NCBI GenBank assembly: GCA_963770895.1
Contig: CAVYRF010000001.1
Coordinates: 1,152,001-1,216,000, forward strand
Direction of reading: 5' to 3'
Origin: an uncultured Acidobacteriota bacterium
GTDB taxonomy: Bacteria; Acidobacteriota; Thermoanaerobaculia; Multivoradales; UBA5704
DNA: 64,000 nt
Part shown: in pieces, positions 1-64,000 of the stretch
Layout of the letters: every line of letters begins with the position of its first letter
Position numbering within the stretch: position 1 is the first letter of the stretch
Made by a program: the position numbers and the translations under genes
Notes under the pieces: model-generated
Databases searched by the model: none
Seen by the model: the letters and a program-made list of their open reading frames with translations, nothing else
What the model was told of the DNA's origin: nothing

Positions 1-1
1 T

Positions 2-1435
2 GCCGAAGCCGCGGCGCTGGCGTCCCGCGCACCGTCCAACCTGCCGGCAGACGGGGCGTCGCCAGAGCAGCCGGCAGCGCCGCCGCCGCACCTGCCGCCG
101 CTGCCCATTGTGGCGCTGCGCGGTCGCCAGCGTTTCGTGCGCGGCAGCGAACGGCTGCACCTGCCCGATGCCGGGCCGAGGCCGGACCAGGCCGGCAGCG
201 GCGCCGGCTTGCTGCGAGGCGGTGCCTACCTGATCGCCGGCGCCGACCGCGGCGCGGGCGAGCCGTTGGCGCAGCACCTGGTGCGCCAGCTGGATGCGCG
301 GGTGGCGCTGGTGATCGCACCCGCCGCCGCCGCCGCGGCGCCGGCGGAGTCCCCAGCCGCCGGGCGCCTGCTGACGCTGGCCGGCGAGGTGGGCGACACC
401 CGCGTGCTGATCGTGCGCGGCGACCCCGCCGACCCGGCAGTGATGGCTGCGGCGGCAGCGCAGGCGGGCGCCCGGTTCGGTGCGCTGCACGGCGCCTTGT
501 GGAGCGGCGGCGTCGCCACCGGCCTGCTGCCCTGGAAGACGGCGGCAGGCCTGCACGCGGCGCTCGACCAGGTGGCGCGCGAGGCCGCGGCGCTGTGCGA
601 CGCCGCCGCGCCCGCGGCGCCGCGGTTCGTGGCATTGCTGGCCACGACCGCGGCGGTCACCGGTGGTGTCGGACTGCTGGAAGAGGCCGCCGCGGGTTCC
701 TACCTGGAAGCCTTCGCCAATCAGCGCGCCAGCGGCGACGGTGTCGCGGAAGCGGTGCCGCCTTGTCCGGTCGTCGCGGTGCATTGGGACCCCTACCAGT
801 GGGGCGGCTGGCTGGTGGCGGAGCTGGGCGCCGGCACCGCGGGGCTGTCGCCGCTGGAGATGGCGGCGATGGTGGCGGAGCAGGGCATCGCGCCCGAGCG
901 CAGCGCCGGCGCCCTGGGCCTGCTGCTGGCCGCGGCGCTGCCGGCGGCGGCGATCTCGGCGGGCGACCTGGCGCTGCTCGCCAGCGAAGCGGACAGCGTG
1001 ACCGCGGACGCCCTGCTCGCCGGCATGGCGGCGCCGGGGGTGCGCTCGCCGCGGCCCGACCTGGCGACGCCGTACGAGGCGCCGCGCGACGAGTTGGAGG
1101 AGAGCCTGGCGGCGCTGTGGCAGGAGCTCTTCGGCATCGAGCCGATCGGCCGCGACGACGTGTTCCTGGACCTGGGCGGCCATTCGCTGCTGGCGATCCA
1201 GATCGTCACCCAGGTGCGCCACCGGCTGCACGTCGACCTGCCGCTGACGGTGCTGTTCGAGGCGCCCACCGTGGCGCAGCTGGCGGCGGCGGTGCGGCGG
1301 GCGCGCGGCGAGGACGACCCGGCCGAGCTCGAGGCGCTGCTGGCGCAGGTCGAGGCGCTGTCGGCGGCGGAGGCCGCCGACAAGCTGGCGCAGCTGGACG
1401 TGCCGGCCGAGGTGCCGGCGGGGGTGGAAGCATGA
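2..1435 (+). CDS. 3' part of a PKS or hybrid PKS-NRPS: degenerate KR domain, carrier domain and C-terminal docking helix (partial; frame open from the window start)
   Basis: KR-like fold (YLIAGADRGAG, VAVHWDPYQW). Carrier with PYEAPRDELE...LGGHSLLA. Acidic tail ELEALLAQVEALSAAEA. No stop codon between position 2 and the GTG at 110. Confidence 0.88.
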   Translation, partial: AEAAALASRAPSNLPADGASPEQPAAPPPHLPPLPIVALRGRQRFVRGSERLHLPDAGPRPDQAGSGAGLLRGGAYLIAGADRGAGEPLAQHLVRQLDARVALVIAPAAAAAAPAESPAAGRLLTLAGEVGDTRVLIVRGDPADPAVMAAAAAQAGARFGALHGALWSGGVATGLLPWKTAAGLHAALDQVAREAAALCDAAAPAAPRFVALLATTAAVTGGVGLLEEAAAGSYLEAFANQRASGDGVAEAVPPCPVVAVHWDPYQWGGWLVAELGAGTAGLSPLEMAAMVAEQGIAPERSAGALGLLLAAALPAAAISAGDLALLASEADSVTADALLAGMAAPGVRSPRPDLATPYEAPRDELEESLAALWQELFGIEPIGRDDVFLDLGGHSLLAIQIVTQVRHRLHVDLPLTVLFEAPTVAQLAAAVRRARGEDDPAELEALLAQVEALSAAEAADKLAQLDVPAEVPAGVEA

Positions 1436-1476
1436 GCGGGCCTGGCGCCAGCCGGACCGCACGAGGTGGGCGATGA
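1432..1476 (+). other. Possible 14-codon bridging mini-ORF (MSGPGASRTARGGR)
   Basis: Its ATG (1432) overlaps the TGA of the upstream gene, and its TGA (1474-1476) overlaps the ATG of the next gene. Both junctions are ATGA overlaps. Confidence 0.35.
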
Positions 1477-3011
1477 GCGTCGCCGAACGCCTGGCGGCGC
1501 TGTCGCCCGAGCAGCGCGCGCTGCTCGACAAGCTGCGCGCCGCCTCCCCGGCGGCAACCGCGTCGCCCGCCTCGCAAGCGTCCCCGACGACCCCGCCAAC
1601 CGGCGCCGGCCAGCAGCAACCGCCGCCGGTGCGGCCGGTGTCGGGGCCGAGCGGGGTCGGCGACTGGCCGCTCAGCTTCGACCAGGAGCGGCTGTGGGGG
1701 CTGCACCAGCAGGTCGACCAGCTGGTGTCGTGGAACGTCGACGCCGGCAGCCGCTTCCGCGGCGGCGCGGTCGACCTGCGGGCGCTGCTGGGCGCGGTGC
1801 ACGCGCTGGTGCGGCGGCACGCGGCGTGGCGCACCACGTTCCCGCTGGTGGACGGCCGGCCGGTGCAGCGGGTGGCGGCGTTCATCCGACCGGCGGCGGC
1901 GGTGATCGACCTGGCGGCGCTGCCCGCCGCCCGCCGCGAGCAGGAGGCGCACACGGCGATCTGGCACCACACGCGCCAGCCGTTCGACCTGGCGCGCGGG
2001 CCGCTGCTGCGCCTGGCCCTGGTGCGGCTGGCGGCCGACGATCATCTCTGCCTGGTGACCCTGCACCACCTGGTGACCGACTGGATCAGCTTCCAGATCT
2101 TCTTCGGCGAGCTGCTGGCGCTCTACCGGCTGCAGCTTGCCGGCCGCGCCGTGCCGCTGCCGCCGCCGGAGGTGCAGTTTCCCGACTATGCGCTGTGGGA
2201 GCGCGACTGGCTGCGCGGCGACGTGCTGGCCGCCGAGCAGGACTTCTGGCGGCGCGAGCTGGCGGGGTTTCCGCTCGCCCTGGACCTGCCGGCGGCGCGG
2301 CCGCGGCCGGCGGTGCAGAGCCAGCGCGGCGGCATGGCGCGGATGGACGCCGGCGCCTCGCGCAGCGCCCGCCTGCGCGCCCTGGCTCGCGCCCAGGGGG
2401 CGACGCCGTTCATGGCGATGCTGGCGCTGCTCTACGCGCTGCTGTGGCGGCTGACCGGCCGCGAACGGCTGGTCGTCGGCTCCAACGGCGCCAACCGCCC
2501 GCGGCCCGAGCTGCAGGGCGTGGCCGGGTTCTTCCTCACCCAGATGCCGTTCGCCGCCGACGTCGGCGGCGATCCCACCTTCCGCGAGCTGCTGGCGCGC
2601 AGCCGGCGGGCGGCGCTGGCCGCCTACGCCCACCAGAACCTGCCGTTCAGCCTCCTGGTGGAGGCGCTGCCGGGCGCCCTCGCTGCCGCCGGCAACGGCC
2701 TGGAGCGCAATCCGGTGGTGCAGGTGATGCTGCTGGTGCTGACGTCGCCGCCGGCGGCGACGGTGCCCGGCGGGCCGACGTTCGAGCCGGTGCCGCTGTA
2801 CGACGGCAACTCGCGCTGGGACCTGATGTTCGGCATCTACGACGACGCCGACCGCGGCCTGGCCGGGGTGGTGGAGTTCAACGCCGACATCCTGGACGCG
2901 CCCCAGGTCGAAGGCTGGGTGGCGCTGCTGGTGCGCTTCATGGACGCGGTGACCGCCGACCCGGGACTGCGGCTGTCGCAGCTGCCGGCGGCTGGTGAGG
3001 TGGCGCGATGA
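1473..3011 (+). CDS. Stand-alone condensation-domain protein with variant active site HHLVTDWIS and an N-terminal docking helix
   Basis: PLSFDQERLW, RHAAWRTTF, PFDLARGPLLR, HHLVTDWIS (2064-2090), HQNLPF. GAGGTGG SD-like sequence before the ATG. No A or T domain. Confidence 0.92.
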   Translation: MSVAERLAALSPEQRALLDKLRAASPAATASPASQASPTTPPTGAGQQQPPPVRPVSGPSGVGDWPLSFDQERLWGLHQQVDQLVSWNVDAGSRFRGGAVDLRALLGAVHALVRRHAAWRTTFPLVDGRPVQRVAAFIRPAAAVIDLAALPAARREQEAHTAIWHHTRQPFDLARGPLLRLALVRLAADDHLCLVTLHHLVTDWISFQIFFGELLALYRLQLAGRAVPLPPPEVQFPDYALWERDWLRGDVLAAEQDFWRRELAGFPLALDLPAARPRPAVQSQRGGMARMDAGASRSARLRALARAQGATPFMAMLALLYALLWRLTGRERLVVGSNGANRPRPELQGVAGFFLTQMPFAADVGGDPTFRELLARSRRAALAAYAHQNLPFSLLVEALPGALAAAGNGLERNPVVQVMLLVLTSPPAATVPGGPTFEPVPLYDGNSRWDLMFGIYDDADRGLAGVVEFNADILDAPQVEGWVALLVRFMDAVTADPGLRLSQLPAAGEVAR

Positions 3012-6000
3012 GCGGCGTCGCCGGCCGCATCGCGGCGCTGTCGCCCGAGCAGCGCGCCCTGTTCGAAAAGCTCCGCCAGCAGCAGCAGCGCGCCGCGCGC
3101 CGCCTCGATCCGCCGCCCATCGCGCGGGTGAGCGGCGCGACGGGGCAGGGCGACTGGCCGCTGTCGCTCGACCAGGAACGCTTCTGGTTCATGGAGCAGC
3201 TGTACTCCAACCATGCCGGCCTCAACATCACCGCCGCCACGCGCCTGCGCGGGCGCCTCGCGGTGCCGCTGCTGGGCAAGGCGCTGGCCGCCGTGGTGCG
3301 CCGCCACGCGGCGTGGCGCACCACCTTCCCGGCGACGGCTGCGGGCGCGCCTTTGCAGCGCGTCGCGCCGCCCGCGGGCAGGGGTGCCGCCGGCGCCGGC
3401 GGTGGCGAGGTGCGGCTGGCGATGATCGACCTGTCGGCGCTGCCGGCGGCGGTGCACGCCGCGCAGGTGTCGCGCCTGGTGGACCAGGACACGGCGGCGC
3501 CGTTCGACCTGGCGCGCGGGCCGCTGGTGCGCGCCCACCTGCTGCGCCTGAGCGCGGTGGATCACGTGTGCGTGCTGACCGTCCACCACCTGGTGACCGA
3601 CTGGATCTCGTTCCAGATCGCCTGGAGCGAGCTGGCGGCGGCCTACCAGGCGCTGGCCGCCGGCCGGCCGGCGGCGCTGCCGGAGCCGCCGGTGCACTAT
3701 CCCGACTTCGCGGTGTGGCAGCGCGCCTGGCTGTCGGGGGAGGTGCTGGCCGAGCTGGAATCCTGGTGGCGCCAGACGCTTGCCGGCGTGCCGCTGGTGC
3801 TCGACCTGCCGCTGGACCGGCCGCGTCCGGCGGTGGCGCGCATGCGCGGCGGCCGGCGGCCGGTGGCGGCGTCGCCCGAGCTTTCCGAGGCGCTGCGGGC
3901 GCTGGGGCGGCGCCACGGCGCCACCCTGTTCATGACCGTGCTGGCGGCGACCGGCGTGCTGATCCATCGCGATTCCGGCCAGGAGCGGCTGGTCCTGGGC
4001 GCCAACAACGCCAACCGCAACCGCCCCGAGATCGAGCCGGTGCTGGGGTGCTTCCTCACCCAGGTGCCCTTCGTGATCGACCTCACCGGCGATCCGGCGT
4101 GGAGCGAGCTGCTGACCCGGGTGCGGCAGTCGGCCCTGGGCTCGTTCGGCCACCAGGACCTGCCGTTCGGCAAGCTGGTGGAGGCGGTGCGGCCGGAGCG
4201 CGACGCCAGCCGCCAGCCGGTGATCCAGACGCTGGTGCAGGTGCTCGACGCCCAGTATTCCAAGGTGGAGATGGCCGGCGTCAGCTTCGAGGCGGTGGAC
4301 TCCTACGACGGCAGGGCGCGCTACGACCTGATGTTGAGCCTGTACGACGCGCCGGGCGGCATCGCCGGGTCGCTGGAGTACGACGCCGACCTGTTCGACG
4401 CGGCGACCGTCGAAAGGATGGTGGAGCGCTTCCTGCTGCAAGCGGCGGCGGCCGCCGCCGATCCCGGCCTGCGCCTGTCGCAGCTGCCGGTGCTGTCGGC
4501 CGCGGCGCGCCATCAGGCTCTCCACGAATGGAACGACACGGAGTGGCCGGCGCCGCCCTGGACGGTGCCGGGACGCATCGCCGCGCAGGCGCTGGCGACG
4601 CCGGACGCCGCGGCGGTGGTCGCCCAGGAAGGCGGCCTGGTGCTCAGCTACGGCGAGTTGGCGCGGCGTGCCGGCGGCCTGGCCGGCGGGCTGCGCGCCG
4701 CGGGAGTCGGCACCGAATCCCGCGTCGCGCTGGCGCTCCAGCGCGGCGCCGACATCCCGCTGGCCATCCTGGCGGTGTGGCTGGCGGGGGGCGCCTACGT
4801 GCCGCTCGACCCTGACTCGCCGCGGGAGCGGCTGGCGCGGTTGCTGGCCGACGCAGCGCCGCGCCTGGTGGTGCATCGCGGACCGCTGCCGGTCGAGCTG
4901 CCGGCGGGGCTGGCCGGCTTCGATCTCGCCGGGTGGGAGCCAGGGGCGGCGGCACCGGGGGAGGCGCCGCCTGCCGCGATGACTCTTCTTGCCGCGGCGT
5001 CCCCCGCCGCCGGTGTGGCGAGCGCCGTGGGCGAGGCGGGCGAGGCGGGCGGCCCGCGCGCCGACCAGCTGGCCTACCTGCTCTACACCTCGGGCACCAC
5101 CGGCCTGCCCAAGGCCGCCATGATCGAGCACGGCGGGCTGGCGGCGATGCTGGCGGCGCTCGGAGAGCGGCTCGACCTGCGTGCCGGCGACCGGGTGCCG
5201 GCGATGGCGCCGTACGTCTTCGACGCGTCGCTGCTGGAGATGTTCCTGCCGCTGCTCGTCGGCGGCGTGGTCGAGGTGCTGAGCGCCGACCAGGTGCTGG
5301 ACCTGGATCGCTTGCTGGCGGCCATGGCGCGCGCCACCCAGGTGCTCACCGTGCCGGCGCAGATGCGCCGCCTGCCGCCCGACCTGGCGGAGCGCCAGCC
5401 GGGGCGCTTCGCCGGCCTGCGCGCGCTGTCGGTGGGCGGCGACGTGGTGACGCCGGATCTGCAAGCCCGGCTGCTGGCGACCTTCCCGGCGGCCGCGCTG
5501 CACGTGATGTACGGCCCGACCGAGATCTCGATCCTCTGCACCGGCTTCCACGTGCCGCGCTGGCGGCCGGCCGAGCGGTCGTTGATCGGCTGGCCGCTGC
5601 CGGGGGTCGAGGCGCTGGTGGTGGACCGCCGGCTGGCTGGAGGCCCCGATGCGCCGGTGGAGCAGGAGGCGGCAGCCGTGTCCGGCCCGCCGGCGGCGAA
5701 CCCCGCGCCGGCCGCACCACCAGCGCCGTTTGCGTTGGTGGCGCCAGGCGTGCCGGGCGAGCTGTGGATCGGCGGCCGCGGCGTGGGGCGCGGCTACTTC
5801 GGCCGCGACCAGCTGACCGCCCAGAAGTTCGTCGTCGCCGGCGGCCGGCGTTTCTACCGCACCGGCGACCTGGTGCGGCAGGTGCACGCCTGGGGCGGCG
5901 CCCTGGAGTTCCTGGCCCGCACCGACCAGCAGGTCAAGGTGCGCGGCGTGCGCGTCGAGCCCGGCGAGGTCGAGGCCGCGCTGCGCGCCCATCCGTCAGT

Positions 6001-9000
6001 GGCCGACGCGGTGGTGGCGGCGCGCCCGGCCGCCGACGGCGAAAACCTGCTGGTCGCCTATTGGGTGGCAGCCGCTCCGGTGGCGCCCGGCGCGGCGAGT
6101 GCGCCCGACCTGCTCACCCACCTGCGCCAGACGCTGCCGGCCGCCCTGGTGCCGGCGGTGCTGGTGCCGCTCGCCGAGCTGCCGCGCAACGCCGCGGGCA
6201 AGGTGGATCGCCAGCGGCTGCCCGTGCCGCCGTCGTTCGCGGCGGGCGGCGCAGCCGGCGCGGCTGGTGGCGATGGCGCCGTCGCGCGCGGCGCCGTCGA
6301 GGAGCTGGTGGCGGGCATCTGGTGCCAGGTGCTGGGGGTGGCGAGCGTGCCGGCGGCGGCGGACTTCTTCGCCCTGGGCGGCCATTCGCTGCTCGCCACC
6401 CAGGTGATCAGCCGCCTGCGCGCGGCCACCGGCGTCGAGCTGCCGGTGCGGGAAATGTTCCAGTCGCCGACCGTCGAAGCGCTGGCGCGGGCGGTCACCG
6501 CCGCCCTGGCCGCGGGCGGCGCCGGCAATGCCGGGGCGATGCCGCCGGCGATCGGCCGCGCCGCCCGCGACGGCGAGCTGCCGCTGTCGTTCGCCCAGGA
6601 ACGGCTCTGGTTCCTGGACCGCCTGGCGCCGGGCAGCGCCGCGTACCACATCCCGGTGGCGCTGCGCGCGCAGGGCGCCCTGTCGCTGCCGGCGATGGCG
6701 GCGGCTCTCGACGCGATGACGCAGCGCCACGAGGCCCTGCGCACGACCTTCGGTGCCAGCCGTGGCGCCGGCGGCGGCGCCGTCGCGGCCGGAGGCGCCG
6801 CGGCGCTGCGCGGCGGCCCGCGCCCGGTCCAGGTGGTGAACGCTCCTGTCGCCGCCGCCCCCCTGCCGGTGATCGACCTGGCAGCCCTGCCGCCGGCCGA
6901 GCGCGAAGCCGAAGCGCGGCGCCTGGTCGACGCCGAGGTGGCGCGCCCGTTCGACCTGGAGCGCGACGCGGTGCTGCGCCAGAGCGCCCTGCGGCTGGGC
7001 GCCGCCGACCACGTGCTGCTGCTGGTGGTCCACCACATCGCCGCCGACGGCTGGTCGATCGGCGTCATGGTGCGCGAGATCACCGCGCTCTACGCCGCCG
7101 CCGTCGCGGCACGGCCGGCGGCGCTGCCACCGCTGCCGGTGCAGTACGCGGACTTCGCGGTGTGGCAGCGGCAATGGCTGCGCGGCGAAGCGCTCGAACG
7201 GCAGCTCGCCTACTGGCGCCGCCGCCTTGCCGCCGCCCCCGCGCTCGACCTGCCGACCGACCGGCCGCGGCCGGCGGCGCAGAGCTTCCGCGGCGCCACC
7301 CGGATGCACGCGGTGCCCGCCGCCACCGCCGCCGCCCTGCGCGAAACGGCGCGGCGCGGCGATGCGACGCTCTTCATGCTGCTGCTGGCCGCCTTCCAGA
7401 CGCTGCTCGGCCGCTACGCCGGCCGCGACGACGTGGTGGTCGGCACGCCGATCGCCAACCGCACGCGCGCCGAGATCGAGCCGCTCATCGGCTTCTTCGT
7501 CAACACCCTGGTGCTGCGCGGCGATCTGGCCGGCGATCCGCCGTTCGGCGAGCTGCTGGCGCGCACCCGGCGCGCCGCGCTGGAAGCCTATTCGCACCAG
7601 GACCTGCCGTTCGAGCGCCTGGTCGAGGAGCTGCGGCCGGAGCGCCGCCTGGCGCACAACCCGCTGTTCCAGGTGATGTTCGCGGTGCAGAACACGCCGC
7701 TCGGCGCGGTCGAGCTGCCGGGCGTCGCCTTCGCCCCGGTCGAGCTGACGTTCCCCGCCACGCGCTTCGACCTGGAGCTGTTCTTCACCGAGGTGGACGG
7801 CGCCCTGGCGGTGCAGCTCACCTACAGCACCGACCTCTTCGATCGCGCCACCATGCTGCGCCTGCTGGGCCACCTCGACCGCCTGCTCGCGGCGCTGCCG
7901 GCCGCCGCGCCCCAGCGGCTGTCGCAGCTCGCCCTGCTGGCGCCCGAGGAGCGCCAGCAGCTGGCCCGCGAGTGGAACGACACCGCGGCTCAGCTGCCCG
8001 CCGCGGGCGTCGCGGCGCGCTTCGCCCACCAGGCCCGCCGCCGCCCCGACGCCGTGGCGCTGTCGTGGGAGGACGGCGAGATCACCTACGCCGAGCTGGC
8101 GCGGCGCGCCGCCGCGGTGGCGGCCGCGCTGCGCAACGCCGGGATCGGCGCCGAAGCCAGGGTGGCGCTCGCGGCGCAGCGTGGGCCGGCCCTGGTGGCC
8201 GGCATCCTCGGCATCCTGGCGGTGGGCGGCGCCTACGTGCCGCTCGATCCGTCGTATCCAACCGAGCGGCTGGCGTTCATGCTCGACGACTCGCAGGCGC
8301 AGGCCGTGCTGGGCGACCCGGAGCTGACCGAAGGCCTGCCCGCCGGCCTGCCGCGGCTGGATCTGACGGCGGCCTTCGCTGGCGGCGGGCAGCCGCAAGC
8401 GGCGTTCGCGCCGCGCGGCGTCGACCTGGACGGGCTCGCCTACGTGATGTACACGTCGGGTTCGACCGGCCGCCCCAAGGGAGTCGGTGTCACCCATCGC
8501 GGCATTCTGCGCCTGGTCGCGGGCGGCGGGTGGCGGGAGCCGCATCCTGGCTCCGACGGCGCCGTCGATGTCGCAAATGGCGCCCATGCCGCCGACGCCG
8601 CCGATTTCGCCAACGCCGCCGGCCGTGCGGAGTGCGCCGACGACCGCATGCCGGGCGCTTTTGTGGAGCTCGGCCCCGGCCAGGTGTTTCTGCAACTGGC
8701 GCCGGTTTCCTTTGACGCATCGACGCTGGAACTGTGGGCGCCGTTGCTGCACGGCGGGCGGCTGGCGATCTTCCCGCCGCGGCGCCCGGCGCTGGCCGAC
8801 CTGGCGCAGGCGGTGGCGCGCTGGGGCGTCAGCTCGCTGTGGCTGACCGCCGGGCTGTTCCACCAAATGGTGGACCACGAGCTGGCATCGCTTGCCGGCT
8901 TGACCCAGCTGCTGGCGGGCGGCGACGTGCTGTCGCCGGCGCACGTGCGGCGGGCGCTCGCCGCGCTGCCTGCGATCACCCTGGTCAACGGCTACGGCCC

Positions 9001-11536
9001 CACCGAGAGCACCACCTTTGCCTGCTGCCACCGCATGCCCGGCGGCAGCCAGGTCGCCGCCGGCAGCGTGCCGCTGGGCAGGCCGATCGGCAACACCCGT
9101 CTCCTGCTGCTCGGCCGCTACGGCGAAGAGCTGCCGGCCGGTGCCTGGGGTGAGCTGTGGATCGGCGGCGACGGCCTGGCCCGCGGTTACGTTGGTCGGC
9201 CCGACCTGACCGCCGCCAGCTTCGCCCCCGACCCCGTGGGCGGTGTGCCAGGGGCGCGCCTCTATCGCACCGGCGACGTGGCACGCTGGCGGGCGGACGG
9301 CACGATCGAGTTCCGCGGCCGGCGTGACGGCCAGGTCAAGGTGCGCGGCTACCGCGTCGAGCTGGGCGAGATCGAAAGCGCCCTGCGCCGCCACCCGCGC
9401 GTCGAGCAGGCGGCGGTCGTGGCCCTGCGCCACCAGGCGCCGGCCGCCGCCGCGGCGGCAGCGGCGGTGCCCCAGCCGCCCGACGGCCAGCCCGCGGTCG
9501 ATGGGGGAGAGCTGCGGCTGGTGGCCTACGTCGTGCCGGCGCCGGTTGCGCCCGCCGCCGTCGGCGCGCCGGACCCGGCGACAGCAGGAGCGGCGGGCGG
9601 CGTTGGCGCGGCAGCGGCAGCGAGTGCAGGAGCGGCCGGCAGCGTAGCCGCCAGTGCGGTAGCGGGAGTGGGAGCAGAAGGCGCCGGCGACTCAGGCGCC
9701 GACGCGGCATCAGGAGCAGGCGCGGGGATCGTCGAGCAGTGGCGCGAGCTGTACGAGCAGACCTATGCGCGCGGCCTGCCGGCCGAGGCGGGCGGCGACG
9801 CCGCGTTCAACGTCCAGGGATGGAACAGCAGCTATACCGGCGAGCCGATCCCGGCCGCCGAGATGCGCGAGTGGCTGGACGGGATCAGCGGCCGGCTGCT
9901 GGCCCTGCCGCACCGGCGGGTCCTGGAGGTGGGCTGCGGCACCGGCCTGCTGCTCTTCCGCGTCGCGCCGCGGGCGGAAAGCTACCGCGGCACCGACTTT
10001 TCGGCGGTGGCGCTGGCGCAGGTGGCGGCCGAAGTGCAGCGGCGCGGCATCGCCGGCGTCCAGCTGGAGCAGCGGCAGGCCAGCGACTGGAGCGGCGTCG
10101 CCCCCGGCAGCGTCGACCTGGTGGTGCTCAACTCCGTGGTGCAGTACTTCCCCAGCGCCGACTACCTGGTGGCAGCGCTCGCCGGCGCCGCGGCGGCGGT
10201 GGCGCCGGGCGGTGCGATCTTCGTCGGCGACGTGCGCAGCCTGCCGCTGTTGCAGGCCTTCCACACGTCGGTCGAGCTGCACGCCGCAGCGGGCACGGTG
10301 TCCGCCGCGGAGCTGGCGCGCCGCGTGCGCCGCGGCATCGCCGGCGAACAGGAGCTGTGCGTCGATCCCGACCTGTTCCGCCAGCTGGCCGCCAGGCTGC
10401 CGGCGGCCACTGCCGTTCAGGTCCAGCTGCATCGCGGCCGCCACGCCAACGAGCTGACGCGGTTCCGCTACGACGTGATCCTGCGGGTCGGCGCCGCGGT
10501 GCCGCCGGCACCGCCGCCAGCACTGCCGCGGCTCGATTGGCGCGCCGAAAAGTTGACGCTGGGCGAGCTGGAGCGGCGCCTGCGCCTGCGGCTCGCCCCA
10601 GGCGAGAGCGCGCGCGACGGCGCGCCGGTGCTCACCGTCTGTGGAGTCCCCAACGCCCGGCTCGCCGCCGAGGCGGTGGCGCTCGAACTGATGGCAGACC
10701 CGGGCACGGTGGCGACGGCGAGCGCGGCCGATCTGCGCGCCGAAGTCGCGCGCCGTCTGGCGGTGCTTGCGGCGGACCCGGCGACGGCGCCGGTCGACCC
10801 GGAAGACCTGTGGGCGTTGGGCGACCGGCTGGGCTGCCAGGCCGAGGTCGGCTGGCCGGCGGACGGCGGCGCCGGGGGCACCCTGGAGGTGCGCTTCCGG
10901 TCCACCGCGCCGGCCGCGGCCCACGCGGCCCCCATGGCCGATACGCCCGCCGCCGCCGCGGCACCCGCCGAGCCTTTACGCTGGGGTGCGTTCACCAACG
11001 ATCCGCTGGCGATCGTCGAACAGCGGCGGCTGGCCGGCGAGCTGCGGCGCCACCTGGACGCGACGCTGCCCGAATACATGGTGCCCGCCGCGTTCGTCGT
11101 GCTGGACGCGCTGCCGCTCACCGCCAACGGCAAGGTCGACCAGGCGGCGCTGCCGCCGCCGGACGCGCCCGGCCAGCAGGCGGAGCGCTGGGTGGCGCCG
11201 GCGACGCCGCTCGAGCGGCTGCTGGCCGAGGTGACCGTCGAGCTGCTGGGGATCGAGCGCGCCGGGCTGCGCGACAACTTCTTCGCCTTGGGTGGCCACT
11301 CGCTGCTGGCCACCCAGCTGGTGTCCCGCCTCACCCAGGAGCACGGCCTGGCGGTGACCTTGCGCATGGTGTTCGACGCCGCCGACCTGGGCGACCTGGC
11401 CGACCGCATCGTCGAGCAGGAGCTGGCGGGCGCCGACGACGAGCTGCTGCAAGCTGCCCTGGGCGAGCTCGACGGCCTGGGCGCGGACGACCTGGAGCTG
11501 GCCGCGCTGGGCGACGCCGCGGAGGCCGAACGATGA
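3008..11536 (+). CDS. Two-module NRPS: C(HHLVTDWIS)-A-T-C-A(N-MT interrupted, Val-type)-T
   Basis: Two full A-motif sets and two GGHSL carriers. MT motifs GWNSSYTG, VLEVGCGTG and LNSVVQYFP lie between A8 and A9. The second A code, read by eye, is DALWLGGTFK (Val-type). Confidence 0.95.
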   Translation: MSGVAGRIAALSPEQRALFEKLRQQQQRAARRLDPPPIARVSGATGQGDWPLSLDQERFWFMEQLYSNHAGLNITAATRLRGRLAVPLLGKALAAVVRRHAAWRTTFPATAAGAPLQRVAPPAGRGAAGAGGGEVRLAMIDLSALPAAVHAAQVSRLVDQDTAAPFDLARGPLVRAHLLRLSAVDHVCVLTVHHLVTDWISFQIAWSELAAAYQALAAGRPAALPEPPVHYPDFAVWQRAWLSGEVLAELESWWRQTLAGVPLVLDLPLDRPRPAVARMRGGRRPVAASPELSEALRALGRRHGATLFMTVLAATGVLIHRDSGQERLVLGANNANRNRPEIEPVLGCFLTQVPFVIDLTGDPAWSELLTRVRQSALGSFGHQDLPFGKLVEAVRPERDASRQPVIQTLVQVLDAQYSKVEMAGVSFEAVDSYDGRARYDLMLSLYDAPGGIAGSLEYDADLFDAATVERMVERFLLQAAAAAADPGLRLSQLPVLSAAARHQALHEWNDTEWPAPPWTVPGRIAAQALATPDAAAVVAQEGGLVLSYGELARRAGGLAGGLRAAGVGTESRVALALQRGADIPLAILAVWLAGGAYVPLDPDSPRERLARLLADAAPRLVVHRGPLPVELPAGLAGFDLAGWEPGAAAPGEAPPAAMTLLAAASPAAGVASAVGEAGEAGGPRADQLAYLLYTSGTTGLPKAAMIEHGGLAAMLAALGERLDLRAGDRVPAMAPYVFDASLLEMFLPLLVGGVVEVLSADQVLDLDRLLAAMARATQVLTVPAQMRRLPPDLAERQPGRFAGLRALSVGGDVVTPDLQARLLATFPAAALHVMYGPTEISILCTGFHVPRWRPAERSLIGWPLPGVEALVVDRRLAGGPDAPVEQEAAAVSGPPAANPAPAAPPAPFALVAPGVPGELWIGGRGVGRGYFGRDQLTAQKFVVAGGRRFYRTGDLVRQVHAWGGALEFLARTDQQVKVRGVRVEPGEVEAALRAHPSVADAVVAARPAADGENLLVAYWVAAAPVAPGAASAPDLLTHLRQTLPAALVPAVLVPLAELPRNAAGKVDRQRLPVPPSFAAGGAAGAAGGDGAVARGAVEELVAGIWCQVLGVASVPAAADFFALGGHSLLATQVISRLRAATGVELPVREMFQSPTVEALARAVTAALAAGGAGNAGAMPPAIGRAARDGELPLSFAQERLWFLDRLAPGSAAYHIPVALRAQGALSLPAMAAALDAMTQRHEALRTTFGASRGAGGGAVAAGGAAALRGGPRPVQVVNAPVAAAPLPVIDLAALPPAEREAEARRLVDAEVARPFDLERDAVLRQSALRLGAADHVLLLVVHHIAADGWSIGVMVREITALYAAAVAARPAALPPLPVQYADFAVWQRQWLRGEALERQLAYWRRRLAAAPALDLPTDRPRPAAQSFRGATRMHAVPAATAAALRETARRGDATLFMLLLAAFQTLLGRYAGRDDVVVGTPIANRTRAEIEPLIGFFVNTLVLRGDLAGDPPFGELLARTRRAALEAYSHQDLPFERLVEELRPERRLAHNPLFQVMFAVQNTPLGAVELPGVAFAPVELTFPATRFDLELFFTEVDGALAVQLTYSTDLFDRATMLRLLGHLDRLLAALPAAAPQRLSQLALLAPEERQQLAREWNDTAAQLPAAGVAARFAHQARRRPDAVALSWEDGEITYAELARRAAAVAAALRNAGIGAEARVALAAQRGPALVAGILGILAVGGAYVPLDPSYPTERLAFMLDDSQAQAVLGDPELTEGLPAGLPRLDLTAAFAGGGQPQAAFAPRGVDLDGLAYVMYTSGSTGRPKGVGVTHRGILRLVAGGGWREPHPGSDGAVDVANGAHAADAADFANAAGRAECADDRMPGAFVELGPGQVFLQLAPVSFDASTLELWAPLLHGGRLAIFPPRRPALADLAQAVARWGVSSLWLTAGLFHQMVDHELASLAGLTQLLAGGDVLSPAHVRRALAALPAITLVNGYGPTESTTFACCHRMPGGSQVAAGSVPLGRPIGNTRLLLLGRYGEELPAGAWGELWIGGDGLARGYVGRPDLTAASFAPDPVGGVPGARLYRTGDVARWRADGTIEFRGRRDGQVKVRGYRVELGEIESALRRHPRVEQAAVVALRHQAPAAAAAAAAVPQPPDGQPAVDGGELRLVAYVVPAPVAPAAVGAPDPATAGAAGGVGAAAAASAGAAGSVAASAVAGVGAEGAGDSGADAASGAGAGIVEQWRELYEQTYARGLPAEAGGDAAFNVQGWNSSYTGEPIPAAEMREWLDGISGRLLALPHRRVLEVGCGTGLLLFRVAPRAESYRGTDFSAVALAQVAAEVQRRGIAGVQLEQRQASDWSGVAPGSVDLVVLNSVVQYFPSADYLVAALAGAAAAVAPGGAIFVGDVRSLPLLQAFHTSVELHAAAGTVSAAELARRVRRGIAGEQELCVDPDLFRQLAARLPAATAVQVQLHRGRHANELTRFRYDVILRVGAAVPPAPPPALPRLDWRAEKLTLGELERRLRLRLAPGESARDGAPVLTVCGVPNARLAAEAVALELMADPGTVATASAADLRAEVARRLAVLAADPATAPVDPEDLWALGDRLGCQAEVGWPADGGAGGTLEVRFRSTAPAAAHAAPMADTPAAAAAPAEPLRWGAFTNDPLAIVEQRRLAGELRRHLDATLPEYMVPAAFVVLDALPLTANGKVDQAALPPPDAPGQQAERWVAPATPLERLLAEVTVELLGIERAGLRDNFFALGGHSLLATQLVSRLTQEHGLAVTLRMVFDAADLGDLADRIVEQELAGADDELLQAALGELDGLGADDLELAALGDAAEAER

Positions 11537-14500
11537 GTCCCGGAGCGCCGGCGGCGGACCGCCTGGCAGGGCTCTCACGCGAGCAGCGGGCGCTGCTGTT
11601 CGAACAGGTGCGCAAGCGCAAGGAGGCCGCCGCGGCGCCGTCCGGGCGCATCCCGCGCCGTCCGGCGAGCATGGCCGCGGTGCCCGCCTCGTTCGCCCAG
11701 GAGCGGCTCTGGTTCATGGACCGCCTGGCGCCCGGCAACCCCGCCTTCAATATCTCCTATGCCCTGCGCCTGCGAGGCCGCTCGTCGCCGGCGGTGGTGA
11801 CGGCGGTGCTCAACGAGGTGGTGCGCCGCCACGAGGCGCTGCGCACCACCTTTGCCGAGCGCGGCGGCCAGCCGCTGCAGGTGATCGCGCCGCCCGCGGC
11901 CGCCGGCCTGCGGCTGCCGGTGATCGACCTGGCGGCGCTGCCCGCCGGCAGGCGCGCCGCCGCCGTGCGCGGCCTGGCCGAGCGCGAGTCGCAATGGCGC
12001 TTCCGCCTGGAGAGCGGGCCGCTGTTGCGCACCCTGCTGCTGCGCCTGGCCCCCGACGAGCACGTGCTGATGCTCGTCATGCATCACATCATCTCCGACG
12101 GCTGGTCGATGGGAGTGCTGGCGCGCGAGATCACCGCGGTCTGGCGCGTGATCGCCGCCGCCGGCGCCGCGCCGCTGCCGCCGCTGCCCATCCAGTACGC
12201 CGACTTCGCGCTCTGGCAGCGCTCCTGGCTGAGCGGCGCCGAGCTGGAACGGCAGGTGGACTACTGGCGCCAGCGCCTGGCCGGCGCCGCCGACTCGCTC
12301 GACCTGCCGGCGGACCGGCCGCGGCCGGCGGCGCAGACCTACCGCGGGGCGCAGCTGCGCGGCGTGCTGGCGGCGGGCCTGATGGCGCGGCTGCGGCAGC
12401 TCGCGCGGCAGCACGAAGCCAGCCCCTACATGGCGCTGCTGGCGGGGTTCCAGGCGCTGCTGGGCCGGTTGAGCGGCCAGGGCGACCTGAGCGTCGGCTC
12501 GCCGATCGCCAATCGCAACCGCGCCGAGCTCGAGCCGCTCATCGGCTTCTTCGTCAACACCCTGGTGATGCGCGGCGACCTGGCGGGCGACCCGCCGTTC
12601 GACGACCTCCTGGCGCGCACCCGCAAGTCGGCGCTGGAGGCGTTCGCCCACCAGGACCTGCCGTTCGAGCGCCTGGTCGTCGAGCTACGGCCGGAGCGCC
12701 GGCTGTCGGTGACGCCGCTCTTTCAGGTCGTCTGCGCCCTGCAGAACGCGCCTTTGGGCGGCATGGACCTGCCCGGCCTGACGGTGGCCCCGGTCCCGCT
12801 CGAGGTGACGACCGCGCAGTTCGACCTGGAGCTGCACGGCTGGGAGCAGGACGACGGGTCGCTCCTGGCGATGGTCTACTACAGCACCGAGCTGTTCGAC
12901 GCCGCCACCGCGCGCCGCTTCGTGGGCCAGCTGGACACCCTGCTCGATGCGGCCACGGACGATCCCGGCCTGCGGCTGACCGCGCTGCCGCTGCTCACCG
13001 CCGCCGAGCGCCACCAGCTGCTGCGCGAATGGAGCCAGGGCGGCCCGTCGCCGGCGCTGGGTGCGCCGGACCTGGACATCGCCACGCGGGTTTTGGCGCG
13101 CGCCGCGCAGACCCCCGATGCCGTGGCCGTTGCCTGGAGCGGCGGCGAGCTGCGCTACGGCGAGCTGGCCGCCCGCGCCACGCAGCTTGCCGGCGACCTC
13201 GCTTCGCTTGGCGTCGCGGCGGACACGCTGGTCGGCGTCTGCGCCGGCCGCTCGCCCGAGCTGGTCATCGGCGCGCTGACGGTGCTGCTGGCGGGCGGCG
13301 CCTACCTGCCGCTCGATCCGTCCTATCCGCGCCAGCGCCTGGCCGCCATCGTCCGCCAGAGCGGCATCCGCATCCTGCTGGCGGCCGGCACGGCCGGTGT
13401 TGCGGGTGGGCCGGCCGATTGGGCGGCCCCCGAAGTACGCGTGCTGCCGATCGCGCGCCCGGCGCCCCCGGCCGCCGGCGACCCGGCAGCGCGCGCCGCC
13501 GACCCCCGCCAGCTCGCCTACGTGATCTACACGTCGGGTTCGACCGGGCAGCCCAAGGGGGTGGCGATCTCGCGGCACGGCCTGGCGGCGATGGTGGCCT
13601 GGCACCTGGACGCCTATGCGATCAGCGGGCAGGACCGCTCGGCGCTGCTTGCCTCGCCGGCCTTCGACGCCTCGGTCTGGGAGATGTGGCCCTACCTGGC
13701 GGCCGGCGCCAGCCTGCATATCCCCGACGACGAAGTGCGCCTGATGCCGGACCGCCTGCTCGCCTGGCTGGCGGCTCAGGCCATCACCCTGGCCCACCCC
13801 ACCACGCCGATGGCCGAGCCGCTGCTGGCGCAGCTGGACGCGACCGGCGCGCCGCCAGGTCTGCGGCTGCGGGCGATGCTCACCGGCGGCGACCGTCTGC
13901 AACGCCGGCCGCGCCAGGGGCTCGGCTTCGAGCTCTTCAATCACTACGGCCCCACCGAATCGAGCGTCGTCGCGACCGCGGCCCGCGTCGAGCCGCCGCC
14001 TGAGAGCAGCGGGGTTGGCGTGCGCCCGCCGTCGATCGGCCGCCCCATCGCCGGCAGCCGCGCCTACGTGGTCGACGCCCGCCTGGCGCCGGCGGCCGCC
14101 CTGGTGCCGGGCGAGCTGCTGCTGGGCGGCGAAGGCCTGGCGCGCGGTTACGCCGCGGCGCCCGACCAGACGGCACAGCGGTTCGTCCCCGACCCCTTCG
14201 CCGCGGCCCCCGGCGGCCAGCGCCTGTACCGCACCGGCGACTTGGTGCGCTGGCTGCCCGACGGCACCCTGGAGTTTCTCGGCCGCCTCGACAGCCAGGT
14301 CAAGCTCCGCGGCTTCCGCATCGAGCTGGGCGAGATCGGCAGCACCCTCCAGCGCCATCCAGCCGTCGCCGCCGCGGCCGTGGGCCTGGTGGATACCGGC
14401 GGCGGCCCGCGCCTCGCCGCCTGGGTCGTGCCGCGCACGCAAGCGGAGCTGGCCGCCGCCGGCTGGCAGCCGGCGGGTGACGACCACGTGGCCCAATGGC

Positions 14501-17500
14501 GGCGCCTCTACGACGAAACCTACCAAGCCGGCCAGCCCGCCGCGAACGGCGCAGAATCCGCCGGAACACCAGGCACAGCCGCCGGCGAAGCCGGCGAGAG
14601 CGACGCTCCGGCCGATTTCAACCTGCGCGGCTGGAACAGCAGCTACACCGGGCAGGCGATCCCGCCGGAGGAGATGCGCGAATGGGTTGACGGCACGGTC
14701 GAGCGGCTCCTTTCGCTCGCGCCCAGGCGCGTGCTGGAGATCGGCTGCGGCACCGGGCTGCTGCTGTTACGCGTCGCGCCGCATACCGAAAGCTACCTGG
14801 CGACCGACTTCTCGCGCGTCGCGCTCGCCGGCATCCGGCGCCGTCTGGACCAGCCCGGCCGCGACCTGCCCCAGGTGCGCCTGCTGGAGGCCGCCGCCGA
14901 CGACTGGAGCGGCATCCCCGCGGGCGCCTTCGACCTGGTGATCCTCAATTCGGTCGTGCAGTACTTTCCCGGCGTCGACTACCTGCTGCGTGTGCTCGCA
15001 GGCGCCGTGCACGCCCTGGCGCCGGGCGGCGCGATCTTCGTCGGCGACGTGCGCAGCCTGCCGCTGCTGCCGGCGCAGGCTCTTTCCGTCGAGCTGTTTC
15101 AGGCGCCGGACGCCTGCCGCACCGACGACCTGGCGCGGCGGGTGCGGCGGCGGGTGGTGGGCGAAGAGGAGCTTGCCCTCGATCCGCGCTTCTTCGGTGT
15201 GGCGGCGCGCCGCCTGGGCGCGACGCGCGACGCCGCGGTGTTGATCAAGCGAGGCCGCGCCCACAACGAGCTGACGCGCTTCCGCTACGACGCCTTGCTG
15301 CGCTTCGACACCGGCGCCGCGGGCCAGGCCGCGCCGGTCCGCGCGGCGGCATGGCACTCCGTATCCGGCCTGGAGGTGGACGCCGACGGGCTCGATCTGC
15401 CGGCCATCGAAAATCTCCTGCGCGACCTCGCCGCCGGCGGCACCGCTGCCGGCAGCGAGTCCCTGGTCCTGTCGCGCCTGCCCAACGCGCGGCTCGCCGC
15501 CGAGGCCGCGGCGCTCGCACTGCTCGAACGCCACGACCGCGCCGCCGCCACCGCCGGCGAGCTGCGCCAGGCGGCGCACCAGCGCGCGACCGCGGGGGTC
15601 GATCCCGAGGCGCTGTGGCAGCTGGCGCACGCCCACGGCTGGGACGCCGATCTGCTGGTCGAACCCACGGCGCCAGTCCACTTTGCCGCCGTCCTGCGCC
15701 GCCGCGCTCATCCCGCCGGAGCACAGGGCGCCGCGCCCGCATCCGTGCCCGCGTCCGCAGCGTCCGGCGCGCCAGAAGCGCCGCTCGCCGCCGCGGGCCT
15801 GGACACGCTGGCGCTGCAGTCGCTGGCCAACGATCCGCTGCGCGGCCCGCTGGAGCGCCGCCTGGTGCCGGAGCTGCGCCGCGACCTGGCGGCCAGGCTG
15901 CCGGACTACATGGTGCCGGCGGCGTTCGTGCTGCTCGATCGCCTGCCGCTCACCCACAACGGCAAGGTCGACCAGGCGGCCCTGCCAGCGCCGGACGCCC
16001 TGGGCGATGCCAAGCGGGAAGGCACTCCGCCGCACCCCGGCCTTGAGGCCCGCCTGGCCGCGGTATGGGGCGAGCTGCTCGGCATCGCCACCCCCGGCGG
16101 TCAAGCGGGGGAAGCGGGGGAGCCGGGGGCCGCGGCGGCATCGGCCGGCGTGGCCGGCGCGGGCGCCGCGGGCATCGCGCGCGAAGACAACTTCTTCGAG
16201 CTGGGCGGCCACTCGCTGCTGGCAACCCAGCTGGTCTCCCGCCTGCGCACCGTTTTCGGCGTCGACCTGCCGCTGCGGCGGGTGTTCGAAAAGCCGGTCC
16301 TGGCCGACCTGTGCGACGCCCTGGCGCAGGAGCTGGCGGCGCATCCCGAGGCAGCGGCCCTCGTCGCGCTCACCGCGCTGGCCGCGCCCCCGGTCGCCGG
16401 TAACGCCGCCGTCGCCGTCGCCGCCCTCGACCAGCCGGCGGGACCCGTCGAGGCGCCGCTATCGTTTGCCCAGGAGCGCTTCTGGGCCGCCACCCGCGAC
16501 GCGCCCACGGCCTACAACGTGCCGTCGCCGCTGCGCCTGGTCGGCGCCCTGCGCCACCAGGTCGTCGAGCGCTGCTTCGGCGAAGTGCTGCGGCGCCACG
16601 GCACGCTGCGCACCCGCTTCGTCGAGCGCGCGGATGGGGAGCTGCGCCAGGTCGTCGAGCCGCCGCGCCCCTGGCACCTGCCGCAGATCGACCTCAGCCG
16701 CCTGCCCGCCGCCGCCCGCCAGAGCGAAGCGCGGCGGCTGGTCGACGAAGACACCTGCCGGCCCTTCGATCTCGCCGCCGGCAAGGTCTTTCGCGCCGCC
16801 CTGGCCCGGCTCACGCCGGGCGAGCACGTGCTGCTGATCAACGCCCACCACATCGTCGTCGACGGCTGGTCGATGGGCCTGATGGTGGGCGAGCTGACCG
16901 CGCTCTACCACGCCTTTGCCAACGGCCAGGCCTCGCCGCTGCCCGAGCTGACGGCGCGCTACGTCGACCTGGCGCTCGAACAGCGCCAGCGGCTGTCGGG
17001 CGCCGTCCTCGCAGAGCGCCTCGACCTGTGGCAGCGCCGCCTGGCCGGCGCCCCGCCGATGCTCGCCCTGCCCACCGACCGGCCGCGCCCGCTCCATCCC
17101 ACCCATCGCGGCGATCGCATCCGGCGCCTGCTCCCCACCGTCCAGCTGGAGCGCCTGAAGGCGATCAGCAACCGCGCCCGCGCCTCCCTCTACATGACCC
17201 TGCTCGCCGCCCTGGCGCTGGTCCTGGAGCGCGTCACCGGCCAGCACGACATGGTGGTCGGCACACCGCTCGCCGGGCGCCTGCGCGCCGAATCCGAGCC
17301 GCTCATCGGCGTCTTTCTGAACATGCTGCCGTTGCGCGTCGACCTGACCGGCAGCCACAGCTTCGCGGAGCTCCTGCCGCGCGTCCGCAAGACCGTCCTG
17401 GAAGGCTTCGAAAACCAGGAGGTCCCCTTCGAGCCCCTGCTGCGGCGCCTGGGCCTGCGCCGCCAGGCCTCGCACTACCCGCTGTTCCAGATCACCCTCA

Positions 17501-17742
17501 ACATGCTCAACCTCCCCGAGACCGGCGGCCGCCTCCCCGGCCTCGCCGTCGAGCCGCTGCCCCTCCACCAATTCGAATCGAAATACGACTTCACCCTCTA
17601 CGCCATCGAAGTCCCCGACGGCCTCATCCTGGACCTGCTCTACAGCCGCGAGCTCTTCGACCGCCCACGCATGGATGCCCTCCTGGACGACCTGATGGTC
17701 ACCCTGGACCACGCCGTCGCGACGGACCCCGTTCACGCCTGA
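11533..17742 (+). CDS. NRPS C-A(N-MT interrupted, Leu-like code)-T-C (terminal C), about 2069 aa
   Basis: The likely start is the ATG at 11533 (MSPGAPAADRLAGLSREQRALL, a docking helix) overlapping the previous stop. The track's extension to 9739 overlaps the previous gene and is spurious. Motifs: HHIISDGWS, VLEIGCGTG, GGHSLLA, terminal HHIVVDGWS. Confidence 0.93.
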   Translation: MSPGAPAADRLAGLSREQRALLFEQVRKRKEAAAAPSGRIPRRPASMAAVPASFAQERLWFMDRLAPGNPAFNISYALRLRGRSSPAVVTAVLNEVVRRHEALRTTFAERGGQPLQVIAPPAAAGLRLPVIDLAALPAGRRAAAVRGLAERESQWRFRLESGPLLRTLLLRLAPDEHVLMLVMHHIISDGWSMGVLAREITAVWRVIAAAGAAPLPPLPIQYADFALWQRSWLSGAELERQVDYWRQRLAGAADSLDLPADRPRPAAQTYRGAQLRGVLAAGLMARLRQLARQHEASPYMALLAGFQALLGRLSGQGDLSVGSPIANRNRAELEPLIGFFVNTLVMRGDLAGDPPFDDLLARTRKSALEAFAHQDLPFERLVVELRPERRLSVTPLFQVVCALQNAPLGGMDLPGLTVAPVPLEVTTAQFDLELHGWEQDDGSLLAMVYYSTELFDAATARRFVGQLDTLLDAATDDPGLRLTALPLLTAAERHQLLREWSQGGPSPALGAPDLDIATRVLARAAQTPDAVAVAWSGGELRYGELAARATQLAGDLASLGVAADTLVGVCAGRSPELVIGALTVLLAGGAYLPLDPSYPRQRLAAIVRQSGIRILLAAGTAGVAGGPADWAAPEVRVLPIARPAPPAAGDPAARAADPRQLAYVIYTSGSTGQPKGVAISRHGLAAMVAWHLDAYAISGQDRSALLASPAFDASVWEMWPYLAAGASLHIPDDEVRLMPDRLLAWLAAQAITLAHPTTPMAEPLLAQLDATGAPPGLRLRAMLTGGDRLQRRPRQGLGFELFNHYGPTESSVVATAARVEPPPESSGVGVRPPSIGRPIAGSRAYVVDARLAPAAALVPGELLLGGEGLARGYAAAPDQTAQRFVPDPFAAAPGGQRLYRTGDLVRWLPDGTLEFLGRLDSQVKLRGFRIELGEIGSTLQRHPAVAAAAVGLVDTGGGPRLAAWVVPRTQAELAAAGWQPAGDDHVAQWRRLYDETYQAGQPAANGAESAGTPGTAAGEAGESDAPADFNLRGWNSSYTGQAIPPEEMREWVDGTVERLLSLAPRRVLEIGCGTGLLLLRVAPHTESYLATDFSRVALAGIRRRLDQPGRDLPQVRLLEAAADDWSGIPAGAFDLVILNSVVQYFPGVDYLLRVLAGAVHALAPGGAIFVGDVRSLPLLPAQALSVELFQAPDACRTDDLARRVRRRVVGEEELALDPRFFGVAARRLGATRDAAVLIKRGRAHNELTRFRYDALLRFDTGAAGQAAPVRAAAWHSVSGLEVDADGLDLPAIENLLRDLAAGGTAAGSESLVLSRLPNARLAAEAAALALLERHDRAAATAGELRQAAHQRATAGVDPEALWQLAHAHGWDADLLVEPTAPVHFAAVLRRRAHPAGAQGAAPASVPASAASGAPEAPLAAAGLDTLALQSLANDPLRGPLERRLVPELRRDLAARLPDYMVPAAFVLLDRLPLTHNGKVDQAALPAPDALGDAKREGTPPHPGLEARLAAVWGELLGIATPGGQAGEAGEPGAAAASAGVAGAGAAGIAREDNFFELGGHSLLATQLVSRLRTVFGVDLPLRRVFEKPVLADLCDALAQELAAHPEAAALVALTALAAPPVAGNAAVAVAALDQPAGPVEAPLSFAQERFWAATRDAPTAYNVPSPLRLVGALRHQVVERCFGEVLRRHGTLRTRFVERADGELRQVVEPPRPWHLPQIDLSRLPAAARQSEARRLVDEDTCRPFDLAAGKVFRAALARLTPGEHVLLINAHHIVVDGWSMGLMVGELTALYHAFANGQASPLPELTARYVDLALEQRQRLSGAVLAERLDLWQRRLAGAPPMLALPTDRPRPLHPTHRGDRIRRLLPTVQLERLKAISNRARASLYMTLLAALALVLERVTGQHDMVVGTPLAGRLRAESEPLIGVFLNMLPLRVDLTGSHSFAELLPRVRKTVLEGFENQEVPFEPLLRRLGLRRQASHYPLFQITLNMLNLPETGGRLPGLAVEPLPLHQFESKYDFTLYAIEVPDGLILDLLYSRELFDRPRMDALLDDLMVTLDHAVATDPVHA

Positions 17743-17871
17743 ATCGCTGCGCGGTTCGGCAAGTCCCGCCTGCCGCCCCTTCCGGCACTTCCATAGTGCC
17801 GCCCCCACAGCCGCAGAATTCAACCTTCCTTCGTGGGCGGAGGCCGGGAGCCGAATGCAAGGACCGGGAGG

Positions 17872-20800
17872 ATGACGCCGGAGAACCTGGAATCCATCTA
17901 CCGGTTGTCGCCGGTCAACGAGGGCATGCTCTCCTTCGCGCAGGAGCGGCTGTGGTCCCTCGACCAGCTGCAGGGCGGCGCGCTCAACAACGTGCCGCTC
18001 GCGCTGCGGATGAGCGGCGAGCTGCGGGTGGCGCTGCTGGCGCGGGCGCTCGCGGAGGTGCGGCGGCGTCACCAGGTGCTGCGGGCGGTGTTTCGCGGCG
18101 ACGGTGGCGACGGCGGTGGCGGCCAGGTGCGGCAGATGGTGCTGCCGCCGGCCGGCGCGGACCTCGGACTGGTGGACCTTACGGCGCTGCCCATCGCGCG
18201 GCGGCAGCCGGCGGCGGCGGAGGGGATCGCGGCGGAAGCGCGGCGCCCCTTCGACCTGGCGCGAGGGCCGCTGCTGCGGACGCGGCTCTTCCAGCTGGGC
18301 GAGACCGAGCACCTGCTGCTGGTCGAGCTGCATCCCATCGTCGGCGACGGCTGGTCGACGGGGGTGCTGGTACGGGAGGTGGCGGCGCTCTACCGGGCCT
18401 TTTTCCTGGGGGAGGCGTCGCCGCTCGGCGAGCTGCCGGTGCAGTATGCGGACTTCGCGGCCTGGCAGCGGAGCTGGCTCTCCGGCGAGGTCCTGGCGCG
18501 GCAGCTGGCGTTCTGGCGCGAGCACCTGGCCGGGGCCCCGCCGGTGCTCGAGCTGCCGACCGACCGGCCGCGTCCCCAGCTGCAGAACCTGCGCGGCCGG
18601 CGGCTGGCGGTCGATCTCGATCGGTCGCTCGCCGACGCACTGGTCGCGCTCGGGCAGCGGCACCGCGCGACGCTCTTCATGGTGCTCGCCGCGGCGTTCC
18701 AGGCCCTGCTGGCGCGGACCAGCGGCGCGCCCGAGATCTGCCTGGGCACGCCGGTCGCAGGCCGCACGCGGCCTGAGACCGAAGGGCTGATCGGCCCGTT
18801 CGCCAACACCCTGGTGCTGCGCGGCGACCTGTCTCGCGATCCAACGTTTGCCGACCACCTGGCGGCGGTGCGGCGGGACGTGGTGGCGGCCTCCGAGCAC
18901 CAGGAGCTGCCGTTCGCAAAGCTCCTTGCCGCGCTGGTGCCGGAGCACCAGCGCAGCCTGGCGCACACGCCGCTGTTCCAGGTGATGCTGGCGCTGCAGA
19001 ACGCGCCGGTGGGACCGCTGGACCTGCCGGGCGTCCGGCTCGAGCCGCTCGCCTTGGAGAACCCCTGCGCACGCTTCGACCTGACGCTGACGCTGGCCGA
19101 GGCCGCCCGCGGCCTCGCGGGATCCATGGAGTACGGCGTGGCGCTCTTCGACCGCGCGACGATCGCGCGGCTGGCGGCACAGCTCGAGACCTTGCTGCGC
19201 AGCGTCACCTCGACCGTGACGGGCGCGGCGGGCGCGGAGCAACGGATCTCGGCGCTCGCGCTGCTCGGCGCCGCGGAGCGCCAGCAGCTGCTCGTCGAGT
19301 GGCGGGGGCAGGCGGGCCAGGCCCCCGCGGTGACCGTGCCGGAACGGCTGGCGCTCCAGGCGTCGCGGACGCCGACGGCCGTGGCGCTCGAGTGGCGGGA
19401 CCAGCGGTTGACCTATGGTGAGCTGGCGCGGCGCGCCGGCCTGGTGGCACGCCGCCTGCGCGCCGCCGGCGTCGGCGCGGAGACGCGGGTGGGGCTGCTG
19501 GTCGAGCGGTCGCTCGACCTGGTGACAGGCCTCCTGGGGATCTGGCTGGCGGGAGGGGCGGCGGTGCCGCTCGATCCCGGACAGCCGGCTTCGCGCCTGC
19601 AGCAGCTGCTCGACGACGCCCTGCCGGCCGGCGCCGCTGCCCTGGTGTCGCAGCGCAGCCTGGCGGAGCTCCATGCGTCGCTGCGCCTGGGATCGCTGCC
19701 CGTCGTCTGGATGGAAGACGCGGCACAGGCCGCTGCGGAGGCCGGGCCGGCGCTCTCGCCGCCCGCGCCGGGGGACTTGGCCTACCTGGTCTACACCTCG
19801 GGCAGCACCGGCCGGCCGAAAGCGGTCATGGTGGAGCACGGCAGCCTGGCCCACACCATGGCGGCGTACGAGGCGTGCGGCCTGGCGGTCGCCGAGCGCG
19901 TCCCGATCCTGGCGCCGGCGACGTTCGACGCCTTCTTCTGTGAGCTGCTGCCGCTTTTGACCGGCGGCACGGCGGTGCTCTTCGACATCCGGCCGGTCCT
20001 CGACCAGCAGCTCCTGCTCGCCGAGCTGGAGCGGGCGACGGTGCTGTTCGCGACGCCGGCGCTGATGCGGCAGCTGACGGCGGCGCTCCTCGAGCGGGCG
20101 GCGCGGGGCTCCCGCCCGCCGCGGCTGCGCTGGGTGTGGAGCGGCGGCGAAGCGGTGGGGCGCGACCTCGTGGCGGCGATGCGGCGGGCGTTTCCGGGCT
20201 CGCGCATCGGGGTGCTCTACGGCCCCACCGAAACCACTGTCGACGCGCTGTGGGACGAGCCGGACGCGGAGACCCACAACGGGCTCGGCTGGCCGTTGCC
20301 GGGCGTGACGGTGGAGGTGCGGGACGCCGCGTGGTCGCTCGCGCCGGCCGGCTCGCCGGGCGAGCTGTGGCTGGGCGGGCCGGGGCTGGCGCGCGGCTAC
20401 CTGGGCCGCCCGGACCTGACGGCCGAGCGCTTCGTGCCGTCGCCGTCGGGGCGGGGGGCGCGGCTCTACCGCTCGGGGGACCTGGTGCGGTTTCGTCCCA
20501 ACGGCCGCCTGGAGTTCCTGGGGCGGATGGATCAGCAGGTCAAGCTGCGCGGCATCCGCGTCGAGCCCGGCGAGGTGGAGGCGGTGTTGGCGGACTTCCC
20601 GGGGGTCGCCGCGGCGGCGGTGCTGGTGCGGCGGCACGCCGCGGGCGACGAGCGGCTGGTGGCCTGCGTGGCGGCGGCGGCCGGCCTGCAGATCGGCGAG
20701 CTGCGCCGGTTCGCCGAGTCGCGGCTGCCTTCCTACATGGTGCCGAACCAGTTTGTCCTGCTGGAGGGGCTGCCGCTGACGCGGCACGGCAAGGTGGACC

Positions 20801-23800
20801 GGCGCGCCCTGTCCGAGCTGGCGATGGCGGAGGCGCCCGCGGCAGCGGCCGCGCGCGAGCCGCAGGCGGCAGCCCGGGCGGTCGCGATCGTCGGCATGGC
20901 CGGGCGCTTTCCCGGCGCGCCCGATCTCGCGGCCTTCTGGCGCAACCTGCGCGACGGCATCGAGTCGATCTCGTTCTTCACCGACGCCGAGCTCGACCGC
21001 GCCGGGGTCCGCCGCGAGCTGCGCCAGACCCCCGGTTACGTCGCCGCCGCGGGAGTGCTGCCGGAGGCCGACCTGTTCGACGCCGGCTTCTTTGACGTCG
21101 GACCGCGCGAGGCGCAGATCATGGACCCGCAGCAGCGGGTGCTCCTGGAGGTCGCGGCCGAGGCGCTGGAGCGCGCCGGCTACGGCGCCGGCAGCCTGGC
21201 GGCCGGGGCGGCGCGCATCGGCGTCTTCGCCGGCGGCGGCACCAGCACCTACGCCCTCAATCATCTGATCGGCCGCGCCGAGTTCGACGGGCTGGAGCTG
21301 GCGCTCGGCAACGACAGCGACTTCCTGGCCACCCGCCTCTCCTACAAGCTCGACCTCAAAGGTCCGGCGGTGACCGTGCAGACCGCCTGCTCCACGTCGC
21401 TCGTGGCGGTGCACCAGGCGGTGCGCAGCCTGCTCGACGGCGAGTGCGACCTGGCGTTGGCGGGCGGGGTGAACGTCACCTCGACGCAGTTCGACGGGCA
21501 TGTCTACCAGGAGGGAGGCATCGTCTCGCCGGACGGTCACAACCGGGCGTTCGACGCCCGCGCCAAAGGGTCGGTCAGCGGCAACGGCGCCGGCGTGGTG
21601 GTGCTCAAGCCGCTGGCGCGGGCGCTGGCCGACGGCGACCCGATCCACGCCGTGGTCCTGGGCTCGGCGCTCAACAACGACGGCGCCGGCAAGGTCGGCT
21701 TCACGGCGCCTGCGGAGCTGGGGCAGGCGCAGGTCATCGCCGCCGCGCAGGCGGCGGCCGGGGTGTCGCCGGAAAGCATCGGCTACGTCGAGGCGCACGG
21801 CAGCGCGACGCCGGTCGGCGATCCGATCGAGATCGCGGCGTTGACCCGCGCCTTCCGGGCCGGCACCGCGCGGCAGGGGTTCTGCGCCGTCGGCTCGGTC
21901 AAGACCAACATCGGCCACAACGGCTCCGCCGCCGGGATCGCCGGCCTGCTCAAGACCGTGCTCGCCCTGGCGCATGGGCAGATCCCGGCGAGCCTGCACT
22001 ACGAGCGGCCCAACCCGCAGATCGATTTCGCCTCGAGCCCGTTCTACGTGCCACGCGAGCTGGCCGGATGGCCGGCGGGCGGGGCGCCGCGGCGGGCGGG
22101 GGTGAGCTCTTTCGGCCTCGGCGGCACCAACGTCCACGTCGTCCTCGAGGAGGCGCCGGCGCCGCCGCCGGCAGCCGCACCGTCGCGCCCCTGGCAGCCG
22201 CTGGTGCTGTCGGCGCGCACCGCGGCCGCCCTGGAGGCGGCGACCGATCGCCTGGTGGCGCACCTCGAAGCCCATCCGGACGCGGACCTGGCGGACGTGG
22301 CGGCGACCCTGGCGACCGGCCGCAAGGGGCACTCGTGGCGGCGGGCAGTGGTCTGCCGCGACACCCGCGAGGCGCGCCAGCTGCTCGCGGCGCGCGATCC
22401 GCGGCGGCTGCTCTCGGCGACGGTGGACGGCGCCAGCCGGCCGGTGGCGTTCCTCTTCTCGGGGCCGGATGAGCAGTACCCGGCGATGGCGGCCGGGCTC
22501 TATCGCGACGAGCCGGCCTTCCGCGAGCGCCTGGACCGCCATGCCGCAGTGCTCGCGCCGCTGCTCGGCGTCGATCCGCTGGCGGTGCTCTTCGCCCCGG
22601 CGGCGCCCCTCGCGCCCACCGCGGTGTCGCAGCCGCTGCTCTTCGCCGTCGAGCTGGCGCTCGCCGAGCTCTGGCGGCAGTGGGGCGTCGAGCCGCAGGC
22701 GATGCTCGGCCACGGCCTGGGCGAGTACGTGGCCGCCTGCGTCGCCGGCGTGTTCTCCGCCGAGGCGGCGCTGCGGCTGGTGGTGGAGCGGGCGCGGCGG
22801 ATCGACGCCCTTTCGCCGGGGGCGATGCTCGCCGTGCCGCTGGGCCGCGAGGAGCTGCAACCGCTGCTGCCGGACCAGGCGTGGATGGCGGCGGTCGACG
22901 GACCGCGTACGTCCGTCGTCTCGGGCACGCCGGCGGCGATCGCGCAGCTGGCGCGGCGGCTCGACGAGCAGGGGATCGCCAGCCGGCTGCTCGCCACGAC
23001 GCACGCCTTGCACTGCCCGCTGCTCGCGCCGGCGGCCGCGGCGCTCGCGGAGCTGCTGCGCCAGGTGCCGCTGGCGGCGCCTCGCATCCCCTGCCTGTCG
23101 AGCCTCACCGGGACCTGGATCACCGCGTCGCAGGCCACCGATCCGGGCTACTGGGCCGAGCAGCTGTGCCGGCCGGTGCAGTTCGCGGCCGGGGTCGCCG
23201 AGCTGTGGCGGGAGCCCGGGCGGGTGTTGGTCGAGATCGGGCCGGGGGCCAACCTGGCGTCGCTCGCCCTGCAGCAGCCGGCCGGCGGCGCGGCCGACCC
23301 GGTGGCGGTTTCGTCGCTGCCGGAGGCGTACGAACGGCAGCCGGACCGCGCCCACCTGCTGGGCGCCGCGGCCAGGCTCTGGCTCTCCGGGGTGCGGCTC
23401 GACTGGCGGGCGGTCTGGGGCGGGGAGCGGCGGCGCCGTCTGGCCCTGCCCACCTACCCCTTCGAGCGGCAGCGCTACTGGATCGAGCGCCTCGGGCCGG
23501 CGGCCCGGACGCGGCTGGACGCGCTCCCCGAGACAGCGCCGGAGAGCGGCCCGCGGCTCTACCTGCCGGCGTGGCGGCTGACGCCGTCTCTGCCGGCGCC
23601 GGACGCCGCCCGGCTGCGGGGGCAGGGGGCGCCCTGGCTGGTGCTCTCCGACGACGCCGGCCTCGGCCGCTGCATCACGGCGCGGCTGCGGCAGGCCGGG
23701 GCGCGGGTGGTGGAGGTGGCGGCCGGCGACGGCTTCGCCGCCCTCGGTGCGGATGCCTTCCGCGTCGACCCGCGGGAGCCGGGCGATTACGGCCTGCTGG

Positions 23801-26800
23801 TCGCGGCTCTCGCCCGCGAGGGGGAGGAGCGGCCGCTGCCGCGGCGGATCGTCCACCTGTGGGGCGTGCAGAAAAAAGGCCCGTGGCAACGCCGGTGCGC
23901 GAGCTGTCTGCTGGGGCTGGTGCAGGCGCTCGACCGCGCTGCCCGGACGCCCGGCACGGCAGCCGCCCTGCCGGCCCTCAGGGTGCTGGTGGCCGCCGAT
24001 GGCCTCCACCCGTTCGCGGCTGCCGGCCGGCGCCGTGCCGAGCTGGCGCCGCTCGCCGCGCTCTGCCGGGCGCTGCCGCGCGAGCTGCCGGGGATCGCCT
24101 GCCGCGCGGTGGACGTCGAGCTGCCGCGAGGGGCGGTGCGGCGAGAGCGGCTGGCCGCGGCCCTGCTGGCGGAGATCGCCGCGATTCCCGACACCACCGA
24201 AACCGCCGGGATCGGCGACGTCGGCGATATCGGCGGCAGCGGCGAGCACCGCCAGGGTCGCGGGACGCCCTGGCCGGGCGGCATCGCGCTGCGCGCCGGC
24301 GAGCGCTGGGCCGAGGCGTTCGAGCTGGTGCCGGCCGACCCGGCGGCGCCGTCGCGGCCGTTGGCGGAAGATGCGACGGTGCTCCTCCTGGGTCGGCGCG
24401 CCGGCTTGCTCGCGGCGGCGGCCGTGGCGCTCGGCCGGATGGGCGTGCGCACGGTCTGGGACCAGGGGGAATCCGGGCCGACGGCAGCTGGCGCTGCCGG
24501 TGCCACCGGTGCAGCGGGTGAGGCGCCGGCGCCGCTGGCCGGGGTGATCGTGGGCGAGGAGGCGCTCCTGGGAGAGCTGCCGGAGCTCCCCCTGGCGCAG
24601 GGGATGTCGGCCGACCTGGGCGCCTGGGACGCGGCGCTGGCGGGCGTGGCGGATCGCTTCGCGGCGCTGGTGCGGCGTCTCACCGTGCAGGAGGCGGGGT
24701 TCTGCCTCGTCGCCTCGTCCTTCGCGCCGCTCGCTCCGCGGCCGGGGGAGGCGCTGCGCGCCGCGGCAGGCAGCCTGGCCGATGCCCTGGCCGAGGAGGC
24801 CGGCTGGTCGGCGCCGGCTGTCGCATGGGGCCGGGTGGTCTGGGACGCGCGGCTGGAGGAGCCGAACGGAGCGGCGCCGCCCGCGGTCGGCGAGGCCGTG
24901 CCGGCCCAGATCCTGGCGAGCGTGCTCGCCCAGCTGGCGGCGGGGGAGGGCACCGAGCAGCTGGTGGTGTCGCGGGGCGAGCCGTCGCCGCCGCGGGCCA
25001 CGGCCTTCCCCGGCACGCTCCACGGCCGGCCCAACCTCAAGAACCCCTACGTCGCGCCGCGGAGCGAGAGCGAACGGCGGCTGGCCGCGATCTGGCAGGA
25101 CCTCCTGGGCATCGATCCGATCGGCATCCACGACAGCTTCTTCGAGCTGGGCGGCGACTCGCTCCTGGCCGTGCAGGTGATCGCCCGCGTGCGCGACGCC
25201 TGGGGCGTGGAGATCGCCCCGCGCGAGCTCTTCGAGGCGCGGACGCCCGCGGCGCTCGCCGCCGCGATCGCCGCCTTGCGCGCGGCCGATGGGATCCCGG
25301 CCGCAACGCCGGCGATCGTGCCGGCGGCGCGGCCGCAGGGACGCGAAAGCCGCGGCCCGCTGTCGTTCGCGCAGCAGCGGCTGTGGTTCATCGACCAGCT
25401 GGAAGGCGGCGCTCTCTACAACGTGCCGATGGCGCTGCGGGTGGACGGCGCGCTGTCGGTCGCCGTGCTGTCGCGGACGCTGCAGGAGGTGGTGCGCCGC
25501 CACGAGGTGCTGCGGACGGTGTTTCCCGCCGTGGACGGCCGGTCACAGCAGGTGATCCTGCCACCGGCCGGGCTGGCGCTGCCCCTGGTGGAGCTGACCG
25601 GCCTGCCCGCGGCGCTGCGCCAGCCGGTGGCGGCGCGCCTGGTGGCGGCGGAGGCGCGCCGGCCGTTCGACCTGGCGCGCGGGACGCGAGCTGCGGCGAG
25701 TGCCGGCCGGCCAACGCGGTCGGCCGGCCTCTTCCGCGCCGGACTCTGGCGGCTGGGCCAGACGGAGCACCTGCTTCTCCTCAACCTCCATCACATCGTG
25801 AGCGACGGCTGGTCGCTCGGCGTCCTGCTGCGGGAGATCGCGACGCTCTATGGGGCGTTTGCCGCAGGCGGTCCCTCGCCGCTGCCCGAGCTGCCGGTGC
25901 AGTACGCGGATTTCGCGATCTGGCAGCGCTCCTGGCTGCAGGGCGAGGTGCTGGACGAGCATCTCGACTACTGGCGGCGGCAGCTGGCCGGGGTGCCGCC
26001 CGTGCTGGCGCTGCCGCTCGACCGGCCGCGCCCGCCGGTGCAGACGTTCCCCGGCGCGACCCGGCCGCTGCAGCTCGAGCGCGGGCTGTCGGACGCGGTG
26101 GGCGAGCTGTGCCGCAGCCGCGGGGTGACGCCGTTCATGGTCCTGCTGGCCGCCTGGACGGCGCTCCTGGGACGCCATGCGGGACAGGACGACGTGCCGG
26201 TCGGCACGCCGGTCGCCGGCCGCGGCCGCCGCGAGACCGAAGGACTGATCGGCTTCTTCGTCAACACCCTGGTGCTGCGCGGGGACCTTGCGGGCAACCC
26301 GAGCTTCGCCGAGCTGCTCGACCGGGTGCGCCGCACGTCGCTCGACGCCTTCGCCCACCAGGACCTGCCGTTCGAGCGCATCGTCGAGGCGATCGCGGTC
26401 GAGCGCAACCGCGCGGTCTCGCCGCTCTTCCAGGTCTTCTTCGCGTTCCAGAACATCCGGCTGGGGACCCTCGACCTGTCCGGGCTGCGCCTGGCCCCGC
26501 TCGACGTCCATACCGGCCTGGCGAACTTCGATCTCACCCTGACGCTGCAGCAGGGTCCGGCCGGCTTCGCCGGGACGCTCGAGCACAATACCGACCTGTT
26601 CGACGGCAGCACGGCGGAGCGGCTGGCGGCCCACTTCGCCACCCTGCTGCGCGCCGCGATGGACGATCCCGGATTGCCGGTCCAGGACCTGCCGCTGCTG
26701 CCTGCCTGGGAACGGCAGCAGTCGCTCGTCGAATGGTGCGACACCGACCGCGCCTTGGCCCCGGTGTGCCTGCACCAGCTGGTCGAGGCGCAGCTCGACC

Positions 26801-29800
26801 GCGCTCCGGACGCCGTCGCCCTGATCGCCGGCGACCGCCACCTGAGCTGCGCCGAGCTCGAGGCGCGGGCCAACCGGGTGGCCCGCCACCTGCGATCGCT
26901 CGCGGTCGGTCCGGACCAGCTGGTCGGCCTGTGCACCGACCGCTCGCCGGAGATGGTGATCGGCATGCTGGGCATCCTCAAGGCCGGCGGCGCCTATCTG
27001 CCGCTCGATCCGGCCTATCCCCGCGAGCGTCTGGCGTTCCTGATGGAGGACTCGGGGGTGCGGGTGCTGCTGACCGAAGGCGACCTTGCCGAGCGTGTTC
27101 CGGCAGGCGCCGCGCGCGTCGTGCGGCTCGACGGCCCAGCGTTCCTCGGCGCGGCGAGCGGCGAGCGGCGCCGCGAGGGCGGCGCGACGCCGGCGAGCCT
27201 GGCGTACGTCATCTACACCTCCGGTTCGACCGGCAAGCCGAAGGGCGCGGGGATCTCCCACGCCGCGGTGGTCAACCTGCTTGCCTCGATGCAGGCGCGG
27301 CCGGGCATGGGGACCGCGGACGCGCTGCTGGCGGTCACCACGCTGAGCTTCGACATCGCGGCGCTGGAGATCTACCTGCCGCTGGTGTGCGGGGCGCGGC
27401 TGCTGCTCGCGTCGCGCCAGATGGCGCAGGACGGCGAGCTGCTGCGGCAGGCGCTCGCGGCCGGCGAGGTGACGGTGATGCAGGCCACCCCCGCCACCTG
27501 GCGGCTGCTGCTCGCGGCCGGCTGGACGGGGGCGCGCGGGCTGACGGTGCTCTGCGGCGGGGAGGCGCTGGCGCGCGACCTCGCCGACCAGCTGCTCGGC
27601 GCGTGCGACAGCTTGTGGAACGTCTACGGGCCGACCGAGACGACGATCTGGTCCAGCCTGGACGAGGTGGCGCCGGGCGGCGAGGGCGGCGACCGTGTCG
27701 TGGGCGGCGGGGGTGTCCCGAGCGTCGGCGGCGGCGCGGTGGCGATCGGCCGGCCGCTGGACAACACCGGGATCTACCTGGTTTCGCCGCGGCTCGAGGC
27801 GGTGCCGGCCGGGGTGGCGGGCGAGCTGCTGATCGGCGGCGCGGGCCTGGCACGCGGCTACCACGGCCGCCCCGATCTCACCGCCGAGAAGTTCGTCCCG
27901 CACCCTTTGGCGGCGGCGCGGCCGGCGGCGGGCGCGCGCCTCTACCGCACCGGCGACCTGGCCCGCCACCTGGCCGGCGGCCGCATCGAGTACCTGGGCC
28001 GCATCGACCACCAGGTGAAGGTGCGCGGTTTCCGCATCGAGCCGGGCGAGATCGAGGCCGCGCTGGGCCGCCACCCGGAGCTGCGGCAGGCGGTGGTGGC
28101 GGTGCGCGAGGACCGCCCCGGAGACCAGCGGCTGGTGGCCTGGGTGGTGCCGTCGGGGGAGCGGGCGCCGGCAGCCGCCGAGCTGCGCTCGTACCTGGCC
28201 GAGCGCCTGCCGGAGCCGCTGGTGCCGGCGGCCTTCGTGGCGCTCGCCAGCCTGCCGTTGCTGCCCAACGGCAAGGTGGACCGGCGTGCGCTGCCGGCGC
28301 CGGAGTGGACGCCGGCCGCCGCCGCCGCGTCGCTGCCGCGCACTCCCGCCGAAGAGCTTCTGGCGGGGATCTTCGCCGAGGTGCTGGGGCTGCCGGGCGT
28401 GGGGGCGGAGGACGACTTCTTCACCCTCGGCGGCCACTCGCTGCTCGCCACCCAGCTGGTGGCGCGCATCTTCCAGGTCTTCGGCGTCGAGCTGCCGCTG
28501 CGGGCGGTGTTCGAAAGCCGCACCCTGGCGCAGATGGCGGCGCGGATCGCGGCGTTGCGCGGCGCCGCCGCCGCCGGCGCCGGCATGGCGCCGCCGCTCG
28601 TGCCGCGCGCCGCCGGGGCCGATGCGCGCGGCCTGCCGCTGTCGTTTGCCCAGGAGCGGCTGTGGTTCCTCGACCAGCTGGTGCCCGACAATCCGTTCTA
28701 CAACATCTACAACGCCCTGCGCATCGAGGGACCGCTCGACGAGGCGACCCTGGAGCGCGCGGTGCGCGAGGTGATGCACCGCCACGAGGGGCTGCGCACC
28801 GTCTTCGCGGAGCGCGACGGGATCCCGGTCCAGGTGGTGCAGAGCGCGCCGGCGCGCGGCCTGGCGACGATCGACCTCACCGCCCTGGGCGCCGCGCCGC
28901 GCCGCGCCGAAGCGGACCGGCTGGCGGGCGCCGAGGGGCGGCGGCCGCACAATCTGACCCGCGGGCCGCTGCTGCGCGCCCACCTGGTGCGCTTGAGCGC
29001 CGGCGACCGGCTGTTGATGCTCAACGTCCACCACATTGCCGCCGACGGCTGGTCCATGGATCTGCTCAGCCGCGAGCTCGCCGCCCTCTACGGCGCCTTC
29101 GCGCGCGGCGAGCCGTCGCCGCTGCCGCCGCTGGCGGTGCAGTACCCCGACTTCGCGCTCTGGCAGCGCGAGTGGCTGGCCGCGGGACCGCTCGCGGCGC
29201 AGCTCGACTACTGGCGCCGGCAGCTCGCCGGCCTCGACGAGGCGCTCGACCTGCCTGCCGACCGGCCGCGGTCGGCCGTCGAGTCGTTCCGCGGCGGGCA
29301 TCTCGACTTCGCCCTGGCGCCGCGGCTGGCCGCCGACCTCACCGCGCTCGCCCGCCGCCACGGCGCGACCCCGGCCATGGCTCTGCTCGCCGCCTTCCAG
29401 GCGCTGCTGGGGCGCGACACCGGCCGCCGCGACGTGCCGGTCGGCGTCGCCATCGCCAACCGCACCCGCCGCGAGGTCGAAGACCTGATCGGCTTCTTCG
29501 TCAACACCCTGGTGCTGCGCCTCGACCTCGGTGGGCGCCCTGGTCTGGGCGCCCTGCTGGGCCGCGTCCGCGACGTGGCGCTGGCCGCCTACGACCACCA
29601 GGACCTGCCTTTCGAGCGCCTGGTCGAGGACCTCAACCCGGGCCGCAGCCTGGCGCGCAATCCGCTGGTGCAGGTGCTGTTCGGCTTCCAGAACTTCCCG
29701 CGCACCGCGGTCGCAGTCGGCGGGTTGACCTTTGCCCCGCTCGCCGAAAACGCCGCCGATCCGGGCACCTCCAAGTTCGACCTCACGCTCTTCGTCTTCG

Positions 29801-32800
29801 AGCACGGCGCGTCGCTCAGCGCCAACCTCGAGTACAACAGCGACCTCTTCGACGCCGCCACCGTCCGGCGCCTGACGGAGCGCTTCCAGGCACTCCTCAC
29901 GGCCGCGGTGGGCGATCCGCAAGCGCCGGTCGCCGCGCTGCCGCTGCTCGGCGCCGCCGAGCGGCACCAGCTGCTCCACGAATGGAATCCCGGCGCCACC
30001 AGCTACCCGGCCGAGCCCGGCCTGGCGGCCCTCTTCGCGCGCCAGGCGGCGCGCCGGCCGGCGGCCCCGGCCGTGCGTTACGGCGACACGCTGCTGACCT
30101 ACGGCGAGCTGCGGCGCCGCGCCGGCCGCCTGGCCCGCCGCCTGCGCGCGCAGGGCGTCGGCGTGGACACCCGAGTCGGATTGGCCGTCGAGCGCTCGCC
30201 GCATCTGGTGGCGGCAATGCTCGGCATCGTCGAGGCGGGCGGCGCCTACGTGCCGCTCGATCCCGACTATCCGCGGGCGCGGCTCGACTACATCCTGCGC
30301 GACTGCGGCCTGCAGGTGCTGGTGGCGACGCGGACGGCGCTCGCGGCGCTGCCGGCGCCGCCGGCAGACATGGGAGTCGCGCACGTCGTCCTGGTCGGGG
30401 AGCCGGGCGACGACGCCGCGGAGGGCGGGTCGCCGGTCGCGCCGAGCGCCCTCGCCTCGCCGGGCGCCGGCGCGGCCAGCCTGGCCTACGTGATCTACAC
30501 CTCGGGCTCCACCGGCGAGCCCAAGGGGGTGGAGGTGCCGCAGGGCGCGGTGGCGCGGCTGGTGCTCGCGACCGACTACCTGCAGCTCGGGCCGGACGAC
30601 CGGGTCGGCCAGGCCGCCAACGCCAACTTCGACGCCATCACCTTCGAGGTCTGGGGTCCGCTGCTCAACGGCGGCTGCATCGTCGGCATCGACAAGGACG
30701 TGGCGCTGGCGCCGGCGGCCCTGGCGCGCCTGCTGCGCGACCAGCAGGTGACGGCGATGTTCCTGACCTCCTCGCTGTTCAACCAGGTGGTGCGCGAGGA
30801 GCCGGGCGCCTTCGCCGGCCTCGACACGCTGCTGGTCGGCGGCGAGGCGGTCGATCCGGGCTGGGTCCGCAAGCTGCTCGCCGGGGCGCCGCCGCGCCGG
30901 CTGCTCAACGGTTACGGGCCGACCGAGAGCACCACGTTCGCCTCGTGGCACCGCGTCGCCGCGCCGCCCGCCGACGGCGCCACGGTGCCGATCGGGCTGC
31001 CGCTCGCCAACACCAGCCTGCACGTGCTCGACGGCGAGCTGCAGCCGGTGCCGATCGGCGTCGCGGGGCAGCTGGCCATCGGCGGCGACGGCCTGGCCCG
31101 CGGCTACTGCCGCCGGCCGGCCGCCACGGCGGAGCGCTTCGTGCCCGATCCCTTCGCCGGGCCGGCCGGCGCCCGCCTCTACCTCACCGGCGATCGCGTG
31201 CGCCGGCGCGCCGACGGCGCCATCGAGTTCCTCGGCCGCCTCGATCGCCAGGTCAAGATCCGCGGCTTCCGCATCGAGCCCGGCGAGATCGAGGCCCGCC
31301 TGCGCGAGCACCCGGCGGTCGGCGACTGCGTGGTCGCGGCGCTGCCGGCGGCCGGGGGCGACGGCAGCGGCAAGGCCGCCGCCGCCGCCCCCGCCGAACG
31401 CCGCCTGGTCGCCTACGTGGTGCAGGACCCCGACTGGCAAGGTGGCGAGGAAGCCGGCACCCAGCACGACCAGGTGACCCAGTGGGGCGTCGTCTTCGAC
31501 GACATCTACCACCGCGACGCCGCCGATCCCGACCCGACCTTCAACTTCGTCGGCTGGGACAGCACCTACACCGGCGAGCCGCTGCCGCGGGCGCAGATGG
31601 TGGAGTGGCTCGACGACACGCTGGCGCGGATCTCCGCCCTCGCGCCGCGACGGGTGCTCGAGATCGGCTGCGGCACCGGCATGCTGCTGTTCCGGCTGGC
31701 CCCGCGGTGCGAGCTGTATTGGGGGGCCGACGTTTCGGCCCGCGCCCTCGCCTATGTCCAAAGCCGGCTGGGCGACCTGGCCGGCGATCCCGGCCGGGTG
31801 CGCCTGCTGGCCCGCCCGGCCGACTGCTTCGACGGCATCGCCCCCGGCTCGTTCGACACCGTCATTCTCAACTCGGTGGTCCAGTACTTCCCCAGCGCCG
31901 AGTACCTGGCCGGCGTGCTGGCGGCGGCCGCCGCGGCGGTGCGTCCGGGCGGCGCCATCTTCCTTGGCGACGTGCGCAGCCTGTCGCTGCTGCCGGCCTT
32001 CCACCTCGCCGTCGAGCTGGCCCGCGCCGACCCGGCGCTGCCGCTCGCCGCTCTGCGCTCCCAGGTGCTGGCACGCCGGCAGCTCGAAAACGAGCTGGCG
32101 CTGTCGCCCGCCTTCTTCGCCGACCTGCAGCGGCGGGTGCCGGCGATCCGCCGGGTGGAGATCCATCCCAAGCGCGGGCATGCCCACAACGAGCTGACCG
32201 CCTTCCGCTACCAGGTCGTGCTGCGCATCGGCGCCAGCCACGGCGCCACCGATGCCACCCACGCCGCCGCCGCCATCGGCGCAGCCGCTGCGCCCGCCTG
32301 GCGGGACTGGCGGGCGGGCGGCCTGACCCTCGAGCGCTTGCAGAGCGAGCTCCAGAGCGACGGAGCGGGCCTGATCGCGCTCTCCGGCATCCCCAACCTG
32401 CGGCTCGCGACCGACGTGGCGGCCGCCCGCCTGGCGTGGGAGGACGTGCCCCCCGAGGCGGCCAATGGGCACGGCACCCTGCACGCCGGTGGAGCGAAGG
32501 CTGCGGCCGCCGGCGCCACCGCCGGCGATCTGCGCCGCCGGGCGGCAGCTGCCGCCGCGGCGTCCGGCGCCGTCGATCCGCAGGCGCTATGGGACCTTGC
32601 GGCCCAGCTGTCCTACGACATCGAGATCGGCTGGGCGGCGCCGGGTGCCGACGGCGCCTTCACCGCACTGCTGCGTCGCCGCCCCGCCGCCCCCGCTGCG
32701 CACGACGCGGCGGTTCCGCCCCTGGCCGAGCTGCTCCCCCAGCCGGCGCCCGGCGCGACCGCCGCCGAGCTCGCCAACCGACCGCTCCGCGGGCGCTTCG

Positions 32801-34635
32801 CCCGGCGGCTGGCGCCCGAGCTGCGCGCTTTTCTCGGCGCACGCCTGCCGGAGCCGATGCTCCCCGCGGCGTTCGTCCTGCTCGATGCCCTGCCGCTCAA
32901 CGCCAACGGCAAGCTGGACATCCAGCGGCTGCCGCCCCCGGAAGCCGCCCGCGGCGCCGCCGCCGGGACGCTTTCGGCGCCGCGTACGCCGCTCGAAGAG
33001 CGCCTCGCCGCGATCTGGGCGGAGCTGCTCGGCCTGGCGCGGGTCGGCGTCGACGAAAGCTTCTTCGATCTCGGCGGCCACTCGCTGATCGGCGCCCAGC
33101 TGATCTCCCGCCTGCGCCAGGTGCTGGAGGTCGACCTGCCCTTGCGCCTCCTCTTCGAGGCGCCGACGGTGGCTGCAATGGCCGTCGAGATCGAGCTTCT
33201 GCAGCGCGGCGCCGGCGCCCGCGAGCTGCGCACCATCGCCTCCTTCGGCGAGGTCCGCGACTCGCCGCCGCCGCTGTCGTTCGCGCAGGAGCGTTACTGG
33301 TCGGGCCGGCACCTCGAGGCCCGCTCGGTGGCCTCGACCGTGCCGCTGCTCATGCACCTTCAAGGCCCGCTCGACCTCGTCTGCCTGCGGCAGGCGATCG
33401 CGGCGGTCGTCGAGCGCCACGAGCTCCTGCGCACCAGCTTCCAGGACGGTCCGGCCGGGCCGACCCAGGTCATCCACCCCATGGTGCCGCTGCATTTCCC
33501 GATCGTCGATCTCGGGCGGTTGGGCGCCGCCGAGCGGATGGCGGAGGTGCGGCGCTTCAGCATCGTCGACGGCAGGCTGCACTTCGACTACCAGCGCCCG
33601 CCGCTCTTCCGTCAGACCCTCTTCCGCGGCGCGGCCGACGAGCACATCCTGCTCTTCACCATCCATCACGTCGCCGCCGACTGGTGGTCGGGCTCCATCC
33701 TGATCGGCGAAGTCTCGGCCCTCTACCTGGCCATCCACGAACGCCGGCCCTCGCCCCTGCCGCCGGTCGTCGCGCAGTTCCAGGACTTTGCGCGCTGGCA
33801 GCGTCGCCTCTCGCAGGAGGAGGCGCACGCCAGCCAGGTGACCTTCTGGCGCGACCACCTGCACGGCGCCCTCCCCATCGACCTCAACCCCGGCCGGCCG
33901 CGCCCCCAAAAGCCCACCTACACCGCCGCCGTCGAGGAAGTCCACGTTCCGGCGGACCTCGAAAAAGAGCTCGACGCCTTTTCCGCCCGCCACGGCGTCA
34001 CCCTCTTCATGACCCTGCTGGCCGCCTTCAAGGCGCTCCTGCATCACGAGACCGGGCAGGACGACCTGGTCGTCCCCTGCAGCTTCGCCAACCGCAACCA
34101 GTTCGAGACGGAATCTCTGATGGGCAACCTGGCCGTCAACCTCCCCCTGCGCACCCGCCTCGCGGGAGTGGAAACCTTCCGCGATCTCCTGCAGCGGGTG
34201 CGGCACGTGACCCTCCAGGCCCACGACCATCCGGACATCTTCTGGGAGCCCGTGGTGGCAGGCATGAGCTTCCTCGAAGAAGGCGATCGGGGAGGGCTCA
34301 CCACCTTCCGCATCCTCTTCCAGCTCATCAAGGCGCCCCCCACCGCCGAGGCCGCCTCCGACCTCCGCATCACCCAGCTGGGCGTCGACACCGGCAAGAT
34401 CCGCCTGGACATGAGCCTCTTCCTCACCCAGGACAACGGCCTCTCCGGACGCTTCCGCTACCACCGCGACATCCTCGACAAGCCAAGGGTCGCCCGCATG
34501 CGCCATCGCTTCCTGCGCATCCTCGCCGCCATCGTCGCCGACCCCGACCGCCCCCTGGCCGACCTGGCCCAGGCGCCAGCCGATCCAATCCCCCAGGAGC
34601 CGATCCCGCAAGCCGACGCTGTGCTCGGCAGCTGA
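17872..34635 (+). CDS. Hybrid NRPS-PKS: C*(HPIVGDG)-A-KS-AT0-KR0-ACP-C-A(Gly)-T-C-A(N-MT, Val/Ile-type)-T-C(terminal, HHVAADWW)
   Basis: KS motifs QTACSTS, EAHGSAT, KTNIGH. AT GHGLG. ACP GGDSLL. A codes by eye: DILQLGVIWK (Gly) and DAFFLGGTFK (Val/Ile-type). MT VLEIGCGTG. Start placed at the ATG at 17872 (AAGGA upstream); the track start is 17833. Confidence 0.94.
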   Translation: MTPENLESIYRLSPVNEGMLSFAQERLWSLDQLQGGALNNVPLALRMSGELRVALLARALAEVRRRHQVLRAVFRGDGGDGGGGQVRQMVLPPAGADLGLVDLTALPIARRQPAAAEGIAAEARRPFDLARGPLLRTRLFQLGETEHLLLVELHPIVGDGWSTGVLVREVAALYRAFFLGEASPLGELPVQYADFAAWQRSWLSGEVLARQLAFWREHLAGAPPVLELPTDRPRPQLQNLRGRRLAVDLDRSLADALVALGQRHRATLFMVLAAAFQALLARTSGAPEICLGTPVAGRTRPETEGLIGPFANTLVLRGDLSRDPTFADHLAAVRRDVVAASEHQELPFAKLLAALVPEHQRSLAHTPLFQVMLALQNAPVGPLDLPGVRLEPLALENPCARFDLTLTLAEAARGLAGSMEYGVALFDRATIARLAAQLETLLRSVTSTVTGAAGAEQRISALALLGAAERQQLLVEWRGQAGQAPAVTVPERLALQASRTPTAVALEWRDQRLTYGELARRAGLVARRLRAAGVGAETRVGLLVERSLDLVTGLLGIWLAGGAAVPLDPGQPASRLQQLLDDALPAGAAALVSQRSLAELHASLRLGSLPVVWMEDAAQAAAEAGPALSPPAPGDLAYLVYTSGSTGRPKAVMVEHGSLAHTMAAYEACGLAVAERVPILAPATFDAFFCELLPLLTGGTAVLFDIRPVLDQQLLLAELERATVLFATPALMRQLTAALLERAARGSRPPRLRWVWSGGEAVGRDLVAAMRRAFPGSRIGVLYGPTETTVDALWDEPDAETHNGLGWPLPGVTVEVRDAAWSLAPAGSPGELWLGGPGLARGYLGRPDLTAERFVPSPSGRGARLYRSGDLVRFRPNGRLEFLGRMDQQVKLRGIRVEPGEVEAVLADFPGVAAAAVLVRRHAAGDERLVACVAAAAGLQIGELRRFAESRLPSYMVPNQFVLLEGLPLTRHGKVDRRALSELAMAEAPAAAAAREPQAAARAVAIVGMAGRFPGAPDLAAFWRNLRDGIESISFFTDAELDRAGVRRELRQTPGYVAAAGVLPEADLFDAGFFDVGPREAQIMDPQQRVLLEVAAEALERAGYGAGSLAAGAARIGVFAGGGTSTYALNHLIGRAEFDGLELALGNDSDFLATRLSYKLDLKGPAVTVQTACSTSLVAVHQAVRSLLDGECDLALAGGVNVTSTQFDGHVYQEGGIVSPDGHNRAFDARAKGSVSGNGAGVVVLKPLARALADGDPIHAVVLGSALNNDGAGKVGFTAPAELGQAQVIAAAQAAAGVSPESIGYVEAHGSATPVGDPIEIAALTRAFRAGTARQGFCAVGSVKTNIGHNGSAAGIAGLLKTVLALAHGQIPASLHYERPNPQIDFASSPFYVPRELAGWPAGGAPRRAGVSSFGLGGTNVHVVLEEAPAPPPAAAPSRPWQPLVLSARTAAALEAATDRLVAHLEAHPDADLADVAATLATGRKGHSWRRAVVCRDTREARQLLAARDPRRLLSATVDGASRPVAFLFSGPDEQYPAMAAGLYRDEPAFRERLDRHAAVLAPLLGVDPLAVLFAPAAPLAPTAVSQPLLFAVELALAELWRQWGVEPQAMLGHGLGEYVAACVAGVFSAEAALRLVVERARRIDALSPGAMLAVPLGREELQPLLPDQAWMAAVDGPRTSVVSGTPAAIAQLARRLDEQGIASRLLATTHALHCPLLAPAAAALAELLRQVPLAAPRIPCLSSLTGTWITASQATDPGYWAEQLCRPVQFAAGVAELWREPGRVLVEIGPGANLASLALQQPAGGAADPVAVSSLPEAYERQPDRAHLLGAAARLWLSGVRLDWRAVWGGERRRRLALPTYPFERQRYWIERLGPAARTRLDALPETAPESGPRLYLPAWRLTPSLPAPDAARLRGQGAPWLVLSDDAGLGRCITARLRQAGARVVEVAAGDGFAALGADAFRVDPREPGDYGLLVAALAREGEERPLPRRIVHLWGVQKKGPWQRRCASCLLGLVQALDRAARTPGTAAALPALRVLVAADGLHPFAAAGRRRAELAPLAALCRALPRELPGIACRAVDVELPRGAVRRERLAAALLAEIAAIPDTTETAGIGDVGDIGGSGEHRQGRGTPWPGGIALRAGERWAEAFELVPADPAAPSRPLAEDATVLLLGRRAGLLAAAAVALGRMGVRTVWDQGESGPTAAGAAGATGAAGEAPAPLAGVIVGEEALLGELPELPLAQGMSADLGAWDAALAGVADRFAALVRRLTVQEAGFCLVASSFAPLAPRPGEALRAAAGSLADALAEEAGWSAPAVAWGRVVWDARLEEPNGAAPPAVGEAVPAQILASVLAQLAAGEGTEQLVVSRGEPSPPRATAFPGTLHGRPNLKNPYVAPRSESERRLAAIWQDLLGIDPIGIHDSFFELGGDSLLAVQVIARVRDAWGVEIAPRELFEARTPAALAAAIAALRAADGIPAATPAIVPAARPQGRESRGPLSFAQQRLWFIDQLEGGALYNVPMALRVDGALSVAVLSRTLQEVVRRHEVLRTVFPAVDGRSQQVILPPAGLALPLVELTGLPAALRQPVAARLVAAEARRPFDLARGTRAAASAGRPTRSAGLFRAGLWRLGQTEHLLLLNLHHIVSDGWSLGVLLREIATLYGAFAAGGPSPLPELPVQYADFAIWQRSWLQGEVLDEHLDYWRRQLAGVPPVLALPLDRPRPPVQTFPGATRPLQLERGLSDAVGELCRSRGVTPFMVLLAAWTALLGRHAGQDDVPVGTPVAGRGRRETEGLIGFFVNTLVLRGDLAGNPSFAELLDRVRRTSLDAFAHQDLPFERIVEAIAVERNRAVSPLFQVFFAFQNIRLGTLDLSGLRLAPLDVHTGLANFDLTLTLQQGPAGFAGTLEHNTDLFDGSTAERLAAHFATLLRAAMDDPGLPVQDLPLLPAWERQQSLVEWCDTDRALAPVCLHQLVEAQLDRAPDAVALIAGDRHLSCAELEARANRVARHLRSLAVGPDQLVGLCTDRSPEMVIGMLGILKAGGAYLPLDPAYPRERLAFLMEDSGVRVLLTEGDLAERVPAGAARVVRLDGPAFLGAASGERRREGGATPASLAYVIYTSGSTGKPKGAGISHAAVVNLLASMQARPGMGTADALLAVTTLSFDIAALEIYLPLVCGARLLLASRQMAQDGELLRQALAAGEVTVMQATPATWRLLLAAGWTGARGLTVLCGGEALARDLADQLLGACDSLWNVYGPTETTIWSSLDEVAPGGEGGDRVVGGGGVPSVGGGAVAIGRPLDNTGIYLVSPRLEAVPAGVAGELLIGGAGLARGYHGRPDLTAEKFVPHPLAAARPAAGARLYRTGDLARHLAGGRIEYLGRIDHQVKVRGFRIEPGEIEAALGRHPELRQAVVAVREDRPGDQRLVAWVVPSGERAPAAAELRSYLAERLPEPLVPAAFVALASLPLLPNGKVDRRALPAPEWTPAAAAASLPRTPAEELLAGIFAEVLGLPGVGAEDDFFTLGGHSLLATQLVARIFQVFGVELPLRAVFESRTLAQMAARIAALRGAAAAGAGMAPPLVPRAAGADARGLPLSFAQERLWFLDQLVPDNPFYNIYNALRIEGPLDEATLERAVREVMHRHEGLRTVFAERDGIPVQVVQSAPARGLATIDLTALGAAPRRAEADRLAGAEGRRPHNLTRGPLLRAHLVRLSAGDRLLMLNVHHIAADGWSMDLLSRELAALYGAFARGEPSPLPPLAVQYPDFALWQREWLAAGPLAAQLDYWRRQLAGLDEALDLPADRPRSAVESFRGGHLDFALAPRLAADLTALARRHGATPAMALLAAFQALLGRDTGRRDVPVGVAIANRTRREVEDLIGFFVNTLVLRLDLGGRPGLGALLGRVRDVALAAYDHQDLPFERLVEDLNPGRSLARNPLVQVLFGFQNFPRTAVAVGGLTFAPLAENAADPGTSKFDLTLFVFEHGASLSANLEYNSDLFDAATVRRLTERFQALLTAAVGDPQAPVAALPLLGAAERHQLLHEWNPGATSYPAEPGLAALFARQAARRPAAPAVRYGDTLLTYGELRRRAGRLARRLRAQGVGVDTRVGLAVERSPHLVAAMLGIVEAGGAYVPLDPDYPRARLDYILRDCGLQVLVATRTALAALPAPPADMGVAHVVLVGEPGDDAAEGGSPVAPSALASPGAGAASLAYVIYTSGSTGEPKGVEVPQGAVARLVLATDYLQLGPDDRVGQAANANFDAITFEVWGPLLNGGCIVGIDKDVALAPAALARLLRDQQVTAMFLTSSLFNQVVREEPGAFAGLDTLLVGGEAVDPGWVRKLLAGAPPRRLLNGYGPTESTTFASWHRVAAPPADGATVPIGLPLANTSLHVLDGELQPVPIGVAGQLAIGGDGLARGYCRRPAATAERFVPDPFAGPAGARLYLTGDRVRRRADGAIEFLGRLDRQVKIRGFRIEPGEIEARLREHPAVGDCVVAALPAAGGDGSGKAAAAAPAERRLVAYVVQDPDWQGGEEAGTQHDQVTQWGVVFDDIYHRDAADPDPTFNFVGWDSTYTGEPLPRAQMVEWLDDTLARISALAPRRVLEIGCGTGMLLFRLAPRCELYWGADVSARALAYVQSRLGDLAGDPGRVRLLARPADCFDGIAPGSFDTVILNSVVQYFPSAEYLAGVLAAAAAAVRPGGAIFLGDVRSLSLLPAFHLAVELARADPALPLAALRSQVLARRQLENELALSPAFFADLQRRVPAIRRVEIHPKRGHAHNELTAFRYQVVLRIGASHGATDATHAAAAIGAAAAPAWRDWRAGGLTLERLQSELQSDGAGLIALSGIPNLRLATDVAAARLAWEDVPPEAANGHGTLHAGGAKAAAAGATAGDLRRRAAAAAAASGAVDPQALWDLAAQLSYDIEIGWAAPGADGAFTALLRRRPAAPAAHDAAVPPLAELLPQPAPGATAAELANRPLRGRFARRLAPELRAFLGARLPEPMLPAAFVLLDALPLNANGKLDIQRLPPPEAARGAAAGTLSAPRTPLEERLAAIWAELLGLARVGVDESFFDLGGHSLIGAQLISRLRQVLEVDLPLRLLFEAPTVAAMAVEIELLQRGAGARELRTIASFGEVRDSPPPLSFAQERYWSGRHLEARSVASTVPLLMHLQGPLDLVCLRQAIAAVVERHELLRTSFQDGPAGPTQVIHPMVPLHFPIVDLGRLGAAERMAEVRRFSIVDGRLHFDYQRPPLFRQTLFRGAADEHILLFTIHHVAADWWSGSILIGEVSALYLAIHERRPSPLPPVVAQFQDFARWQRRLSQEEAHASQVTFWRDHLHGALPIDLNPGRPRPQKPTYTAAVEEVHVPADLEKELDAFSARHGVTLFMTLLAAFKALLHHETGQDDLVVPCSFANRNQFETESLMGNLAVNLPLRTRLAGVETFRDLLQRVRHVTLQAHDHPDIFWEPVVAGMSFLEEGDRGGLTTFRILFQLIKAPPTAEAASDLRITQLGVDTGKIRLDMSLFLTQDNGLSGRFRYHRDILDKPRVARMRHRFLRILAAIVADPDRPLADLAQAPADPIPQEPIPQADAVLGS

Positions 34636-34798
34636 TCTCGAGATCGACCGGCCCAAGGCGGCAGCTCCGGCGCGGCCGCCGGGAGGGCTCCCCTTGTCGT
34701 CGCGCTGCGGGCTCGCCAAGCGGCTTGGCGGTGAGCCGTATCGCCAGCGGTTCCCCGCATTGCCTCGCCCCAGAGCGCCGCCAAGCGGACCCCTCCCG

Positions 34799-35685
34799 TC
34801 ATCCGCCCCTCCCCAGACTGCCAGGAGGGCGAGCACACGCCGGCGCCTCTCGCCGGCACCGCACGAGTGAGAACCCCGCCTTCACGCCAGGTCGGTTCGC
34901 CGCGTCGCCCCGATCGCGAAGCGCCTGGCGGCGCGTGCGCAATCGGGGCCGGGGCGACAATACTTCATGCCACTTCCTCAATTCCGGCACATCCAAGTAA
35001 CCCCAAGACATATCGCCAAACCGCAGCTCTCGTAGGTTATTCCTCGGAAGCCGTACAACATGACTGAGGGGTCCTGCTTGTCGCGGCAAGTGATGGTACA
35101 CCTCATAAGCCAGGATGTCGGCCGCCTGTAGCGCCACGAACTCCCGCTCGTTCTCAAATCGCAGAGAAAGGAGGCGGAGGTTGTTCTTTTGTAAGGGGTC
35201 TTGCTCGTTTTCCTGAAACAGCTTCAGGCTGACGCCAGCGCCGCTTGCTCCACTTTCAAAAGTATATGCAATTTGAGCGGCTGGCGCCTTTGCCCTAACA
35301 AGCTTGGCCGCGTCCATAAAGCAGGCCATGGCGGCCAGCCGTACGCGCCCCCAGTGAGCTGTTTCGCTCCCTCAGAGAAAATCGAGTCAAATTCTTTTTT
35401 GGGAACCGCAATGCCAACGCTGCCAAGCGTGTGCCTCTTAACGATGTCAACTAGCCTGGAGTATCTAGCGCGCCTTTCATTGTGAGTCCAGGATTTATAT
35501 GGCTCAACCCGAGTGGAGCAAAAATCCACCATGTGAAACATGTCAAGCCCAAGCTCCGCCAGCGCGAGTTTCCACTCTGTCTCATAATCGAGCCACAACT
35601 CTTGGGTTGATATATATCCTGCCACGCTCAATACTCTTGAGCGTTGATGTGTTCCGCTCTCATCAAAATAGGCTTCAAGAATCAC
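34799..35685 (-). pseudogene. DUF3800-like protein, frameshifted (or sequencing error)
   Basis: The N-terminal ORF 35224-35685 has AYFDESG...VAGY and the C-terminal ORF 34799-35329 has LQAADILAYE, the two hallmark motifs of this family. Adding one base near 35338 joins GGAYG to LAAMACFMD. Confidence 0.75.
34885..34952. repeat. 68-bp palindromic (REP-like) element, copy 1
   Basis: cgccaggtcggttcgccgcgtcgccccgatcgcgaagcgcctggcggcgcgtgcgcaatcggggccgg. It is 64/68 identical to 36635-36702 and has inverted arms gccccgat...atcggggc. Confidence 0.85.
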
Positions 35686-35815
35686 GAGGTATCAATCTTT
35701 CGGCCGGGGGCCGCTTGGTGCATGGCGGGGAGGAGCGGCCCTCCCCTACAGGAGGACCGTATAGCAGGCCGAGGCCGCGGGAGCCGCAACACAGGAAGAG
35801 AGCACTGCCCGCCGC

Positions 35816-36157
35816 TCATGCCGCTTGCAAGATGAAACTGACGCGTACGGCGTCGTAGGGAAATACGATGCGGCCGTCGCCGGTCTTCTCCAGGAGTCCG
35901 GCGGCGAGCAGTGCATGGACATCTCCGTGCACCGCCTTGACGTCCCGTCCCACACGACGGGCAGCCTCCCGTATGGAGACCTCTCCCGCGCCGGTCAGTT
36001 GCGCGAGCAGCTCCCATCGTTTCTGCGTCAGTACCTTGAACATTAGCGCCGGCGTCTCGAAGCTGATGAAGGCCCCTTGGGCCTGCCCCGCCATGGCGCG
36101 GACGAAACGGCGATCCGTCTCCACGCGCGGCGAGATCTCCAGAGTCACAGTTCGCAT
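35816..36157 (-). CDS. HTH DNA-binding protein (HVO_A0114-like), probable antitoxin/regulator, 113 aa
   Basis: MRTVTLEIS...ISFETPALMFKVLTQKRWELL...SIREAARRVGRDVKAVHGDVHALLAAGLL...FPYDAVRVSF. The ATG lies 1 nt after the stop of the upstream gene. The track's extension to 36403 is spurious. Confidence 0.85.
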   Translation of the reverse strand: MRTVTLEISPRVETDRRFVRAMAGQAQGAFISFETPALMFKVLTQKRWELLAQLTGAGEVSIREAARRVGRDVKAVHGDVHALLAAGLLEKTGDGRIVFPYDAVRVSFILQAA

Positions 36158-36158
36158 G

Positions 36159-36440
36159 TCACGGCCTCCAGCGCTCCACGTCCCGCCAGAAGTCGGCGAG
36201 GAGCTGTTCCGGCGTGATAAAGGTGTAGGGGGTTTGCTGGTTGCCGGCATGGCGATGGTCACCCTTGCCCGCCTCGTTGTCGTACCGCAGGATACAGGTC
36301 CCGTCGACCACCAGCGCGAGTCGATACTTGAAAGGATGCGCGCTTCCCGGGACGGGCGCTGGCAGGCGCCACACGACCAGTTCCACGAAAGCATCTCCGG
36401 CAATGATCCGCCGTTCCCGGAACAGGGGATCGGCCTTCAT
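36159..36440 (-). CDS. DUF6516-family (TumE-like) putative toxin, 93 aa
   Basis: Family-like motifs W.LP.PVPGS.H.FKYRL and RYDNEAGKGDHRH. It is paired with the downstream HTH gene. Confidence 0.82.
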   Translation of the reverse strand: MKADPLFRERRIIAGDAFVELVVWRLPAPVPGSAHPFKYRLALVVDGTCILRYDNEAGKGDHRHAGNQQTPYTFITPEQLLADFWRDVERWRP

Positions 36441-36476
36441 GTTGGAGAGAATACCAACACCAAAAGCGAATGTCCA
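36441..36476 (-). promoter_or_regulatory. Sigma70-type promoter of the TA-like operon with an overlapping inverted repeat; probably leaderless
   Basis: On the minus strand: TGGACA-17 nt-TATTCT with an extended TG, then 7 nt to the ATG. The inverted repeat GTTGG-N8-CCAAC (36441-36458) spans the -10. Confidence 0.65.
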
Positions 36477-36634
36477 CGGCCGCGGATCTGATCCGCGACC
36501 ATCTACGCAACTGGCGTGGCAGGCTCGGAAACCGGCGAGCCAGAATCAGAGGTAGCGGTCCGCTCCCGAGCTTCGAGGTCGCGGTCCAGGCTCGCCAGGC
36601 GATAGACGACCCAGCCCCCGACGATCGAGACGGG

Positions 36635-36702
36635 CGCCAAGTCGGTTCACCGTGTCGCCCCGATCGCGACGCGCCTGGCGGCGCGTGCGCAATCGGGGCC
36701 GG
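36635..36702. repeat. 68-bp palindromic (REP-like) element, copy 2
   Basis: cgccaagtcggttcaccgtgtcgccccgatcgcgacgcgcctggcggcgcgtgcgcaatcggggccgg, in the same orientation as copy 1. Confidence 0.85.
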
Positions 36703-36815
36703 AGCGCGGGCGAGGCGTCGTGCCATACATGAAGGGCTTGCGGCGAGGAGCGCCGGCCGGCCCCGCCGGACCGGAGACGCCGGCCGGCGGGGCTTGCTGC
36801 GGCCGCGGCGGCCGG

Positions 36816-38150
36816 TCAGTGGGCGCCGGTGTTCTTGACGATGCGGCCGGCCTGCATGACGAAGAAGACGTTTTCGGTGCGGCGGATGTCTTGCAGCGGA
36901 TCGCCGGCGACGGCGACCAGGTCGGCGACCTTGCCGTGCTCGATGGTGCCGATCTGGTCGGTGAGGCCGAGCAGGTCGGCGCCGCCGGCGGTGGCGGCGC
37001 GCAGGGCCTGCGCCGGCGTCATGCCGTTGCTTGCCATGAGCGCGAACTCGCGCGCGTCCAGGCCGTGCGGCTCGACGCCCGAATCGGTGCCGAACGCCAC
37101 CTTGACGCCGATCTTCATGGCGCGCCGGAACATGTCCTGCATCGCCGCGGCGGCGGCGCGCGCCTTGACGGCGATGGCCGGCGGGAACTTGTCGGCCTTT
37201 TCGCCCACCCAGTAGCCGGCGAACAGCGTCGGCACCAGGTAGACGCCCTTGTCCTTCATCTCGCGCAGCGTGTCGTCCTTGAGGAACGAGCCGTGCTCGA
37301 TCGAATCCACGCCGGCGGCGATGGCGATCTTGGCGGCGGCGTCGCCGTGGCAATGCGCCGCCACCTTGCGGTGCCACGCATGCGCCTCCGAAACAATGGC
37401 GTTCATCTCCTCCTGGGTCAGCTCCGGCACGTCGACCGGATCGGCCAGCGACAGCACGCCGCCCGACGGCATGCACTTGATCACGTCGGCGCCGTACTTG
37501 ATCTGGTAGCGCACCGCCTCGCGGCACTCCGCCGGCCCGTTGCAGACCCCCTGGATGGTGCCGGCCGGCTTGACGCGGTCGGGAGGAAACGGCGACTGGT
37601 CGGCATGGCCGCCGGTCGAGCCGATGCCGTAGTTCGCCACCAGCATGCGCGGCCCCTCCGCCACACCGGCGTTGATCGCATTGCGCAACCCGACGGCCAG
37701 AAAATCCTGCGAGCCCAGGTCGCGCACCGTGGTGAATCCCGCCTCCAGCGTCAGCCGCGCATAGTGGGCCGCATAGTGCGCCTGCTCGGCCGGGAACCGC
37801 ATCACCCCGGTAAAAAAGTCCTTGTACCAGTCGTCGCCCGCCTCGTGCGCCATGTGCACGTGCGCGTCGATGAAGCCGGGCAGCAGCGTCGCATCACCCA
37901 GGTCGATCACCCGAGCCCCCGGCGGCACCGGCAGGTTGGCGCCCACCTGGGTGATCCGCTCCCCCTCCACCACCACCATGCCCGGCGCCACCACCTGGTC
38001 GGACGTCGCGGCGAACACCCGCGCCGCCTTGATCACCACCACCGCCGGCGCCGCCGCGGACTGCGCCGCCGCCGCCGCCCCCAGCGCGCCCCCAGCCGGA
38101 AGCCCTGCCGCCACCGCCAGCATCACCACCAGCAACCCAAGCTTTTTCAT
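36816..38150 (-). CDS. Secreted metal-dependent amidohydrolase (Xaa-Pro dipeptidase/peptidase-like subgroup)
   Basis: Signal peptide MKKLGLLVVMLAVAAG. Motifs LLPGFIDAHVH, GFTTVRDLG, IKCMPSGG, AAHCHG, SIEHG, FGTDSG, GKVADLVAV. SD AAGGAG upstream. Confidence 0.92.
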   Translation of the reverse strand: MKKLGLLVVMLAVAAGLPAGGALGAAAAAQSAAAPAVVVIKAARVFAATSDQVVAPGMVVVEGERITQVGANLPVPPGARVIDLGDATLLPGFIDAHVHMAHEAGDDWYKDFFTGVMRFPAEQAHYAAHYARLTLEAGFTTVRDLGSQDFLAVGLRNAINAGVAEGPRMLVANYGIGSTGGHADQSPFPPDRVKPAGTIQGVCNGPAECREAVRYQIKYGADVIKCMPSGGVLSLADPVDVPELTQEEMNAIVSEAHAWHRKVAAHCHGDAAAKIAIAAGVDSIEHGSFLKDDTLREMKDKGVYLVPTLFAGYWVGEKADKFPPAIAVKARAAAAAMQDMFRRAMKIGVKVAFGTDSGVEPHGLDAREFALMASNGMTPAQALRAATAGGADLLGLTDQIGTIEHGKVADLVAVAGDPLQDIRRTENVFFVMQAGRIVKNTGAH

Positions 38151-38245
38151 CCTGAATTCTCCTTACCGGTTTCCGTCCAGGGTAGCACCGCAGGGGCGGC
38201 GGAGGGCGGCCTCTACGGCCTCGCCGGGGGGCGGCGGCGCTTTTG

Positions 38246-38324
38246 AAGTGACGCATCGGGACCGACAAGTGACGCTAGATCGGAACGCCTCGCCGCGGTG
38301 AGGTCTTGCGCCTGTTGGTATATT
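38246..38324. promoter_or_regulatory. Divergent intergenic control region: AAGTGACGC direct repeats and a candidate extended -10
   Basis: AAGTGACGC at 38246-38254 and 38267-38275 (21-bp period). TGGTATATT at 38316-38324 on the + strand. Confidence 0.4.
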
Positions 38325-38367
38325 TTCCGCCGGTTACCTCAAGTACCTGACAACTCAGCAGTCACCG

Positions 38368-60477
<22,110 letters not shown>

Positions 60478-60568
60478 CCCCCGCGGCAGGCGGTGGCGGT
60501 GCGGTTCCCGTCCCCCAGCCCGTCTCCCAGCCCGGCCCGCCGCACAGGCCGGCCGGGCGCCGGCGCGC

Positions 60569-61972
60569 TCACGATCCCGGCGGCGGCTCCGGGCAGGTGC
60601 AGGCGTTCTGGGCGGTGAAGAAGTAGGGGAAGAGGACGACGTGGCTCATGTACAGCGTCTTGTCCACCACCGTCACCGTTTGGGGGTTCACCTGCGGGTT
60701 GCCGACCAGGCCGGCAAACTCGCCGGGGAACTGCGGGTTGTGACAGCCGAAACAGCTCACGTCCTGCTTGAACGTCTCCAGGGTCGTGTTCGACAGCAGC
60801 GGCGAGCCGCCCGGCGTCGTCAGGTTGACGGTCGGCGTGCGCACGTTGAAGGGCGCCGGCGCGGGCGCTGGATCGGTCGCCCACAGGGTGCCCACCAGCT
60901 TGTAAAAGCGCAGCGGCGACCTGGCCGGCAGCTGGCGCTGCACGGTGCCGTTCAATTGATCGATCTGGCGGGCGATCTCGGGCGCCGCGCCGCCATGTGA
61001 ATACTTGCGGCAGACGTTGGTGGGCTTGGCCGGACCGCTTGCCGGATTGGCCTGGTTGCAGTGCGCCTCGTCGCTGCGGCAGTCGGTCACCCCGTCGTAC
61101 AGCGACCAGGGGCCGGGTTGCGGCGTCTCGTCGCAGTCCGGAGCCGTGTTTTGATGTTCGAAGGTGGCCCAGATCAGCTCGGGGTGATTGTCGGCGCCGC
61201 CGGTGACGTGAAAGCCCACCAGCGCCAGCTCCTGTTCGGTGGCGCAGGCGATCTGGTCGCCCGCCGGGCAGCTGCCGCCGGCGCCCACCGGCACCGAGCA
61301 GCAGCTCTTGGACTCGGGGATGACGCAGGCGGTGGTGACGAAGTACTGCGCCTTCTCCTGCTCGCTCATGCCGGCGGCCAGGCGCCACGAAGTCTTGATC
61401 TCGAAGCTGCCGCTCGGAAACGCCTGCTGCGGGTCGGCCGCGCTCAGCACCGCCGGATTGGCCAGCTGGTGATTGGTCACGAACTGGATCCACGCCGGGC
61501 TGACATGGGCGGTGAAGTAGACCGGGTTGCCCGCCTGGTCGATCACCTCGCCCGACAGCTGGTTGCCCGCCGCGTCCTTGGGCGGGAAGCCGGGCTGGGT
61601 CGTGGCGTTGACCACCTCCTGGGTGGGCGGCCCGCCGCACTGATTGAAAGGGGCTTTGGGCGTGCCCTTGGTGCACGCCTGCTGGCAGAACAGGCTGTTG
61701 ATGGCCGGCTTGGGGAACCCCCACTGGAGGTAGCGCGGCACCGGCTGGGCGGGGCTGGTCTCGAGCAGCGCCAGAAAAGTCTGCCAGGCAAACTGCTGAA
61801 ACTGGCACGGGCTGGCCGGCGCGGTGTCGGGCACCATCGGAATGCCGGTGAACCAGCTTGCCGGCGCGGTGCAACCGCCGCCCGCCGCGACCGCCGGCAG
61901 GGCGCCGGCCGCCAGCAAGAGAGCGAATACCAGCAACGTCGCACACAAACCTCCCCACGATCGCAGCGCCAT
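60569..61972 (-). CDS. Secreted cysteine-rich protein with a C-terminal CxxCH motif (possible c-type cytochrome)
   Basis: Hydrophobic signal peptide and many Cys residues. Blocks LVGFHV, HPELIWATFEH, LSNTTLETF. SCFGCH with CxxCH at 60740-60754. SD AAGGAG upstream. Confidence 0.8.
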   Translation of the reverse strand: MALRSWGGLCATLLVFALLLAAGALPAVAAGGGCTAPASWFTGIPMVPDTAPASPCQFQQFAWQTFLALLETSPAQPVPRYLQWGFPKPAINSLFCQQACTKGTPKAPFNQCGGPPTQEVVNATTQPGFPPKDAAGNQLSGEVIDQAGNPVYFTAHVSPAWIQFVTNHQLANPAVLSAADPQQAFPSGSFEIKTSWRLAAGMSEQEKAQYFVTTACVIPESKSCCSVPVGAGGSCPAGDQIACATEQELALVGFHVTGGADNHPELIWATFEHQNTAPDCDETPQPGPWSLYDGVTDCRSDEAHCNQANPASGPAKPTNVCRKYSHGGAAPEIARQIDQLNGTVQRQLPARSPLRFYKLVGTLWATDPAPAPAPFNVRTPTVNLTTPGGSPLLSNTTLETFKQDVSCFGCHNPQFPGEFAGLVGNPQVNPQTVTVVDKTLYMSHVVLFPYFFTAQNACTCPEPPPGS

Positions 61973-62220
61973 GCCCGTGCTCCTTTTTTCGAGATGCTAA
62001 ATTGAGCTTAGGGGATCTAGCTCTGGCGGTCAATCGCCAGGACTTCAGGCGCCTGCGCCTGGCTGCGCCGTGCCCGGCGGGCCTGCTCAGGGTGGGGGCG
62101 TGAATGCGTAGAGGCCCTGGCCCGCGGTGCCCAGCGCCTGCGGCGCCGGCGTCGCCGCATCCGCGGTCTGCTAAGCTTCGCTCGATGCTCGATCTCCCGC
62201 CTGCCTGACCGGCACCCACG

Positions 62221-63180
62221 ATGCGCACGATCACCCTGGAAGAGCACTATGCCAGCCCGGAGTTCCTCGCCGGACCCGGACGCCACCTGAAGGCGGAAGG
62301 CACGCCGGCCGGAGTGCTGGAGGCGCTCTGCGACCTCGACGACAAGCGGATCCAGGCGATGGACGTCGCGGGCATCGACGTCCAGGTGCTCTCGCTCACC
62401 TCGCCGGGCACGGAGCAGCTGGACGCGACCGAAGCGGTGGCGGTGGCGCGGCAGAGCAACGATTTCCTTGCCGCCGCGGTGCGCCGCCACCCGGGTCGTT
62501 TCGCCGGTTTTGCCGCGCTGCCCAGCGCCGATCCGGCCGCGGCCGCGGACGAGCTGGCGCGGACGACCCGGGAGCACGGTTTCCGGGGAGCCATGATCAA
62601 CGGCCACGTCCGCGGCCGCTACCTGGACGACCCGTTTTTCGCGCCCATCCTGGAGCGCGCGCAGGCGCTTGGGGTTCCCCTCTACCTGCATCCGACGCCG
62701 CCGCCCCAGCCGGCGATCGACGCCTTGTACAAGGGCTTCTCGCCGGTCGTGGAATGCCTGCTCGCCGGGCCGGCCTGGGGCTGGCACATCGAAACCGCCG
62801 TGCACGTCATCCGGCTGATCCTGGGCGGCGTCTTCGACCGCTTGCCACGGTTGCAGGTGGTCGTCGGGCACATGGGCGAGGGTTTGCCCTTCATGCTGCC
62901 GCGCCTCAACCTGGTCCTGTCCGAGGCCAGGACCAAGCTCGCGCGCCCCGTCGCCGCCTACCTGCGCGAGAACGTCCACTACACGTTCAGCGGCTTCAAC
63001 TTCACGCCCACCTTCCTCAACCTGCTGCTGGAGGTGGGAGTCGACCGCATCCTCTTTTCGGCCGACCATCCCTGGGCCTCGATGGCCCAGGCGCGGGCCT
63101 TCCTCGACCGCCTGCCGGTGAGCGCCGCCGACAAGGAGCGCATCGCGCACGGCAACGCCCAACGCCTGCTCGGCCTCTGA
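62221..63180 (+). CDS. Amidohydrolase-2 family protein (aromatic-acid decarboxylase-like)
   Basis: ITLEEH, MDVAGIDVQVLS, PGRFAGFAALP, PLYLHP, GVFDRLPRLQVVVGHMGEGLPF, DRILFSADHPW, IAHGNA. Confidence 0.9.
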   Translation: MRTITLEEHYASPEFLAGPGRHLKAEGTPAGVLEALCDLDDKRIQAMDVAGIDVQVLSLTSPGTEQLDATEAVAVARQSNDFLAAAVRRHPGRFAGFAALPSADPAAAADELARTTREHGFRGAMINGHVRGRYLDDPFFAPILERAQALGVPLYLHPTPPPQPAIDALYKGFSPVVECLLAGPAWGWHIETAVHVIRLILGGVFDRLPRLQVVVGHMGEGLPFMLPRLNLVLSEARTKLARPVAAYLRENVHYTFSGFNFTPTFLNLLLEVGVDRILFSADHPWASMAQARAFLDRLPVSAADKERIAHGNAQRLLGL

Positions 63181-63252
63181 ATCGCGGATCATCCGGCGCG
63201 CACCAGGGTGGCCGCGGCCGGGGCTTGGTGGGCGGAGCGGAAGGTGGTGCGC

Positions 63253-63999
63253 CTAGAGGGCCGGGTGGCTGGCGGGCAGGACGTCCCAGGCGGCGCGCTC
63301 CTGGGCGTCCAGCTGATGTTGACGGAAGTGCTGGCGGACGGCGATTTGTGTGCCCAGCTCGAGCAGCTGGTCGCCGTCGGCGGTGTAGGCGGGCCAGGCG
63401 GGCAGGCTGGGACCGGCGGGCTGGCCGGTCTTGGCGAACTGAACCCACAGATTGTGCACCAGGCGGGTCATGGCGCGGTCTTCGGCGGGCAGCATGGCGG
63501 CCAGCGGCGACAGCTTGTCCCAGGTGTTGAAGACGTAGGGCAGCTCGGAACCGTGCGAGGCGCCCATCACCTTGCCGCGTTGATGCACGCGCACGTAGGA
63601 AAAGTAGTAGAGCCAGGCGGGCGCGCCTTGCGCCGCGGCGGTGCGGGCGAACCAGCGCTCGGGGGCGACAAAGTAGTGATCGCCGAAGATGGCGGCGCCC
63701 AGGGTCTTGTCGTTCGTGGTGTCGGTGCCGGTGGCGGTGTAGGCGGCGCGCACGGTGGGCCGGGCGTAGGGCAGCGCCGCCGCCGGGTCGGGCAGCAGCG
63801 AGGCCTCGAAGCTGTTGCAGCCCAGGATCAGCGGCACGCGCAGGGCGTGGCCGCCGGCAAACGCCTGGGCGATGCCTTCCTTGAGCAGGCGGCCGTCGAT
63901 GACCGGCCCGACGTTTTCGGCCGGCACCGCGACCAGCGCTTCGGCAGGCAGGGCGCGCAGGACGTCGGCGTCGACCCCGCCGGCCTTGACCACGCCGGC
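63253..63999 (-). CDS. Carboxylesterase type B, C-terminal part (partial; begins beyond the window end)
   Basis: GPVIDG, VPLILGCNSFE, AWLYYF, GASHGSELPYVF, WVQFAKTGQP, WPAY. The frame is open to the window end. Confidence 0.88.
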   Translation of the reverse strand, partial: AGVVKAGGVDADVLRALPAEALVAVPAENVGPVIDGRLLKEGIAQAFAGGHALRVPLILGCNSFEASLLPDPAAALPYARPTVRAAYTATGTDTTNDKTLGAAIFGDHYFVAPERWFARTAAAQGAPAWLYYFSYVRVHQRGKVMGASHGSELPYVFNTWDKLSPLAAMLPAEDRAMTRLVHNLWVQFAKTGQPAGPSLPAWPAYTADGDQLLELGTQIAVRQHFRQHQLDAQERAAWDVLPASHPAL

Positions 64000-64000
64000 G

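Follow-up and report, generated by a model that had tools for sequence, protein, structure and literature searches.

A putative orphan NRPS/PKS locus with broken or rewired parts in an uncultured Thermoanaerobaculia bacterium

Chain-releasing terminal condensation domains (Cterm) are known in bacteria from the NRPSs of Photorhabdus and Xenorhabdus. The Condensation family of Pfam also spans E domains, and T-E/C-A is the usual junction between modules of which the first epimerizes. In fungi, according to PMC10510592, a C-family domain termed CT replaces the TE at the end of the last module; the same review describes the icosalide NRPS, in which tandem C domains occur and a hydroxy-acyl nucleophile is used. 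Modules lacking an A domain are described, in PMC8748450 and PMC7539972, for legonmycin (LgnD, C1-T1-C2-A2-T2-TE) and for WS9326A (module 7, C-T-C-A-T), where the A-less carriers are charged from a separate A-T protein by means of a type II thioesterase shuttle.

The DNA analysed here (the window) is a 64-kb chromosomal stretch from an uncultured, soil-type Thermoanaerobaculia (Acidobacteriota) bacterium. It carries two giant co-directional thiotemplate lines on the + strand, with a conserved core gene between them. The + strand proteins of these lines are six in number: a PKS tail cut at its 5′ end (gene A′), a free-standing C protein (gene B) and four megasynthases (genes C, D, E, and F). 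All domain coordinates given below for these genes refer to the + strand.

Domain content, C-domain types and relatives

Our own profile scan of the six proteins gave 16 C-family domains, 15 carriers, one KS, one AT, one TE, and 11 full A domains, eight of them uninterrupted and three interrupted by an MT, plus one vestigial A fragment. Matches to the Pfam families Condensation, AMP-binding, PP-binding, ketoacyl-synt, Acyl_transf_1, Methyltransf, and Thioesterase ranged from 1e-9 down to 0. The signatures of modular type I NRPSs were present, with HHxxxD in 15 of the 16 C domains, the carrier Ser kept in all 15 carriers, and none of the 11 A domains lacking the A motifs or the Lys of A10. Paralogous domains within the window were 28–68% identical at the protein level. 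The initial annotation had counted ten full A domains; the three MT-interrupted ones that it reported were found again, and the total has to be corrected to 11 with these three included, a figure to which its own residue lists also sum. Its other structural observations, namely a stand-alone C, two gene-terminal C domains, two A-less modules, dead KRs in two PKS parts, and a single TE, were recovered at the positions given below, and the non-canonical modules that it pointed out are real and more numerous than it had stated; it had missed the absent carrier between the first A of gene E and the KS, the lost second His in the first C of gene E, the lost AT Ser, and the A6-A8 remnant in one A-less module. 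A tRNA scan of the window found none.

The absence of E domains, likewise noted earlier, agrees with a contest between a C profile and an E profile: 16 of 16 C-family domains in the window scored 397–635 bits on the C profile and 56–119 bits on the E profile, and three control E domains scored 620–690 bits on the E profile and about 100 bits on the C profile. None of the 16 qualified as E or dual E/C in this contest, and a six-frame scan gave nothing better; dual E/C domains have an additional His motif, for which the sequences were inspected by eye only. The possibility that the gene-terminal C domains are hidden E domains was ruled out by the profile contest together with the lists of PDB matches. 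For the terminal C of gene E, the PDB matches were led by C domains of the ordinary kind (Txo1, 2e-59), and at 1e-10 the list contained no E domain, those of TycA and GrsA being absent; for gene B the best matches were likewise C domains, and the TycA and GrsA E domains matched weakly (1e-11 to 7e-14).

A species-level genome scan gave 60% identity at best, to a Thermoanaerobaculia MAG. The proteins returned by protein searches had no name or only a generic one and came for the most part from metagenomes or MAGs, with some from sequenced isolates, the closest being 40–61% identical per module and 73.5% for the last C of gene E. Since the rankings of the region search were summed multi-domain scores, relatives were re-scored locally. 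No product name was attached to the relatives in the protein searches or in a cluster look-up of ten of them, and a literature search found no natural product from Thermoanaerobaculia named in the titles or abstracts listed. The pathway had been described as probably undescribed at the outset, with which these results are consistent. Because no natural product of this lineage is named in these listings, the pair of megasynthases, full-length and frame-intact, is a concrete target for heterologous expression. Two related, non-identical loci were located in Thermoanaerobaculia MAGs, L001 (DATKFK010000017.1) and L002 (DASWME010000127.1); the comparison covers 6.8 kb of the former and 21.5 kb of the latter.

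Line 1 and the first module of gene E

Line 1 (1–34,635) is a hybrid PKS-NRPS, and its part in the window lacks E, TE, and R domains. Its order is ...KR0-ACP / free C / C-A-T-C-A(nMT)-T / C-A(nMT)-T-C / C0-A-(carrier deleted)-KS-AT0-KR0-T-C-A-T-C-A(nMT)-T-C, and its start lies upstream of the window. Gene A′ (2..1435, cut at its 5′ end by the window) contains a KR-like region (221–739; Pfam KR 9.7e-10) and a carrier (1103–1294; PP-binding 2.8e-16), and it reads as the tail of a PKS module. In place of the GxGxxG and catalytic Tyr of a KR, the KR-like region has a degenerate NADPH motif (AGADRGAG) and, when compared with the KR of MlnE in a weak alignment (E = 0.0014), a Glu at the Tyr position. 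Both related loci have a homologous tail; that of L001 is 66% identical over 185 aa, and that of L002 belongs to a complete gene encoding KS-AT-KR-ACP. By analogy with L002, the tail would belong to a single mid-line KS-AT-KR-ACP module rather than to a lipid-tail synthase.

Gene B (1473..3011) encodes a free-standing condensation protein of 512 aa with the His motif HHLVTDW (Pfam Condensation 5.3e-67), which scored 433 bits on the C profile versus 81 bits on the E profile and shares 50% identity with the C domain that opens gene C. An equivalent free-standing C lies between the PKS tail and the NRPS in L001 (58% identity, motif HHLATDW). Gene C (3008..11536), the start codon of which overlaps the stop codon of gene B (ATGA), encodes C(HHLVTDW)-A-T-C-A(MT)-T; it is joined by another ATGA overlap to gene D (11533..17742), which encodes C-A(MT)-T-C. 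The terminal C of gene D (16444–17739) has the motif HHIVVDG and is of the ordinary elongation type, its best matches being internal C domains of relatives at 48–51% identity. Gene E (17872..34635) encodes C0-A-(no carrier)-KS-AT0-KR-like-T-C-A-T-C-A(MT)-T-C; it starts at the ATG at 17872, a GTG at 17833 being also open, and its database copy has 5587 aa.

In each of the three interrupted A domains, Pfam Methyltransf_12/25/11 matches follow AMP-binding and precede the latter half of AMP-binding_C, placing the MT in the C-terminal part of the A domain, and all three MT copies carry an intact SAM-binding motif, VLE(V/I)GCGTG. The interrupted A domain of gene C matched the solved A-M-A structure 5WMM, which we take to be TioS of thiocoraline, in three stretches (E = 5.9e-152). 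N-methylation, proposed in the initial annotation, is thus backed by the SAM motif in all three MTs, by their position inside the A domains, and by the 5WMM match; the methylated atom would be nitrogen rather than O or S.

Specificity codes were obtained by scripted extraction of the code positions, using anchor positions that we assumed, and the extraction reproduced the calls made previously by eye. The A codes were DALLSGMILK (unassigned) and DALWLGGTFK (Val type, N-methylated) in gene C, DAWHLGHVVK (Leu-like, N-methylated) in gene D, and DACFWGLVDK (unassigned), DILQLGVIWK (Gly), and DAFFLGGTFK (Val/Ile, N-methylated) in gene E. The Gly, Ser, Val, and Gln-like codes of the two lines agree at 8–10 of 10 positions with the codes that we take to be canonical; for five codes we know of no match that can be named. 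Line 1 would then build an all-L chain, ...(ketide)-X-NMeVal-NMe(Leu-like)-X-Gly-NMeVal/Ile.

At the head of gene E, the C domain (17914..19284) has HPIVGDG in place of HHxxxDG. The second His, absent here, was missing in only 10 of 728 C-family domains from the window and 119 relatives, and this C, one of a tandem pair, is probably dead. At the A-to-KS junction (20794..20874), 27 residues separate the A10 region from the KS and there is no carrier domain. When compared with P0049, P0031, and P0112 (all C-A-T-KS-AT-T-...), gene E lacked some 86 residues in one clean gap that coincides with their carrier domain; the carrier of module 1 has been lost by a clean in-frame deletion. The KS of relatives follows a carrier in 22 of 26 cases and stands at the protein start in the other 4, with none directly after an A domain, and in a region search for another A-KS fusion no match covered more than 70% of the junction except the window's own protein.

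The KS and AT of gene E lie at 20875..23325. The KS has the motifs TACSTS, EAHGSAT, and NIGH, with the Cys-His-His triad intact when aligned with the KS domains of 26 relatives. In the AT, GHGLG and HALHC stand where a cis-AT has the Ser of GHSxG and HAFHS/YASH; all 23 relatives having an AT keep the Ser (GHS, GYS, or GFS) and 21 have HAFHS. Identity to relatives was 58–66% for the KS and 49–61% for the AT, and the AT/KS identity ratio (0.79–0.93 for the window versus 0.99–1.10 among relatives) indicates that the AT diverges faster than the KS. The KR-like spacer that follows (23557..25032) is recognisable by its N-terminal prefix alone (PF21394 4e-8; NF047870 'KR prefix' 4e-19). Neither a Pfam KR match nor a PDB sequence match was found for it at E ≤ 0.01, and GRRAGLL occupies the site at which the Rossmann motif, GxGxxG, would be expected. 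The remaining carrier of the module is at 25078–25269. P0049, P0031, and P0112 have the same N-terminal order as gene E, with KS-AT 54–61% identical over about 900 residues, but they keep the A-to-KS carrier and the AT Ser, both lacking in gene E, whereas the 470-residue KR-like region is absent from them (KS-to-T gap of 516–561 residues versus 976 in gene E).

These features may be accommodated by a scheme in which the A domain of module 1 charges the one remaining carrier (25078–25269), the terminal C of gene D forms the peptide bond in trans in place of the HP-mutated C of gene E, and KS-AT0-KR0 is carried along as an inert insert, which would mean that the ancestral C2 extension was lost. 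We give this scheme an even chance of being correct. We know of no precedent in which the carrier loaded by an A domain lies about 1,400 residues further down the protein, and this counts against the scheme. Moreover, the KS may still work, since it has kept its triad and 58–66% identity, whereas an inert passenger should drift.

Chain termini, intervening genes and line 2

The terminal C of gene E (33259..34587; motif HHVAADW) falls into a sharply separate clade of C domains that stand at chain ends. Its identity is 73.5% with the final domain of P0039 and 62% with the final domain of P0261, and P0377, P0401, and P0322 scored 523–612 bits versus 295 bits for the next best of 150 representatives. 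In all six members of the clade the domain is C-terminal, and clade-specific motifs are common to them; the five members with A domains, gene E included, are all N-methylating synthetases, and P0377 has the architecture C-T-Cterm. Relatives in this clade with a named organism came from Acidobacteriota- or Gemmatimonadota-type MAGs. A foreign graft, considered for the lower GC of this domain (0.696), was ruled out, its GC3 (0.919) being like the rest. The chain of line 1 would be off-loaded by this domain, the clade of which was found only at protein C-termini. A literature search for bacterial examples of release by a terminal C found none.

Genes E and F are 3.7 kb apart. Between them, a low-GC stretch (35.0–36.6 kb, GC 0.52–0.66) contains a small ORF on the − strand (35816..36403) with a GC3 of only 0.73, a C-terminal winged-helix domain (PF25212 8.2e-29), and weak Csa3/CasR-like matches. 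It is followed, also on the − strand, by an Xaa-Pro dipeptidase-like amidohydrolase (36816..38150; Pfam Amidohydro_1 6.6e-53), which scored 417 bits on NF051886, under the cut-off of 500. Its best 120 relatives include 118 that are 75–97% identical, and all of the matches in this range that bear an organism name are from Thermoanaerobaculia or Acidobacteriota; this wide conservation marks it as a core gene lying between the two blocks. On the other side of gene F, a 467-aa ORF (60569–61972) gave only 'hypothetical protein' clusters in atlas and family searches.

Line 2 (38,368–60,477) would be a self-contained seven-module NRPS with an acyl start on its own N-terminal ACP. Its single gene F (38368..60477) encodes ACP-C(starter type, HHIVADF)-A-T-C-A-T-C-a0-T-C-T-C-A-T-C-A-T-C-A-T-TE. 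The N-terminal ACP-type carrier, which together with the first C occupies 38524..40326, has the motif LGLDSL and is 22–35% identical to the other 14 carriers. The first C falls into a 10-member clade (support 0.957), all members of which are the first C of their protein, standing after nothing, T, A, or A-T; a start with ACP-C-A-T was also seen in P0301, P0307, P0266, and P0270. With an ACP-type carrier and a starter-type C at its start, gene F looks like a separate lipo-initiated line. Neither an FAAL nor an acyl-CoA ligase gene was found in the window. The lipopeptide character suggested in the initial annotation would apply to line 2, on account of this carrier and this C, and not to line 1, the PKS tail of which does not appear to be a lipid-tail synthase.

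The two A-less modules of gene F (45919..49536) consist of C-(A6-A8 remnant, 47335–47511)-T at 45919–47817 and C-T at 47878–49536. The boundaries of the A6-A8 remnant are the same in P0054 and P0293, and C-T modules were present in 4 of the first 119 relatives. The partners of a type II thioesterase shuttle, that is an A-T didomain gene and a type II thioesterase gene, were both absent from the 64 kb. The A-less carriers would have to receive their amino acids in trans or from an A domain nearby, and the ACP-loading enzyme and any trans partners of line 2 would be encoded outside the window. The A codes of gene F were DILQLGVIWK (Gly), DVINVGRVSK (?), DVWHMSLVDK (Ser), DSMFTGQVVK (?), and DAWQAGFIDK (Gln-like). 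The predicted product, acyl-Gly-X-?-?-Ser-X-Gln-like, would be released by the TE (59614–60357), which has GWSVG and GDH and is the only one found.

It was also observed that the last C of line 1 has no acceptor in the window and the ACP of line 2 no loading enzyme, and that these two loose ends could fit each other.

Alternative readings and comparison with known systems

As a whole, the locus is best explained as two orphan lines, a reading towards which we lean with some reserve. An assembly chimera would make the A-KS, T-C/C-A, and E/F junctions artefacts of joined NRPS repeats, which are a known trap for assemblers, and a second NRPS protein, 56% identical, is recorded. However, GC3 is uniform across all genes and domains (0.82–0.99 in every scanning window of the six genes), no junction breaks the reading frame, the starts and stops of genes are coupled, the paralogous domains are too distant at the identities given above for confusion at the read level, and the synteny of the free C is reproduced in the independent MAG L001. 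Domain homology runs in one frame over 5,587 codons in gene E and 7,369 in gene F, and genes C–F contain no in-frame stop in 17,867 codons versus 4–97 in the other five frames. Given the uniform GC3, the lack of in-frame stops, and the ATGA overlaps at B/C and C/D, there is no sign of a chimera, and we regard one as highly improbable. A decaying and largely silent cluster, of which at least line 1 makes no product now, would turn the broken C, the lost carrier, the dead AT, the dead KRs, and the vestigial A into steps of pseudogenisation. Five or more domains are indeed disabled or missing (C0, the carrier, AT0, two KR0, and the vestigial A), and the faster divergence of the AT relative to the KS points the same way. 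Spurious ORFs of 3,014 and 3,391 aa occur in other frames; with these and a GC content of 76%, at which long open frames arise without selection, the open frames are weak evidence of selection. Against decay, there are no frameshifts, the stop counts differ between frames as given above, all other catalytic motifs are intact, and only one module carries damage that is peculiar to this genome. The degenerate KR tail, the HHxxxDW type of C, and the free-standing C are kept in the related loci L001 and L002 (the free C in the former), and the boundaries of the vestigial A recur in two relatives; conserved in this way, they represent inherited architecture and not fresh damage. Decay of this extent therefore seems to us quite unlikely.

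Two further alternatives concern module 1 of gene E and the link between the lines. Module 1 of gene E might be a working amino-acid-plus-C2 hybrid that uses its single carrier twice: the A domain would load the distal carrier, the C would add the upstream peptide, the chain would move back to the KS Cys, and a trans-acting acyltransferase would reload malonate for extension by the KS to a beta-keto-gamma-amino unit, left unreduced by the dead KR. The intact triad of the KS, which is the best conserved part of the module, is in keeping with such use, and so are the order C-A-T-KS-AT-T without a KR match in P0049, P0031, and P0112, which follows the same unreduced logic, and the retained fold of the AT, which at 49–61% identity could be a docking platform. 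No trans-AT gene lies within the 64 kb, however, we know of no hybrid module in which back-transfer is combined with a carrier that serves twice, and the joint loss of the AT Ser and the carrier is more simply taken as loss of the extension step; we consider double use unlikely and retain the inert insert as the working scheme. The two lines might, on the other hand, be one, giving a single, partly N-methylated product some 13 residues long that the only TE would release. In that case the line 1 peptide would be joined by the terminal C of gene E to an amino or hydroxy nucleophile on the starter unit of the gene F ACP, and the starter-type C of gene F would pass the whole chain on. Line 1 does end in T-C without TE or R, gene F begins with a carrier lacking a loading enzyme in the window, and the genes are co-directional and close together. 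A C/T module split over two proteins is conceivable, given the A-less C-T modules in 4 of the first 119 relatives and the C-T-Cterm order of P0377, and the tandem C domains of icosalide are stated to use a hydroxy-acyl nucleophile in PMC10510592. Yet the first C of gene F clusters with C domains that come first in their proteins, a kind that accepts simple acyl or aminoacyl donors, and the gene F carrier is of the acyl type (LGLDSL). In addition, none of the four relatives starting with ACP-C-A-T was seen with a Cterm partner, the five Cterm relatives also end their proteins in Cterm, and genes E and F are separated by a low-GC stretch and by a core gene that is strongly conserved. A merged line is thus doubtful. 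A long shot is that the six-member clade of the terminal C is a new off-loading or hand-over subtype, that the two blocks together produce a single branched lipo(depsi)peptide about 13 residues long, and that the module without carrier and AT still works; the terminal C would then pass the N-methylated chain of line 1 to the unit on the line 2 ACP, and the A domain of module 1 would charge the carrier about 1,400 residues downstream, with the C of the preceding protein acting in trans. Two separate lines remain our preferred reading.

Since no relative with a known product was found, we take the locus to be a genuine, though rather ordinary, orphan cluster of the antibiotic type, in which a few broken or rewired parts stand out. 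The predicted products, multiply N-methylated peptides and an acylated heptapeptide, would be unusual for bacteria outside actinomycetes and myxobacteria. Three parts amount to natural experiments, namely a module that has kept A and KS without carrier and AT, a family of A-less modules in which a stump of the A domain is conserved, and a clade of C domains restricted to the ends of proteins. If they are shown to work, each of them could be of use to NRPS engineering; should none prove functional, the locus would merely add to the many thousands of orphan clusters.

With respect to known systems, the interrupted A domains have the MT in the C-terminal part of the A domain as in 5WMM, to which the sequences are only distantly related, and the methylated amino acids in the window are predicted. 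As in fungal CT domains, a C-family domain stands in place of a TE at the end of gene E, but the fungal motif given in PMC10510592 is SHxxxDx, versus HH(V/I)xxD(G/W) and motifs of its own in the gene E clade. Icosalide, as described in the same review, has two C domains in a row at one module, resembling the ACP/B/C, D/E, and E/F junctions here; its second C is a starter C adding a second fatty acid, whereas the tandem C domains of the window are split over proteins. Carriers without an A domain of their own between C domains are common to gene F and, according to PMC8748450 and PMC7539972, legonmycin LgnD and WS9326A, the difference being that gene F has two such modules in a row, one of them with an A6-A8 remnant. 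Of the two related loci, L002 has KS-AT-KR-ACP / C-A-T-C-A(MT)-T / C-A(MT)... at about 50% identity to the window, without a free C, and its methylating A domain has a Val-type code, DALWLGGTFK, identical to that of the window, while the other A codes of L001 and L002 differ from the window's. L001 has, as in the window, a KR-like-ACP tail, a free-standing C, and then C-A... at 58–66% identity, and the HHxxxDW motif is common to the window, L001, and L002.

Organization of the synthetase genes

By ORF listing and codon-position GC, six forward-strand genes were singled out in the window, which has a GC content of 69–78%. Gene A' (2–1435, 5' end cut) encodes KR-like-ACP, gene B (1473–3011) a single C domain, gene C (3008–11536) C-A-T-C-A(MT)-T, gene D (11533–17742) C-A(MT)-T-C, gene E (17872 or 17833 to 34635) C-A-KS-AT-KR-like-T-C-A-T-C-A(MT)-T-C, and gene F (38368–60477) T-C-A-T-C-A-T-C-(A stump)-T-C-T-C-A-T-C-A-T-C-A-T-TE. 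ATGA overlaps were present at B/C and C/D. Domains were mapped with Pfam on whole proteins and overlapping 600-residue pieces, and with profiles from the window's own domains, giving 16 C-family domains, 11 full A domains (3 MT-interrupted), 15 carriers, and one each of KS, AT and TE. This map bore out the domain list of the initial annotation, except that it had counted ten A domains. In gene A', the KR tyrosine position was aligned with Glu in a weak alignment (E = 0.0014). The motif (R/L)(I/L)A(A/G)LS(P/R)EQRALL... opens B, C and D (1473–1540, 3008–3075 and 11533–11620) and occurs also in L001 (DATKFK010000017.1) and L002 (DASWME010000127.1), two related loci in Thermoanaerobaculia MAGs. 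From its sequence, it looks like a docking element; with the same element, B and C could compete for one upstream partner.

Specificity codes were read out by script using an anchor rule; the code positions and several motif names (E4, GHSxG, HAFHS, Rossmann, N-MT motifs) are general background that was applied to tool-made alignments. The read-out reproduced the specificities previously called by eye. In line 1 (genes A' to E), N-methylated residues were predicted for the MT-interrupted A domains of gene C (DALWLGGTFK, Val), gene D (DAWHLGHVVK, Leu-like) and gene E (DAFFLGGTFK, Val/Ile), and Gly for the second A of gene E (DILQLGVIWK). In line 2 (gene F), A 1 (DILQLGVIWK), A 3 (DVWHMSLVDK) and A 5 (DAWQAGFIDK) were predicted to select Gly, Ser and a Gln-like residue, respectively. 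No residue was assignable to the first A domains of genes C (DALLSGMILK) and E (DACFWGLVDK) or to A 2 (DVINVGRVSK) and A 4 (DSMFTGQVVK) of gene F.

Pfam Condensation hits include E domains, and the standard junction of one NRPS protein with the next is T-E|C-A; therefore, the extra C domains were put to a direct C-versus-E test using 728 C-family domains (712 from 119 large relatives and the 16 of the window). The E-type motif EGHGR was found in 10 of the 728, nine of them in a T-x-C position. These 10 provided the E profile, and 150 ordinary T-C-A domains the C profile. Each of the 16 window domains scored 397–635 bits on the C profile and 56–119 on the E profile, while three control E domains scored approximately 100 and 620–690 bits, respectively. 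In PDB searches with B and the last domain of gene E, Txo1/Txo2 C domains came out on top (2e-59 to 8e-73), with E domains weak or absent. These results rule out the extra C domains being E domains, and none of the 16 is one. All-L peptides are thus predicted, barring the action of another enzyme.

First module and terminal C domain of gene E

Four defects occur together in the first module of gene E, in the C domain, carrier, AT and KR-like region. The C domain reads HPIVGDG, the second His being absent in only 10 of the 728 domains. The A domain keeps the visible core motifs A3, A5, A7, A8 and A10 and has 27 residues between it and the KS; when aligned with the C-A-T-KS-AT-T relatives P0049, P0031 and P0112, gene E showed a clean gap of approximately 86 residues exactly over their carrier. 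Among 26 KS domains of relatives, 22 follow a carrier at 18–32 residues, 4 stand at the protein start, and none follows an A domain. The AT has GHGLG and HALHC, the Ser being kept in all 23 AT-bearing relatives, and its AT/KS identity ratio was 0.79–0.93 versus 0.99–1.10 among relatives, showing somewhat faster divergence than that of the KS. The 470-residue region ahead of the remaining carrier was recognised only as a KR prefix and had no Pfam KR or PDB match. The final C of gene D (HHIVVDG) resembles an ordinary elongation domain by sequence, with 48–51% identity to C domains inside related proteins.

In the simplest working model, the extra C of gene D would stand in, in trans, for the dead first C of gene E, the first A of gene E would charge the single carrier remaining in its module, and the KS and the broken AT and KR would be inert, an ancestral amino-acid-plus-C2 step having turned into a plain amino-acid step. 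A trans-AT might instead still feed this module, in keeping with the intact Cys-His-His of its KS. We consider partial decay of the cluster improbable; the clustering of the defects in one module speaks for it, as do the open frames being a weak sign of selection at this GC, since ORFs of >3,000 aa exist in other frames. Two such spurious frames, of 3,391 codons (+, over 24825–35000) and 3,014 codons (−, 16459–25503), overlap real genes. GC3 stayed at 0.82–0.99 across all 150-codon windows of the six genes and at 0.92–0.98 across all domains of gene E, and genes C–F had no in-frame stops in 17,867 codons, compared with 4–97 in the other five frames. Repeat-driven misassembly is very unlikely, since the domains, only 28–68% identical, are too unlike for it.

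HHxxxDW was found in only 3 of the 728 domains, namely B, the first C of gene C and the last C of gene E (33259–34587); it occurs also at homologous positions in L001 (the free C and the next C) and L002. The three share one 20-member clade (support 0.965) of the 728-domain tree. No other part of the locus has relatives nearly as close as those of the last C of gene E, which is 73.5% and 62% identical to the last domains of the relatives P0039 and P0261, respectively. An exhaustive HMMER search yielded 150 representatives, of which P0377, P0401 and P0322 scored 523–612 bits and the next best C 295. In all five relatives the domain ends the protein, and the six sequences have common motifs absent from ordinary C domains. 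Four of the five contain A domains, each with at least one MT-interrupted A, and the fifth is C-T followed by the terminal C. We read this domain from its sequence as a probable dedicated chain-ending C, for which cyclisation, transfer to a free nucleophile and hand-over to a carrier are all possible.

Gene F and the number of assembly lines

The N-terminal carrier of gene F is of the acyl-carrier type (LGLDSL), 22–35% identical to the other 14 carriers, and the first C belongs to a ten-member clade; each member comes first among the C domains of its protein, preceded by nothing, T, A or A-T. An ACP with a first-position C is the usual start of lipo-initiated lines, and four relatives have the same start. 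The TE has GxSxG and GDH; a GADGADGADGAD run lies within it (59950–60050). Ala/Pro-rich low-complexity inserts of approximately 50 residues were observed in a C domain (42900–43050, residues about 1480–1530) and the first A (41300–41450), so that Pfam matches break in two; inserts of this kind are typical of genomes with very high GC. Outside the window, P0270 is an ACP-first NRPS of 7,563 aa, sharing approximately 56% identity with portions of gene F. The host genome may carry at least one further ACP-first line like gene F.

Between E and F, a low-GC stretch (35.0–36.6 kb; 0.52–0.66 versus approximately 0.76 elsewhere) showed no convincing coding signal over 35000–36600 (GC3 0.53–0.73), apart from a 195-aa winged-helix ORF (35816–36403, −) with a C-terminal HVO_A0114/Csa3-like domain. 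It could be either a regulator or what is left of inserted DNA. The stretch is followed by an amidohydrolase gene (36816–38150, −), its closest model being Xaa-Pro dipeptidase NF051886 (417 bits, under the cut-off of 500). Among its best 120 relatives, 118 were 75–97% identical, the named ones all being Thermoanaerobaculia or Acidobacteriota, which also places the host, and its conservation extends very widely over metagenome bins of Thermoanaerobaculia. Judged on this conservation, it is a core rather than a tailoring gene. A 97%-identical copy on a 10-kb metagenome contig indicates that samples from elsewhere have included a closely related strain. Because of this core gene between the blocks, the starter-type start of gene F and its own TE, two separate lines are favoured. 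A single merged line running from E to F is considered unlikely; in its favour, line 1 has no visible acceptor or release enzyme besides its last C, and the ACP of gene F has no visible loader.

Directly downstream of gene F, a 467-aa ORF (60569–61972, −) had a strong coding signal (GC3 0.90) and no Pfam, NCBIfam or PADLOC match, with only "hypothetical protein" look-alike clusters in the Atlas. An Amidohydro_2 family protein (62221–63180, +; 5.9e-39) and the C-terminal part of a carboxylesterase-family protein running off the window (63253–63999, −; 2.2e-25) had no evident link to the synthetases.

Comparison with related and known systems

Modules 3 and 4 of gene F have no A domain, module 3 retaining a stump of approximately 90 residues that spans A6 up to the beginning of A8. 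The stump boundaries are identical in the relatives P0054 and P0293, indicating an inherited module type, not an assembly accident; C-T modules occurred in 4 of the first 119 relatives. Previously described A-less cassettes either receive their charge from a stand-alone A-T protein through a type II thioesterase (PMC8748450) or rely on A domains acting in trans (PMC7539972). No separate A-T or trans-A gene and no type II thioesterase gene was found within the 64-kb window.

With protein B as query, 19 loci were recovered from species-representative genomes; the best lie in two Thermoanaerobaculia MAGs (60% and 50% identity), followed by Longimicrobiaceae, Gemmatimonadales, Myxococcales and others (28–43%). 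L001 has the same order as the window (tail, free C, C-A). L002 shows A-T-C-A-T, KS-AT-KR-ACP, C-A-T-C-A(MT)-T and C-A(MT)..., an order suggesting by analogy what may precede the window upstream. Of the comparable A codes, a single one is in common with the window, so L001 and L002 would make related but different peptides. Among 197 large relatives, the best identity per module was 40–61%, except for the terminal C. No relative found by protein searches carried a product name, and no product of this lineage was named in the titles or abstracts listed by the literature searches. On these searches, the locus appears to be an orphan example of a familiar type of system, wired unusually in places.

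Follow-up and report, generated by a model that had tools for sequence, protein, structure and literature searches.

A stand-alone condensation domain conserved at a PKS-to-NRPS junction of uncultured Acidobacteria

Tandem and free-standing C domains in known systems and in the present locus

Two consecutive condensation (C) domains precede a single A-T pair in the fungal PKS-NRPS PfaA of the PF1163A pathway, which is arranged as ACP-C1-C2-A-T. Both C domains are reported to be needed and a single amide bond is expected; the His and Asp of C1 are essential, and C2 carries HP and tolerates point mutations (PMC11731387). In icosalide biosynthesis, as described in PMC10510592, two consecutive C domains also stand before one A-T and each has a catalytic job, the second, of the starter type, introducing another fatty acyl chain. 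Bamb_5915 of the enacyloxin pathway and VibH are free-standing C domains in which an N-terminal docking element reads the C-terminal tail of a carrier (PMC9113145), and both end their assembly line on a free or shuttle-bound acceptor. The same source describes one N-terminal helix before a C domain and a two-helix tail after a carrier for the PAX proteins PaxB and PaxC (PMC9113145), a three-helix bundle in which the single helix inserts between the pair of the tail.

The locus compared here lies in a 64,000-nt stretch from an uncultured Acidobacteriota bacterium (GCA_963770895.1, CAVYRF010000001.1:1152001-1216000), referred to as the window; all coordinates are for the plus strand. The window starts inside the upstream PKS gene (gene A), which is read in frame 2 and ends in KR-ACP and a tail. 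A frame-1 ORF at 1-1476 was rejected as the upstream protein because its translation was Arg-rich nonsense. The KR is weak (39 bits, Pfam). The ACP (carrier) domain (1103..1294; Pfam PP-binding, 60 bits) carries the motif GGHSLLA with its Ser codon at nt 1184, and is followed by an acidic C-terminal tail (1301..1435, stop codon included) that begins ARGEDDPAELEALLAQVEALSAAEAADKLAQL, has two predicted helical stretches and is presumed to be a docking element. Gene B (1473..3011) encodes a stand-alone (orphan) C domain of 512 aa, with a single Pfam Condensation match in its translation (E 5.3e-67; residues 65-504 against profile positions 5-444 of 456). A putative docking helix at its N-terminus, RLAALSPEQRALLDKLR (1488..1538), also seen as helices in the model, leads into a disordered Pro/Ala/Ser-rich linker that runs to about nt 1658. 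The catalytic motif HHLVTDWIS lies at 2064..2090, with HHLVTD as residues 198-203, and the protein stops 8 residues past the LSQLP end of the C domain with no tail. Gene C (3008-11536), whose start overlaps the gene B stop in ATGA, has the domain order C-A-T-C-A(MT)-T (Pfam). Its N-terminal helix (nt 3026-3076) and first C domain, the embedded paralogue of gene B, occupy 3008..4519, with the catalytic motif at nt 3584-3610; the remainder (4520..11536; Pfam and domain map) consists of A-T-C-A(MT)-T and an acidic C-terminal tail, and supplies the acceptor carrier T1.

Gene B belongs to the NRPS condensation superfamily (PF00668, a CAT-like pseudo-dimer) by its profile match, its HHxxxD motif and the two-lobed fold of its model. 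In the AlphaFold2 model (pLDDT 81, pTM 0.82) short helices span residues 3-8 and 12-24, and residues 25-45 have pLDDT below 50. The top Foldseek matches listed were all NRPS condensation-family chains (C, X and CT; TM 0.64-0.77), the best being the Txo2 C domain (6p1j; E 7.5e-39, TM 0.73, 35% identity), and phmmer gave 249 bits against Txo2. Gene B shares PF00668, the fold, HHxxxD and the C1-motif Arg with the LCL C domains of Txo2 and Txo1 (teixobactin), TycC6 and DhbF. It differs from them in standing alone without A-T, in fixed deviations and in a remodelled helix α1, and when the same PDB chains were searched, it scored about 100 bits below an ordinary window C domain. The match to 6cgo, which we take to be the Bamb_5915 structure, reached only E 1.3e-11. 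Bamb_5915 uses a β-hairpin docking domain. Domains of this kind have an αββαα fold of about 60-70 aa, whereas gene B gave no Pfam match to TubC_N (PF18563) at E 0.01 and its modelled N-terminus has only two short helices ahead of disorder; moreover, a long NRPS follows gene B, unlike the situation for Bamb_5915 and VibH. The numbers of helical elements predicted here would fit a PAX-type pair, with the pairing itself a prediction; no sequence match of the gene B helix or tail elements to any solved docking domain or pair was detectable.

The domain order of PfaA is exactly that of one relative, L019, and in the window it is split over genes A, B and C. However, PfaA is fungal and a single polypeptide, with homology seen at the domain-family level only, and its C2 lacks the second His, whereas the embedded C keeps HH, and the whole HHxxxD, after the free copy in 41 of 41 loci. 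An HP state like that of PfaA C2 was found only at a separate C|C junction of the window, from gene D to gene E. Unlike the icosalide tandem, both members of the window pair belong as paralogues to a single LCL-like clade, and the analysis showed no second acyl source.

A C-domain subtype and its conservation

Gene B and the first C domain of gene C are 48% identical by BLASTP (E 1e-137) and 50% identical in pairwise alignments, in which their identity to the window's 13 other full-length C domains is 32-46% (a 16th, split by an insertion, was excluded). The stretch HHLVTDWISFQI is present in both (nt 2064-2090 and nt 3584-3610), together with WPLS(F/L)DQER, RHAAWRTTF, FLTQ(M/V)PF, the pairs GSNGANR/GANNANR and YDGNSRWDL/YDGRARYDL, and the N-terminal helix R(L/I)AALSPEQRAL (nt 1488-1538 and nt 3026-3076). 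All 6 deviant motifs occurred in these two domains and in 0 of the 13 others. A sequence-only reading of the window had claimed that the stand-alone C and the first NRPS C share deviant motifs, and every element that it listed was seen in the translations. One of them, the missing G after HHxxxD, is a property of the pair without being unique to it, for HHVAADWWS at the end of gene E and HHIVADFWS at the start of gene F lack the G too.

The same reading had proposed a distinct C subtype, and the trees bear this out. Both odd domains fell in a clade apart from ordinary LCL-like C domains, comprising 36 of 66 rows (SH-aLRT 100) in one tree and 121 of 245 rows in another. The free copies formed a single clade in FastTree (48 of 49, support 100), again in IQ-TREE (12 of 12, support 97) and in a smaller tree (8 of 8, support 98), and in the FastTree tree the embedded C sits in a 54-row clade of subunit-N-terminal C domains. 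In the 66-row tree the odd-domain clade grouped with ordinary carrier-following domains, with a support-100 branch separating it from four post-epimerase (DCL-like) domains. An Arg in the C1 motif (QxRLW; R2577) is reported to mark LCL domains, with Gly in DCL domains (PMC8097023); the gene B clade carries this LCL-type Arg as R73, which is found in 96% of free and 98% of embedded copies. A starter (lipo-initiation) role does not fit the domain, since in 41 of 42 loci NRPS modules and a PKS module come before it. Of the 72 embedded-type domains, 31 do not come straight after a free C; they occupy other subunit N-termini, where what precedes them is a carrier (NRPS or other), an A remnant or the end of a contig. 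None of the 72 is internal after a carrier. The embedded subtype is therefore not specific to the PKS junction.

Homologues of gene B were found in 119 listed clusters (57-69% identity, 467-643 aa). Every source-named cluster among them is from Thermoanaerobaculia or Acidobacteriota, and the related loci are all from Acidobacteriota MAGs. Where a full KS lies upstream, the first C domain after the PKS ACP is a gene B orthologue in 41 of 42 loci, a proportion that overstates generality among all PKS-NRPS junctions of these bacteria because the loci were collected with the free C as bait. Homologous clusters thus do not routinely lack the stand-alone copy; such a lack would have told against the earlier proposal, as would a place for both domains inside a characterised clade of ordinary chemistry, and neither was seen in the loci and trees covered here. 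An embedded-type C lies within 821 nt of the free C in 37 of 41 loci, the NRPS continuing directly. In the exceptional locus L044 there is no free C and a C-A-T-C-A(MT)-T subunit comes straight after the same PKS, which indicates that the free copy is not structurally indispensable for PKS-to-NRPS hand-over.

The catalytic motif HHxxxD followed by W is present in 49 of 49 gene B orthologues, and in a 19-sequence alignment of free copies R73, W75 and many active-site motif residues were invariant or nearly so. In a comparison of 150 random pairs drawn from 36 loci, the free C, the next C and the KS had median identities of 0.64, 0.57 and 0.715 and dN/dS values of 0.38, 0.49 and 0.36, respectively; extreme GC3 probably compresses dS in these estimates, and the pairs are not independent of one another. 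The free copy is under purifying selection and constrained like the KS domain. Moreover, its identity tracks that of the KS (Spearman 0.41, p 2e-7) and showed no significant correlation with that of the following C (Spearman 0.13), indicating that the free C co-diverges with the PKS and not with the following NRPS. The stand-alone C domain is conserved and under selection as a component of this gene-cluster family, which belongs to uncultured soil Acidobacteria.

Docking elements, helix α1 and traces of a lost module

Three relatives (L019, L029 and L032) encode the PKS and the free C as a single reading frame, in which the ACP tail is kept as an internal linker. These three fused forms lack the N-terminal helix that the split orthologues have. 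The tail motif A(R/K)GE..PE.LEALLA.VEGLSPEEAA.KLAE was conserved across the listed PKS tails of 15 loci. The natural fusions lend independent support to the predicted docking of the free copy on this tail. On the other hand, the near-identical helices of gene B and gene C had been taken earlier as a sign of a shared upstream carrier, and this argument did not survive. The ordinary C domain that begins gene D (11533-) has a similar helix, RLAGLSREQRALLFEQVR, at its N-terminus, so the helix is not special to the two odd domains. A near-identical helix was found on essentially every subunit-N-terminal C of the clade, including those after ordinary NRPS carriers, whose tails are quite different, and the same helix stands opposite at least three different tail types. 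Because the helix is generic, also on domains after very different tails, its similarity is not proof of the same carrier.

Helix α1 of gene B (residues 73-80, RLWGLHQQ; 1689..1712) is remodelled in the alignment at what would be the acceptor-carrier face. In the free clade, position 76 is R (78%) or Q (14%) and position 80 is E (45%) or D (39%). Embedded domains have F at position 76 in 97% and L at position 80 in 98% of cases; for ordinary domains the figures are 76% and 91%. Both positions were non-hydrophobic in 45 of 47 free copies as against 1 of 166 other C domains, and the embedded C retains the hydrophobic helix. These positions correspond to acceptor-PCP contacts in FscG C3 (PMC8097023), a mapping that relies on one crystal structure and on alignment via the C1 motif. 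Other fixed deviations of the free clade are D70, A117/A118, the W after HHxxxD, N338 and LTQxPF, together with Q243E and loss of R408.

In five loci (L009, L010, L013, L035 and L050), and likewise in 22 of the 119 listed clusters, a stub of some 120 aa comes after the free C domain; it aligns at 36-48% identity with the opening ~100 residues of genuine A domains. In L019, which reads KS-AT-ACP-C-C-A-T in one frame (4 Condensation stretches in the scanned region, Pfam), the start of a C-A linker (AERQAL) runs directly into the next C domain. The vestigial A stubs and the three PKS fusions together indicate that gene B is in all probability a remnant, the C domain left over from a C-A-T module once located immediately behind the PKS.

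Candidate roles of the free C domain

The central question is the reason why the assembly line keeps an orphan C domain beside an ordinary-looking copy. As to which of the two makes the bond, and by what chemistry, we infer a role for gene B from the comparisons above: it may catalyse PKS-to-NRPS chain transfer in trans, alone or as one of two catalysts, a reading that we hold with a little less than even confidence. The N-terminal helix of gene B would bind the acidic tail behind the PKS carrier and so recruit the protein to the PKS. Gene B would then move the PKS-bound chain onto the amino acid on T1 of the next NRPS subunit, acting on T1 in trans via its remodelled polar acceptor face, and the embedded C of gene C would stay as a platform for its own A-T, possibly still active. 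Against gene B as the catalyst, the embedded C appears fully competent and could form the bond unaided. In that case the free C might carry out a second, tailoring or branching reaction on the carrier-bound chain. It might use a second acyl donor to acylate the β-hydroxyl or some other nucleophile, giving a second chain start as in icosalide, or it might dehydrate or cyclise the PKS product. That both C domains have intact catalytic motifs would be explained by two separate reactions, and the remodelled face could suit the PKS ACP as the 'acceptor' carrier. The icosalide tandem is reported to perform a second lipo-initiation and ester formation (PMC10510592), dehydrating C-family proteins have been described (10.64898/2026.07.17.738954), and no DH domain was detected in the PKS module in 6 of 6 stretches scanned. 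However, no extra acyl-activating gene, carrier or stand-alone A-T was found beside the genes in the window or in the mapped 10-kb flanks. The free C is also kept in the two of six scanned relatives in which no KR was detected at E 1e-5 (L015 and L019), so a β-hydroxyl role would not be uniform, and the acceptor amino acid is not conserved (31 different strings of pocket residues in the following A domain in 40 loci), which argues against a side-chain-specific second acylation. A tailoring role thus appears rather doubtful.

Release of the PKS intermediate is another possibility, the free C condensing it with a soluble amine or alcohol in competition with gene C. The canonical hydrophobic acceptor-carrier contacts are lost in the free C, as this would allow, and after the free C of L007 comes a NACHT-TPR gene on the opposite strand, with no NRPS within 3 kb. 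In the zeamine pathway, a stand-alone C domain reportedly releases a carrier-bound intermediate onto a soluble acceptor. A stand-alone C with such a role is also described for enacyloxin, Bamb_5915 (PMC9113145). Such off-loading is nevertheless unlikely: the free C of L019 is in line between the ACP and the next C-A-T in one polypeptide, 37 of 41 loci go straight on to an NRPS, and the LCL-type Arg that gates the acceptor channel, said to favour aminoacyl-pantetheine (PMC8097023), is retained. Alternatively, the two C domains could share the single A-T of the next module and insert the same amino acid twice, preserving an ancestral two-module product after loss of an A-T. The origin of the free C from a module that lost its A-T would agree with this, and the C-C-A-T first module of MgpC has been suggested to add two threonines (PMC11411415). 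That scheme is itself a proposal only, the second carrier needed for a second residue is not present, and the remodelled acceptor face is not predicted by such iterative use, which we regard as quite improbable. The intact motifs also bear on whether the free C is a catalyst at all. PKS modules are dimers with two tails, and a non-catalytic free C, with a helix nearly identical to that of the NRPS, might scaffold the junction by filling the second tail or by pairing with the embedded C. One C-terminal docking motif is reported to recruit more than one partner in other systems (PMC9113145). The invariance of HHxxxD in all 49 orthologues and near-invariance of R73 and W75 would be unexpected in a mere scaffold, and the known scaffold-like C domains (PfaA C2 and the first C of gene E) have lost the second His, so an adaptor is improbable. 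Simple decay is already disfavoured. Module erosion is common here, as in the A stubs after the free C and the truncated or missing A domains of gene F, but 49 distinct sequences from ~50 genomes keep an intact frame and motif with a KS-like dN/dS, and clade-specific substitutions (Q243E, loss of R408) are fixed at sites 97-100% conserved in other C domains; a relic without function is hardly credible.

A second orphan C domain of the window bears on the proposed catalytic role of gene B. It lies C-terminal in gene D (16447..17742; HHIVVDGWS) without an A-T of its own, and its α1, QERFWAATRD, is the sole other case with both positions non-hydrophobic among the 213 C domains scored. The C domain that follows it, at the N-terminus of gene E (17917..19290), has the second catalytic His replaced by Pro (HPIVGDGWS; codons CAT CCC, nt 18331). 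Since this partner reads HP, a single-base difference without an orthologue to confirm it, the orphan C must be the catalyst at the gene D/E junction. Elsewhere in the window, gene F contains modules with a truncated A domain or none.

Gene order and the stand-alone C domain

The window (G+C ~76%) carries one long plus-strand run of assembly-line genes, in which phmmer, queried with a C domain taken from the window itself, counted 16 C domains. Gene A, the 3′ end of a PKS (KR-ACP, plus strand, frame 2), ends at nt 1435; the longest ORF listed at the left edge, 1-1476 in frame 1, is spurious, an Arg/Gly/Ala-rich misreading of this high-GC gene, whose real frame is 2-1435. Gene A is followed on the same strand by gene B, a stand-alone C domain (nt 1473-3011), gene C with the order C-A-T-C-A(MT)-T (nt 3008-11536), gene D with C-A(MT)-T-C (nt 11533-17742), gene E, an NRPS-PKS-NRPS hybrid whose last domain is a C domain (nt 17833-34635), and, beyond a 3.7-kb stretch of lower G+C, gene F (nt 38368-60477). 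Genes B and C, and genes C and D, overlap by ATGA with the stop within the start (3008-3011 and 11533-11536), which suggests translational coupling of the gene B, C and D proteins.

Gene B encodes 512 aa. A short helix and a disordered linker lead into its only domain, a Condensation domain (Pfam E 5e-67). The sequence-only reading had listed a set of motifs for gene B and the first C domain of gene C, and every one of them was common to both translations. These two odd domains share 48% identity (E 1e-137; 50% in separate pairwise alignments). Pairwise identity of both to the 13 other full-length C domains of the window, a comparison that leaves out a C domain split by an insertion, was 32-46%, and all six motifs occurred together in both odd domains and in 0 of the 13. 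The missing Gly after HHxxxD was also seen in both, but it is not exclusive to them, as two further C domains of the window lack it likewise. Residues were compared among 49 free copies (gene B and its orthologues), 58 embedded-main domains (the paralogue type at the N-terminus of gene C) and 80 ordinary internal domains. In this comparison the motifs turned out to be clade-wide signatures common to the free and embedded types, with signature positions W65, D70, A117, A118, Q208, N338, L355-T356-Q357, P359, F360, D444 and R448.

Distribution, phylogeny and origin

In a collection of 5.8 billion proteins, at least 119 other clusters were found among the 120 listed matches. They were 57-69% identical to gene B over essentially the whole length (467-643 aa), and wherever the source names a taxon for the 119 listed clusters it is always Thermoanaerobaculia or Acidobacteriota. 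The best 120 matches of a search for longer proteins, none above 52% identity, were without exception NRPSs with several C domains and lacked PKS families; they were uninformative on fusion frequency. The ESM Atlas gave generic 'condensation domain' clusters only, and literature searches, supplementary material aside, turned up no description of this arrangement in Acidobacteria.

One genome per species was then scanned with an alignment of 19 free-C proteins as query, yielding 62 loci (L numbers below) from ~52 MAGs, all Acidobacteriota, of which 39 were titled Thermoanaerobaculia and 5 Holophagae. All loci were mapped by phmmer with the window's own domains, a rough map in which some A domains were missed and some NRPS carriers were labelled 'ACP'. 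The first C domain past the PKS carrier was of the free type in 41 of the 42 loci with a full-length KS and of the embedded type in L044. An embedded-type C-A-T lay no more than 821 nt downstream of the free C domain in 37 of 41 loci. Elsewhere, a DUF5674 gene and a TPR gene (11478-15217) stand between free C and NRPS in L003, the contig end cuts L031, and the remaining ~3 kb past the free C domain holds no NRPS in L007 and L046; in L007 a NACHT-TPR (STAND-type) gene (11608-14340) lies on the opposite, minus strand past the free C domain. Because the free C domain was the bait, these fractions tell that the arrangement is stable where present, not how common it is among all junctions. Three further arrangements were seen. 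In L016 (10145-12913) the free and embedded C domains share one frame with the helix between them, possibly through a lost stop codon, since this is a long-read assembly. Two ordinary C domains stand back to back in L040 (18519-21470), and a terminal C domain is followed by an embedded-type N-terminal one in L051 (3372-4862).

The FastTree phylogeny covered every distinct C domain that reached 380 aa (245 in total). In it 48 of the 49 free copies formed one clade with support 100; taken together, the free and embedded types fell into clades of 107 (support 99) and 121 rows (support 100), separate from the ordinary domains. An IQ-TREE analysis of 66 rows (LG+C20 PMSF, short search, SH-aLRT) gave monophyly of 12/12 free copies (SH-aLRT 97) beside a clade of 17 embedded-type domains (SH-aLRT 99), with five more domains carrying HH(I/V)xxD motifs outside both; the 36 rows concerned sat on a branch with support 100, separate from the ordinary LCL-like domains and from four post-epimerase domains. 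Within the embedded clade, domains that follow a free C domain were intermixed with domains that open other NRPS subunits. The embedded subtype is best read as an 'N-terminal, in-trans' lineage of LCL-like domains that is not PKS-specific, because 0 of 72 embedded-type domains stood in the same frame after a carrier and all were subunit N-termini, save two in frame after a free C domain. By sequence and predicted fold, the solved structures nearest to gene B were the ordinary LCL domains of Txo2, Txo1, DhbF and TycC6; against the same PDB chains an ordinary C domain of the window scored ~100 bits above gene B.

The free C domain is the descendant of a full module, as judged from A-domain stubs, a fragment in L046 and a linker in L019. 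At least 22 of the 119 listed clusters, plus L009, L010, L013, L035 and L050, carry ~120 extra C-terminal residues, and this stub is 36-48% identical to the N-terminal ~100 residues of true A domains. The basal free copy of L046 has a different A-domain fragment, and in L019 the next C domain begins right where the first residues of a C-A linker (AERQAL) end. In the free-copy tree the stub-bearing copies formed two pairs (2 changes) nested in a 24-row subclade that includes the window, and therefore the stub must have been lost several times. Complete C-A-T modules were found in L044, directly behind the same PKS, and in L043. These two branch beside the free clade (SH-aLRT 97), a grouping that was named after the tree was seen. 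This sister placement is not secured, because the AU test (27 rows, LG+G4) did not reject L044/L043 with the embedded clade (p 0.134).

HHxxxD was intact and directly followed by W in 49/49 free copies, and was intact in 41/41 following C domains and 31/31 other N-terminal ones. Divergence was compared in 150 random, non-independent pairs drawn from the 36 loci with a free C, next C and KS. Median protein identities were 0.64 for the free C, 0.57 for the next C and 0.715 for the KS, and the Nei-Gojobori dN/dS values were 0.38, 0.49 and 0.36, respectively; as the extreme codon bias probably compresses dS, these dN/dS values are meaningful only when the domains are set against each other. In these non-independent pairs, free-C identity correlated with KS identity (Spearman 0.41, p 2e-7) and not with next-C identity (Spearman 0.13, p 0.10). 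For the A domain after the free C domain, nine pocket positions gave 31 different strings in 40 loci, a rough extraction with positions set from motif anchors in GrsA-PheA numbering and with one row misaligned. Given the identity correlations and the variable pocket strings, the PKS and the free C domain make up a travelling cassette, behind which the NRPS is exchanged. The free C domain is under selection and belongs to the PKS. Acylation of a side-chain nucleophile on a fixed acceptor residue by the free C domain was rejected, since the roughly extracted pocket strings vary.

Putative docking helices, acceptor face and possible roles

The upstream PKS carrier ends in an acidic tail and gene B has none, as the sequence-only reading had stated. 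This tail is strongly conserved across loci (A(R/K)GE..PE.LEALLA.VEGLSPEEAA.KLAE). The same reading had taken near-identical N-terminal helices on both odd domains as a sign that both dock on this one carrier. The helices are indeed nearly the same, but they are not special to these two domains, as the ordinary C domain that opens gene D has a similar one. Across the clade the helix DRL.AL.PEQRALFE.LR is nearly the same on all N-terminal C domains and also occurs after NRPS carriers with at least two quite different tail types. Helix similarity is therefore uninformative on the choice of partner, and in these clusters it does not by itself predict it. On the other hand, in L019, L029 and L032 the free C domain and the PKS share one reading frame; there the free-C N-terminal helix is gone and the tail persists as a linker, as would be expected if helix and tail dock on each other where the proteins are separate. 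The next subunit still has its helix in L029 and L032, though the free C domain there provides no tail. For this helix, the most evident candidate partner would be the internal tail, a pattern consistent with the idea of both proteins sitting on the PKS tail. With one helix at the N-terminus and two helical stretches in the tail, these elements look similar to docking of the PAX three-helix type (PMC9113145). Searches for solved docking pairs gave no sequence match, with tail and helix retrieving only carrier domains and designed helical proteins from the PDB. A β-hairpin docking domain in gene B was discarded, as no PF18563 hit was obtained and the model has helices at 3-8 and 12-24, then disorder.

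The free clade differs at sites that are near-invariant elsewhere: Q243 is changed to E (Q in 97-100% of others), D389 to N, F76 to R or Q, and L80 to E or D, and R408 is lost (R in 98-100% of others). In the FscG PCP2-C3 structures the C1-motif Arg R2577 gates the acceptor channel, and W2579, L2580 and V2584 of helix α1, the acceptor-carrier face, touch the acceptor carrier (PMC8097023). Through QxRLW these four residues would correspond to gene B residues 73, 75, 76 and 80. R73 and W75 are retained in the free clade. Of the 47 free copies that match the motif, 45 have non-hydrophobic residues at both 76 and 80; of 166 other C domains, 163 have hydrophobic residues at both. The sole domain among these 166 with both positions changed is the C-terminal C domain of gene D, which is the second C domain in the window that has no A-T of its own. 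The complete modules close to the free clade (L044, L043 and L045) keep F76 and L80. We infer that a polar helix α1 is the sequence signature of orphan status, that is, of a C domain without its own A and T domains. For genome mining, a C domain lacking A and T with this signature should not be counted as a broken module.

Gene D thus ends in an intact C domain without A and T (HHIVVDGWS, helix α1 QERFWAATRD; junction 16447-19290). The first C domain of gene E reads HPIVGDGWS, with Pro for the second catalytic His (CAT CCC at nt 18331), and the gene E N-terminus, which reads ...YRLSPVNEGMLSFAQERLW, has no PEQRAL-type helix. If the Pro is real, only the orphan C domain of gene D could make the bond between D and E, and it would have to work in trans on the first gene E carrier. 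This junction parallels fungal PfaA (ACP-C1-C2-A-T), whose C2 is also of the HP type. PfaA is the one junction of this kind with experimental data: C1 required both its His and its Asp, point mutations of the HP-bearing C2 were tolerated and its deletion was not, and both domains were needed for apparently one amide bond (PMC11731387).

We tentatively read gene B as a donor-side PKS specialist performing in-trans transfer onto T1, the first carrier of gene C, a role that is quite possible, though we would stop short of calling it probable. Gene B would dock on the ACP tail, or be fused to the PKS there; the PKS-bound chain would enter its donor site and be condensed in trans with the aminoacyl group on T1, and the embedded C domain would be the partner of its own A-T. 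Doubt about this role arises because the embedded C domain is intact in every locus with a canonical acceptor face, and because L044 shows that an embedded-type domain can directly follow the PKS. The free C domain might instead act on the chain a second time, by branching as in icosalide or by dehydration; this is unlikely, and the weak or absent KR matches weaken the case for a dehydratase role tied to the KR. It is improbable that the free C domain off-loads the chain, and a purely structural function is judged equally improbable. Iterative use, with one A-T serving twice, has been proposed for MgpC (PMC11411415) and appears quite improbable here; that the free C domain is a functionless relic is hardly credible.

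A broader proposal, which we regard as doubtful, is that in-trans condensation at these junctions takes place at a two-C station, an undescribed junction type in which a C domain lacking A and T belongs to the upstream partner and is paired with the C domain that opens the next subunit. The former would be docked on, or fused to, the upstream partner's tail and would make the inter-subunit bond through its remodelled polar acceptor face. If true, this logic would cover both PKS/C/C-A-T (genes A, B and C) and T-C/C(HP)-A-T (genes D and E). Tandem C domains at PKS-to-NRPS and NRPS junctions are reported puzzles, with a different logic proposed for MgpC and for icosalide. If paralogous C domains heterodimerise on the dimeric PKS tail, each with its own step, they would be a natural split tandem C, the split counterpart of the unexplained tandem C domains of the PfaA, icosalide and megapolipeptin synthetases. 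The same arrangement exists in three natural states in ~50 genomes (three separate proteins, partly fused and fully fused), and the evolutionary path from module to stub to orphan C domain is clear. Together with the helix α1 signature, these make the question directly testable with small soluble proteins.

Further features of genes E and F

In the internal PKS module of gene E, the AT domain motif reads GHGLGE (22708-22725). Acyltransferases normally carry GHSxG. The active-site Ser thus appears to be replaced by Gly, and this AT may be inactive. The C domain that closes gene E (33262-34635) is very divergent (HHVAADWWS), with a branch longer than any other in the trees. Since non-NRPS genes come next, it may be a terminal domain for chain release. 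The region between genes E and F (34800-38300) has a lower G+C (63-69%) and holds, on the minus strand, a winged-helix protein of the HVO_A0114/MarR-like type (35816-36403) and an amidohydrolase (36816-38150); a second amidohydrolase (PF04909) lies on the plus strand at 62221-63180. No stand-alone A-T able to complete a split module was found, the non-NRPS stretches of the window giving only the winged-helix protein and the amidohydrolases. Genes A-E and gene F may be two separate clusters.

Gene F starts (38368-40400) with a carrier-like stretch and a C domain with HHIVADFWS, without Gly after HHxxxD, an arrangement suggestive of acyl-starter loading. Its modules are eroded at 47257-49693, yet the 7369-aa frame is open. 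Past the C domain with its motif at nt 46324, only an A-domain fragment precedes the carrier (Ser motif nt 47698), and the module after that lacks an A domain altogether, its C domain being followed by the carrier (nt 49417). For the 7 carriers of gene F, A3 core motifs turned up at only 4 places.

Follow-up and report, generated by a model that had tools for sequence, protein, structure and literature searches.

Gene 3 of the window (the whole stretch of 64,000 nt that was analysed, from an uncultured soil bacterium) is a lineage-specific, shortened copy of a lipopeptide-type hybrid NRPS-PKS gene. As judged by alignment, its damaged C-A-KS-AT-KR-like-T block derives from a normal hybrid module of the order C-A-PCP-KS-AT-KR°-T-C, and comparison with intact relatives shows three in-frame deletions together with a set of point substitutions. 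The deletions removed modules 1–4, the PCP between A and KS (~104 aa) and a conserved loop of the AT domain. All three kept the frame, which runs for 16.8 kb without stop codon or frameshift. The seven features listed in the initial annotation were all confirmed where it had placed them (Table 1). Tentatively, and at somewhat less than an even chance, we favour reading the gene 3 remnant as a reduced loading or starting module whose A domain charges the sole remaining carrier, T2.

Table 1. Features of gene 3 and its upstream neighbour (window positions)
Feature	Position	Strand	Remarks
Gene 2 terminal C and stop codon	16456..17742	+	HHIVVDG 16846-16866
Intergenic stretch, gene 2/gene 3	17743..17871	+	GGGAGG close 5' of ATG 17872
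Gene 3	17872 (ATG)..34635	+	module C°-A-KS-AT°-KR°-T2, then C-A-T-C-A(MT)-T-C
First 19 codons of gene 3, MTPENLESIYRLSPVNEGM	17872..17928	+	homologous to start of paralogous 10812-aa gene
C° of gene 3	17929..19272	+	HPIVGDG 18331-18351; His168 to Pro
A domain, complete	19348..20811	+	Pfam AMP-binding aa 509-857, AMP-binding_C aa 914-987
Ala/Pro-rich linker, 23 residues	20812..20880	+	scar of ~104-aa in-frame deletion of PCP
KS	20875..22152	+	Cys-His-His intact
AT°, full-length but dead	22450..23337	+	Pfam E 5e-44
psiKR and degenerate KR (KR°)	23383..25032	+	GRRAG for NADPH-binding glycine motif; no Tyr
Carrier T2, PCP-like	25063..25287	+	GGDSL; sole carrier of module
Intact rest of gene 3: C-A-T-C-A(MT)-T and terminal C (HHVAADW)	25357..34635	+	

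One intact copy of the module lies within the same genome, as a paralogue (G000:C2:4337467-4345278); others were found in the same-genus genome G005 and in four more genomes (G299, G234, G021 and G011). The paralogue is 64% identical to the window copy in C, 69% in A, 82% in KS, 73% in AT, 51% in the KR-like region and 69% in T, and between its A and KS it is longer by ~104 residues. The G299 module is 69–70% identical along its full length and has a PCP. The G005 orthologue is split over contigs C440, C700 and possibly C832, and the sole sign of its PCP is a stretch of 28 residues ahead of the KS, similar to a linker that follows a PCP. On C440 the order is still T-C(HH)-A, which makes the module an internal one in G005. 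The window copy is sister to C700 (support 1.0; branch lengths 0.180 versus 0.159), and its A domain is sister to C440 (support 0.998). The window and this canonical C-A-PCP-KS-AT-KR-ACP module share the domain order, homology over the full length, the same KS, the GYS-type AT family, a non-catalytic KR and a PCP-like final carrier followed by C. In contrast, the window copy lacks the PCP, has Pro for the C-domain His and Gly for the AT Ser, shows five more AT motif changes and the loop deletion, and stands N-terminal after the loss of modules 1–4. The lesions of the C His, the PCP and the AT each occur in the window copy alone and in none of the 6–8 relatives covering the site, which goes beyond chance.

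The 5' end of gene 3 matches the start of the paralogous gene (tblastn, G000:C2:4324285-4324371), with 79% nucleotide identity over 72 nt. The match ends at a breakpoint between GM and L, and after codon 19 gene 3 jumps to the fifth C domain of the paralogue. Therefore, modules 1–4 were deleted in frame, which leaves the dead C as an N-terminal domain without donor. Homology to the paralogue in the intergenic stretch ends ~12 nt upstream of the ATG, and a promoter and terminator scan of that stretch found nothing. Core motifs are kept in all the gene 3 modules downstream of the damaged one, and the last C shares 73% identity with the terminal C of the paralogue. Gene 3 has no thioesterase, and release is assumed to proceed via the terminal C.

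The replacement of the catalytic His by Pro in the opening C domain was read as described before. The codon at position 18334 is CCC, and CAC in the paralogue (CAC>CCC). Among 25 C domains (16 in the window and 9 in the paralogue) the second His is missing only in C°, and HHxxxDG is kept in 6/6 relatives covering the site. The A domain is complete and its PCP is absent, as the initial annotation had held: core motifs A1–A10 are all readable, GKVDRRAL lies at 20788-20811, the KS starts from 20881 and the gap is 23 residues. A PDB search gave the second A domain of linear gramicidin synthase A as the closest solved relative (E 3e-159, 534 bits; runner-up 357 bits), and the A domain is probably glycine-type. 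At the linker position all six relatives aligned have FFDLGGHSLL (PCP in 6/6), which the window copy lacks, and Pfam finds a single PP-binding stretch within the first 3000 aa of gene 3 (aa 2416-2479). An 18-nt tandem duplication behind 20825 was seen in one public run.

The KS keeps its catalytic triad (TACSTS 21382-21399, EAHGSAT 21790-21810, NIGHNG 21907-21924) and is 89% identical to the same-genus orthologue. The AT° changes are L1545P, G1546D, Y1627H, S1628G, N1689D, F1726L and loss of the DLRRMLGR loop, and the nucleophilic Ser became Gly by AGC>GGC at 22714. The deviant motifs noted before were all found (GPDEQ 22462-22476, GHGLG 22708-22722, AAVDGP 22888-22905, HALH 23002-23013). GYSLG, AAVNGP and HAFH are kept in 7/7 relatives and G[LIV]GEQ in 8/8, and the DLR[RQ]MLGR loop is present in 7/7. 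Downstream, 550 aa between AT and carrier are KR-like: PF21394 matches 5/5 family members, and Pfam KR weakly matches 3/5 (best E 4e-4; window E 0.23). Profile comparison with genuine psiKR-KR gave 99.7% probability, with LGRRAGLL aligned to TGGTGGIG, and the PDB profile match was 6ulw, an A-KR-T protein (E 2.6e-5). The loss of the Rossmann motif and of the Tyr stands, with Arg at the Tyr position when the weakly matching Pfam KR stretch is read by eye. However, it is not a separate inactivation in gene 3: the dead KR is common to the whole family, so it is ancestral. The carrier Ser of T2 is intact (GGDSL at 25150-25164), as reported, and an intact C (HHIVSDG) comes after T2.

Relative rates of the window copy and its sister were counted at sites where the outgroups agree. 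A replacement excess was observed only in C° (45 versus 23, p=0.010) and AT° (18 versus 6, p=0.023) of the module. The A domain (17 versus 15), the KS (8 versus 12), the two KR-like halves (5 versus 8 and 9 versus 8), T2 (5 versus 3) and the next C (7 versus 7) are not accelerated. At sites invariant in six outgroups, 2/224 are changed in the KS and 9/133 in the AT. Five of these nine AT° changes sit in four catalytic motifs (P=0.008), and this clustering suggests that the AT° fold may have been kept while catalysis was lost. The dN/dS value is 0.41 for AT (0.16–0.24 in intact pairs) and 0.23 for KS (0.25–0.34). Branch codon counts for AT, with N/S of 23.5/17.5 in the window and 13/13 in the sister, do not set the two apart (Fisher p=0.62), and therefore the relaxation signal rests on small-count amino-acid tests. 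The initial annotation had argued from the long open frame against simple decay. The confinement of the excess to C and AT lends that view some support, but the open-frame argument is weak, because 76% GC leaves spurious long frames open over the same DNA (overlapping frames of 3014 and 3391 codons) and because three intact downstream modules need an open frame anyway.

As a reduced starting module, gene 3 would work by its A domain charging T2 past the KS-AT°-KR° body. From T2 the aminoacyl group would be taken by the downstream C into the three intact modules, and C°, AT° and KR° would stay as scaffold. We can only infer that the A domain reaches and charges T2, ~1400 residues downstream. 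If the KS is idle, its constraint would have to reflect a structural role; KS condensation in this module would need an AT in trans. On three public contigs (L017, L118 and L185) an A gene adjoins a one-carrier PKS gene, which is a precedent for a carrier-less A beside a one-carrier PKS module.

It is rather unlikely, although the main competitor, that gene 3 is a recently dead relic, whose first module became nonfunctional after loss of the PCP or of the upstream modules. C and AT would then by chance be the first to show damage, gene 3 would be useless or serve through its last modules only, and the frame would be held by selection on these modules or by too little time. Three independent kinds of damage in one module, with every relative intact, are the usual picture of a module without function, and close relatives with intact C, PCP and AT are one half of what the initial annotation had named as the sign of recent pseudogenisation, the other being that this strain makes no product. 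The AT excess would take about one sixth of the branch under neutrality, as estimated from codon counts, and inactivation may thus be recent; at codon level the test is non-significant, and open frames are cheap at such GC content. Against decay, KS and A show no excess, the three deletions are all in frame, the gene has neither stop codon nor frameshift over 16.8 kb, and the next C and T evolve as in the orthologue.

Double use of T2 is improbable. The aminoacyl group would pass from T2 back to the KS, a trans AT would reload T2 with malonyl and the KS would condense, making the ancestral amino acid-malonate unit without PCP or own AT. This accounts for the intact Cys-His-His and full constraint of the KS. 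The PKS module immediately preceding the window contains an AT with intact GYSVG, and the paralogue has another AT. For the thalassospiramide line, the available part of the report (10.1101/560987) describes a trans-AT that made up for a cis-AT that had been inactivated, and operons of a stand-alone A and KS-AT-KR-T have one carrier. However, the window showed no discrete AT gene, it is speculative that another synthase would lend its cis-AT, and in the natural one-carrier operons the AT is still active (GHSMG).

The initial annotation had offered condensation by the terminal C of gene 2 onto gene 3 as one reading. Gene 2 (11533-17742) does end in an intact C, as it stated (aa 1642-2065, 16456-17727, phmmer domain map), but such condensation is unlikely, and this C is probably the end of an upstream synthetase rather than a partner of gene 3. 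A single line of genes 0–4, in which this C joins the upstream chain to A-loaded T2, has a low probability. In its favour, the acceptor-less intact C of gene 2 stands 129 nt before gene 3, which opens with a dead C and an orphan A, and genes 0–4 are all on the same strand. The reading loses ground to the 5' end of gene 3, which comes from a separate paralogue-like gene start with its own ribosome-binding site. In addition, gene-terminal C domains are common in the source genome (12/223 C-domain matches), the paralogous cluster itself ends in a terminal C with no thioesterase gene nearby, the gene 2 terminal C has no close relative (at most 48% identical, the value for the best in its own genome) and no counterpart in G005 (best 48%), and gene 4 begins with its own ACP-C-A-T initiation block.

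Loading of gene 4 in trans by the carrier-less A of gene 3 is very unlikely. Two modules of gene 4, C-(87-aa A fragment)-T and C-T, lack a working A, and inter-module loading is documented for the thalassospiramides in the available part of the same report (10.1101/560987). In contrast, genomes of other genera carry the same arrangement of A fragment and T, at an identity of ~50%, and therefore the gene 4 modules have another supplier and predate the PCP loss; gene 4 also looks like a separate line.

The A-KS junction, for which the initial annotation had proposed a read-level check, is spanned by a public short-read contig of 622 nt (run X1, depth 3.4) that covers 20811-21414, from the A end across the linker to the KS, and shows 2 mismatches but no PCP. 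Exact public contigs were also sought over the two sites of point lesions, 18334 and 22711-22716, and none was among those listed. The stretch was not found in any RNA run. An assembly artefact with a collapsed PCP segment is hardly credible: repetitive megasynthase genes misassemble easily and the single bridging contig is maybe from the same sample as the genome assembly, but this contig was built independently, the deletion is in frame and collapse cannot explain the point lesions.

In the myxochromide S synthetase, reportedly described by Wenzel et al. in 2006, a carrier point mutation is said to cause the skipping of an internal module. This would be, as in the window, a natural one-module lesion with the frame kept and the line otherwise working; it differs in that a carrier is mutated in an internal module, whereas in the window a carrier is deleted in an N-terminal one. 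KS domains without service from their own AT occur in trans-AT PKS modules and as KS0 domains. Unlike trans-AT modules, the window has a full-length AT rather than a docking remnant, and unlike KS0 its KS keeps both His residues.

The thalassospiramide Ttc/Ttm lines are hybrid NRPS-PKS lines like the window, and the available part of the report describes A-less modules, A domains that load the carriers of other modules, replacement of the inactivated cis-AT by a trans-AT and programmed module skipping (10.1101/560987). These features are experimental and belong to a producing pathway, whereas the window is known from sequence and what it lacks is a carrier rather than an A. An A domain also primes a PKS module in BurA-type starter modules A-T-KS, with a T domain after A (available part of PMC7496086), and in a dinoflagellate transcript that the accessible portion of PMC5725682 lists as A-KS-AT-DH-ER-PP-(TE), an uncharacterised annotation.

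The contigs L017, L118 and L185 resemble the window in having a carrier-less A directly upstream of KS and one carrier after KR, with 39–44% identity across A to KR. They differ in that they are two genes split by a stop codon, with no dead C in front, and that AT (GHSMG) and KR (GGTGGIG, Tyr) are intact. By its title, one of the three comes from a beta-proteobacterial MAG.

The first module of gene 3 is C°-A-KS-AT°-KR°-T2, in which ° marks a domain read as dead and T2 is the sole remaining carrier. Compared with the hybrid order C-A-PCP-KS-AT-KR-ACP, it fails at C, PCP, AT and KR and agrees at A, KS and the final carrier. All seven motif items of the initial annotation were found at their positions by motif reading and Pfam. 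The terminal C of gene 2 is intact. The first C of gene 3 lost the catalytic second His, which is missing only there among 25 aligned C domains (16 from the window and 9 from the paralogue, an intact C-A-PCP-KS-AT-KR°-T-C module type in the same genome). The A domain is complete (AMP-binding, 8e-78, and AMP-binding_C in Pfam), and its core motifs including the Lys of A10 were read. The carrier between A and KS is absent, with 23 residues from A10 to the KS start, and the only PP-binding match of Pfam within residues 1–3000 of gene 3 is at aa 2416–2479 (1.9e-18). The KS keeps its Cys and both His; a non-elongating KS0 was rejected because neither catalytic His is lost. The AT deviates in four motifs, and the nucleophile of GxSxG is absent. 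This AT is near full length (Acyl_transf_1 profile positions 2–293 of 319, E 5e-44) and follows the KS, so the trans-AT PKS module type, with no AT or a short docking remnant, was rejected. No discrete AT gene was found among the scanned window ORFs; cis-ATs are present upstream in gene 0 and in the paralogue. The KR lacks the NADPH-binding glycine motif, since LGRRAGLL aligns to TGGTGGIG of a genuine KR in profile comparison, and in our own reading of the weak Pfam KR stretch the catalytic Tyr position is Arg. The carrier serine of T2 is intact. The point lesions in C and AT are simple substitutions.

Coordinates of synthetase genes, motifs and lesions in the window
Feature	Position	Strand	Content
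Gene 0	ends 1435		C-terminal KR-ACP (Pfam/phmmer)
Stand-alone C domain gene	1473-3008
Gene 1	3008-11533		C-A-T-C-A(MT)-T
Gene 2	11533-17742		C-A(MT)-T-C
Terminal C motif, gene 2	16846-16866		HHIVVDG
Gene 3	17833/17872-34635		C-A-KS-AT-X-T-C-A-T-C-A(MT)-T-C
First C motif, gene 3	18331-18351		HPIVGDG
Point lesion, C	18334		CAC>CCC
A10	20788-20811		GKVDRRAL
KS start	20881
KS active site	21382-21399, 21790-21810, 21907-21924		Cys, His, His
AT motif	22462-22476		GPDEQ
AT motif	22708-22722		GHGLG
Point lesion, AT	22711		TAC>CAC
Point lesion, AT (nucleophile Ser)	22714		AGC>GGC
AT motif	22888-22905		AAVDGP
Point lesion, AT	22897		AAC>GAC
AT motif	23002-23013		HALH
Point lesion, AT	23008		TTC>TTG
T2 motif	25150-25164		GGDSL
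Gap between genes 3 and 4 (3.7 kb)	34636-38367		lower GC, 63-69%
HTH regulator in the gap	35816-36400	minus	PF25212/MarR-like
Amidohydrolase in the gap	36816-38147	minus
Gene 4	38368-60477		ACP-C-A-T-C-A-T-C-(87-aa A fragment)-T-C-T-C-A-T-C-A-T-C-A-T-TE
ACP-type carrier, gene 4 N-terminus	38521-38718 (aa 52-117)		LGLDSL

When 41 related genomes were searched with the A-KS junction, only the window covered the A end to the KS start unbroken among the listed matches. The same search exposed the paralogue (G000:C2:4337467-4345278, in a 10812-codon frame of the host genome G000), which shares 64% identity with the module in C, 69% in A, 82% in KS, 73% in AT, 51% in the KR-like region and 69% in T, and whose A and KS are set apart by about 104 additional residues, a PCP (FFDLGGHSLL). 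The KR-like region, which is specific to the family, served as query for further copies in 300 genomes of the order. The entire module, with PCP, was found at 69–70% identity in G299 (contig C278), and distant copies of about 56% in G234, G021 and G011. In the same-genus genome G005, contigs C700, C696 and C990 carry parts of the module, C832 carries the A end, PCP and KS, and C440 carries T, C and the N-terminal part of A. Every relative that covers the respective site keeps HHxxxDG (6/6), the PCP between A and KS (FFDLGGHSLL, 6/6), G[LIV]GEQ (8/8), GYSLGEY, AAVNGP and THAFH (each 7/7), and an AT loop with DLR[RQ]MLGR (7/7) that is deleted in the window copy. The gene 3 module derives from a known kind of module and is specific to this lineage, truncated and partly inactivated.

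The KR-like region was compared in the same family. It matches genuine psiKR-KR with 99.7% probability in profile comparison; PF21394 matches five of five family members, and Pfam KR matches three of five weakly (E 0.23 for the window). GRRAG replaces the glycine motif in all close relatives, so the dead KR is ancestral and not a lesion particular to the window copy. The several separate inactivations proposed initially are therefore real for C and AT, whose lesions occur only in the window copy, but not for KR. An AlphaFold model of the KR-like region from a 5-sequence alignment was unusable (mean pLDDT 36.5). In another PKS module of the host genome (C1:1528742-1530540), the KR in front of a PCP-like carrier is degenerate in a similar way (AGAAHGPG, Tyr absent), and non-catalytic KR scaffolds seem to be common in this lineage.

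The N-terminus of gene 3 records another deletion. Its first 34 residues match the first residues encoded by the paralogous gene (MRPENLESVYRLSPVQAGIL, G000:C2:4324312), and the DNA shows 79% identity over 72 nt, which begin about 12 nt 5' of the ATG and end at the G-M/I-L codons. Beyond these codons the paralogue runs on into its first C, whereas the window runs into LSFAQERLW of the fifth C. This indicates that gene 3 came from a gene of the paralogue type by in-frame deletion of modules 1–4, which joined equivalent positions of two C domains. In G005 (C440), the homologous C (HHIIGDG) still has a carrier domain in front of it in the same frame. Thus the dead C of gene 3 is chimeric, N-terminal and without a donor upstream in its own protein. 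A promoter and terminator scan of 17500–18000 found nothing. [quoted passage not shown] In the second C of gene 3 (aa ~2620–2635, window ~25690–25740), an insertion of about 14 residues (..AAASAGRPTRSAG..) resembles one in the fifth C of the paralogue (..DEASAGRPRRPAG..) and is lacking in the C of the window that is homologous to that fifth C; the shared insertion may stem from an exchange between C domains.

Public sequencing runs cover the stretch only thinly (best share of sampled words 0.43). A 622-nt contig from run X1 (depth 3.4, on 20811–21414) starts at the end of A10, crosses the full linker and reaches the KS; it shows 2 mismatches and lacks a PCP. Since X1 is possibly the source sample, this contig supports the assembly but is not independent biology. 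Near-exact pieces (0–1 mismatches) in runs X2 and X3 flank the junction, none of them bridging it; runs X2–X4 gave short or divergent pieces only, and missing cover elsewhere is no evidence. Among the contigs listed, none matched exactly over the point lesions. No RNA run with the stretch was listed among the public runs. In the X1 contig an 18-nt unit (AEAPAA, 20826–20843) is also duplicated in tandem behind 20825 without a change of frame; the scar of the deletion shows either a length polymorphism or slippage here.

Constraint was examined against the G005 orthologue. A KS-through-T tree pairs the window copy with G005:C700 as its sister (support 1.0, nearly equal branches of 0.180 versus 0.159), and the A-domain tree pairs it with G005:C440 (support 0.998). 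Changes unique to the window or the sister copy were counted only at sites where the outgroups agree.

Changes unique to the window or the sister copy
Region	Window	Sister	p
C	45	23	0.010
A (N-terminal part)	17	15	0.86
KS	8	12	0.50
KS-AT linker	0	4	0.13
AT	18	6	0.023
KR-like, first half	5	8	0.58
KR-like, second half	9	8	1
T	5	3	0.73
Next C	7	7	1

The excess replacements were limited to C and AT, and relaxed constraint over the whole length, as in a pseudogene, was not found. Six outgroups share an invariant residue at 224 KS sites and 133 AT sites; the window copy departs from it at 2 and 9 of these, respectively. Of the 9 AT changes, 5 fall in four catalytic motifs that make up 23 of the 133 sites (P=0.008). 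Pairwise NG86 dN/dS between the window and C700 was 0.41 for AT, versus 0.16–0.24 in three intact pairs, and 0.23 for KS, versus 0.25–0.34 in intact pairs. A branch-specific parsimony N/S count for AT gave 23.5/17.5 in the window versus 13/13 in the sister (Fisher p=0.62), and the codon-level branch test was significant for no domain. Because the codon level gives no separation, the signal of relaxation in AT is modest and rests on the amino-acid tests. Gene conversion as the cause of KS conservation was rejected, since the KS is 89% identical to the G005 orthologue versus 83% to the paralogue in its own genome.

The initial annotation had taken the open frame as an argument against simple decay. 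No stop codon or frameshift is present in the 5600 codons of gene 3, and its three deletions relative to the relatives are all in frame. However, wrong frames over the synthetase genes are also open (3014 codons at 16459–25503 on the minus strand, 3391 codons at 24825–35000 on the plus strand). Since long wrong frames stay open at the same GC, selection cannot be read from ORF length alone, and the in-frame state of all three deletions is more telling. That the module is not simply decaying has some support from A, KS, T and the next C, which show no excess replacements, although the codon-level test was not significant.

This pattern of retained constraint makes a reduced function plausible. 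In the reading that we tentatively favour, A would charge T2, the downstream C would take over, and C°, AT° and KR° would stay as scaffold. The parts that would be dispensable in such a one-carrier starting module are those lost, namely the donorless C, the first carrier, the AT and the already dead KR; constraint remains on A, KS, the carrier and the next C downstream. The best PDB match of the A domain, at E 3e-159 and 534 bits (next 357 bits), is the second A of linear gramicidin synthase A, which activates glycine. The AT signal could reflect a preserved fold that is freed from catalytic constraint, or a recent inactivation. The main rival, somewhat less likely, is a recently dead module whose frame is preserved for the modules downstream. 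Distinctly less probable is that the A-KS fusion is a minimal hybrid starter, in which one carrier does two jobs and the amino acid-malonate unit is still made. A would load T2, T2 would return the aminoacyl group to the KS, and a trans-acting AT would recharge T2 with malonyl, which would dispense with the PCP and a working cis-AT. This variant would account for the full constraint on the KS, and intact GYS-type ATs exist in gene 0 and the paralogue. Thalassospiramide lines, a precedent, have A supply between modules, a trans-AT that complements a dead AT, and module skipping (10.1101/560987). A supply of this kind would fit here by anatomy alone, with a carrierless A in gene 3 and A-less carriers in gene 4.

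Condensation by the terminal C of gene 2 onto the gene 3 module, the first reading proposed initially, is probably not what happens, given the gene 3 module's own gene start and the ordinary nature of terminal C domains here. This intact C has no close relative (at most 48% identity in its own genome and in G005). A C at the end of a gene is ordinary in the host genome, where a stop follows within 60 residues in 12 of 223 C-domain matches. The paralogous cluster consists of an acyl ligase, an aminotransferase, a transketolase-like gene, an ABC transporter, an ACP-C-A-T protein and the 10812-aa protein with a terminal C, after which no thioesterase and no more NRPS genes follow. The 10812-aa protein and gene 3 end in C domains that share 73% identity. 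Gene 4 starts with its own ACP-C-A-T block, which is 41% identical to the ACP-C-A-T initiation protein of the paralogous cluster. These five points make it most likely that the window holds three adjacent synthetase systems (genes 0–2, gene 3 and gene 4) rather than one line. A third terminal C of the HHVAxDW type (G000:C2:2208053-2209342) is 74% identical to that of gene 3, and this organism may usually release its products by terminal C domains (about 12 of 223 matches).

Domain mapping relied on Pfam and on phmmer searches in which domains of the window itself were the queries. The host genome has 8.16 Mb in three contigs, and the window has 71–79% GC except for a lower-GC stretch at 34–38 kb; the gap between genes 3 and 4 looks like a separator of two synthetase systems. 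The upstream part of gene 0 (at least 22 kb) reads C-A-C-A-T-C-A-T-C-A-T-C-A-T-KS-AT-psiKR. A second C-beside-C junction lies between the stand-alone C and the first C of gene 1 (3158–4516), which are 50% identical and both carry HHLVTDW instead of HHxxxDG. The start of gene 4 resembles a lipo-initiation block, and no acyl ligase was seen in the window. Residues 2522–3724 of gene 4 (window 45931–49539) form two modules without a working A, C-(87-aa A fragment)-T and C-T. The A fragment joined to its carrier without the usual ~86 intervening residues has matches at 43–54% identity in seven genomes (G015, G022, G003, G012, G007, G021 and G001), so this arrangement may be a conserved type and not decay.

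The observation in the initial annotation is thus confirmed and its interpretation partly supported. The module offers a dated natural experiment in megasynthase remodelling, since intact and remodelled forms can be compared within one genome and with a sister genome. Two pairs of deletion endpoints were tolerated: one deletion joined the C1-motif regions of two C domains, the other joined the A-PCP linker to the PCP-KS linker. After this remodelling C and AT lost constraint, and A, KS and T did not. If A loads the distal carrier, a direct A-KS fusion would be feasible and a hybrid starter module could work on a single carrier, which would be useful for engineering. For genome mining, caution is needed: rule-based tools would predict an amino acid-malonate unit, or one line across genes 0–4, and the sequence supports neither.

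The search for A-KS fusions without a PCP, suggested in the initial annotation, gave no second example among the relatives examined. No in-frame carrierless fusion was found elsewhere in a non-exhaustive search of the 41 related genomes, public contigs and a protein library, and no published description of such an arrangement was found in the literature searched. In public genome contigs (80 kept of 388 relatives), three candidates were rejected on reading: L017 is two separate genes, L069 is A-PCP-C, and L081 has A and KS in different frames, with the intervening open frame taken for a frameshifted PCP. Two single-stretch candidates from a library of 1.84 billion proteins (P0005 and P0049, among the best 150 of 45,749 matches) both have a PCP, and among metagenome contigs (80 kept of 187 relatives) L118 and L185 were rejected as two-gene forms. 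L017, L118 and L185 are nevertheless precedents, in which a stand-alone A gene and a stop codon precede a KS-AT-KR-T gene with a single carrier, whereas gene 3 is one frame; their AT and KR are active, in contrast to the dead AT and KR of gene 3. This two-gene unit (L017, L118:4273-10863 and L185) recurs as a carrierless A, a stop and KS-AT-psiKR-KR-T, and in L017 an acyl-CoA dehydrogenase-like frame lies in front of it.
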